IMG/VR virus record: IMGVR_UViG_3300020043_004265
Coordinates: 1-31,036 of that record
Direction: 5' to 3' (one strand)
Source: a virus
Taxonomy: Duplodnaviria > Caudoviricetes
DNA: 31,036 nt
Positions within the stretch are counted from its first letter, which is position 1; the number at the start of each line of letters is the position of its first letter. Made by a program: the position numbers and the translations under genes. This document shows positions 1 through 31,036 of this stretch, piece after piece. Under the pieces are notes generated by a model that saw nothing but the letters and a program-made list of their open reading frames with translations, made no database searches and had not been told where the DNA came from.

Positions 1-16
1 TGATTATTGAAGTGAG

Positions 17-54
17 CAGCTGTTCGGAAATACCGTGCAGCTGTTTTTATTTTT
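17..54 (+). terminator. Putative intrinsic terminator at a convergent junction
   Basis: CAGCTG-TT-CGG-AAATA-CCG-TG-CAGCTG followed by TTTTTATTTTT, which overlaps the stop of the minus-strand gene ending at 47. Confidence 0.45.
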
Positions 55-568
55 GCAGCTGCTTGATGATATCATCCTTTGCTTTAAGCTGCTCATTCAA
101 GGATTCTTTATGCTCCTTGTGTATCTCCTGGAACTCGTGCATCGTGCTTTTATGCTCAGTCCTCAGTTTTTCCGTTTCCTCGTAAAAATCTTTTGACTGG
201 TTTTTCATCTGCTCTTTCATTTCTTTGAGCCAAAACCAAAGCACGGCAACCACGCCAAATTTACTAATGATTTCAAATATGGTTGACTCGATCGCAACCT
301 CTGCACCTGTAAATAAAAATAGCCCTGAAAAAGCAGCGACATCTACAATAATACTTTTGTCCATTTGTTGGGGTTTATAATCAATGAGGGGCAGGTGTTT
401 TACCCACCAAAAGTCTATGTTTTTGTTATTTTTTATTTGTTCAATTTTTAATACCCAGTTACCGTTGGCATCTTGCAGGGGCGTAAAATATCGCCCCTTT
501 GCGTATCGCTTCCCCTCGATCGCTTCTTTCTCCTCCTCCGTTAAAAGTCCGACCTTAGTTTTGCACAT
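47..568 (-). CDS. Two-part ORF: about 68-aa small phage domain fused in frame to a holin-like membrane protein (internal ATG at 364)
   Basis: ATG at 568 lies just after the upstream stop (573). The C-terminal 105 aa (MDKSII...) have two hydrophobic segments and a charged coiled-coil tail. Confidence 0.65.
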   Translation of the reverse strand: MCKTKVGLLTEEEKEAIEGKRYAKGRYFTPLQDANGNWVLKIEQIKNNKNIDFWWVKHLPLIDYKPQQMDKSIIVDVAAFSGLFLFTGAEVAIESTIFEIISKFGVVAVLWFWLKEMKEQMKNQSKDFYEETEKLRTEHKSTMHEFQEIHKEHKESLNEQLKAKDDIIKQLQK

Positions 569-572
569 TACA

Positions 573-806
573 TTAAACAGCGAATTGAGCCAGCCAATTA
601 TTAACCATATCGGGCACATCGGCATCATCCCAACTATCTACATAAGGCATATCTTCAGCACGAACGCCAAATTCTGCGCTATCTGTTGTCAAAAGCACGT
701 CAACGGCTAAAAGTTTATCCAATGCTTTATCTGAAATTGTGTTTAAGTTTATGCTGATTGTAGGATTTACAATCTGTACGTTAAATTGTTCGAATTTGTA
801 TGTCAT
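573..806 (-). CDS. Hypothetical protein, possibly a fibre-associated chaperone
   Basis: 77-aa ORF with an A-rich leader, directly after the fibre genes. Confidence 0.75.
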   Translation of the reverse strand: MTYKFEQFNVQIVNPTISINLNTISDKALDKLLAVDVLLTTDSAEFGVRAEDMPYVDSWDDADVPDMVNNWLAQFAV

Positions 807-818
807 TGTATTTTATTT

Positions 819-1415
819 TTAAGATAGTGTTGTTCCTGTTACTGTGAAAGTGCGAACTGCATAATATGGTGCTGCTCCTGATTTTGCAGATGATGAACCT
901 AAACCAAAATTATCGAACCTAAATGCTTGTGTTGTTGCGCCTGGATTAGTTGTTGAAGTCCAAAAAGATAAATTAGCAGCAGTTCCATTTATTGGAGAAT
1001 AAGTAATATATCTTGAAACTGAAAAATTACAAATACTAAGCATTTCAGTTATATTTGCCATTCTCCAACCTGTTGTAAATGTTCCAATACTTAATGCTAA
1101 TGCTGTATCAATACCTGTATTCCAAATTACAGATGCTTGTGAAGTTCTTAACCAACCCAAAACCGTACTACCATCATAGGTACTCCAATCAATTACGATA
1201 TTATTTGTGTATGTCTGACCGCCTAATTCATCGGTAAAACGATTAGTATTTCCGAAAACATTATTTTCTGCCAAAACCGTAAAACTTGTATTTCGCCCTG
1301 CTTCTAAATCACCATCGTCACCCGTTCTATAAGACGTTGTTTGCCCTGTTTTCATTAGTTTTGCAGTGCTACGGCTTACTGCGACTGCAACTGCTTTAAT
1401 ATAGTTCCCTATCAT
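819..1415 (-). CDS. DUF1566/Lcl C-terminal-like (C-type-lectin fold) putative receptor-binding protein
   Basis: Motifs TGQTTSY..GDDG, WRMANITEMLSI, FWTSTT and terminal YAVR resemble DUF1566; ATGA-coupled to the fibre gene. Confidence 0.7.
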   Translation of the reverse strand: MIGNYIKAVAVAVSRSTAKLMKTGQTTSYRTGDDGDLEAGRNTSFTVLAENNVFGNTNRFTDELGGQTYTNNIVIDWSTYDGSTVLGWLRTSQASVIWNTGIDTALALSIGTFTTGWRMANITEMLSICNFSVSRYITYSPINGTAANLSFWTSTTNPGATTQAFRFDNFGLGSSSAKSGAAPYYAVRTFTVTGTTLS

Positions 1416-3007
1416 GCTTTTGTGATGTTTAAGTTTACGACTGCGGCTGTATTTACCGTTACTGTTATTTTGCTGCCTGCTGCGATTGTATTCGTTAAAG
1501 TATAAGCTACATTATCATCCAATATTGTAGTTGTCGGACTATTCAAAATATTTGTTACGCTGTTAATTTTCATATTATATGGAGCGTAAAAATCAACGGT
1601 CAAAGCTGCGATAAGTTCGATTGTATAAACTAAGCCTTGATTAACCCAAACAGTGCCGTTATACTCTAAAAAATTGCCATTTAAAGGCGTTGTTATTGCT
1701 ACATTGTGCAACTCGTCAAGCTCATAGCCATTGTCAATCTTGACATAAATCTTGCCTTGATTGATGTGAGCATATTCGACATAACCAATTCTAACCTCGT
1801 GAAACGGTGCTGAAGGTTTTACGTTTGTAACGCCACCAAAAACAGTAGGGCTTAAATAAAGCGAATCGCCATCTGCCCACGTTTCACCCTGAAGCGAGCC
1901 AGTAGTATTGATATTTGTCAACTGACCAACCGAGCAGATAAAACCCTCTTGATTGCCTGCTATATTTTCGCAAACAACTCCGAGAGTTCCCGCGCTATTT
2001 GCATCATTATCAGCCTTTGCAAGTTTAACCGAAAGTCTTTGACCAGTTGCACCTGAAACAATAACAACTTCATAGCCTGCCTTAGTGAGTGCTACTAATG
2101 GAGTTGTTTTATTTACTACTCTTGCGTGAATATGCTGACCGAGATTTGAAATAGTATTTCCACCTTTAAGACCTAAGTTTACAGTTCCTAAGGTATCATT
2201 CCAAACAAGTTGACCTTCGCCCGCTGTTCCTGCTGGTGATGTATTAAAATCAAGTTTATCTAAGTCGGTTATTTCAGAATTGCCTGCTGATTTTCCTGAG
2301 GCTAAGACCTGAGACAAAGTCGGAACTGCATTCTGTTGCAAAGTCCATACCGCTGCTCCTGTTGAGGCATCTCCGCAATAATAAACAGCTCCACTATCCA
2401 ACGACCAAAGACTGCCCATTGCATAACCTTTGGTATTGTCATCATTTACATCAGGAGTGACATTAAAATTATACAATGACCAACGGATTGTATTACCTGA
2501 GCTGCCCATCACATATAACCTTCCTGCTTCCCACTTCAACTCAAAGCCAGCACCACAGATTTGAGCAATACCTTTGTTGCCACCTAAACCAGCATCGATT
2601 GTGCCTTCTCTAAGCCTTGAATTATTGTTAAAAGATAATCCGAAAAACTCGTCAAAAATTATATCCTCTGGCCCTGTTGTGTTGCCAAGTCCTAAAACCG
2701 TTGCGAGATCCGCAGCTCCACCACCGCCACCTAAATCAAAAAAAAAACCGCCGAGCGCAGCAAAAACTGCTAACTGGTCAACTCCGTAAGCTGTTCCTGT
2801 GCTATCAAGTACATCATCGTATTCTGCAACGAAGGCAATAACATCTCCTGTTACAATATTTTCGAAAAGGAATCCTGATGTTCCCCAAGATTTGATGGTT
2901 GACTGTCCTTTTGGCAATACCAGGAATGGTACTGATTCACTTACTTCCTCGAAAGCTACACCGCCACCGAGTTCATAAATTTTTATTTCTGCAAATTGCT
3001 TCATCAT
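1412..3007 (-). CDS. Tail fibre / structural protein
   Basis: Gly/Thr/Asn-rich and modular; repeated LxxVLxxG motif (DLATVLGLGNTTG, TLSQVLASGKSAG); GYELDELHNV; poly-Gly linker after residue 92. Confidence 0.75.
   Translation of the reverse strand: MMKQFAEIKIYELGGGVAFEEVSESVPFLVLPKGQSTIKSWGTSGFLFENIVTGDVIAFVAEYDDVLDSTGTAYGVDQLAVFAALGGFFFDLGGGGGAADLATVLGLGNTTGPEDIIFDEFFGLSFNNNSRLREGTIDAGLGGNKGIAQICGAGFELKWEAGRLYVMGSSGNTIRWSLYNFNVTPDVNDDNTKGYAMGSLWSLDSGAVYYCGDASTGAAVWTLQQNAVPTLSQVLASGKSAGNSEITDLDKLDFNTSPAGTAGEGQLVWNDTLGTVNLGLKGGNTISNLGQHIHARVVNKTTPLVALTKAGYEVVIVSGATGQRLSVKLAKADNDANSAGTLGVVCENIAGNQEGFICSVGQLTNINTTGSLQGETWADGDSLYLSPTVFGGVTNVKPSAPFHEVRIGYVEYAHINQGKIYVKIDNGYELDELHNVAITTPLNGNFLEYNGTVWVNQGLVYTIELIAALTVDFYAPYNMKINSVTNILNSPTTTILDDNVAYTLTNTIAAGSKITVTVNTAAVVNLNITKA
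2738..2749 (-). other. GG-T10 slippery/homopolymer tract at a domain boundary of the fibre gene
   Basis: GGT TTT TTT TTT GAT TTA G; the -1 frame gives TGA immediately and the +1 frame gives TAG shortly after. Confidence 0.5.
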
Positions 3008-3011
3008 TTTA

Positions 3012-3578
3012 TTAGTAGATTATTGGAAATGTTGAAATGTTTTTGTTTTTAGGTTTGCAGCTCGGGCATTTGCCTTCGGGTTCAAAGTCGAATGGCACGA
3101 ATAATGCGCTGTTGTCGCAAAGATACGTAATAACTTCTTGTTGCAAAAATTGTATCTTGTCTTTTATTGTATCTTTTAAGTAACGCATATCATTTCCTGT
3201 TGCAGCAGTTGCAAAGTTCGCCTGTGTAACCTGTACTCCTGCCGATGTAATTTTGAAATGCGCAAAGCTCAAAGACTCTTCCAGGACTGCAAAACCAAGC
3301 AAATCGAATAGCTTACCATTCAGGAACAGATTTTCAAGGTCTGTGTCTGTGAATGCCGGCTGAATTGCACCGAATGCAGGATTGTAATTTATGATATTTG
3401 CTGTTCTATTTGCTTTCAGTTCATCGAAAAACGCTGCACCAATCAAATTTCTAACATATCTGCGCTCGGCATTGTCCACAAATGGTGCTAACAGATTAGG
3501 GTCGAACTGTGTATCTGTCGGAGTGATGCGAATATAACCACCACGAACAACTTCCAATGGTTTTATGAATTGCGCCAT
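3012..3578 (-). CDS. Putative head-tail adaptor / head completion protein
   Basis: 188 aa, mostly helical, immediately after the portal; assigned by synteny and resemblance. Confidence 0.55.
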   Translation of the reverse strand: MAQFIKPLEVVRGGYIRITPTDTQFDPNLLAPFVDNAERRYVRNLIGAAFFDELKANRTANIINYNPAFGAIQPAFTDTDLENLFLNGKLFDLLGFAVLEESLSFAHFKITSAGVQVTQANFATAATGNDMRYLKDTIKDKIQFLQQEVITYLCDNSALFVPFDFEPEGKCPSCKPKNKNISTFPIIY

Positions 3579-5068
3579 CCTAATAAGTTTTTGATTTTAG
3601 CTAAAATGTTTTGTGGCTGTTCCTCTTCGGCTTGTACTTCTGCTTCTGCTTCGGTCTGTATCTGCTCTTCTTTGATTGCAGGTTCCAATGTCGGGCCATA
3701 GCCAAGGATTTCTCTTCCCTCTGTTTTGGTAAGGAGCATATTCACATCGAGATCACCAGCAAACGATACAGGCACGATGTTTATAAAATCAAGCTCTACG
3801 CCCTTCAAAAACTCTATGCCTTCCGTTTCTGCAACCGTATCAAGATATGGCTTCACAATGCCTCTGAGGATAGACTGCTGCATATCATAAATCTTTGTTC
3901 GATATAAGATTTCGAACTCAGCACGGATTTGTTGGTTATTACCAAGCTGTCCTGGTGTTGCTTGTACTAAACTTAGCGGAATTTCAAAGCCAGTAGCAAT
4001 TCTGTCCTTGGCAATATTTGAAAGTTCCATAAAGTAGCCATTGTATGACTGCTCGAATGGTACCCAGTTAGCTTTCAGTTCGGGATTTTCAAGTATTTGG
4101 AAGATAACTTTGAAGTCATTGCCTGTATCGGTCATCTTCTGCATAAAGGCCTCTTGATAATCTTTCTGCTGTTCAGGAGTAAGGTCACCAAAGAGCTGCA
4201 AAAGTCCTGATGTTGTCAGACCGTTACGGAACTTTGATACATTAAACTTTGCAATACGATATTCAAGTTCGACAAAGTGTTTCGCACCAATCCAGTTGGG
4301 TACACCCCATTGATACATCAGCGGACTGTACTGCTTGAGCTGCAACATTGAAGACTTGTCATAACCGTACAACTCTGCGATGTTGGCACCTTGACCGTAT
4401 TCTGATTCAAGTAAGCTGTCAAGTTCATCAGTCCATCTTGGATATGCTGCGATATCTTTTACTGTTGCAGGAACACTACTCAGTTCAAATTTTTCATATC
4501 CTCTGTTTCTTCCTGCATAAGGTAGTATGGCCCAATCGGCAGATACGCCAAAAAAGCGGGTTTTAAGATCGGTGCTGCGGAATGGTCGAACAAAGTTAAT
4601 ATTCTGATGTGAAGCGAAAACAAAACCTTGTACAACATCAAGCTGAGTGAAGGCATTGCCAATTGCAGTATAATCAAAAGCTGCTTTTTTGCACACATCC
4701 AAAATCGTTTCACCATCACTATTCTGCCTGCTTAGGATTGCCCAAAGTTTTGATTTCTCTTCAGGTGTTAAAATCTGTGCTGATTTTTCACCGAGGACTG
4801 ATTTTTCCTTTCGGATATAGAAGCCTTCACCAACGGTATAGTAGGCAACCTTGTTACAGATGGCCTTTGCTGTCGGAGAACTGTTAATCAAAGCAATAAT
4901 CTGTTCCAATTCACCCTCTCGGACAAATGGAAGATAGTCAAACAGGCCAAACAACGCACGTGTCGGGTCTGAATTTTCGTAGTACAGGTCTTTTGGCAAT
5001 ACGATCTGATCGGCCGTAGTACCTATCTGCATACTGAATAAATTATTTGGCTTGTTTTTCTTACTCAT
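3563..5068 (-). CDS. Portal protein
   Basis: 501 aa; SSPTAKAICNKVAYYTVGEG, D..AIGNAF, WGVPNW, KFRNG, IP..L...PGQLG motifs typical of portals. Confidence 0.85.
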   Translation of the reverse strand: MSKKNKPNNLFSMQIGTTADQIVLPKDLYYENSDPTRALFGLFDYLPFVREGELEQIIALINSSPTAKAICNKVAYYTVGEGFYIRKEKSVLGEKSAQILTPEEKSKLWAILSRQNSDGETILDVCKKAAFDYTAIGNAFTQLDVVQGFVFASHQNINFVRPFRSTDLKTRFFGVSADWAILPYAGRNRGYEKFELSSVPATVKDIAAYPRWTDELDSLLESEYGQGANIAELYGYDKSSMLQLKQYSPLMYQWGVPNWIGAKHFVELEYRIAKFNVSKFRNGLTTSGLLQLFGDLTPEQQKDYQEAFMQKMTDTGNDFKVIFQILENPELKANWVPFEQSYNGYFMELSNIAKDRIATGFEIPLSLVQATPGQLGNNQQIRAEFEILYRTKIYDMQQSILRGIVKPYLDTVAETEGIEFLKGVELDFINIVPVSFAGDLDVNMLLTKTEGREILGYGPTLEPAIKEEQIQTEAEAEVQAEEEQPQNILAKIKNLLGWRNS

Positions 5069-5313
5069 TACTCTTCGCTTTCTGTCTGTTCAGCTTCTGA
5101 TTTTGGTTTTTTGATTTTCTTAGCAGGTAAATCTAAGCTAAAATCCTTTAATTCCTGCATAGTATTGTCAAAATATTTGAGAAGCTGCTCAGGATATTTG
5201 CTATCCAAGTGCGCTTTGATGTATTTTTTAAGGTCATCACCTTCTAATGTACCGAGATTTTTCCCTTTGTATGGCACATTATAGTCTTTGCAATAGTCTT
5301 TAACTTTTATCAT
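5068..5313 (-). CDS. Hypothetical protein
   Basis: 81-aa ORF coupled (TAATG) to the portal. Confidence 0.75.
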   Translation of the reverse strand: MIKVKDYCKDYNVPYKGKNLGTLEGDDLKKYIKAHLDSKYPEQLLKYFDNTMQELKDFSLDLPAKKIKKPKSEAEQTESEE

Positions 5314-5326
5314 AGCTTAACATTTT

Positions 5327-5352
5327 AAAAAAGGCGGCTTTTACACCGCCTT
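5327..5352 (-). terminator. Intrinsic terminator after the tail tube gene
   Basis: AAGGCGG-TGTAAAAG-CCGCCTT followed by TTTT on the minus strand. Confidence 0.7.
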
Positions 5353-5406
5353 AGATGGATAAATACCCCCTGTTTTAACCAAAAAACCGTATGAAAAACG
5401 CTAAGA

Positions 5407-5946
5407 CTAAGTTAGAGCAATGATACCAGCAACACCAGGAGTGAAGACAGTAGCAGCACCATCAACGATAGTGTCGCAGATAAGCTCCAAAGTAATTTGT
5501 GATGGGTCAGTCAAGTTGGTACCAGTAGTGATTTGAGTACCTGCACCAAGACGAGCATTAAGGTCAGCAAAGAATCCCCAAACAACTACTTGTCCGTTGT
5601 TTTCTTCGTGAGCAACTATGATACCGCAGCAAGATTGTTTTGCAGCAGATACCAAGAAGTTTCTTGTATCCTGGTCACGGCATTGGCCATTGCCAGTAAA
5701 TGTCTGTGTAAGTGAGTTGTTACAACCATCATCAGAAACATTGAACTGCTCTGTGAATGATTTGCTGTTACGCTTCAATTCTACCTCATAGAATACAGCT
5801 GCACCATTCATAGTGATGCCTGTGATTTGCTCTGTACCATCAAAGGTGATTGTCGCTATATCTTCGAAATTTGCTATCCAAATTCTTTTAACACCACCTG
5901 CACAAGATTTTGCGCAATTGGTAGTTAAACCTGAAGTAATTGCCAT
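5407..5946 (-). CDS. Putative major tail (tube) protein
   Basis: N-terminal C....GGVKRIWIAN pattern seen in Bacteroidetes-phage tail tube candidates; beta-rich; directly after the capsid gene; high-expression codon bias. Confidence 0.65.
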   Translation of the reverse strand: MAITSGLTTNCAKSCAGGVKRIWIANFEDIATITFDGTEQITGITMNGAAVFYEVELKRNSKSFTEQFNVSDDGCNNSLTQTFTGNGQCRDQDTRNFLVSAAKQSCCGIIVAHEENNGQVVVWGFFADLNARLGAGTQITTGTNLTDPSQITLELICDTIVDGAATVFTPGVAGIIALT

Positions 5947-5968
5947 AATATTTTTAGATTATTAGATT

Positions 5969-5996
5969 TTAAAATTGGGCGGCTGTTACACCGCCC
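5969..5996 (-). terminator. Stem-loop after the capsid gene (weak terminator or mRNA stabiliser)
   Basis: GGGCGG-TGTAACAG-CCGCCC then AATTTT; nearly identical to the 5331-5352 hairpin. Confidence 0.55.
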
Positions 5997-6005
5997 TGAT
6001 TATTT

Positions 6006-7001
6006 TTAGAGACCTACTGAGAACAACTCAGGCCATACATAGTTAGTGTTGAACACGAACTTAGCACGAAGAGTGATTTCGTCAGTTTCAGGATTCTGAT
6101 AAACTTTGAAGAAAGAAGCTCCACCAGTTGCATCAGGTCTAAGGTCAGTACCTACAACGATGTTTGACTTGTGAGTGTAAACAACTTTGTTTTGGTCAGC
6201 CAAACCGAAATACTCCTGTGAGATTTCATCCCACTCGTAGTGAGCTTTAACCTTGATACCTCTGTAAGTACCAACGAACTTGTCTTTCTCTTCTTCGAAT
6301 ACTTTGATGAAACCATTACTTACTGCATTGTCTTCAAGATAAGTCAACACCTGATCCCAAAGAAGACCGTTGATGTGAATAATCTTCTCAGATGCAGGCA
6401 TAGTTTTCAGAGCAGCAGGAGCAGCGTTAACAACATCCTGAAGAAGCTCATAAGCCTGTTGGTTGGTCAAGGTAGTACCTTGGTTAGAGTTAGTGTAAGC
6501 ACCAACTGTGTTAGCTGTTACCAATTGGTCAAGGTATTTGAAGATACCATCTGCCCAGTTAAGGTTATCATCAGCAGAAGCAACATCACCGTACCAAGCA
6601 ACACGCTGTACGTCAGATTTGATGCCATCACCTAACTGCTTAGTAAGCAAGTTAAGAAGGATAGTCAAATCAGGATTGCCTTTGGCAGTAGTGTAAAGCG
6701 GAGCAAGTAGGTCATAGTGAGTATTGATGAACTCCTCATAGCACATTTTTGTACCAGCCTCAACGTACTGAGCAACAAGAGTACGCTCAGACATATTGCT
6801 TACACCTTTGTATTTTGGTGAACAAGCCTGAAGCTTACCAGTTACGTTTTTCATTGCACCGAGAAGACCGATTTTGTATTCTCCTGCATAAAGATTTTTT
6901 ACGATGGCAAAGTCGCTCATCATATCTTTGTCAATGAACACAGGTTCGAACATGATGTCAATAGCGTCCTGTGCGTTTAATTTGATATTTAAAGATTCCA
7001 T
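6006..7001 (-). CDS. Major capsid protein
   Basis: 331 aa downstream of the protease/scaffold; D.QRVAWYGD....DGIFK pattern; strong codon bias; 3' stem-loop. Confidence 0.85.
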   Translation of the reverse strand: MESLNIKLNAQDAIDIMFEPVFIDKDMMSDFAIVKNLYAGEYKIGLLGAMKNVTGKLQACSPKYKGVSNMSERTLVAQYVEAGTKMCYEEFINTHYDLLAPLYTTAKGNPDLTILLNLLTKQLGDGIKSDVQRVAWYGDVASADDNLNWADGIFKYLDQLVTANTVGAYTNSNQGTTLTNQQAYELLQDVVNAAPAALKTMPASEKIIHINGLLWDQVLTYLEDNAVSNGFIKVFEEEKDKFVGTYRGIKVKAHYEWDEISQEYFGLADQNKVVYTHKSNIVVGTDLRPDATGGASFFKVYQNPETDEITLRAKFVFNTNYVWPELFSVGL

Positions 7002-7029
7002 TTTATAAATATTGATTTGAGTGAAAAGA

Positions 7030-7731
7030 TTAAGCTACAACCAACGCTGTTGTAAAGCTACCGTATTCAGGGCCTGCATTGGTAACTTTTACAGTTACTG
7101 TGTAAGTACCAGCAGCAAGCGCACCTGCAACAGTTATTGTTACTGTACCATCAGCAGCAACTACACCAGTATCAGTATTACCATCAACTTCAGCTTCAAG
7201 AGTGAAACCAACAAGACCGATAGCACCAATTACATCAACAACTGTTTGGCTTGCACCTGATTGATAAACTGCTGAGTCGATTACCAAGTAAGCACCTCTT
7301 GCATTGCTGTTAAGGGCATCAGCTGTGTTAACTGTGATACCTGCAACCAAAGAAGCAGAATCCAAGTTGATGCTGTAAGAAAGAACTTGCTCTTGTCCTA
7401 CCAACTTGTAAACAATCTCGATTGAAGCATCAGGGCCGATACCGTTGTAAGCCTTAGATACAGCTGTGATGTTCAAAGTTTCAGTACCTGAAGCATAAAC
7501 AGCACCGTTACCGTTACCAGCTGAATCTGTGATGTTGTAACGTACGAACTCATACTGAGCAAAGTTAGCTGAGTTAAGTGTGAAAGTTGATGAGTTACCA
7601 CCAGCTGCGATAACAACATTGAATGTAGGAGCTTCTGTGCTGTAACCTACGTTTGTTCCTCTAAGGATAATACCACCGCTGTTTGCTTTAACAAACGGAT
7701 TTACGGCAGCCTTTTTGAAATTCTTCTCCAT
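7030..7731 (-). CDS. Putative head decoration protein with a C-terminal Ig-like domain
   Basis: Between protease and capsid genes; ADGTVTITVAGALAAGTYTVTVKVT resembles a bacterial Ig-like fold. Confidence 0.6.
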   Translation of the reverse strand: MEKNFKKAAVNPFVKANSGGIILRGTNVGYSTEAPTFNVVIAAGGNSSTFTLNSANFAQYEFVRYNITDSAGNGNGAVYASGTETLNITAVSKAYNGIGPDASIEIVYKLVGQEQVLSYSINLDSASLVAGITVNTADALNSNARGAYLVIDSAVYQSGASQTVVDVIGAIGLVGFTLEAEVDGNTDTGVVAADGTVTITVAGALAAGTYTVTVKVTNAGPEYGSFTTALVVA

Positions 7732-7764
7732 TTTTATATTTTTTGGATTTGTTTTAAGATAAAA

Positions 7765-8913
7765 TTATTCTCCGTTCAACTTGCTCTTGATAGATTTCGC
7801 AGCATTAACGAGCATTCCTTCGTTTTTGTCTGAGAATTTCTTCAATGCACGTTCTCTACGGCTAAGATTTTCGTTTGTTTGAGTCTGAGCAGTAACTTGT
7901 GGTTTCTTCTCGCCTTGTTTGATGCGAGCAATCTCCTCACGAAGTGCTTTGATTTCATTGCTTACAGCTTCGGCTTCAGTCTTTTTAACTTTCATACCTT
8001 TAGCTTCCAGGGCAGCAACCATTTCTTCTTCGGTCATTACTTTTTCTTCTTCGACCATTACTTCCTCTTCAGGTGCTTCGATTTCGACTTTATATCCAGC
8101 ACTCTTAAGAGCTTCGATCATTTGTTCTTCAGTCATCATTTCTTCGATGTTTTGAATGTTGTTTTGAATTATTTCTTCGGGTTTTTCTTCTGCAACAGCA
8201 GGCTTTGGCGCAAAACCCAAAAACGCCAAGAATTTTGTAAAGAAAGATTTTTCTTCAGCTGTGATGTTATTGTCAAGTTCTGCCATAAGTTCAGTTGGAA
8301 CATTTACACAGTTACGAATTTGATTTTTGATACTCGGAGCGGACTCAGGAGTAATATATGTTGAGGCTGACTCAATACCATCTATGAGGCCGACCTCATA
8401 AGCCTGTTGAGCTGAGAACCACGTTTCTTTATCCATCCATTGAATAACCTGCGCTTTGGTTTCTTCACGGCTACCATTGATAAGCTTGCCATTGGATTCG
8501 ATAACATCAACATAGTTTTCTGCAATACGGTCTGACATTGAATCAAGTGTATCGGCTAAACTGCGAAGTGTCTTAGATCCGCCCTCCGCAAAGACAGCGG
8601 TGTTATGTATCATGTAAAAGGAATTGGCTGTCATCTTTCTGCTTCCTGTGCTGCCTGCTGCGTGAATCATTGTCGCAATGGATGCACACAGGCCACAAAC
8701 GGTTACAGAAACATTGTTGTTTTGTCCGTGCCTGCGTAAACGGTCAGCAATGGCAAAACCCTCAGTAACTTGTCCGCCACCTGAGTTCAGAAAAATCTTT
8801 ACATCTTTTGCATCTTGCAGGTCATAATCAATGTAACGGAGATTTTCGCCATAAAAAGCGTCAATCTCACCGTTAATCGTCATTTCAGCTGCTTCTGCGG
8901 TAAACTTATACAT
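7765..8913 (-). CDS. ClpP-type (S14) prohead protease with a C-terminal scaffold region
   Basis: NSGGG, GLCASIATMI (Ser), FYMIHN (His), ETWFSA..A...GLID; acidic coiled-coil tail; ATG 8913 preferred over 8958. Confidence 0.9.
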   Translation of the reverse strand: MYKFTAEAAEMTINGEIDAFYGENLRYIDYDLQDAKDVKIFLNSGGGQVTEGFAIADRLRRHGQNNNVSVTVCGLCASIATMIHAAGSTGSRKMTANSFYMIHNTAVFAEGGSKTLRSLADTLDSMSDRIAENYVDVIESNGKLINGSREETKAQVIQWMDKETWFSAQQAYEVGLIDGIESASTYITPESAPSIKNQIRNCVNVPTELMAELDNNITAEEKSFFTKFLAFLGFAPKPAVAEEKPEEIIQNNIQNIEEMMTEEQMIEALKSAGYKVEIEAPEEEVMVEEEKVMTEEEMVAALEAKGMKVKKTEAEAVSNEIKALREEIARIKQGEKKPQVTAQTQTNENLSRRERALKKFSDKNEGMLVNAAKSIKSKLNGE

Positions 8914-8984
8914 ATTAAAAAATGAATTTGCACAATTATAACATAAAAAAAATATCATTTTAGTGCAAAAAAATGTCTTTTATA

Positions 8985-9015
8985 TTTGTGTAATAAAATA
9001 TTATTACTACCTTTG
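8985..9015 (+). promoter_or_regulatory. Bacteroidetes-type promoter with an operator in the spacer
   Basis: TTTG (8985-8988), 19 nt, TACCTTTG (9008-9015); the spacer holds GTAATAAAATATTATTAC (8990-9007). Confidence 0.8.
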
Positions 9016-9044
9016 TTCTATCGATATGATAAATGACAATTAAA

Positions 9045-9053
9045 AACTACCAA
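9045..9053 (+). promoter_or_regulatory. AACTACC leader motif, copy 1
   Basis: AAAAACTACC-AAAA-ATG(9056). Confidence 0.75.
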
Positions 9054-9055
9054 AA

Positions 9056-9349
9056 ATGAGAGATTTAGCAGCAATTTACAGAAAACATTTTTTCGTTGAA
9101 ACAGTACAGGCTAACGATAACCTTTTAATCATTGGCCATACCTTCTTACCAGGTGCAGATTCAAACAAAGTTTATGTTCACAGATGCAAAATAAACCCCG
9201 AAAAGTTTGATATTTATTTTGGCGTTATCGGAATGAATTATAATTTTGTATGCAGACACGAGATATTGCAAGTAAGCTACGATGAGATAAGTTCATCAAT
9301 TATCAAATACGTTCCAAATCTACTAATTTATGCCCATTCCAAATCCTAA
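9056..9349 (+). CDS. Hypothetical protein, first gene of the plus-strand module
   Basis: 97 aa, preceded by a promoter and the leader motif. Confidence 0.75.
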   Translation: MRDLAAIYRKHFFVETVQANDNLLIIGHTFLPGADSNKVYVHRCKINPEKFDIYFGVIGMNYNFVCRHEILQVSYDEISSSIIKYVPNLLIYAHSKS

Positions 9350-9791
9350 TCCCGGAGAGCAGTTCGACAAGTTCATCGAACGCTGTATGTCAGATGAGAA
9401 TATGGTCTCTGAATATCCACAAGACCAACGATATGCCATCTGCTCAATGAAGTTTAACAATAAAGACAAGGCAACCAATCCGAAGAACGAAGAAACATTC
9501 ACCGACTATCCAAAGGCAGCCACCGAGAATGCAAAACGTGCGCTTAAATGGAAAGAAGAGAATGGAAACAAGAATGACTGCGGAACTCTTGTCGGATGGA
9601 TGAGAGCAAATCAGTTAGCGAAGAAAGAACCTATCAGCCTCACAACCGTAAAACGTATGGCAGCATTCATAAGACATCAAGAGAACAAAGATGTTAGCTA
9701 TGACCAAGGATGCGGAGGCTTGATGTGGGATGCCTGGGGCGGTGATGAAGGTATCAACTGGGCAATTAGAAAAATCGAATCACTTAAATAA
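9330..9791 (+). CDS. Conserved phage protein of unknown function
   Basis: MPIP.P...E....FI.RCM module plus a NAKRAL.W...CGT.VGW.RANQLA...KRM..F.RH...WGG..G..WA module. Confidence 0.8.
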   Translation: MPIPNPNPGEQFDKFIERCMSDENMVSEYPQDQRYAICSMKFNNKDKATNPKNEETFTDYPKAATENAKRALKWKEENGNKNDCGTLVGWMRANQLAKKEPISLTTVKRMAAFIRHQENKDVSYDQGCGGLMWDAWGGDEGINWAIRKIESLK

Positions 9792-9804
9792 TTAACAATT
9801 TTAA

Positions 9805-9813
9805 AACTACCAA
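9805..9813 (+). promoter_or_regulatory. AACTACC leader motif, copy 2
   Basis: AAAACTACC-AATT-ATG(9816). Confidence 0.75.
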
Positions 9814-9815
9814 TT

Positions 9816-10178
9816 ATGTCAAAGGTAACAGTTCAAAAGTATTATGATGCATTATTATACCTACAAAAAATAGGTAAAATTGAAAACAGTACAAAATTTG
9901 CAAAAGATAAAAAAATAAGTGTAAGATTTATTTTAACTTGTGTAGAATTAGGTTTAGTAGAAAAAATAAATAGATTTTATTATTGTAAGTTTAAAGAACC
10001 GAAAATTGAAATGGCTCAAGATATTATAAAAGTTATTAATGAAAAAAATAATATTTATTATTCTAAAACACCTATACAGCCACAATTACAACTTCCAACA
10101 GATGCACAAATGATTCAACATTTAAAATCATTAGGCTATAAAATTTTAAAACCAGTAACAGAATTTCAAGAACTTTAA
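9816..10178 (+). CDS. Hypothetical, possibly DNA-binding protein; visibly AT-rich gene
   Basis: 120-aa basic ORF bracketed by AAAACTACCAA copies. Confidence 0.75.
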   Translation: MSKVTVQKYYDALLYLQKIGKIENSTKFAKDKKISVRFILTCVELGLVEKINRFYYCKFKEPKIEMAQDIIKVINEKNNIYYSKTPIQPQLQLPTDAQMIQHLKSLGYKILKPVTEFQEL

Positions 10179-10180
10179 AA

Positions 10181-10189
10181 AACTACCAA
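10181..10189 (+). promoter_or_regulatory. AACTACC leader motif, copy 3
   Basis: AAAAAACTACC-AACA-ATG(10192). Confidence 0.75.
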
Positions 10190-10191
10190 CA

Positions 10192-10506
10192 ATGAGAACT
10201 TTATTTTTTATCCTTATGCTGTCATTCAGCGCAGCAGCTCAACAAACTGATTCAGTTTACTGCATTCAAATCCTTTCTACTCGCACACCTGAGTATATCA
10301 GAGCTGAACACTTAGCTATGTGTACACTTGATCAGGCAATGGTCGAACAAAAAGATAGCCTATATCGCATTATGTTTGTTTACGATACATTTGAAGAAGC
10401 TGAAATAATGCTTACCACGTGGAAGCGAGCGCACAAAGATGCGTTTATCTGTCGCAGAACCCGAAAACAAGTTTCTCAATACTTTCCTTTTGTTACTAAG
10501 CTATGA
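10192..10506 (+). CDS. Secreted SPOR-domain-like protein
   Basis: Signal peptide ending AAA-Q; YCIQI...YRI....TFEEAE..L..WK...KDAFI pattern resembles SPOR. Confidence 0.6.
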   Translation: MRTLFFILMLSFSAAAQQTDSVYCIQILSTRTPEYIRAEHLAMCTLDQAMVEQKDSLYRIMFVYDTFEEAEIMLTTWKRAHKDAFICRRTRKQVSQYFPFVTKL

Positions 10507-10670
10507 AAGATATCATAATAGTAATAGTTTTGGCTATCTTGGTATGGCAATTATTACGCTGCGAGTTTCAGCAGGAATACAAGGCACCTGAGCAACCTTT
10601 CAATGGCTCAGATACTTTAAAAATCTTTTTTGTTAACGACTCCATCACGGAAATAAAACCTTTGAAATGA
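10503..10670 (+). CDS. Small membrane protein or lipoprotein (55 aa; absent from the ORF track)
   Basis: MKDIIIVIVLAILVWQLLRC...; ATGA overlaps with both neighbours. Confidence 0.7.
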   Translation: MKDIIIVIVLAILVWQLLRCEFQQEYKAPEQPFNGSDTLKIFFVNDSITEIKPLK

Positions 10671-10885
10671 CAGCAGTAGAATGGTTAATAGAAAATATTT
10701 TAAAACACGATAAATCATTTATTGAGTTTTATAATGCTGAAATTCAACAAGCCAAAGAAATGGAAAAGCAGCAGATAATAGATGCTGTAGAATGGGGTAA
10801 TCGAAAAGGATATGATGAACATAGACTTACTTGTATATTAGATGAAGATGAAGATTACTACAATGAAACCTACAAAAAACATTAA
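10667..10885 (+). CDS. Small TAVEWL-family phage protein
   Basis: MTAVEWL...QAKEMEKQQIIDA...EDYYNETY. Confidence 0.85.
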   Translation: MTAVEWLIENILKHDKSFIEFYNAEIQQAKEMEKQQIIDAVEWGNRKGYDEHRLTCILDEDEDYYNETYKKH

Positions 10886-10890
10886 CGATA

Positions 10891-10965
10891 CTTGGTTTTG
10901 GTAGTTCCAGAAGGGCAGGCCGCTGAACAAAAACTTACCTGACAGCTGGAAAGACAGCATTTTTT
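10891..10965 (+). ncRNA. Candidate structured RNA carrying the antisense loop UUUUGGUAGUU
   Basis: Intergenic. (CT)TGG-TTTTGGTAGTT-CCA(G) hairpin, CAGG/CCTG pairing, GCTG-GAAAGA-CAGC hairpin, then T6. Confidence 0.5.
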
Positions 10966-10984
10966 AACTTAAAAAACCTTTGAA

Positions 10985-11140
10985 ATGAACGAAGAAACAG
11001 AAACAGCAGTTGAGTTTTTATTCCGTATGTATATGGATAAAAAACAAAACCTCACCCTTGCAGACTTTATCAATGCCGTTGACATCGAAACTGAACAGCT
11101 CATACAGGCATCACAACAAAACTATCAATCAGAAAACTAA
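10985..11140 (+). CDS. Small TAVE-family paralogue (51 aa; absent from the ORF track)
   Basis: MNEETETAVEFLFRMY...; same leader as the 10667 gene. Confidence 0.7.
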   Translation: MNEETETAVEFLFRMYMDKKQNLTLADFINAVDIETEQLIQASQQNYQSEN

Positions 11141-11147
11141 CTACCAA
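11139..11147 (+). promoter_or_regulatory. AACTACC leader motif, copy 4
   Basis: TAACTACC-A-ATG(11147). Confidence 0.75.
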
Positions 11148-11686
11148 TGAAAGCAATCTTAATCTGTACAGCACTCGCAGCACTACTGCTGTCATTCAAA
11201 CTTGCAACACCAGCAAACCCACCATCGGGCAAACCTGCCAAACAGAAACCTGCTCACGTAGAAAAATACATTAAGAGATTTTTGAAGACTGCACAGCGTG
11301 AAGCAGACCTTTACAACATTCCTGTGTCAATAACTTTGGCACAGGGTATCATCGAAAGTAACTCGGGCCGATCAGACCTAAGCAGAAAACACAACAACCA
11401 CTTCGGAATGAAATGGCATCGCAGCAGGAAAGAAAAATACGCTGTGTTCCGTGATGATACTCCGACCGATAGGTTTGTTGTTTATCGTTCAGCTTGGTGG
11501 TCTTACCGTGACCATTCGAAGCTCTTAGTTTCTGCCCGGTACAGACACCTCACAAAACTAAAACGAACTGACTATAAAAGATGGGCAAGAGGATTGAAGA
11601 AAGCAGGATATGCTACCGCTCCGCACTATGCCACAGCACTAATCAATATTATTGAAACTTATGACCTTGACAAGTACGACAGATGA
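11147..11686 (+). CDS. Secreted GH73 (FlgJ-like) glucosaminidase/muramidase
   Basis: Signal peptide; IPVSITLAQGIIES, NNHFGMK, GYATAPHY motifs. Confidence 0.9.
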   Translation: MKAILICTALAALLLSFKLATPANPPSGKPAKQKPAHVEKYIKRFLKTAQREADLYNIPVSITLAQGIIESNSGRSDLSRKHNNHFGMKWHRSRKEKYAVFRDDTPTDRFVVYRSAWWSYRDHSKLLVSARYRHLTKLKRTDYKRWARGLKKAGYATAPHYATALINIIETYDLDKYDR

Positions 11687-12450
11687 GACCAATACAGATT
11701 GAAAAATCATTCACACAGCACAACCTGCAAAGTTTTCTAACTGAAGCACAAAAATATAAACAGCTCACCCCTGAGCAGGAGATTACAGCAACACCCGAAC
11801 AACTTGTCAAACACAATATGCTTTTTGTTGTAAGTGTCGCAAAGCAATACGGCAGCAAAGCAAGTGACCTGAAAGACTTAATCCAGGAAGGAATGATTGG
11901 ACTGATAAAGGCATCACAAAGATACGATCCATCAAGAGGCTTCAAGTTTATCTCTTATGCTGTATGGTATATTCAGCAAAGCATAATGGCATACCTTAGA
12001 AATCAGCGTAACCTTATCAGGGTATCGGAACCACAGATAATATCAAATCGGAAGATAATGGAACTGATTGACACGCATACGGAAGAGGAAATCAAAGACA
12101 AGCTGAAGATTACCGATAACGTATTCAGAAACTTTATTCATAGTCCATTTACAGAATCAATGGATGATCAATACGATGCAGATTCCGATGATTACACAAA
12201 GCAATATGTTTCTGATGATAACTTTTTGGACTACTATGAGAATAAAGATATGGCTGACCGTATCAAAACATTGATGGAAAAATTGTCATTCAAGGAGCAG
12301 CATATCATTTACCAAGTTTATCTTATGCCATTCCCGAAAACTAATCAGGAACTGGCAATGGAAATGAAGATGTCACAGCAAGGAGTGAGATACCTTCACG
12401 ATCGGGCACTCAAAAAACTTAAACTAAAAACCTCCGTTCACGGCCTGTAA
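11683..12450 (+). CDS. Sigma-70 family RNA polymerase sigma factor (RpoD/RpoS-like)
   Basis: Region 1.2 LTPEQE; region 2 NMLFVVSVAKQY and DLIQEGMIGLIKA..YDPSRGFKFISYAVW; region 4 HTH ending RALKKLK. Confidence 0.92.
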   Translation: MRPIQIEKSFTQHNLQSFLTEAQKYKQLTPEQEITATPEQLVKHNMLFVVSVAKQYGSKASDLKDLIQEGMIGLIKASQRYDPSRGFKFISYAVWYIQQSIMAYLRNQRNLIRVSEPQIISNRKIMELIDTHTEEEIKDKLKITDNVFRNFIHSPFTESMDDQYDADSDDYTKQYVSDDNFLDYYENKDMADRIKTLMEKLSFKEQHIIYQVYLMPFPKTNQELAMEMKMSQQGVRYLHDRALKKLKLKTSVHGL

Positions 12451-12691
12451 GTTCAACCAGGATGCGTTCAGAGATATTGTATTTCGCAGACAGTTCTTTT
12501 ATTGTCTGCGTTTTTGTTTTGTTTCCTATGCTGTCATAAAACTCGCAGATGGCACAATACTGCAAAACTCTGCGCTCTGTAACGATGCCCGATTCAATGA
12601 GCATATCAGATAGCGTTTCAGGAGTGATGATTTCCATCTGCTCAATGCGCTCTGACAACCTTCGTGCAAACTCGCTTTTAATATTCTCCAT
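12419..12691 (-). CDS. Hypothetical protein with a C-terminal HTH-like segment
   Basis: IKELSAKYNISERIL; start reassigned to MENIKSE (12691), which overlaps the upstream stop. Confidence 0.6.
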   Translation of the reverse strand: MENIKSEFARRLSERIEQMEIITPETLSDMLIESGIVTERRVLQYCAICEFYDSIGNKTKTQTIKELSAKYNISERILVELTGRERRFLV

Positions 12692-12938
12692 ACATTCCAT
12701 TTTCTTCATAGGTTTTAATTGCTTCCATAACCTTGCGGAATACTTTACCTCTGCACGATGAACAGTTGTCCTCCATAATGACATTGGATGTGAAGAGATA
12801 TTCGTTGTAAATCTCAAACAGATACCTTGTGCGGTCATCACCTTGAGGCAATCCTCTTGGTAGTTCCAACATCCAATCCTTTAACTGGACAAGTTCTTCC
12901 CTATGCTCTTCGGGAATGTTGTAAGCTTTGTTTCTCAT
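12678..12938 (-). CDS. Hypothetical protein with a CxxC motif
   Basis: 86 aa, NCSSCRGKV; ATGA-coupled to the upstream gene. Confidence 0.75.
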   Translation of the reverse strand: MRNKAYNIPEEHREELVQLKDWMLELPRGLPQGDDRTRYLFEIYNEYLFTSNVIMEDNCSSCRGKVFRKVMEAIKTYEENGMYGEY

Positions 12939-13372
12939 ATTGCTAATAAGATTAGTGCTGCCAAAAATCCTGTACCTGCACCGATGCCAATCAGCTTCCA
13001 GGTCTTTTTTCTTCGGGTTTCTTTTACAAGCTTTTTCTGTACCTCTTTGTGTACAATGGCATCCCGATTGTAGCTTTCAATTATCTGTTTGTAACCTGAT
13101 ATTTCAAGTTCCATTGTCTGCAATCTTCTATCCTGCATCATATTCAGTCTTTGATATTTGTTCAAAGTAGAATAGCAGCTGTCCAAGATGGTTTCAGTTT
13201 CTTTTAGCACTACCTTATAATGTTTTAGGCTGTCAAAACGTGAAGCTGTCAACTCCATAAACGTGCGAGTGACAATAAATCCATCAGGATGTGGCTTAAT
13301 TTGCGAGAACCCTGGCAACCAAAGCAGAATCGCTAAGGCTGTGATAAGATATTGGTGGTGCAGGTGGTACAT
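12935..13372 (-). CDS. Putative spanin-like lysis protein (signal peptide, coiled coil, C-terminal TM)
   Basis: Hydrophobic N-terminus ending GFSQ, coiled coil, C-terminal LIGIGAGTGFLAALILLAI; overlaps the partner gene by 77 nt. Confidence 0.55.
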   Translation of the reverse strand: MYHLHHQYLITALAILLWLPGFSQIKPHPDGFIVTRTFMELTASRFDSLKHYKVVLKETETILDSCYSTLNKYQRLNMMQDRRLQTMELEISGYKQIIESYNRDAIVHKEVQKKLVKETRRKKTWKLIGIGAGTGFLAALILLAI

Positions 13373-13640
13373 TGATATTTATTTTGATGTTTTTAATCTG
13401 CTTCTTTACATCCTCGGTCTGAATGGACAAAATTTGTCCAAAGGTATCAATCTCTTCGGTCAGCTTCTCACGATCTTTCTGCAAAGATACAATACTTTGC
13501 AATACCGAATCTCTAAAATTGCGTTCATTTTTCAGCAATTGCTTGTGAAAATTGGTAGTGCTGTCATAAAACAAGTAGGACAGCACCCCAATCAAACCTA
13601 TTAAAACTAAAATCAGCAGTAAAATTATGTTGTTTTTCAT
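13296..13640 (-). CDS. Putative i-spanin-like membrane protein
   Basis: N-terminal TM helix, coiled coil, Pro-rich tail. Confidence 0.55.
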   Translation of the reverse strand: MKNNIILLLILVLIGLIGVLSYLFYDSTTNFHKQLLKNERNFRDSVLQSIVSLQKDREKLTEEIDTFGQILSIQTEDVKKQIKNIKININVPPAPPISYHSLSDSALVARVLAN

Positions 13641-16600
13641 CGTAGCGTTACTTTTTTTCTGATGCGCTCACCTTCTCTTGTATCTCTGTGCAGCTCATCC
13701 GTTACCAAATATACTTTGCTATCCAATACCTGACCACTTATCGCAGTAGTACGGTCATTAAACGCTCTTAGTGTGCTGTTACCTATGCCACCGACATTTG
13801 GCGCACCGAGCAAACCACCATCTGCGAAGCCTGGTATCCTCGCAGCACTCAGCACAGGTCTTAGCATCTTTGTCTGTTTGGCATTCAGGAATGTTTCACC
13901 TACCCGGGCAGCAACCAATACATTGTCACCTTTGCTTGTCTGTGGTATGTTCTGCACACCAACAACTTTGCCACCACTATCAGGAAGTGCAACAGGAGTA
14001 ACTGCACCACCATCCGCTAATGGCTGTGCTGCAATGATAGCTGTTTGAGCAGCACCTGCAACGCCTGCCAATAAAGCAGCAACTGGCCCACCTTTGATGA
14101 ATGCTGTCGATACTGCCAATGCTGTATTGATGATGGACTGAATTATTGCCAATGCCTTTGACCTCTTTGCGGCTTGTAGCTGTATTCTTTCCTGCTCTGC
14201 TGCAAGTTTCTTCTCGTTCTCAATCTCATTATCCAACTGCTGCTGAAGGAACTGCCTGCGCAATCCTGTGGCGTTTTCAAGTTCTTCATTCAGTTTCTCT
14301 TGTCTCTGACTGCTGCGCTCCAACTGTTCCTCAACTTGCTTCTCTGCCCTGGCATTGATAACAGATAAGATTTGATCAATAAACTGAAGACCTTGCTGAA
14401 CATAACTGGCAATCTCTTCAAGCTGCTTAATCCTTTCATCTTTGATATCATCACCAGTCTTTTTGACCTTATCCCTGTATGCCAACTCAGCAGCAGAAAG
14501 TTTTGTGTTCAGTTCCTGCCTTGCCTTATCAACTGCATCGAACTCCTCTTGCTTAATGGCAACACCTTTGTCAGCCTGCTCTTTCAAAAATGCTTCCTGA
14601 TCGTCAACCGCTCGCTGCTGATTTTTAATTTTTTCAATCTCAGCAAGTATCTTTTTCTCTTCTGCAATACGTATCAATGCCTCACGTTTTTTGGCATTAG
14701 TTTCATTTATCAAAAGTTTATTCAGCGTCTCTTCGTTTTCAAGTTCACGCATATCGTTAAACTCTTCAATGAAGCTGATTTCATCAAACATCTGCCTATC
14801 TCGCAGTTCTTTCATTTTTTGCAGATTGTCTTCTGCCTTCTGCATTTCTTCTTTGCGATAGGTATCGTTTATCTCCGCTTTCTTATTGGCTGTGTTCTTC
14901 TCAATCTGCTCTTCAATCTGTGCCTGTAATTTTTTAACTTCCTCAAGTTGTTTGGCATTGTCTTGTTGAGCTTTTAATAGTTCGGCAGAACCTTTACCAA
15001 ATGCTTTTAAAAGTTCATCCTCACGATTTTTAGCAGCTAAGACTGCATCATCATATTGCTTTTTGAGTGCTGCTTTTTCCTGCTCTGCACTTTGCTCTAA
15101 TTCTGCAAGCTCACGTTCACGACTGTCTTTAATGTTCTTGACAATCTCTTCTTGTAGCCTTGTCTGCAATTCTAAAAGCAATGCAGATTTTTCTTGTGCA
15201 TTCTTTATTTCATCCTGCGCATATTTCTCACGTGCTTGTTTCTGTTTTTCAGCTGCTTGATTTGCTGCTTCTTGCTGCTTTTTTAATAGCTCAACATCTA
15301 CCTTTAAACTCTTCTCACCAGTCTTTTTATCTTGTTCGACTCGCTGAGCATCACCTGCTTTCTTTGCATCGTTGTAACCTTTGGAGAATGCTTCTGCAAT
15401 GGTCATACCAGCCTTACCTATTTCAGATTGTTGCTTTCTCAAATCTTCAATGGCACTTTTTACATTGGCACCGAAAACACCTTTAACCTGTTCAGCAAAT
15501 ATCTGTGCCTCTAAGAATAAAGATTGGAATGTATTGACAAAGCTTACACCGACTTGCTGCAATGCAGATACAACCCCCGAAAATACAGCAGGTAAATTAT
15601 TGAATACACCAATGATATTATTTATTGCAGCTCCTATGCTTGAAAATACACCTTGTAAAAAAGGACTTTGCTTAATGATATTTGCGACTGTATCATACCA
15701 ACTTGACAGAGCATTTATCAAAATCGGGAAGACAGTAGCTATGACTGTAAGCGGCCCTAATAAAAATTTGACAGCTACCCCAAGTAGATTAAACTGAACA
15801 TTCCCAAGTTTTAAAAAACCAAATACCTTACTGAATGAATCTGATAAATTACCAAACGCATCTGCCAACGGCTTGAATAAATCTATTATTTCGGCTATGA
15901 CTTGGAAAAATCCTGTTTCAAGCTGCTTACCAAAGTTCTTTACACCGCCTGTTTGCTTCTCAATCCTTTGTGCAATTTCAATCTGTGACAATGCAAGCTC
16001 CTTATTTGTATTGACAGCAGCTTTGTTTTTTTCTGAAAAGTCACTTATCTCATTACTCGCACTTTTGAATGCCTGCGGATATTCCGTAATAGCTTTAAGG
16101 TACTCGTCTGCATTACCACGGCCTTCAACAAGTGTTCCTTCCAATTTACCCAATGCATCCTCAAAGCTTATGCCTAAACTTTTACTGAGTGATTCAGCAG
16201 CTGCCGATATTGTCTTTGCATCTGTGTTGAAAGTTTCAGCCAGCGCAGTTGTAGATGCTGTGAGGCTATTAAGGTCTTCACCATAAGCACCCGAAAACTC
16301 AGCAACCGTGTTTTTCGTTTCGTCAATCTTGGATATAAACTGGTCAAGCTTTTGGATAGCCTGCCCGATCAACTTCGCACCTTGAAATGCAACGAAGCCA
16401 CCAACTAAAGCCTTACCAAATCCATTGATATTTCCTTGTCCATCTTTTAACTGCTCGGAGAATGCCTCAAAGCCTGGTATCGTTCTTGTAAGCGAACGGT
16501 TTATTATTGCAAAAGTCTTAGGGTAGTTACCGACATTGCGTTGAAACTGACCTGTACTTTCGTCAATCTTTTTAAGTTCAGTATCGAGCTGCTGAATCTT

Positions 16601-16945
16601 AGTTTTAAGTTCCTGACCTTTGGCAGCATTTCTTTCGGCAGCAGATAAGTTTTTGTATTGCTTTCTTAGGTCAACAAGCTGCTGATTCAATTGGTAATAA
16701 CTACCCTCAGCTGCTTTTGTTCCCTCGGCAGACTTAATGAAATCTTTCTGCTCTTTCCTTGCCTTTATGATTTGCTCATTCGTTGCAGCAATCTGATTTC
16801 GGAGCTTTATGTATTCATCGCTGCCCTTCTCAGTTTCTTTAAGTTCTGCATTGAGTTTTTCAAGTTGCTGCTCAAGACCTACAACTTGTCTTGTTAAGTC
16901 CGACAAGCCATCAATCTCAATTGATAACGCTATTGTTTTTGCCAT
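13637..16945 (-). CDS. Tape measure protein
   Basis: 1102 aa, helical/coiled-coil; FQRNVGNY motif, central amphipathic stretch, C-terminal ADGG motifs. Confidence 0.9.
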   Translation of the reverse strand: MAKTIALSIEIDGLSDLTRQVVGLEQQLEKLNAELKETEKGSDEYIKLRNQIAATNEQIIKARKEQKDFIKSAEGTKAAEGSYYQLNQQLVDLRKQYKNLSAAERNAAKGQELKTKIQQLDTELKKIDESTGQFQRNVGNYPKTFAIINRSLTRTIPGFEAFSEQLKDGQGNINGFGKALVGGFVAFQGAKLIGQAIQKLDQFISKIDETKNTVAEFSGAYGEDLNSLTASTTALAETFNTDAKTISAAAESLSKSLGISFEDALGKLEGTLVEGRGNADEYLKAITEYPQAFKSASNEISDFSEKNKAAVNTNKELALSQIEIAQRIEKQTGGVKNFGKQLETGFFQVIAEIIDLFKPLADAFGNLSDSFSKVFGFLKLGNVQFNLLGVAVKFLLGPLTVIATVFPILINALSSWYDTVANIIKQSPFLQGVFSSIGAAINNIIGVFNNLPAVFSGVVSALQQVGVSFVNTFQSLFLEAQIFAEQVKGVFGANVKSAIEDLRKQQSEIGKAGMTIAEAFSKGYNDAKKAGDAQRVEQDKKTGEKSLKVDVELLKKQQEAANQAAEKQKQAREKYAQDEIKNAQEKSALLLELQTRLQEEIVKNIKDSRERELAELEQSAEQEKAALKKQYDDAVLAAKNREDELLKAFGKGSAELLKAQQDNAKQLEEVKKLQAQIEEQIEKNTANKKAEINDTYRKEEMQKAEDNLQKMKELRDRQMFDEISFIEEFNDMRELENEETLNKLLINETNAKKREALIRIAEEKKILAEIEKIKNQQRAVDDQEAFLKEQADKGVAIKQEEFDAVDKARQELNTKLSAAELAYRDKVKKTGDDIKDERIKQLEEIASYVQQGLQFIDQILSVINARAEKQVEEQLERSSQRQEKLNEELENATGLRRQFLQQQLDNEIENEKKLAAEQERIQLQAAKRSKALAIIQSIINTALAVSTAFIKGGPVAALLAGVAGAAQTAIIAAQPLADGGAVTPVALPDSGGKVVGVQNIPQTSKGDNVLVAARVGETFLNAKQTKMLRPVLSAARIPGFADGGLLGAPNVGGIGNSTLRAFNDRTTAISGQVLDSKVYLVTDELHRDTREGERIRKKVTLR

Positions 16946-17571
16946 TATAGTTCTATTAGTGTAAAGTTAATAAGTTGGTTCGCTTGGAATATTTTGATAG
17001 CCTCAAACCATCTTGCATCGGGGACAACCATACAACCAGCCGACCAGTTATCGACAAAGCTGCCAATGCCGCCACGGTGAAAATTGATACCGTAATAGCC
17101 TTTAGTCTTTATTGCCTTGTCAAGCTTTCGGTCTTTGTTGCCATCACGATAAATCTCAATCGCACCTGCCTGATAAAAGTAAGGCGCACCTAACCAAAGT
17201 GATGACCAGGTTCCCGATGTAACAAACTTATGCGATCCGATAACTTGCTGCTCGCAGGCAACCGCCGCACCCGTTATGCCGCCAACAGTCAACGGATTAA
17301 ATATGTAAAAATCACCAGGCGTAGTGCTGCACGGCATTACCATATCCGCTATCCTGTTGTTGAATCTCACAACGTAGTCCGCAAACTTGTTGTCGAAGCT
17401 CTGATCAGTTCTAATCCAAACAAAATCAGTTACAGGTTTCACCCATCCTCTGATGTTCATCTCGGCATCAATCCATTGCTTTGATGCTGCCAATGTAAGC
17501 GGCCCGACAATTCCATCGATGTTGCCGGTGTAATAACCTCGGTCTTTAAGTATCTGCTGAAAGTTTTTCAT
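16945..17571 (-). CDS. Endolysin candidate: peptidoglycan-binding domain plus an L,D-transpeptidase-like (His/Cys) catalytic domain
   Basis: LKDRGYYTGNIDGIVGPLT (PG_binding_1-like); GINFHRG...NWSAGC. Confidence 0.75.
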   Translation of the reverse strand: MKNFQQILKDRGYYTGNIDGIVGPLTLAASKQWIDAEMNIRGWVKPVTDFVWIRTDQSFDNKFADYVVRFNNRIADMVMPCSTTPGDFYIFNPLTVGGITGAAVACEQQVIGSHKFVTSGTWSSLWLGAPYFYQAGAIEIYRDGNKDRKLDKAIKTKGYYGINFHRGGIGSFVDNWSAGCMVVPDARWFEAIKIFQANQLINFTLIEL

Positions 17572-19706
17572 TATGCTCCTAATGGGTTTATAATTCCTAT
17601 AATGTTACTAAATGTTGTTGCTGTTACATCATCGTCTGTCGGGCCTTGTTCCAATATCAACCAAGTCTTGGTGCTGCTGTCAGATTGTGCGCTGTACCCA
17701 TCAATCTTTACCAGTACCCACTCCAATCCATCAATCAGCATCTTGTTTCTGAAGGACAAAGCATTTATGCTTAACAAATCCCAAAAGTAATATGCCTCCA
17801 ATCTCTTCCCGATGCGCTTCCTGGCATACTCCTGCATCCAAAATGATTCGAATAAACCAGTAACATTTTGATTTAACACAATCTCGGTCGCAAAACTAAG
17901 GCTAAAATCTAAGGGATTGTTATAATTGACCATAAAACTTAGCGGAGGAGCAAGCTCAACACCACCTGTAAAGTCATATTTTACGTTTGAATCTGATGGC
18001 AGTCCTCTGAATCCTACAAAATACAATATCCTTGGCTGTATATCGGGATTCATTTCCGTTGCTGTCGGATCTAACTGGTAATCCTGTGGGTAAATTAGCG
18101 GAATCTGCAAAGAACCTAAGGCTGTTGTTCCTTGGATGCTTGAATCATTGGTGTGTATCGTCTTCGCAAAGAACGGATTTTCCCTCTGTTCGATAACTTC
18201 GTTGAATCTGTCCTGTGGAAGTACATATTGTGAACCAAATATCTTAATCGGTTCGTTAAGTTCCCTTTCGGCTTCCGTATCTCCATCTGTTATGTATTCG
18301 AATAGTGTTGTTTTTGGTACATCGCTCAAGTTGAACAACTCGGCATCAGGTTCTAAGTCCAGTCCTTGTGTAGAATCTACTGTCGGAACAGCGTAAAAGC
18401 CATCTCTCAACTCTTGTGGTATGTTTGTCGGAGCATTGTTCTGCCTGTAAAGATATGGATCAGCAGGTTCAATCAAAACTTGCTGTGCTTGTGGATTCGC
18501 TTCGAATCTAAGATTGAACATGTGCTGCAATCCCTTAATCATATCCACTACCTTCCATTCCTTAGAAAGGTATTTGAATGCCAAGATTGAACCGAAAGCA
18601 TATTCAGCCTCACCAATGATGTTCATCGTAAAGGCATAAACATTTGTCGGGTCAGTACCACCAAAGTTGTGCAACAAACTTATCGTATCACCAGCACTAA
18701 AAAAACCGATATCATAGATTAAGTTCGCAGATTTGTTACCTGAACCAGGAGATAAAAAGTCTCCAAAACTTATTGCTTGGTTATTAAAATAAACAGGAGT
18801 TGCACCAATGCAAGCACCTACTACAAAACTATAAGTTCCCGATGCGCTTGTCACAGACGCAGATACAGATATCTGATAGTAACCTGTGAATGGCACAACA
18901 TAAAATCCTGTTGCAGTATTGTAAGGAGTTGCTAAGTTCGGCTGTTGATAGCTCGGAAATACATAGGTCACACCTGTGCTGCCAGTTGTTGTTCCAGGTT
19001 CTGTCAAACTGACATTGATATAGTCCTGACTAAACTCTTCAGGATATCTCGCAGGCATCGGCAATGGCAATATCAGTCTTTTAAAAACATCGCTATTTAA
19101 GAACTGACTTGAGATCGTGTAACCAATCGTGTCGAATGCCTTCTCCAATATTGAACGGATAAACAGAAACGGTGTGAACTCGTCAATACCTACTTGCCCT
19201 GCGTTGTTCCATTCCTTCCACTTTATCAAAGTGAATCCATAATAATCACCTGAATCATAAGTGCTACCCCAACCAGCTATCACCGCTGCCGTATCGTAAA
19301 CAATTGAAGGAAAGTCTAAGTCACGGATTCTGATATCTTTCATTCGGATAGTCCAATCAGCATTGGTGCCGTAAAGCTCAACCTTATAGTTCCTACCCTT
19401 GAATCTGTATCGGTGTGACATCAGCACTCCCGATTGCAAAGAAGCTTGCCCTGAAAGAATCTGAACACCACCATCTTCAAAAACGAAAGGCTTCAATGTA
19501 GCAGCCGTTGTTTCATTCGCTGTTCCTGCTGCGTACCAATCATCAAACAAGGCATCATTCACCCCTGTGCTTGGTAACTCAATCCCTCGCTTCGAATATG
19601 CACCCGACACAAAGCCTTCCTCATCCACCTCGTAAACAAGTGAATAAGTCAATCCGCTCTGTGGCAAGTCCACTACCGTTCCATCAATTGTCAATCTCCT
19701 ATACAT
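17571..19706 (-). CDS. Tail tip / hub-like structural protein
   Basis: 711 aa; LTIDG..VDL, YSK..IELP...N..LF, IKGL.HMFNL patterns; internal beta-rich domain. Confidence 0.7.
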   Translation of the reverse strand: MYRRLTIDGTVVDLPQSGLTYSLVYEVDEEGFVSGAYSKRGIELPSTGVNDALFDDWYAAGTANETTAATLKPFVFEDGGVQILSGQASLQSGVLMSHRYRFKGRNYKVELYGTNADWTIRMKDIRIRDLDFPSIVYDTAAVIAGWGSTYDSGDYYGFTLIKWKEWNNAGQVGIDEFTPFLFIRSILEKAFDTIGYTISSQFLNSDVFKRLILPLPMPARYPEEFSQDYINVSLTEPGTTTGSTGVTYVFPSYQQPNLATPYNTATGFYVVPFTGYYQISVSASVTSASGTYSFVVGACIGATPVYFNNQAISFGDFLSPGSGNKSANLIYDIGFFSAGDTISLLHNFGGTDPTNVYAFTMNIIGEAEYAFGSILAFKYLSKEWKVVDMIKGLQHMFNLRFEANPQAQQVLIEPADPYLYRQNNAPTNIPQELRDGFYAVPTVDSTQGLDLEPDAELFNLSDVPKTTLFEYITDGDTEAERELNEPIKIFGSQYVLPQDRFNEVIEQRENPFFAKTIHTNDSSIQGTTALGSLQIPLIYPQDYQLDPTATEMNPDIQPRILYFVGFRGLPSDSNVKYDFTGGVELAPPLSFMVNYNNPLDFSLSFATEIVLNQNVTGLFESFWMQEYARKRIGKRLEAYYFWDLLSINALSFRNKMLIDGLEWVLVKIDGYSAQSDSSTKTWLILEQGPTDDDVTATTFSNIIGIINPLGA

Positions 19707-20025
19707 AGCTCATATAAACATCAGGGTCTTTGGAATAAATTGTCAGCTTACCATCAGTAATATCGAAGCTGCTATTGTGTTTTTCTGCATTGCCAAAAAT
19801 GAACTTGGTAACCAATGTTTCAGGAACATATAGATAGCCAACCATCTTGCTTCGCTTCACCTCGTACTCGCAGGCAATCAGCTTGTAACCTGTGTACAAA
19901 GTTACAGCTCCAAAAGTAATAATCTCACTAAAATTCAAAGTAATTTCATTGCCATAAGCACTACCATTTGTCGATGTCCAGGTAGTGTCTGCAAGCGTAC
20001 TATATCCTGCGTAATCTAATGTCAT
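19699..20025 (-). CDS. Hypothetical protein
   Basis: 108 aa, overlaps both neighbours in the tail operon. Confidence 0.75.
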   Translation of the reverse strand: MTLDYAGYSTLADTTWTSTNGSAYGNEITLNFSEIITFGAVTLYTGYKLIACEYEVKRSKMVGYLYVPETLVTKFIFGNAEKHNSSFDITDGKLTIYSKDPDVYMSYV

Positions 20026-21269
20026 ATTCTGTGGGTTATAATGTCTTGTGATAGGTTCAATGTAAACTCAATCGTAAACAATCCAGGATTCTTTTTCTCA
20101 ATGACATCCTGATCACTCAACCAACATCTCCAATACTCGCTGCTGTCATTGGGATTCACAACATACACCTCAACCGAATAGAACAAATCTTTTAACCAAG
20201 CCATTTCGACATTGGTGACAAGCTTCGTGCATCGATATGCTTTGCTCGCTGTGATGTTCGTTCTCGCTCTGCCGTAATCATCCTGTGTGTGTGGCCAGTT
20301 CAATGGCTTCTGAAACAGTTCCGATGTCACACCAATGGCAAGGTCGGTAAATGTAAAATCGTAGTTATCGACACCGCCCAAGGAATTAAGCCAATACAAG
20401 CTCAACTGCTTCGGACATAAATCATCAAAGGTATAGGTATGCACATCAGAGTTGATAAAGAATAACATCGATGAAAAAAGCGGAACACCTAAACCTGCTG
20501 TAATCGTGTAAGATGCTGCACCTGTAAAGTTCGGAGCAACAGAATTAAAATAAGTTGCAGCAGGTATTGCCTGTAACTGTGGCTTGCCTACTCCAATCGT
20601 GTGCATCTCATCAGGCAGTCCACCTAATGTTGCAAGATAGGCTGTATTTATCAGCGTACCTACACTATTGAAAGTTTCAATCCTAATCTGATTCCATTGG
20701 CTCAAAAACGAAAGGAATATATTTTCGTCTTGCTGTATCTTTCTGCTTGTCGGACTGTTCGTCAAAAATCTCTTGGCAGTTGTAACCAATGGCACACCAA
20801 GAAAATCATCCAAACTCATATCCTCACCGTTCTGCCTTGTGGTAATGCATGCATATTGCAAACCGCTGTAATCTGTTCCAGGGTACACCTCAATTTTTCC
20901 TGTGGCATTGTTTCGGTACTCGTACTTGAATGATACCTCAAACTCCAAAAAGCTATCGGTATTATTTACCCTGGTGTCGGCATTCAAGTCACCAAACGTA
21001 GAACGTCTGCTTCTTTTTGTCAGATACCGCTGTATGTACTGCTGCACATCAACATAAAAGTAATACTCCAATGCAGGCGGTGTTAAACTCGGAACTGACT
21101 GATACGGTGCAACTCTGCCCTCTGCAATGATAATCGTACCACCTGCCGTTGTAATCGTGAACTTGCAATTGGTAATTACATCAGGAGGAAAGGTAGTGTA
21201 CATCACTTGCCATACTACTGGCCTGTATGCTGATGTCGGATTATAAGTCGGTGATGTTATGACTGCCAT
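20022..21269 (-). CDS. Minor tail (distal-tail-like) structural protein
   Basis: 415 aa; WLNSLGGVDNYDF and WLKDLFYS.EVY motifs; tail context. Confidence 0.65.
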   Translation of the reverse strand: MAVITSPTYNPTSAYRPVVWQVMYTTFPPDVITNCKFTITTAGGTIIIAEGRVAPYQSVPSLTPPALEYYFYVDVQQYIQRYLTKRSRRSTFGDLNADTRVNNTDSFLEFEVSFKYEYRNNATGKIEVYPGTDYSGLQYACITTRQNGEDMSLDDFLGVPLVTTAKRFLTNSPTSRKIQQDENIFLSFLSQWNQIRIETFNSVGTLINTAYLATLGGLPDEMHTIGVGKPQLQAIPAATYFNSVAPNFTGAASYTITAGLGVPLFSSMLFFINSDVHTYTFDDLCPKQLSLYWLNSLGGVDNYDFTFTDLAIGVTSELFQKPLNWPHTQDDYGRARTNITASKAYRCTKLVTNVEMAWLKDLFYSVEVYVVNPNDSSEYWRCWLSDQDVIEKKNPGLFTIEFTLNLSQDIITHRI

Positions 21270-21556
21270 TACGGATATATTTCATTGTAAAGCGTAGTGT
21301 AATAAGTGTCAAAGTCCTGACCACTCGCAAACGTGAGCTGACAAATCTCAGCCATTTTTTCTTTCTTCGCTTGGTTCGCTGCATTGTAAGCAGATACAAG
21401 TGTTGCAGGTACGATAAAACTCACATAGGCAGCAACAGCCAAGGAGAATGCAACCTGATCACCACCTTGCAAATCAATGGCATCTTGGTAATCGTTGGTC
21501 AATGTCTCGCTGTCTGTGCTGCTCAGGAGTGTCAGTAAAAATCTTTTCTCTGTCAT
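21269..21556 (-). CDS. Hypothetical protein
   Basis: 95 aa, TAATG-coupled on both sides. Confidence 0.75.
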   Translation of the reverse strand: MTEKRFLLTLLSSTDSETLTNDYQDAIDLQGGDQVAFSLAVAAYVSFIVPATLVSAYNAANQAKKEKMAEICQLTFASGQDFDTYYTTLYNEIYP

Positions 21557-22056
21557 TATGCTCTTCTTATGTTTTCAATAATTTTATCAATCTTTGCTTC
21601 AAATACTGCTGCTGACCACTCCTCTGCAAATTTCATAATTTCCTCTTCTGTGGCATCAATAGTCTTCTGAATAAACTGTGTCGGGCCTTTAACTGGCATA
21701 CCGACTTTCTTATGCTTTCGGGCAATCGCAAACGCTATGCCTAAACTCTTTCTGTTATCCGTAACACCTAACTTCAACTGCGCAAATCTCTGCAACCCTT
21801 CAATGTACTTACTCCTTCCACCTCTTCCCGATGGCTCTGTGAATGGAATCCGATCAGCAGGAACACCCTGGTCTAATGCTATGCCATAACTGTTCAACCA
21901 AATCTCAATCTTTCTTCCTCCGATCGTACTCAGTATTCGGCTCTCGATACTTTCGACCAAATCTCCTGTCATTATGTGGTTCGCAATTTTTAATTGCTGC
22001 CTCATCTCTTCTTTGAGTAGTTCCGCAAGATTGTTCAGTAATTCGTTGGCTTCCAT
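21556..22056 (-). CDS. Putative neck / tail-completion protein (HK97 gp10-like)
   Basis: TGDLVESI, YG..LDQG, AFAIARK...G....TQFI. Confidence 0.6.
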   Translation of the reverse strand: MEANELLNNLAELLKEEMRQQLKIANHIMTGDLVESIESRILSTIGGRKIEIWLNSYGIALDQGVPADRIPFTEPSGRGGRSKYIEGLQRFAQLKLGVTDNRKSLGIAFAIARKHKKVGMPVKGPTQFIQKTIDATEEEIMKFAEEWSAAVFEAKIDKIIENIRRA

Positions 22057-22073
22057 GTATCTGTGGGCAAGTT

Positions 22074-22640
22074 CTATGTTTGGGTATTCTCTTCATCAGC
22101 TGTGGCAATATCTTCCAGGTCAACAGGCAAAAAGGATATGTCTAAACTTTGGTCATCGCAGATAGCAGGAACAACCAAATCCAATGTAACTCTAACGCTG
22201 CGAGTATCAGCCGTGAATCGGTATGGGTCAAACTCAATGCGATAGTCACCAACATTGAAAGGCGGATTCGACACCGCAGAATAGTCCAACAAATATTGGA
22301 TTAGCTTCTTTGCAAGTATCTGCAAGGTCTGCTCAAGTTCGATGGTGGTGTCAATCTTGTAGGTCAAAACTCCTTGCTCGTAGGCATAGGTATCTGTAAT
22401 CAGAAACTCAACCTGGTAAGTATCATAAATCGCAGCTGTATTGCTTTCCATTGCCCGACTGTTTAAAATCGGAGGCAACAATAACACATACGGAAATAAA
22501 CGACCTGTATCTGATAACGGATCGTAGTTGTTCCCGATGTTGATGTTCATATCCGATGGGAATCCGTAATGATAGAAACGGTAATCGGCATCGTTCTGAA
22601 CAATCAGATTGAATAAGTTAGATAGTTGTGTTATTGTCAT
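22074..22640 (-). CDS. Putative tail terminator-like protein
   Basis: 188 aa, acidic, FPYVLL motif; context. Confidence 0.5.
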   Translation of the reverse strand: MTITQLSNLFNLIVQNDADYRFYHYGFPSDMNINIGNNYDPLSDTGRLFPYVLLLPPILNSRAMESNTAAIYDTYQVEFLITDTYAYEQGVLTYKIDTTIELEQTLQILAKKLIQYLLDYSAVSNPPFNVGDYRIEFDPYRFTADTRSVRVTLDLVVPAICDDQSLDISFLPVDLEDIATADEENTQT

Positions 22641-23427
22641 TGTTTCATCATATTTGATTCGTACTCATTCTGTGCAGATTTAAGACTTAGAAAGGCGAAT
22701 GCCGTGTACAAGGGTAGCTTTGCAGCTTCTTTTATCTTCAGTATGTCACCACCTGCTAAGGTTACAAATGTCGCAAACCATCCGTAAGGTTCAATTAAAT
22801 CTTTGACACCTGCTTTAAGGCTGCGAGCGTCTGGCTCGTCGTATAGATTTGCAAATCTTTCTGCAATTTCTCGCTTTGTCTCAGCAAAAAAAAACCTACC
22901 TGGAATAAATCATCGGCATTCAACATACTTTCAAATAACTTCGCTCGCTCTTCAACCTTGTAATCATCAAAACCCTCACCCTCCTTTCGGCAGAGAACTG
23001 CTGCTACTTTTGGCAATGCTTTATACTGCCCATTCATCACATCAGCCAACTGCTTCTCATACTCATTCGCCTCTGCAAAGTCCTCGATTGTACTGTTTTG
23101 CATAAATCGCTGCGGAAGATAATATAATTCTCCCGATAATTCAAAGCAATTAAATGTAGTATTTTCAACTGGTGCCAAATAATTTTGATGCACAGCGTAA
23201 ACTCCTGCAATGTCTTCAGCTTTGCACTTCCGTATCAGCTTCTCTTCAGCACCAGTCCAAAAGGCAATATGCTTGGTGTAATAGTTCAACCAAACAACCA
23301 AGTCTTTATTGTCTTCTTCAGGTTCATAATCGTCAATGAACTCCAAATAATCAACGAAGCGACTGATGCTTATCTCGCTCAGTTTTGGCAGTTGGTATTT
23401 GATGCCTTCAATCTTGATGTCAATCAT
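22637..23427 (-). CDS. -1 frameshift product of the chaperone (GT-like, about 263 aa)
   Basis: After the slip at 22886-22896 the -1 frame is open for 83 codons (FAETKREIA...PYGWFATFVTLAGGDILK...MMKQ*). Its TGA overlaps the next gene's ATG, filling the gap exactly. Confidence 0.8.
22795..23427 (-). CDS. Putative tail assembly chaperone, short (G-like) form
   Basis: 210 aa acidic protein containing GGT TTT TTT TTG near its 3' end. Confidence 0.7.
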   Translation of the reverse strand: MIDIKIEGIKYQLPKLSEISISRFVDYLEFIDDYEPEEDNKDLVVWLNYYTKHIAFWTGAEEKLIRKCKAEDIAGVYAVHQNYLAPVENTTFNCFELSGELYYLPQRFMQNSTIEDFAEANEYEKQLADVMNGQYKALPKVAAVLCRKEGEGFDDYKVEERAKLFESMLNADDLFQVGFFLLRQSEKLQKDLQIYTTSQTLAALKQVSKI

Positions 23428-23666
23428 TTCGCTTTTGGTTTGCTGATTTTAATCTGTTTCTTCTCTGCCGGTATGGAATGCTGAAAATATTCCTTGCCTT
23501 GCTTATCCAAGATGGACTGGTCCGTGATGATGCGCTCACATATCCTGCGAGCTGCAACCAAGTTATTGAGCAGCTGCCTTGTCTGCAAACTCCATTTTTC
23601 TGTCTTATCTTCGACCTCACTAATCATCAGGTCAAGATGTGTTTTCATATCCTTAGCGTTAATCAT
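23424..23666 (-). CDS. Hypothetical protein
   Basis: 80 aa, ATGA-coupled on both sides. Confidence 0.75.
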   Translation of the reverse strand: MINAKDMKTHLDLMISEVEDKTEKWSLQTRQLLNNLVAARRICERIITDQSILDKQGKEYFQHSIPAEKKQIKISKPKAK

Positions 23667-25105
23667 AATAATATAAATTTGTTATTCTTTTTTGATATTA
23701 CAGATGTTACTGCATAGCGCATCGCATCCAAACTATGGTCAAATTCTTTTATCGCTTCATCCAATGGATTCCCATCGGCATCCTCTTTGTATCGGTAGTT
23801 CGAAAGCTCAATGGCAACATCCTTGCTTTCCTTGGTGACTACCAACTCAAACTCATTGATAGCTGATATGCCGTAGGATATACTGTCCTTGCCTTTGTCG
23901 GCCTTGTGTACGTTCAGCCTATGCTTGCCTCGAAGATGGTCAATCAAAATCGGGTCAGCAGAATCTGCAATTATCTTGCCTCTGCTCGTCTGTATCGTTC
24001 TGTTTATCTCGTTGCCTAACTCATCGATACCCATCCCTCGCTTGTATATCAGCTGCTTAATGTAAATCTTTCGGGTGAGCATATCCAACTTAATCTCAAC
24101 GAATGCCGCAGGACTGGTGCTGTAACCAAAGTCAAGTCCGTAAATCGGCTCAATGCCAATCTGCCTGTACTCAGCCTCATCAATCGCATTCCATTTCGGA
24201 TACACCAAACCACCTTCGAAAGGTTTCGGGTCTTGCTGATACATAGCTTGGAACAACCTCGGAGAATTGTCTTGAAACTTTTGCAGTTTTTCAAGGCTGT
24301 GTCTTTCGGGCCATAAAGCCTCACCGATGTTTCTCGGATCGTCTTGTCTTTTGTCCGCTGTCATCAGGATACCTGGAAGCGTTAAGACTGTCCACTCGTG
24401 TGCATCCTTCTGCTTTAAGATTCTGCCTGACAAGTCATCTTCGTGCCATCTCGTTTGAGTGATTAGGACTTGTGAGTTATTGTGCAGACGAGTAGAGAAA
24501 ACACCATTGTACCAATCCCAAACTCTTGCCCGGTATGTCATACTGTTAGCCTCAACAACATCTTTTACAGGGTCATCAATGATGCCAATGTCAACTGGTG
24601 TACCAGTAAGCGAACCACCAACACCAACGGACTTATAGAAACCAACATTTTCGACAATCTCAAAGATGTCGGCATTGCGCAGGAAAGAACCTTTGGCAGA
24701 TGTGCGGATATTGGAAGAGTTTAGCCTGGTGTTTGGGAAGACATCGATGTAAACATCATCATCCATAATGCGCTGCACATCACGGTTAAAACTTCGGCTT
24801 AAATCGGCAGAATATGAGCAACCGACAATCTTTAACTTTGGGTTTATGCCAAGCAAGTACGCAGGCAATCTTCTCGATGTCAGCTCAGACTTTCCGTGTT
24901 GAGGCGGCATAAATACCATCAGCTTTCTAATCTTGCCTTCTGCGAACTTTTGAAGGTACTCAATCAGCAGATTGTGATGCCAGGAGAACTGGTAGTCAGG
25001 TTTGGTATGTTTAACGAATCGTTTAAAATCCTTCGCTGCTATCAGTTGTCGGATCCGCTGCAAGTTCAGCAATTCGTTCAAGTTCTCTGAGTTGATCAAG
25101 GCCAA
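23663..25105 (-). CDS. terL: Terminase large subunit
   Basis: Walker A MPPQHGKS, Walker B IGIIDDP, TRWHEDD, nuclease YGLDFG, ADSA and DHSLDAMRYA; TTG start position uncertain. Confidence 0.95.
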   Translation of the reverse strand: MALINSENLNELLNLQRIRQLIAAKDFKRFVKHTKPDYQFSWHHNLLIEYLQKFAEGKIRKLMVFMPPQHGKSELTSRRLPAYLLGINPKLKIVGCSYSADLSRSFNRDVQRIMDDDVYIDVFPNTRLNSSNIRTSAKGSFLRNADIFEIVENVGFYKSVGVGGSLTGTPVDIGIIDDPVKDVVEANSMTYRARVWDWYNGVFSTRLHNNSQVLITQTRWHEDDLSGRILKQKDAHEWTVLTLPGILMTADKRQDDPRNIGEALWPERHSLEKLQKFQDNSPRLFQAMYQQDPKPFEGGLVYPKWNAIDEAEYRQIGIEPIYGLDFGYSTSPAAFVEIKLDMLTRKIYIKQLIYKRGMGIDELGNEINRTIQTSRGKIIADSADPILIDHLRGKHRLNVHKADKGKDSISYGISAINEFELVVTKESKDVAIELSNYRYKEDADGNPLDEAIKEFDHSLDAMRYAVTSVISKKNNKFILL

Positions 25106-25379
25106 GGTTTTCCAGTTTTAATGTTTGTTTTATCTCTATCATTCCACCATCTTCGCCAGTTATCTCGGTGCGGCTTAGTTTTGGTATTAGGTATTCCTGA
25201 AGCTCAAGCCAAATCTTCACTCTGTCTTTGGGTTCCATCATTTCGAGGTCTTCTTCGATATGTTCCCCAAGCTTGTTTGCTATCCTCGCCAGGAAGGTTT
25301 TTGTTTCGGCTGTGGTTTTGTTAAGGCTACCTTTCGGTCTGCCAGTTGCCATTTTGTGTCCTTTTTCAAATAATCCCAT
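25023..25379 (-). CDS. terS: Terminase small subunit
   Basis: F.KG....GRPKGSLNKTT, YLIPKL...EITGEDG; directly upstream of terL. Confidence 0.75.
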   Translation of the reverse strand: MGLFEKGHKMATGRPKGSLNKTTAETKTFLARIANKLGEHIEEDLEMMEPKDRVKIWLELQEYLIPKLSRTEITGEDGGMIEIKQTLKLENLGLDQLRELERIAELAADPTTDSSEGF

Positions 25380-25507
25380 TTATTTCCATTTTTTTAATGG
25401 TCATCTTAGCCTTATTTATCATTCTTTAGTACCTACAATCAATTATCTTTCTTTTTTGGTATCAATATACCACTTGAATAAAAAAAGTGTCTTAAATCGG
25501 CTATTTT

Positions 25508-25573
25508 TAAAATCGGGGAAGGAAACTACCAATAACCTTCCCCTGAGAGACAAACTTAAAACCTGTTTACAAA
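25508..25573 (-). ncRNA. Candidate small antisense RNA or late leader, with hairpin loop UUAUUGGUAGUUU
   Basis: Perfect 8-bp stem GGGGAAGG/CCTTCCCC (25515-25543), followed by GATTTT; TATTTTTG -7 box upstream. Ends are approximate. Confidence 0.6.
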
Positions 25574-25579
25574 GCACTG

Positions 25580-25587
25580 CAAAAATA
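25580..25587 (-). promoter_or_regulatory. Bacteroidetes -7 promoter box
   Basis: TATTTTTG matches TAnnTTTG; no clear -33 box. Confidence 0.5.
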
Positions 25588-25612
25588 TGTTTTTTTTTCG
25601 AAAAAGTGAAGT

Positions 25613-25831
25613 GTTACAAGCGTTACATTTTTGTTACATCAGAACACCCACTAATACTATATTGTAACAATGTAACAGATGTAACAGGTATTATGTATGT
25701 ATATATAATAGTATAATAGTGTTCCTCATAATGAATGTATTTTCTCGTTACAAGCGTTACATTGTTACACGAGTTGATAATCAATAAGTTATCCGTATCA
25801 AAATTGTAACACATTCAAAAAGCTGTTACAA
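25613..25831. repeat. Eleven GTTACA/TGTAAC hexamers, putative replication origin (or packaging site)
   Basis: GTTACA at 25613, 25622, 25633, 25747, 25756, 25764, 25825; TGTAAC at 25663, 25671, 25680, 25805; AT-rich core. Confidence 0.8.
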
Positions 25832-25835
25832 GGGC

Positions 25836-25867
25836 AAAAAAAAGAGTGCCCCGACATAAGGCACTCT
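25836..25867 (-). terminator. Intrinsic terminator of the recombination operon
   Basis: AGAGTGCC-TTATGTCGG-GGCACTCT followed by T7. Confidence 0.85.
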
Positions 25868-25886
25868 AAAACAAACTATTAACACA

Positions 25887-26414
25887 CTAAACTTGGTCGT
25901 TAAAATCGGATTTTTTAAGTAACGAGTTGTAATCCATCGTTGTTTTTCGGCTCACATCACGTCCGAAAATCTTACCAAATTTCTCCGCTGCGTCTTTTAT
26001 TGCGTAACTTTCAGCAGCGGGTGCAGCCTTCTGAACTCCATCCGTTTTAACTGAGTTCCAATCAGTTGCACCACTTCCCTTGTCTGTTTGTATCGGAGCA
26101 GCACCAATACCATCTTGCCATTCTGTTTCTCCAGTAATTGGGTTTGTTACAAATAGTCTAACCGTGACGCAGACGCTGTTTGCGAGGATTTGAACGGATT
26201 TTACCTCAACCGACCATTTTGTAAAAATACGTGTTAAAAGATACTCAATTTTCTCAATTGGCATATAATTATACCCCTTAATCATCGGATGTGTTACAAG
26301 CCAAGCCTTAGGAGGATCTTGATTTAGCAGTACAGTTAAGGCATTTTGTTTAAGTGATTCCTGTGTGTCTGTGATTAGATCCTGGAATGTTGGAAGTTTT
26401 GTGATGTTTGACAT
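25887..26414 (-). CDS. Rad52/Sak-like single-strand annealing protein
   Basis: YMPIEKIEYLLTRIF..W, AAESYAIKDAAEKFG..FGRD; adjacent to an exonuclease. Confidence 0.75.
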   Translation of the reverse strand: MSNITKLPTFQDLITDTQESLKQNALTVLLNQDPPKAWLVTHPMIKGYNYMPIEKIEYLLTRIFTKWSVEVKSVQILANSVCVTVRLFVTNPITGETEWQDGIGAAPIQTDKGSGATDWNSVKTDGVQKAAPAAESYAIKDAAEKFGKIFGRDVSRKTTMDYNSLLKKSDFNDQV

Positions 26415-26416
26415 TG

Positions 26417-26424
26417 TGGTAGTT
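26417..26424 (-). promoter_or_regulatory. AACTACC leader motif, copy 5
   Basis: AAATAACTACC-ACA-ATG(26414). Confidence 0.7.
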
Positions 26425-26440
26425 ATTTAAAGATTAAGAA

Positions 26441-27199
26441 TTATTTTTTTGCCCAGGCAGGTAAACCGATAACGTGAATTGCAGCTTCTTCTGTGTAACC
26501 GTGCCAGTTCTCAGTTTTGAGGCATTTTTTGTAGGTTTCGATATCTGCGAGATATTCTGCTCTGCCGATTGCGATGGACTCTTCATCAAGTTCATAAATT
26601 TCGCAATTGAACGGAGCTTCCTTCTCTACTGCAATGAAGAAGAATCTTTTTGCATTGGTCAAGTCCATATACATTGCGGCCTGTACGTGATAGCGGAAGT
26701 TCCAAACAGACTTTGCAAATTCAGTTGGACTTGCATCGTTGGTGGTCTTGAGGTCAATCAGTACGTTAAACTTGGTATTATAAAAATCGGGTTTACACTT
26801 TGCAGGCATACCACCGAGCTGACCAAATACTGGTATTTCTGCAACACCTTCAGAAAGGAGTGCTGCTGCCTTTGGATGCTTGGCAACTGACTGAGCAATA
26901 AGCAATGCCTGTTCGTGCTGTTCTGATGTTACAATCAGCTCCTTACCTTCTGCCGTTTCAAGGAATGCCTCGTATAACATCTTGCCTTCTTTGGTTCTGC
27001 GGTCACAAGATGGCATAATAGCATAATCATCCTGGTCGAATAGCACAGAATGCACAAGGCTACCGAAGTTCATTGCTGATGTTGGTTCTTTCTTCTCACC
27101 TTGAATATAGGCTTGGAAATGAGCAGGTGATTTGTGGAGTTGATCGAGTGAAGATTTGCTCAGGTACTCGACCATTGAGTGATACTGTTTGTTTGTCAT
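26441..27199 (-). CDS. RecE/ExoVIII-like PD-(D/E)XK exonuclease (DUF3799-like)
   Basis: YH....LSKSSL, FGSLVH, KCKPD, IDLKTT, YHVQAAMY, FIAVEK. Confidence 0.9.
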   Translation of the reverse strand: MTNKQYHSMVEYLSKSSLDQLHKSPAHFQAYIQGEKKEPTSAMNFGSLVHSVLFDQDDYAIMPSCDRRTKEGKMLYEAFLETAEGKELIVTSEQHEQALLIAQSVAKHPKAAALLSEGVAEIPVFGQLGGMPAKCKPDFYNTKFNVLIDLKTTNDASPTEFAKSVWNFRYHVQAAMYMDLTNAKRFFFIAVEKEAPFNCEIYELDEESIAIGRAEYLADIETYKKCLKTENWHGYTEEAAIHVIGLPAWAKK

Positions 27200-27207
27200 T
27201 GGTAGTT
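27199..27207 (-). promoter_or_regulatory. AACTACC leader motif, copy 6
   Basis: AAAAAATAACTACC-A-ATG(27199). Confidence 0.75.
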
Positions 27208-27236
27208 ATTTTTTAAAATTTTAACGAATTGTTACA

Positions 27237-27264
27237 CAAAGATAATAAAATATTATTACATTTG
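27237..27264. promoter_or_regulatory. Divergent -7 boxes sharing an operator
   Basis: TATCTTTG (minus, 27244-27237), TAATAAAATATTATTAC (27243-27259), TACATTTG (plus, 27257-27264). Confidence 0.75.
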
Positions 27265-27303
27265 CACTATCAAACAATATTTTTTCAAAAATCTTAAAAA
27301 AAA

Positions 27304-27516
27304 ATGAAGACTTACCAAAAAATCAAGGAACGAGCAGATCGTGCAGGCATCAGCATCCGTGAGTTGTGCCGCAGAACAGGCATTCACAAACAGACATTGG
27401 ACAAATGGAGCAGAGTTGAACCGCAGACATTGATGTATTTAGAGCGCATAAATGACGAGCTTGGAAAACAAGAGGATGCTAACCTTAAAAAATATCTCGA
27501 TGAGCGTAAATCTTAG
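27304..27516 (+). CDS. Cro/CI-like HTH regulator
   Basis: GISIRELCRRTGIHKQTLDKW; first gene after the operator. Confidence 0.85.
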   Translation: MKTYQKIKERADRAGISIRELCRRTGIHKQTLDKWSRVEPQTLMYLERINDELGKQEDANLKKYLDERKS

Positions 27517-29179
27517 GCCATACCAGGAAGATGGTGTACAAGGCATCCGTAACAGCCTCAAAAAGAATAAAAGAGTGCTGTACGTACTACCAACAGGTGG
27601 AGGAAAAACCGAGACCTTTATTTACATAGCAGAAAGAGCGATGTCAATGGGCAAGACTGTGTTCTTCCTGGTGCATAAAAAGAACCTGGTGCGACAGATA
27701 AGCGAGCGGTGCAAAAAGTATAATCTTCGCCACGGCATTATTGCAGGTGGATATTCTAAGCAGTATTACTTGCCAGCACAGATTTGCAGCGTTCAGACCT
27801 TGAAGAACAGATTGTCTGATGTTCCAGTACCTGATTTGATTATTGTGGATGAGGCACACCATAGTAATGCAGGAACCTGGAAAACTATCTTGGATTATTA
27901 CTCCGAAATCTATACCCTTGGAGTAACAGCCACACCAATCCGAACAGATGGGCAAGGACTTGGAGATATCTTCCAGGATATGGTATTGGGTCCTACACCT
28001 GCGGAACTGGTCAAGATGGGCAACTTGGTGATGCCTGATTATTATACTTTCAAGAATCTTAAAGGATTGGAGAATGTGAAGCTCGATAAGCACGGAGAAT
28101 ACAATAAAAACGAACTTGACAAGTTGATTGAGCAATCGGGATTAGTTGGTGATGCTGTAAAGGAGTACACAAAACTCGCACCGGGTGAACCTGCGATTTA
28201 CAGTTGCATCAGTATTGCGGAATCTAAAAAGTTGGCAGATAAGTTTCGGGATGCAGGATATACAGCCGAAGCAGTTCACGGTGAGCTGAAAGATGAAGAG
28301 ATTGAGCGGATATTTAAAGGACTGGCCGACAAGACCATTAATGTGGTTACATTCTGCGACCTGATAAGCGAAGGAACAGACATTCCTGCTGTGGCTGTTG
28401 TAGGTCTATGCCGACCAACGATGTCGATGGCCTTGTACTTACAGATTGTCGGAAGAGGATTAAGGCCTTGTGAGGGCAAAGAGAAGTGCATCATATTAGA
28501 TCACGTTGGCAACATCGGCAGGCATAAGCACCCATTGATGCCAAGAGACTGGTCACTCGAAGGAATGAAGAAGAAACGCAAAAAGAAGAAACAAGAGGAA
28601 GAGAAGGAAGAGGAATATTATTTTTGTGAAAGCTGCTACTTTGTTTATGAGAAGACAGAGGAGTGCTGCCCGAAATGCGGATTGGTTAACGAGAAGAAAA
28701 AACGTGAGTTAAAAATTGTTCAAGGCATCGCAGTAAAAGACACCACCACCTTGGAAGAGTTGTTGAATAGAAAGGAGCAGCGGAAACAGCAAGGAATGAA
28801 TAAGACATTGGATGAACTGTGGGAATTTAAGAACTTGAAAGGATATAAGGACTTTTGGGTAAAGCACGTTTTTGAAAGTAGAGTATTGAAGGCAGCGGAA
28901 GATGGGAATAAAAAAATAGAAAATACAAAGAATACAAATGAAGAATTATATAAAAAATGGAAAAATACAGTTGACAAAAATTTTAATATAGAAGAAAATA
29001 TGTCATTCCAAATAAATCTTGCAGAATATAATCTTTTAAGAACCATTACAGATAAATACGGAATAACGCCTGCATCACTTTCTGAATCAGATTTAAAGGC
29101 TGCTGTTCACGTTGCCTGGAATACATTTTATAGCCTTAAAAAAGTGAATATGAAAAAAAATTATAAAAAATCTTACTAA
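27500..29179 (+). CDS. Superfamily 2 (DExH) helicase with a C-terminal Zn finger
   Basis: LRPYQ, LPTGGGKT, VDEAHH, TATP, SEGTDIP, QIVGRGLR, CESC...CPKC; ATG 27500 preferred. Confidence 0.92.
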   Translation: MSVNLRPYQEDGVQGIRNSLKKNKRVLYVLPTGGGKTETFIYIAERAMSMGKTVFFLVHKKNLVRQISERCKKYNLRHGIIAGGYSKQYYLPAQICSVQTLKNRLSDVPVPDLIIVDEAHHSNAGTWKTILDYYSEIYTLGVTATPIRTDGQGLGDIFQDMVLGPTPAELVKMGNLVMPDYYTFKNLKGLENVKLDKHGEYNKNELDKLIEQSGLVGDAVKEYTKLAPGEPAIYSCISIAESKKLADKFRDAGYTAEAVHGELKDEEIERIFKGLADKTINVVTFCDLISEGTDIPAVAVVGLCRPTMSMALYLQIVGRGLRPCEGKEKCIILDHVGNIGRHKHPLMPRDWSLEGMKKKRKKKKQEEEKEEEYYFCESCYFVYEKTEECCPKCGLVNEKKKRELKIVQGIAVKDTTTLEELLNRKEQRKQQGMNKTLDELWEFKNLKGYKDFWVKHVFESRVLKAAEDGNKKIENTKNTNEELYKKWKNTVDKNFNIEENMSFQINLAEYNLLRTITDKYGITPASLSESDLKAAVHVAWNTFYSLKKVNMKKNYKKSY

Positions 29180-29188
29180 AAGTACAAC

Positions 29189-29215
29189 GTAATAAAATAT
29201 TATTACTTACCTTTA
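29189..29215 (+). promoter_or_regulatory. Operator copy 3 with a near-consensus -7 box
   Basis: GTAATAAAATATTATTAC (29189-29206), TACCTTTA (29208-29215). Confidence 0.75.
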
Positions 29216-29243
29216 CAACCGTAATCAATTATTCACATATTAA

Positions 29244-29252
29244 AACTACCAA
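29244..29252 (+). promoter_or_regulatory. AACTACC leader motif, copy 7
   Basis: AAAACTACC-AAAGTT-ATG(29257). Confidence 0.75.
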
Positions 29253-29256
29253 AGTT

Positions 29257-29460
29257 ATGAAAAATGATACTTTTGTTGAGTTCTGCATCGAGCAGGCATT
29301 GAAACAACTTGAAACCGCAATGGAACGCTCAAGCGAAACTGCTGATATGGTTTGTGTTGACAAAGAGTACAAAGCTCACGCACAATTAGGAAGTCTTAAA
29401 ATTATTATCAAAGAAGCTGTGTACTACCTTAAAAAAGCTAAGGATGAACACGAAGCGTAA
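29257..29460 (+). CDS. Hypothetical protein
   Basis: 67 aa, follows the promoter and leader motif. Confidence 0.75.
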   Translation: MKNDTFVEFCIEQALKQLETAMERSSETADMVCVDKEYKAHAQLGSLKIIIKEAVYYLKKAKDEHEA

Positions 29461-30067
29461 ATGGACTGAGGAGGAAATGAGAATATTGCGAGAGTTGTAT
29501 CCTCATACTCGCACCGATGAATTGTGCAATATATTGAACAGGTCAGCAAGTTCTGTTTATGGCCAGGCATATTCTCACGGCATCAAAAAAAGTCAGGAGT
29601 TTATTGACTACCTTCTCAGTTTAGAAGCTGAAAGATTAAAAAAGTACGGTGCTATTACAAGATACAAGAAAGGACAAACACCTTGGAACAAAAATGTCAA
29701 AGGTTACATCGGTGCGAATGCAACAAGTTTCAAGAAAGGTCAGTTGCCTCACAACACTAAGAGCAATGGAGATACAAGATTGGACAAAGAAGGATATGTT
29801 CTTGTCAAGATTGACCACAAGAAATGGATTCGAAAACACAAGTTAGTATGGGAAGAAGCCAATGGCCCGATACCGAAAGGTCACGTTATCAGAATTAAGG
29901 ACAGAAACAAGGAGAATTTTAGCCTTGACAATATGGAGCTGATAACACAAGCTGAAAATATGAGGCGAAACACGATGCACAGATATCCTGAAGAGTTAAA
30001 GAAAACTATGAGGGCATTACATAAACTTAAAAAAACTATCAAAAAACGTGGCAAGAAACAAAATTGA
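29444..30067 (+). CDS. HNH_3-like nuclease-domain protein with an N-terminal helical DNA-binding domain
   Basis: KWTEEE..L...YP, FKKG..P.N repeats, HKLVWEEANGPIPKG....KD.N..N...DN. Confidence 0.8.
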   Translation: MNTKRKWTEEEMRILRELYPHTRTDELCNILNRSASSVYGQAYSHGIKKSQEFIDYLLSLEAERLKKYGAITRYKKGQTPWNKNVKGYIGANATSFKKGQLPHNTKSNGDTRLDKEGYVLVKIDHKKWIRKHKLVWEEANGPIPKGHVIRIKDRNKENFSLDNMELITQAENMRRNTMHRYPEELKKTMRALHKLKKTIKKRGKKQN

Positions 30068-30278
30068 GGATTTGAGAAACCTGCTATTTGAGCAGATTGA
30101 AAAGTTGATGGATGATGAATCCGATACTGAGAAAGAAACAGCAAGAGCGGAAGCCATTGCGAATCTTGCAAGTGTAATTGTCAGCTCTGCGAAGGTAGAG
30201 ATTGATTTTCTTAAAATGATGGGCAATGAAGGTACCGGTACTGGATTTATTCCTGTCGAAAAAAAGCAATTAGAATGA
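30048..30278 (+). CDS. Conserved hypothetical phage protein (GTG start)
   Basis: NKIEDLRNLLFEQIE.L...ARAEAI..LA..IV.SAKVE. Confidence 0.75.
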   Translation: MARNKIEDLRNLLFEQIEKLMDDESDTEKETARAEAIANLASVIVSSAKVEIDFLKMMGNEGTGTGFIPVEKKQLE

Positions 30279-30718
30279 AAAAAATATTTATCTTGGCAGC
30301 CTTTTCTCTTGGATTAGGCTGCCAAAAACCCGAAACAAGGATTGTAACTGAAACGGTTATAATTTACCGTGATACTTGTGATAGTCAGTTTATGGCGAAA
30401 ATTGGACAAATTGAGACCAATAACATCGACAGCGTTATTGGTGATGGTGGCAGAGCTTATGGTAGATATCAGATGCACGATATTTGCGTGAAAGGTTCGG
30501 GATTAAAAGACTTGCTTGGATATACTCACAAGGATATGTTTGACAGCAGCAAGGCAGAACACGTATTTTGGGCAGCTATGGGAGTTCACTCGCATACCTT
30601 TGCGCAAAGAAATGGCAGATATCCAAGCTACGAAGAACTTGCAAGGATGTGGAATGGTGGCCCGAATGGATATCAGATGCAAGCAACATTAAAGTACCTG
30701 GAAAAATTTAGAAAATGA
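30275..30718 (+). CDS. Lysozyme-fold (destabilase/transglycosylase-like) lipoprotein
   Basis: Lipobox-like LGLGC; IGQIET (catalytic Glu candidate), GDGGRAYGRYQM, ARMWNGGPNG. Confidence 0.75.
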   Translation: MKKIFILAAFSLGLGCQKPETRIVTETVIIYRDTCDSQFMAKIGQIETNNIDSVIGDGGRAYGRYQMHDICVKGSGLKDLLGYTHKDMFDSSKAEHVFWAAMGVHSHTFAQRNGRYPSYEELARMWNGGPNGYQMQATLKYLEKFRK

Positions 30719-31036
30719 AAGAGCAAACACAGTATGACCGAATCAGAGCAGCTCACGCAACAAAAGGAGTGCTATTTCGAAACAATGTCGGCACAGCATA
30801 TCAAGGGCAGATGGGCAGCATAAGCGGTGACAGAGTTTTGCTTTACCCACGTTTTGTTGAGTTCGGATTGTGCAAAGGTAGTTCCGATTTGATTGGATGG
30901 ACTGAGATAACAATCACTCCTGATATGGTAGGCAAACGTATTGCAGTCTTCACAGCAGTCGAAGTAAAAACAAAGACTGGCAGAGTAAGTGATGAACAGA
31001 AACGATTCATAAAAAATGTTAATGATGCAGGCGGCA
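30715..31036 (+). CDS. VRR-NUC domain nuclease (3'-truncated by the window)
   Basis: LFRNNVG, GSSDLIG, AVEVKTKTGRVSDEQ..FI..V..AGG. Confidence 0.9.
   Translation, partial: MKEQTQYDRIRAAHATKGVLFRNNVGTAYQGQMGSISGDRVLLYPRFVEFGLCKGSSDLIGWTEITITPDMVGKRIAVFTAVEVKTKTGRVSDEQKRFIKNVNDAGG

Follow-up and report, generated by a model that had tools for sequence, protein, structure and literature searches.

Pairing between the loops of a phage RNA and phage mRNAs near their ribosome-binding sites is known from the CI RNA of bacteriophage P4. The C4 RNA of phages P1 and P7 is described as a three-stem immunity RNA that is processed by RNase P and presents two loops (PMC5320573). StxS of Stx phages targets the host gene rpoS as well as stx1AB and binds Hfq (PMC7547250; bioRxiv 2024.10.31.621285). 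Among host RNAs of the Bacteroidota, GibS of Bacteroides thetaiotaomicron is trans-encoded and represses over start-codon regions in a genus reported to be without an obvious Hfq (PMC7366714). In the literature compared here, the targets of phage small RNAs are either host genes or one or two genes of the phage itself. The SAS and ESAS repeats of Cluster K mycobacteriophages are private asymmetric repeats located a few nucleotides before the ATG of non-structural genes only; they are associated in part with inverted repeats regarded as protein-binding sites, often include one reversed copy, and are left by their description without a determined partner, either RNA or protein (PMC3203893).

The window analyzed in this study is the whole stretch of 31,036 nucleotides from a tailed phage. 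An earlier note on this DNA had reported the word AACTACC ahead of seven ATGs, at gaps of 4, 4, 4, 1, 3, 1 and 6 nt, and before no virion gene, which was borne out exactly. The seven occurrences (hereafter tags) are given below with the length of their match to the loop of a hairpin located before the terminase genes.

9045..9051, + strand: tag before the gene at 9056, which opens an early operon (97 aa, no family); 10-nt loop match
9805..9811, + strand: tag before the gene at 9816 (120 aa, no family); 11-nt loop match
10181..10187, + strand: tag before the gene at 10192 (104 aa, hydrophobic N-terminus, no family); 10-nt loop match; kept in relatives G002-G004
11139..11145, + strand: tag before the glucosaminidase gene at 11147 (PF01832); 10-nt loop match
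26418..26424, - strand: tag before the gene at 26414 for a Rad52/Sak-like annealing protein (PF04098); 8-nt loop match
27201..27207, - strand: tag before the exonuclease VIII-like gene at 27199 (PF12684), first in its operon; 10-nt match reaching the AUG
29244..29250, + strand: tag before the gene at 29257 (67 aa), first in its operon

With genes called by a custom script and classed as early or late (virion) by strand and position rather than by expression, AACTACC stood 1-6 nt ahead of the ATG in 7 of the 18 early-type leaders and in none of the 26 late-type ones (Fisher p 8e-4). Over 5000 leader shuffles the word reached at most 2 leaders, and the best 7-mer with at least two G/C at most 4, so that the proposed leader enrichment was upheld. 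The same skew was found in three relatives (early versus late: G002, 7/21 and 0/26; G003, 5/22 and 0/24; G004, 5/21 and 0/28). The window as a whole holds 15 copies against 2.34 ± 1.56 expected, with at least 15 in 0 of 100 shuffles. Six further copies lie inside ORFs, so that the bare 7-mer is not confined to the leaders and the hairpin, and a 10-nt loop match at codons 7-10 of the late gene at 5926 counts against the system. The promoters are of the Bacteroidota type, and the word, as the earlier note had stated, does not resemble a Shine-Dalgarno (SD) sequence.

The hairpin and its surroundings comprise the following elements.

25843..25867, - strand: terminator-like hairpin that follows the Sak gene and sets the early operon apart from the predicted RNA
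25580..25587, - strand: predicted -7 element TATTTTTG, fitting TAHHTTTG, with an A-tract upstream and a predicted start near 25575
25509..25575, - strand: predicted RNA of about 67 nt with putative ends, comprising a variable 5' arm, a terminal hairpin and a short U-tract
25515..25543, - strand: hairpin with an 8-bp stem and a 13-nt loop, UUAUUGGUAGUUU (25535-25523), the predicted seed
25023..25379, - strand: putative small terminase gene, opening the late genes 135 nt past the hairpin and immediately followed by terL; no family match, assigned from its position

The -7 elements were compared with the Bacteroidota consensus, described as TAHHTTTG-type with 4-5 nt spacing (PMC6847099). Another candidate promoter, TTTG-21-TAAGTTTG at 25558, lacks conservation and departs from TAHHTTTG, and therefore TATTTTTG at 25587 was taken instead; TA and TTTGCA of this element are invariant in 9 aligned units. 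The hairpin folds with a z-score of -2.6 (45-mer), and a search with its model returned one strong match per genome of the clade. The stem of the window itself is symmetric and folds on either strand (-15.8 versus -14.3), but it is the - strand that has the G-U pairs of the aligned units, the U-tract and the promoter element, and the strand in the sense of terS folded better in 10 of 10 units. Pairing of the stem survives double changes as well as a paired indel, and it is kept by G-U pairs workable only on that strand, although double changes are scarce (3 of 10 pairs; 98 of 500 shuffles) and the score of a slid control comes close to that of the stem (0.221 versus 0.232). The U-tract is weak in this genome and strong in L007-L012 and L018-L022. 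A terminator scan with a loop limit of 8 nt did not call this hairpin of 13-nt loop. The Rfam search suggested in the earlier note gave no match at E<=1 in the window and nothing in three sub-regions, among which 25380-25900 returned only noise at E>1.

The loop of the predicted RNA is complementary over 8-11 nt to all seven tagged leaders. Among 44 leaders, the seven strongest loop duplexes are those of the seven tagged genes (-10.2 to -14.6 kcal/mol), with opening costs of 1.4 kcal/mol for the loop and 0.2-2.8 kcal/mol for the targets. The 5' arm was rejected as a general second seed, its best matches not being early-specific in the window, G002 or G003. The sequencing runs were covered in small shares, as assembled contigs carrying no strand or end information; in the single RNA-run contig, the 99-nt unit is swapped for 94 letters.

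In comparison with StxS and the lambda 6S RNA, the locus is predicted to share a layout in which a promoter heading the late operon gives a short RNA that ends at a promoter-proximal terminator and acts by base pairing in trans (PMC7547250; bioRxiv 2024.10.31.621285), here as a conserved -7 element and hairpin before terS with the weak U-tract noted above. It differs from StxS in that the predicted targets are seven leaders of the phage's own early genes bearing a dedicated tag, and the seed is a hairpin loop. For the Q-type antiterminator that controls read-through in the pR'-tR' arrangement of these RNAs, no family match was obtained among the 47 ORFs scanned, many of which are family-less, on a contig that lacks part of the genome; sequence homology, compared by Rfam only, was not detected. 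With C4 it would share the principle that loops of a phage RNA pair near phage ribosome-binding sites and set specificity between relatives (PMC5320573), the complementarity being computed and the pairing predicted here. It differs from C4 (RF01695) in its single hairpin without an Rfam match and its seven dispersed targets in four operons. Likewise, the predicted pairing over start regions without an obvious Hfq follows the type of GibS, which is itself described as a host RNA with a long unstructured 5' seed, two targets and no common tag (PMC7366714). AACTACC resembles SAS as an oriented repeat a few nucleotides before the ATG that is confined to non-structural genes. On the other hand, SAS is a 13-bp repeat with the SD core AGGAG (PMC3203893), whereas AACTACC(A) has no SD, and a complementary hairpin loop was identified here. 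A search of a literature collection with few subscription papers yielded no description of such a system.

The earlier note had named relatives with tagged leaders and no complementary loop as an observation that would speak against pairing. All 15 close-relative contigs that cover both regions, many of them near-duplicates (8 distinct hairpin units were aligned), keep hairpin and tags, with the loop matching 2-5 leaders in each. Across 294 nt, one relative's contig differs by 22 substitutions and 8 indels, all of them outside 25514-25543. The tag of the 29257 operon is kept in G003 and G004 although the first gene of the operon differs there. In the sister group, tagged leaders were found in 0 of 56 loci and the hairpin was absent from all 12 genomes or loci searched. 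More distant relatives by TerL (G007, 73%; G008 and G009, 58-59%) showed neither such a hairpin before terS nor a tagged leader. No cultured close relative was found, the best TerL matches being about 50% over part of the protein.

Loop and tags changed together in two lineages, weakly in G001 and also in L018. In G001, the loop lacks one G and three orthologous leaders lack the second C (tag ACTACW); the pairing is weak (about -7 kcal/mol), the loop taken by itself does not reach significance (2 of 30 leaders; 300 of 2000 shuffles), and the 5' arm has gained an exact 8-nt complement (21 of 1000 shuffles). This change could be decay. In L018, a single genotype on 4-kb contigs for which the loop bounds were picked after the match was known, 2 of 8 leaders read CACCACAC-ATG against the loop GUGUGGUG (5 of 5000 shuffles). 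Neither the L018 loop nor that of the window matches the leaders of the other, and the two matching leaders of L018 may be duplicates of each other. In the related lineage G006, the loop matches 0 of 55 leaders, and only the 5' end matches one leader over 13 nt (6 of 500 shuffles). Scans of metagenomes and genomes gave no new loop variant. Of 22 stretches returned by a downstream-motif scan, 9 belonged to unrelated phages lacking the hairpin, and a stem-pattern scan returned 17 stretches, 6 of them unrelated and without a loop-leader match.

Of the two antisense hairpins claimed in the earlier note, the one before terS was thus confirmed as conserved, and the other (loop 10896-10906) lies outside the system.

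10886..10965, + strand: mobile intergenic cassette containing the second hairpin

This hairpin folds no better than shuffles (z +0.8). The cassette is absent from the tag-carrying G002-G004 and near-identical in the untagged L144, L155, L165 (two copies) and L166, in the last of which its GGTAGTT is broken.

The early promoters carry a further set of elements.

8990..9015, + strand: operator-like palindrome GTAATAA-N4-TTATTAC (family D11), followed by the -7 element TACCTTTG
27237..27264, either strand: operator-like palindrome over divergent -7 elements of the exonuclease gene (-) and the Cro-like gene (+)
27304..27516, + strand: Cro-like HTH gene, untagged
29189..29215, + strand: third operator-like palindrome, with the -7-like TACCTTTA

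The Cro-like protein likely binds these palindromes. The tagged glucosaminidase gene overlaps, by its stop, the start of a sigma-70-like gene (11683-12450).

Taken together, these results make it probable that the predicted RNA, in the manner of the pR'/StxS late-promoter RNAs, pairs with the tags and represses translation of the phage's own early operons. Specifically, an RNA of about 67 nt would be made from a promoter element of Bacteroidota type ahead of the terminase genes and would end in the conserved hairpin, whose loop, as the exact complement of the tag ahead of seven early start codons, would block translation by pairing. Such a duplex would lie over the A-rich positions on which Bacteroidota ribosomes rely instead of SD. 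Most of the conserved targets are operon-first early genes, together with the Exo/Sak recombination pair. A stable RNA would build up with time, or with replication from an adjacent putative origin, and its targets would shut down, while the Cro-like repressor would act in parallel at the palindromes over the same early promoters. Given the weak U-tract in this genome, the hairpin may also serve as the 5' end of the late mRNA. Of the trans-acting antisense RNA on a dispersed regulon envisaged in the earlier note, the core gained ground: hairpin and tags are conserved, both are missing from the sister group, the G-U pairs are strand-specific, and loop and tags changed together in two lineages. 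The pair of hairpins did not gain support.

The hairpin might instead be only a terminator or attenuator of the late operon. The tag would then be a separate signal (a translation enhancer or a site bound by an RNA-binding protein like RegA) that spread as promoter-leader cassettes were duplicated, and the loop match would be left over from an inverted copy. Promoter cassettes have indeed been duplicated (19-nt identity between 8990 and 29189), L017 and G006 carry the same promoter-terminator unit with no target found for either loop, and chance loop matches to 2-3 leaders occur in unrelated loci. We nevertheless consider this unlikely: the 5' arm varies but the 13-nt loop hardly changes, loop and tags co-change in G001 and L018, no tag occurs where the hairpin is missing, and the gap from tag to ATG ranges from 0 to 6 nt around a fixed core. 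A protein bound at the tag with the hairpin as a + strand decoy, or a tag that is a DNA promoter element for a phage sigma factor, would suit the symmetric stem and the sigma-70-like and HTH proteins encoded by the phage. Both are very improbable, as the - strand features of the hairpin do not support the decoys raised in the earlier note, and tagged operon-first genes already own -7 elements about 30-40 nt upstream of the ATG.

Pairing could also serve other ends than timing. In immunity or superinfection exclusion, a constitutive RNA in a carrier state would silence resident or incoming early genes, the tag being a C4-like specificity barcode. A promoter of the host primary-sigma type without an operator-like palindrome, targets that include operon-first genes, and barcodes that vary between lineages like the a' loops of P1/P7 C4 (PMC5320573) are consistent with this function, which becomes quite improbable because no integrase-like gene was seen, by eye only, among the genes listed for G002 and G004, two complete relatives; the position at the late-operon head fits lytic timing, and the Cro-like and helicase genes are untagged. 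Activation of translation or stabilization of mRNAs by an adaptor RNA would make sense in an SD-blind host, as Bacteroidia ribosomes are reported to ignore SD sequences (PMC7797042) and StxS and PreS are described as able to activate targets. We hold it to be highly unlikely, given that the leaders are already open, that the duplex adjoins or covers the AUG, where structure lowers initiation (PMC6847099), and that GibS represses by start-region pairing (PMC7366714).

If repression by the predicted RNA is true, an RNA controlling a tagged regulon of the phage's own early genes would be an RNA-only timer for the early/late switch. It makes for a precise prediction of one 13-nt loop and seven targets, with natural variants for swaps, and would help in studying how translation is controlled in Bacteroidota, which do not use SD pairing. 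More tentatively, and with doubt prevailing, Bacteroidota phages may repeatedly build a protein-free, re-programmable barcode-and-guide clock as a general RNA-only early-to-late switch in SD-blind hosts, in which a private word in chosen leaders and its mirror, displayed in the exposed loop of one small RNA, are rewritten together between lineages; candidate words are AACTACC here, ACTACW in G001, CACCACAC in L018 and possibly ACCTTATT in G008 and G009. Were this so, an RNA partner would be suggested for unexplained start-associated repeats such as SAS, and the system described here suggests searching mycobacteriophages for the RNA partner of their SAS repeats.

AACTACC occurs 15 times in the window against 2.34 copies expected, and seven copies lie 4, 4, 4, 1, 3, 1 and 6 nt before an ATG, exactly as the earlier note gave, forming a tag without Shine-Dalgarno (SD) character. 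The enrichment proposed there also held against shuffled leaders (the regions directly upstream of start codons), since 5000 trials yielded at most two leaders with the tag and at most four with any 7-mer. With early and late classes set by strand and position on our own gene calls, the tag precedes 7 of 18 early genes and, as had been claimed, none of 26 late-type genes (p 8e-4). The same counts in three relatives were 7/21 vs 0/26 (G002), 5/22 vs 0/24 (G003) and 5/21 vs 0/28 (G004), and operon-first positions keep the tag even where the first gene has been swapped for another. The glucosaminidase-gene tag is missing in G003 and G004. An early gene of 570-575 aa, past the window's end, has AACTACC at +7 of its coding sequence (codons K-L-P) in all four relatives G001-G004 and is a possible eighth target. 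Another leader repeat, AAAACCTTTGAAATG, stands before 10667 and 10985 (10652-10669 and 10970-10987), flanking an apparent insertion.

The 31-kb window is the entire virus record; two complete relatives (G002 and G004) measure 33.8 and 34.6 kb, and the best TerL matches among cultured phages are about 50% identical. The relevant features are:

25587-25580, minus strand: predicted promoter element TATTTTTG, conserved across nine aligned units
25543-25515, minus strand: hairpin before the putative small-terminase gene terS, 8-bp stem, loop UUAUUGGUAGUUU
11683-12450: phage-encoded sigma-70-like factor gene, which overlaps the tagged glucosaminidase gene at the latter's stop
Minus strand: terL, portal, head protease and tape measure genes
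Four operons: early-type genes (exonuclease VIII-like, Rad52/Sak-like, helicase, HNH, Cro-like HTH, glucosaminidase, sigma-70-like)

TAnnTTTG promoter-like elements precede the early operons, matching the Bacteroidota consensus given in PMC6847099. The pre-terS hairpin, present as earlier described, belongs to a predicted RNA that would start near 25575 (4-5 nt from TATTTTTG) and run about 67 nt as far as a U-tract, with a terminator-like site 3' of the Sak gene lying between early transcription and this RNA. Its loop is complementary over 8-11 nt to all seven tagged leaders, and these form the seven strongest predicted loop duplexes among 44 leaders. In 10/10 units the strand in terS sense is the better folder of the two, and in the L007-L012 type and L216 stem G-U pairs would become A-C mismatches on the opposite strand. 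On a structure set by hand, 90% of cells were paired (0/500 shuffles as good); stem double changes were few (98/500 shuffles), and a slid control scored close to the real structure. An RNA model gave one strong match in each of six clade records, all others falling below 24 bits (42 sources), and Rfam searches of the window and hairpin region returned no match. In contig L218 (160-600) a 94-aa gene sits between hairpin and terS, the promoter-hairpin unit being unaltered. The RNA's 5' arm contains AGGTTTT (25563-25557); in G002 the leader repeat AAAACCTTTGAAATG and this arm word are each one base longer (AAAACCCT and AGGGTTTT), a weak, single-base change. Adjoining the predicted RNA promoter, a GTTACA/TGTAAC repeat cluster (25610-25830) that includes an inverted repeat and is AT-rich at its centre is likely a replication origin. 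Downstream of the hairpin, an element around CGATTTAAGACACTTTT (25470-25505), which recurs between genes of unrelated phages (L115-L132), may be a late promoter or a site related to packaging.

All 15 close-relative contigs spanning both regions, many of them near-duplicates, carry a hairpin matching 2-5 leaders, and none of 56 sister-group loci found via the exonuclease has a tagged leader. The expectation that leader and loop co-vary was borne out in part. In G001 the loop reads UUGUAGUUUAU, three orthologous leaders read ACTACA or ACTACT, and the 5' arm carries an exact 8-nt complement (arm test 21/1000 shuffles; the loop test by itself is non-significant, 300/2000). Each loop favours its own leaders: the window loop gives -14.3/-10.2/-11.9 with its own vs -6.6/-8.7/-8.7 with those of G001, and the G001 loop -6.8/-7.2/-7.2 vs -5.4/-5.4/-6.8. 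A separate TerL clade (L017-L020, 100/100 support) has the same promoter-hairpin-terS layout in unrelated sequence; there, the loop GUGUGGUG of L018 and the near-identical L294 mirrors CACCACAC immediately before 2/8 ATGs (5/5000 shuffles), and neither cross-matches the window. L017, whose early region is absent, contributes no leader test. Co-variation failed in G006, where none of 55 leaders is a target of the loop; the 5' end of its RNA matches the recombinase leader over 13 nt (6/500 shuffles).

The second hairpin put forward earlier (10886-10965) was rejected as a conserved partner: it folds no better than shuffles, is absent from G002-G004 and recurs almost unchanged in four sister contigs that lack the tag. 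Intergenic DNA of Ralstonia and Flavobacterium phages also matches its 3' end. It is a mobile cassette, which could still pair in this genome.

Further elements were observed in other phages. Two TerL relatives at 58-59% (G009:C1 31868-31885 and G008:C1 15705-15722, minus strand; L291, L288) have a private leader word, AAAACCTTATT..ATG, in 7/55 leaders (at most 4 in 1000 shuffles); its complement, anti-start codon included, is part of a structured RNA-like element that follows a -7 promoter (no Rfam match; fold z -3.2 and -2.8). Alternatively, this element may serve as leader to an ORF of 12-13 codons on the opposite strand. A sister-group terminator 3' of the ssb gene (G010:C1 34077-34100, L158, L188, L190) has a loop mirroring AACTTCAAA in 2-5 leaders (G010: 4/60 leaders, 10/1000 shuffles, non-significant genome-wide). 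Directly 3' of the Sak gene, loci L029, L030, L032, L034, L036, L037 and L039 show a promoter and then a two-domain RNA-like element. The sequence of its first hairpin is complementary to a segment further downstream, and the two co-vary from contig to contig, resembling C4 and its target.

The tagged-leader/hairpin feature is real and well conserved. Most likely, the accumulating RNA would cover the A-rich stretch at which early mRNAs initiate translation; its transcription, pairing, sign and timing are predicted from sequence, the sequencing-run material being contigs, and we consider this mechanism as a whole moderately probable. Structure at the initiation region reduces initiation (PMC6847099), and GibS represses there without obvious Hfq (PMC7366714). 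Palindromes over three early promoters, together with a Cro-like gene that has no tag, suggest that transcription is shut off in parallel with the action of the RNA. The predicted RNA would work like StxS (PMC7547250), is positioned like lambda 6S (bioRxiv 2024.10.31.621285), has targets that resemble SAS (PMC3203893) and a specificity logic resembling that of C4 (PMC5320573); by sequence it belongs to none of these four. No such regulon appears in the available text of a 2025 review (PMC12197685) or was found described in searches of openly available literature, and PMC2864571 contributed nothing further. The predicted RNA would be a variant of base-pairing phage sRNA, set apart by an unusual self-directed, tagged regulon.

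Follow-up and report, generated by a model that had tools for sequence, protein, structure and literature searches.

Upstream of the probable small terminase gene of a phage genome lies a hairpin whose 13-nt loop is the complement of a tag carried by seven early leaders. Does this hairpin belong to an antisense RNA and, if so, which genes would it address, and when? The DNA analysed, referred to here as the window, comprises an entire virus record (31,036 nt, 86% complete). Its genes include terL, a portal, a Clp-type protease, a DUF3799 exonuclease, a Rad52-like protein, a helicase, an HTH regulator and a sigma-70-like factor. We infer a Bacteroidota host, because TAnnTTTG boxes precede the operon heads and the A-rich leaders lack Shine-Dalgarno motifs. 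No cultured close relative was found, the best terL match being 51% over 57-61% of the protein. A tyrosine integrase (PF00589) was found in none of five records, three of them complete, and with the integrase absent a classical lysogen is not indicated.

Anatomy and setting of the hairpin unit

The hairpin had been predicted to carry its own promoter box upstream of terS, and this was borne out: on the minus strand a box (25587-25580) is followed by a spacer of 36 nt, the stem-loop (25543-25515) and GAUUUU (Table 1). The position upstream of terS was likewise upheld. The name terS itself is given by position, the product having no Pfam match and matching one PHROG of unknown function. In the accessible text of PMC6847099, the Bacteroidota promoter consensus TAHHTTTG occupies positions -12 to -5; because the box was taken at these positions, the RNA is predicted to start near 25575 and to be 61-68 nt (about 65 nt) long. 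The 3' arm of the stem and GAUUUU are likely to form the RNA 3' end or a leaky terminator. The window unit, with its weak U-run, was not called by a terminator scan; clear U-runs stand directly after the stem in relatives L008, L010, L012, L017-L022 and L106, and weak ones in the window's group. The predicted 5' tail could also pair with the first codons of 27199 and the start of the sigma gene 11683.

Perfect 8-bp stems with at least six G-C pairs and a 4-16-nt loop occur just twice in the whole window. Taken alone, the folding energy of the 68-nt minus strand is unremarkable (z = -1.5, with 20 of 200 shuffles as good), the plus strand giving z = -2.6. Two to three weak pairs close part of the loop in the folding model. 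The cofold model showed the tail site only, being unable to represent loop pairing. Rfam searches gave no match at gathering score in the window and nothing at 10800-11200; three unrelated matches with E values of 4-7 were returned for 25300-25950. A 162-aa plus-strand ORF (25228-25716) was considered as a coding rival and rejected, as its frame is not kept open in relatives, and no conserved open frame crosses the hairpin on either strand in 10 sequences.

Table 1 Coordinates of the hairpin unit, the tagged early leaders and neighbouring features of the window
Feature	Position	Strand	Basis or remark
Promoter -7 box TATTTTTG, preceded by ACA	25580..25587	-	Bacteroidota TAHHTTTG type, exact fit
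Predicted single-stranded 5' tail	25544..25575	-	Poorly conserved; possible second pairing site
Stem 5' arm, 8 bp	25536..25543	-	Sequence and alignment
13-nt loop, complement of early-leader tag AACTACCA	25523..25535	-	Sequence
Stem 3' arm (25515-25522) and weak U-run GAUUUU (25509-25514)	25509..25522	-	Sequence
Separate conserved motif between hairpin and terS	25483..25496	-	Also before terS in sister family without hairpin there
Probable small terminase (terS)	25023..25379	-	By position; 136 nt downstream of hairpin
terL, after terS	23663-25105		Pfam Terminase_6N and Terminase_3C
Intrinsic terminator of recombination operon	25843..25867	-	Terminator scan
Capsid-operon box, ACA-TWTTTTTG-CA context	8966..8973	-	Window, G002, G004, G005
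Phage sigma-70-like factor	11683..12450	+	Candidate reader of late-type box (inferred)
Tag before 9056, first gene of an early operon	9045..9052	+	10-nt longest pairing run
Tag before gene 9816	9805..9812	+	11-nt longest pairing run
Tag before gene 10192	10181..10188	+	10-nt longest pairing run
Tag before glucosaminidase gene 11147	11139..11146	+	12 nt, one G.U, across AUG
Tag before 29257, first gene of HNH / VRR-NUC operon	29244..29251	+	10-nt run
Tag before exonuclease VIII-like (DUF3799) gene 27199	27200..27207	-	12 nt, one G.U, across AUG
Tag before Rad52-like recombinase gene 26414	26417..26424	-	8-nt longest pairing run

The terminator of the recombination operon would shield the hairpin unit from transcription coming from upstream. 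Between this terminator and the hairpin's box (25600-25830) lies an AT-rich core surrounded by arrayed GTTACA/TGTAAC inverted repeats; the arrangement appears origin-like, and its repeat word varies by lineage, being of the CCTTAA type in L018-L022 and of the GTACAC type in L017.

The hairpin's box and the capsid-operon box have the common context ACA-TWTTTTTG-CA in the window, G002, G004 and G005 (four of the four genomes holding both boxes). The sigma factor is present in G002, G004 and G005, and was not found in G001 or the partial record G003; in G001 the unit has a different box and there is no sigma match. A late-type promoter with a feedback loop is suggested because the box context matches the capsid operon and a sigma factor is encoded in these genomes, the timing being read solely from the box common to the capsid operon. 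The hairpin's box also fits the host housekeeping consensus. The early boxes (9008, 27244, 27257 and 29208) are preceded by a palindromic AT-rich element that the hairpin's box lacks. This element, at 8990-9007, in the 27245-27256 region and at 29190-29207, is conserved in G002, G004 and G005, and is a candidate operator of the HTH protein encoded at 27304-27516.

The separate motif between the hairpin and terS may be a terS promoter element or a packaging site. Because it precedes terS also where the hairpin is missing, terS need not depend on the hairpin's promoter. The motif and a second stretch at 25462-25468, both on the minus strand, are found in one copy each in about 100 loci of both families, many of them redundant. 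The original prediction offered two readings of the transcript, a free sRNA or the 5' leader of a late transcript; the second is weakened by the U-runs that follow the stem in relatives and by the separate motif before terS.

The early-leader tag and its pairing with the predicted RNA

The tag AACTACCA occurs 11 times in the window, compared with 0.9 +/- 1.0 in 100 shuffles (largest 4). Seven copies lie just before an ATG on the coding strand, one is that of the hairpin, and three are elsewhere (5919, 10899 and 12858). With early and late classes assigned by operon layout, the tag precedes 7/18 early and 0/26 late start codons (Fisher p = 0.0008). It is carried by seven of the nine early genes with a free-standing leader, the exceptions being the HTH regulator 27304 and gene 10985, and by none of the nine early genes that overlap the preceding stop. 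The tagged leaders are spread over four operons at 0.9-16.5 kb from the hairpin, and the tag is always in mRNA sense, including before internal genes that have no promoter. The stop of the tagged glucosaminidase gene 11147 overlaps the start of the sigma-factor gene. A longest-run count agreed with the predicted loop pairing of 10-12 nt with six leaders and 8 nt with 26414, and with pairing over the AUG at 11147 and 27199 (12 nt each, with one G-U). A 99-nt gap in an early operon (10886-10984) holds, on the mRNA strand, a second antisense copy of the tag at 10899-10906, as well as a short element near 10940 that is GC-rich and absent from G001-G005; neither a stable fold nor an Rfam match was found in this gap.

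Pairing was compared with composition-matched shuffles in which tail and loop were shuffled and the stem was kept. For promoter-first and recombination genes, the observed mean was reached by 0/150 shuffles for the window, 0/150 for L010, 1/96 for L022 and 5/150 for L019. When the best three targets among all genes were used, the observed value was reached by 0/38 shuffles (window) and 0/62 (L010). The predicted cognate RNAs favoured early over late leaders in four of four genomes (p = 0.010, 0.005, 0.034 and 0.049). On the distant genome G001 the RNAs of the window, L012 and L010 did not favour early leaders (p > 0.5), and neither did the four distant RNAs on the window genome. Target specificity is not clean, as some non-cognate RNA-genome pairs equal or beat the cognate ones. 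On G003 the window RNA (p = 0.004) told early and late genes apart more clearly than did the RNA of G003 itself, and on G002 the L022 and L019 RNAs reached p = 0.03 and 0.02. On window gene 11147 the L019 RNA scored -14.1, compared with -12.2 for the window's own RNA, these energies coming from a custom approximate duplex-plus-opening script that ignores the strain of 10-12 pairs inside a 13-nt loop. The late gene 21556 ranks fourth among the targets of the window RNA.

A de novo box-plus-hairpin scan found 24 distinct units in 232 loci. In a longest-run test most cognate units, including those of G002-G005 and G001, were not significant (p = 0.18-0.43), and L002 gave p = 0.015; the background pool of this test contained window-clade leaders, was judged contaminated and was replaced by shuffles (two new and two known units).

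Conservation, strand and variation among relatives

The hairpin unit is a real, conserved element. Among 25 terL loci, 14 have terL at 92% or more and 13 of these hold upstream DNA; box and hairpin are present in all 13 of these viral contigs, hairpin versions with a G.U pair being read by eye in this count. Five further metagenome contigs carry the unit (L092, L093, L095, L096 and L097). At L095:300-600, in a 97% relative, a foreign gene is inserted between the unit and terS. The unit is absent from this site in relatives at 71-73% terL identity (L014-L016 and L098-L100), in the 61-66% group L033-L035 with L052, and in the 55-59% group.

In an alignment of 10 sequences, 27-29 columns of the hairpin are identical in eight of nine relatives. 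The promoter box is identical at 13/13 columns in eight of nine aligned relatives and at 11/13 in L010. The 5' tail drifts, with 11/35 columns identical in L008, L009 and L012. Over 221 nt, a relative from run X1 differs by 21 substitutions and 7 indels, none of them in the hairpin. All 80 stem cells of the 10 aligned sequences are paired; two pairs are altered on both sides, both in L010, and L002 has one added A-U pair. Stem covariation with a conserved loop, which the original prediction had proposed as a check, is seen in these paired cells, in the two double changes and in a hairpin steadier than its tail.

Internal G.U pairs on the minus strand are present in L093, L008, L012 and the distant units, and no A.C pairs were seen, the stems for this count being delimited on the minus strand. 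Because of these G.U pairs, the box and the U-runs of relatives, the unit appears to be a minus-strand RNA and not a plus-strand decoy or DNA structure, and the evidence points to the minus strand as the transcribed one. The suggestion that a plus-strand loop shows the sense motif to a protein found no support here. Repeated sense copies in loops, as in CsrB-type decoys, were not found; there is one copy, antisense on the marked strand. Five public runs share words with the unit (word share 0.05-0.21). No transcript of the unit was seen in the four that were inspected, all of which gave contigs of relatives; in run X3, the only one that is truly RNA, a relative is represented by a 234-nt contig that fits both flanks and has 94 other letters in place of the unit.

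The idea was to be abandoned if the loop varied independently of the leaders; in L010 loop and leaders change together. L010 is record G003 (20.4 kb, 51% complete), in which AACTACCA precedes no start codon in 20.4 kb. The leaders of its orthologous exonuclease and Rad52 genes have lost one C and have the sequences ACTACA and ACTACT. The RNA has lost the matching G (it is without GG), and GUAGUUU is present once in the loop and once in the tail. When 30 genes were ranked as targets of this RNA, the top four were early genes, with predicted pairing that spans the AUG and energies of -9.7 to -16.4 kcal/mol; the 5' tail is the main pairing site in L010. As L010 and L011 are identical here, loop-leader covariation among the close relatives amounts to one evolutionary event.

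In L017-L020, L022, L101 and L105-L107, at 65-69% terL identity, the hairpin site is occupied by a box, a tail rich in U and a terminator hairpin. Position and layout of these distant units are as in the window, the sequence is unrelated, and they are at most putative homologues of the window unit. In L022 the tail complements the leader of the genome's own first recombination gene perfectly over 13 nt (rank 1/54), and the L019 loop has an 8-nt match directly before the AUG of its own first divergent gene. For the first recombination gene of five genomes, the genome's own RNA was best in three and an RNA of the close group in two. Units are also present in L017, L101, L106, L107 and L093, with too little upstream DNA for leader comparison.

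The sister family, collected as 80 loci through the Rad52-like gene, has no such unit between repeats and terS among the loci listed. A DUF3799 scan and two pattern scans returned almost only known contigs; L342 and L345 are promoters leading into genes. In sister-family loci L263-L335, a box and two hairpins with mutually complementary loops lie downstream of the Rad52-like gene (for example L269:6710-6850). Among the matches listed, these loops co-vary in several variant pairs and the hairpin pairs stand before variable genes; their layout, among the same matches, resembles that of c4 or P4 immunity. A terminator hairpin behind ssb in L320 (about 810-900, minus strand) has a loop that complements AACTTCAAAA in two early leaders and a tail that matches the Rad52 leader; 2/100 shuffles reach its pairing, and L320 is a possible second example, in the sister family. 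A look-alike in L122 (about 5310-5400, minus strand), whose loop matches two gene starts with one bulge, was rejected, as 29/59 shuffles were equal. At L290:9941-10000, L311:11815-11875 and L266:10930-10990, a box, a short RNA and a terminator lie upstream of origin-like repeats, and no convincing match of these three RNAs to leaders was found.

Proposed function, rival explanations and known systems

On balance, the unit probably encodes a trans-acting antisense RNA of about 65 nt, with the hairpin as its 3' half, that would repress the tagged early genes toward the virion phase. The RNA would be made from its own minus-strand promoter, and its loop, with assistance from the 5' tail, would act in trans by pairing with the tag at seven early starts. 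Pairing would occlude the start region and block translation as the phage turns to virion making, and the nine early genes that overlap a preceding stop, the sigma factor included, would be silenced through translational coupling. Negative feedback would result, the early sigma factor acting on the late-type promoter, this promoter yielding the RNA, and the RNA turning early translation off. Repression is favoured because, according to PMC6847099, translation initiation in Bacteroidota relies on A-rich start regions that are left unpaired instead of on Shine-Dalgarno pairing, and because several sites cover the AUG. Of the sRNA originally proposed, the minus strand and the leader pairing are supported by conservation and by stem and leader covariation; the RNA itself is predicted. 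A broader proposal, put forward tentatively and with some doubt, is an RNA-only early-to-late switch by a private tag code, in which phages of hosts that ignore Shine-Dalgarno sequences would mark the start of almost all early translation units with a short word of their own, a single late RNA would silence the whole early programme, the phage sigma factor with it, and tag and RNA would be rewritten together from lineage to lineage.

The same base-pairing repressor might instead be made by the host polymerase from the start of infection, as a buffer or threshold on early proteins or as a carrier-state or superinfection brake. All the pairing evidence fits this equally, the box fits TAHHTTTG exactly and lacks the operator-like palindrome, and G001 has the unit with no sigma match. 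We nevertheless regard it as unlikely, given the context ACA-TWTTTTTG-CA common to the capsid operon in four of four genomes holding both boxes and, for its carrier or lysogen side, the lack of a tyrosine integrase in five records. Improbable, too, is an attenuator, in which the hairpin would terminate the terS-terL leader and early mRNAs pairing with the loop would set read-through into the packaging genes, regulation running in reverse, much as P4 CI acts on termination. Triggers of this kind need no start codon, yet seven of the ten non-hairpin tag copies sit at one; pairing in L010 spans the AUG, the separate motif precedes terS also in phages without the hairpin there, and in L095 a foreign gene separates unit and terS. 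Promoter, short RNA and hairpin do stand directly before terS in every relative with the unit, the U-run is weak in the window's group, and the symmetry of pairing means that its direction is not readable from sequence.

It is very unlikely that the RNA pairs with the early leaders and activates or stabilises them, by opening the start region or protecting from nucleases: two window sites and the four best sites of L010 cover the AUG, the A-rich leaders have little structure to open, and all pairing sites fall inside the ribosome footprint. On the side of activation, the AUG lies 2-5 nt beyond the end of four of the seven sites, and positive phage sRNAs are known, such as PreS (PMC12197685, as far as its accessible text goes). 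Some pairing is expected between A/C-rich leaders and U/G-rich terminator regions, the folding z-score is weak, and the L122 look-alike was no better than shuffles (29/59); the hairpin could on these grounds be an ordinary terminator, or a relic of an inverted leader, with incidental complementarity. There is little chance of this, considering that composition-matched shuffles fall short of the observed pairing, that the loop is better conserved than the tail, and that RNA and leaders change together in L010. A leader-binding protein might instead be offered the sense motif by a plus-strand decoy RNA, or by an operator or cruciform in the DNA; the symmetric stem of the window and the better plus-strand z-score (-2.6) would agree with this reading. 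We judge it extremely unlikely: promoter box and U-runs are on the minus strand, the internal G.U pairs of relatives would become A.C mismatches on the plus strand or in DNA, the matching stretch of L010, L022 and L019 is bulged, falls mostly within the tail and extends into codons, and the leader tags are always in mRNA sense, also before promoterless internal genes.

If the RNA-only switch is true, the unit would belong to a class of anti-leader RNAs of Bacteroidota phages, widespread and so far undescribed, in which each lineage has its own code, and would be a post-transcriptional answer to early-gene shut-off in small phages. Phage antisense RNAs in the literature surveyed address one regulator or host genes; the RNA proposed here would address a whole temporal class through a tag. 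It would show a route by which a phage may control initiation in Bacteroidota without Shine-Dalgarno pairing. Cognate and non-cognate combinations occur naturally among the window, L010, L022 and L019, and these might also supply orthogonal translational repressors for use in Flavobacterium and Bacteroides. In a search of the literature available without subscription, neither this element nor a phage RNA that matches a tag shared by many early leaders was found described. A related motif could be among the 3,161 candidate RNAs in the supplements of PMC8040213, or in those of the preprint 10.64898/2026.09.22.753630, both of which lay outside that search. The whole text of PMC12197685 and its supplement were searched by term, and the 3,105-character supplement has no mention of Flavobacter, Bacteroid or terminase.

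Two features of trans-acting sRNAs are seen here: a conserved seed complementary to the start regions of several mRNAs, and seed-target covariation (one event in L010 plus the cognate preference of L022 and L019, with exceptions). The unit is intergenic and pairs over 8-12 nt, without the long perfect complementarity of cis-antisense RNAs. Sar and OOP are cis-encoded opposite their single target. The lambda pR'-tR' 6S unit has the layout of promoter, short RNA and terminator, with antitermination as its target, and we know of no leader tag for it. The phage RNAs P22 sar, lambda OOP and aQ each repress a regulator, at the level of translation or decay, and influence the developmental choice (PMC12197685). 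According to the same source aQ has a single target and is encoded opposite to it, whereas the window RNA would be trans-encoded and address many genes through a shared tag. IsrK of Gifsy-1 also combines promoter, short RNA and terminator before genes, with possible read-through; unlike the proposed window RNA, it activates its own read-through mRNA (PMC4825925, accessible text).

The CI RNA of satellite P4 is likewise a short RNA that damps replication genes via short complementary sites, and is processed from the transcript it controls, with termination at seqA/seqC in the lysogen (PMC4825925, accessible text). The window unit, in contrast, has its own box and has its sites at start codons of remote genes, and the integrase search gave no match. 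The flanking sites of P4 CI have no counterpart, the only copy of AACTACCA within 25300-26400 being that of the hairpin. The c4 antisense RNA, phage-encoded like the proposed RNA, acts in trans on the phage's own mRNA by short loop pairing, on its own immunity operon. The c4 RNA of P1/P7 is listed as RF01695 in PMC2864571. It is a multi-stem RNase P substrate (PMC5499578), whereas the window unit has one stable stem, does not match the c4 Rfam model RF01695, and would address seven leaders in four operons with Bacteroidota-type host signals. By this comparison, the element appears to work like the c4- and CI-type phage antisense RNAs, without being a member of either.
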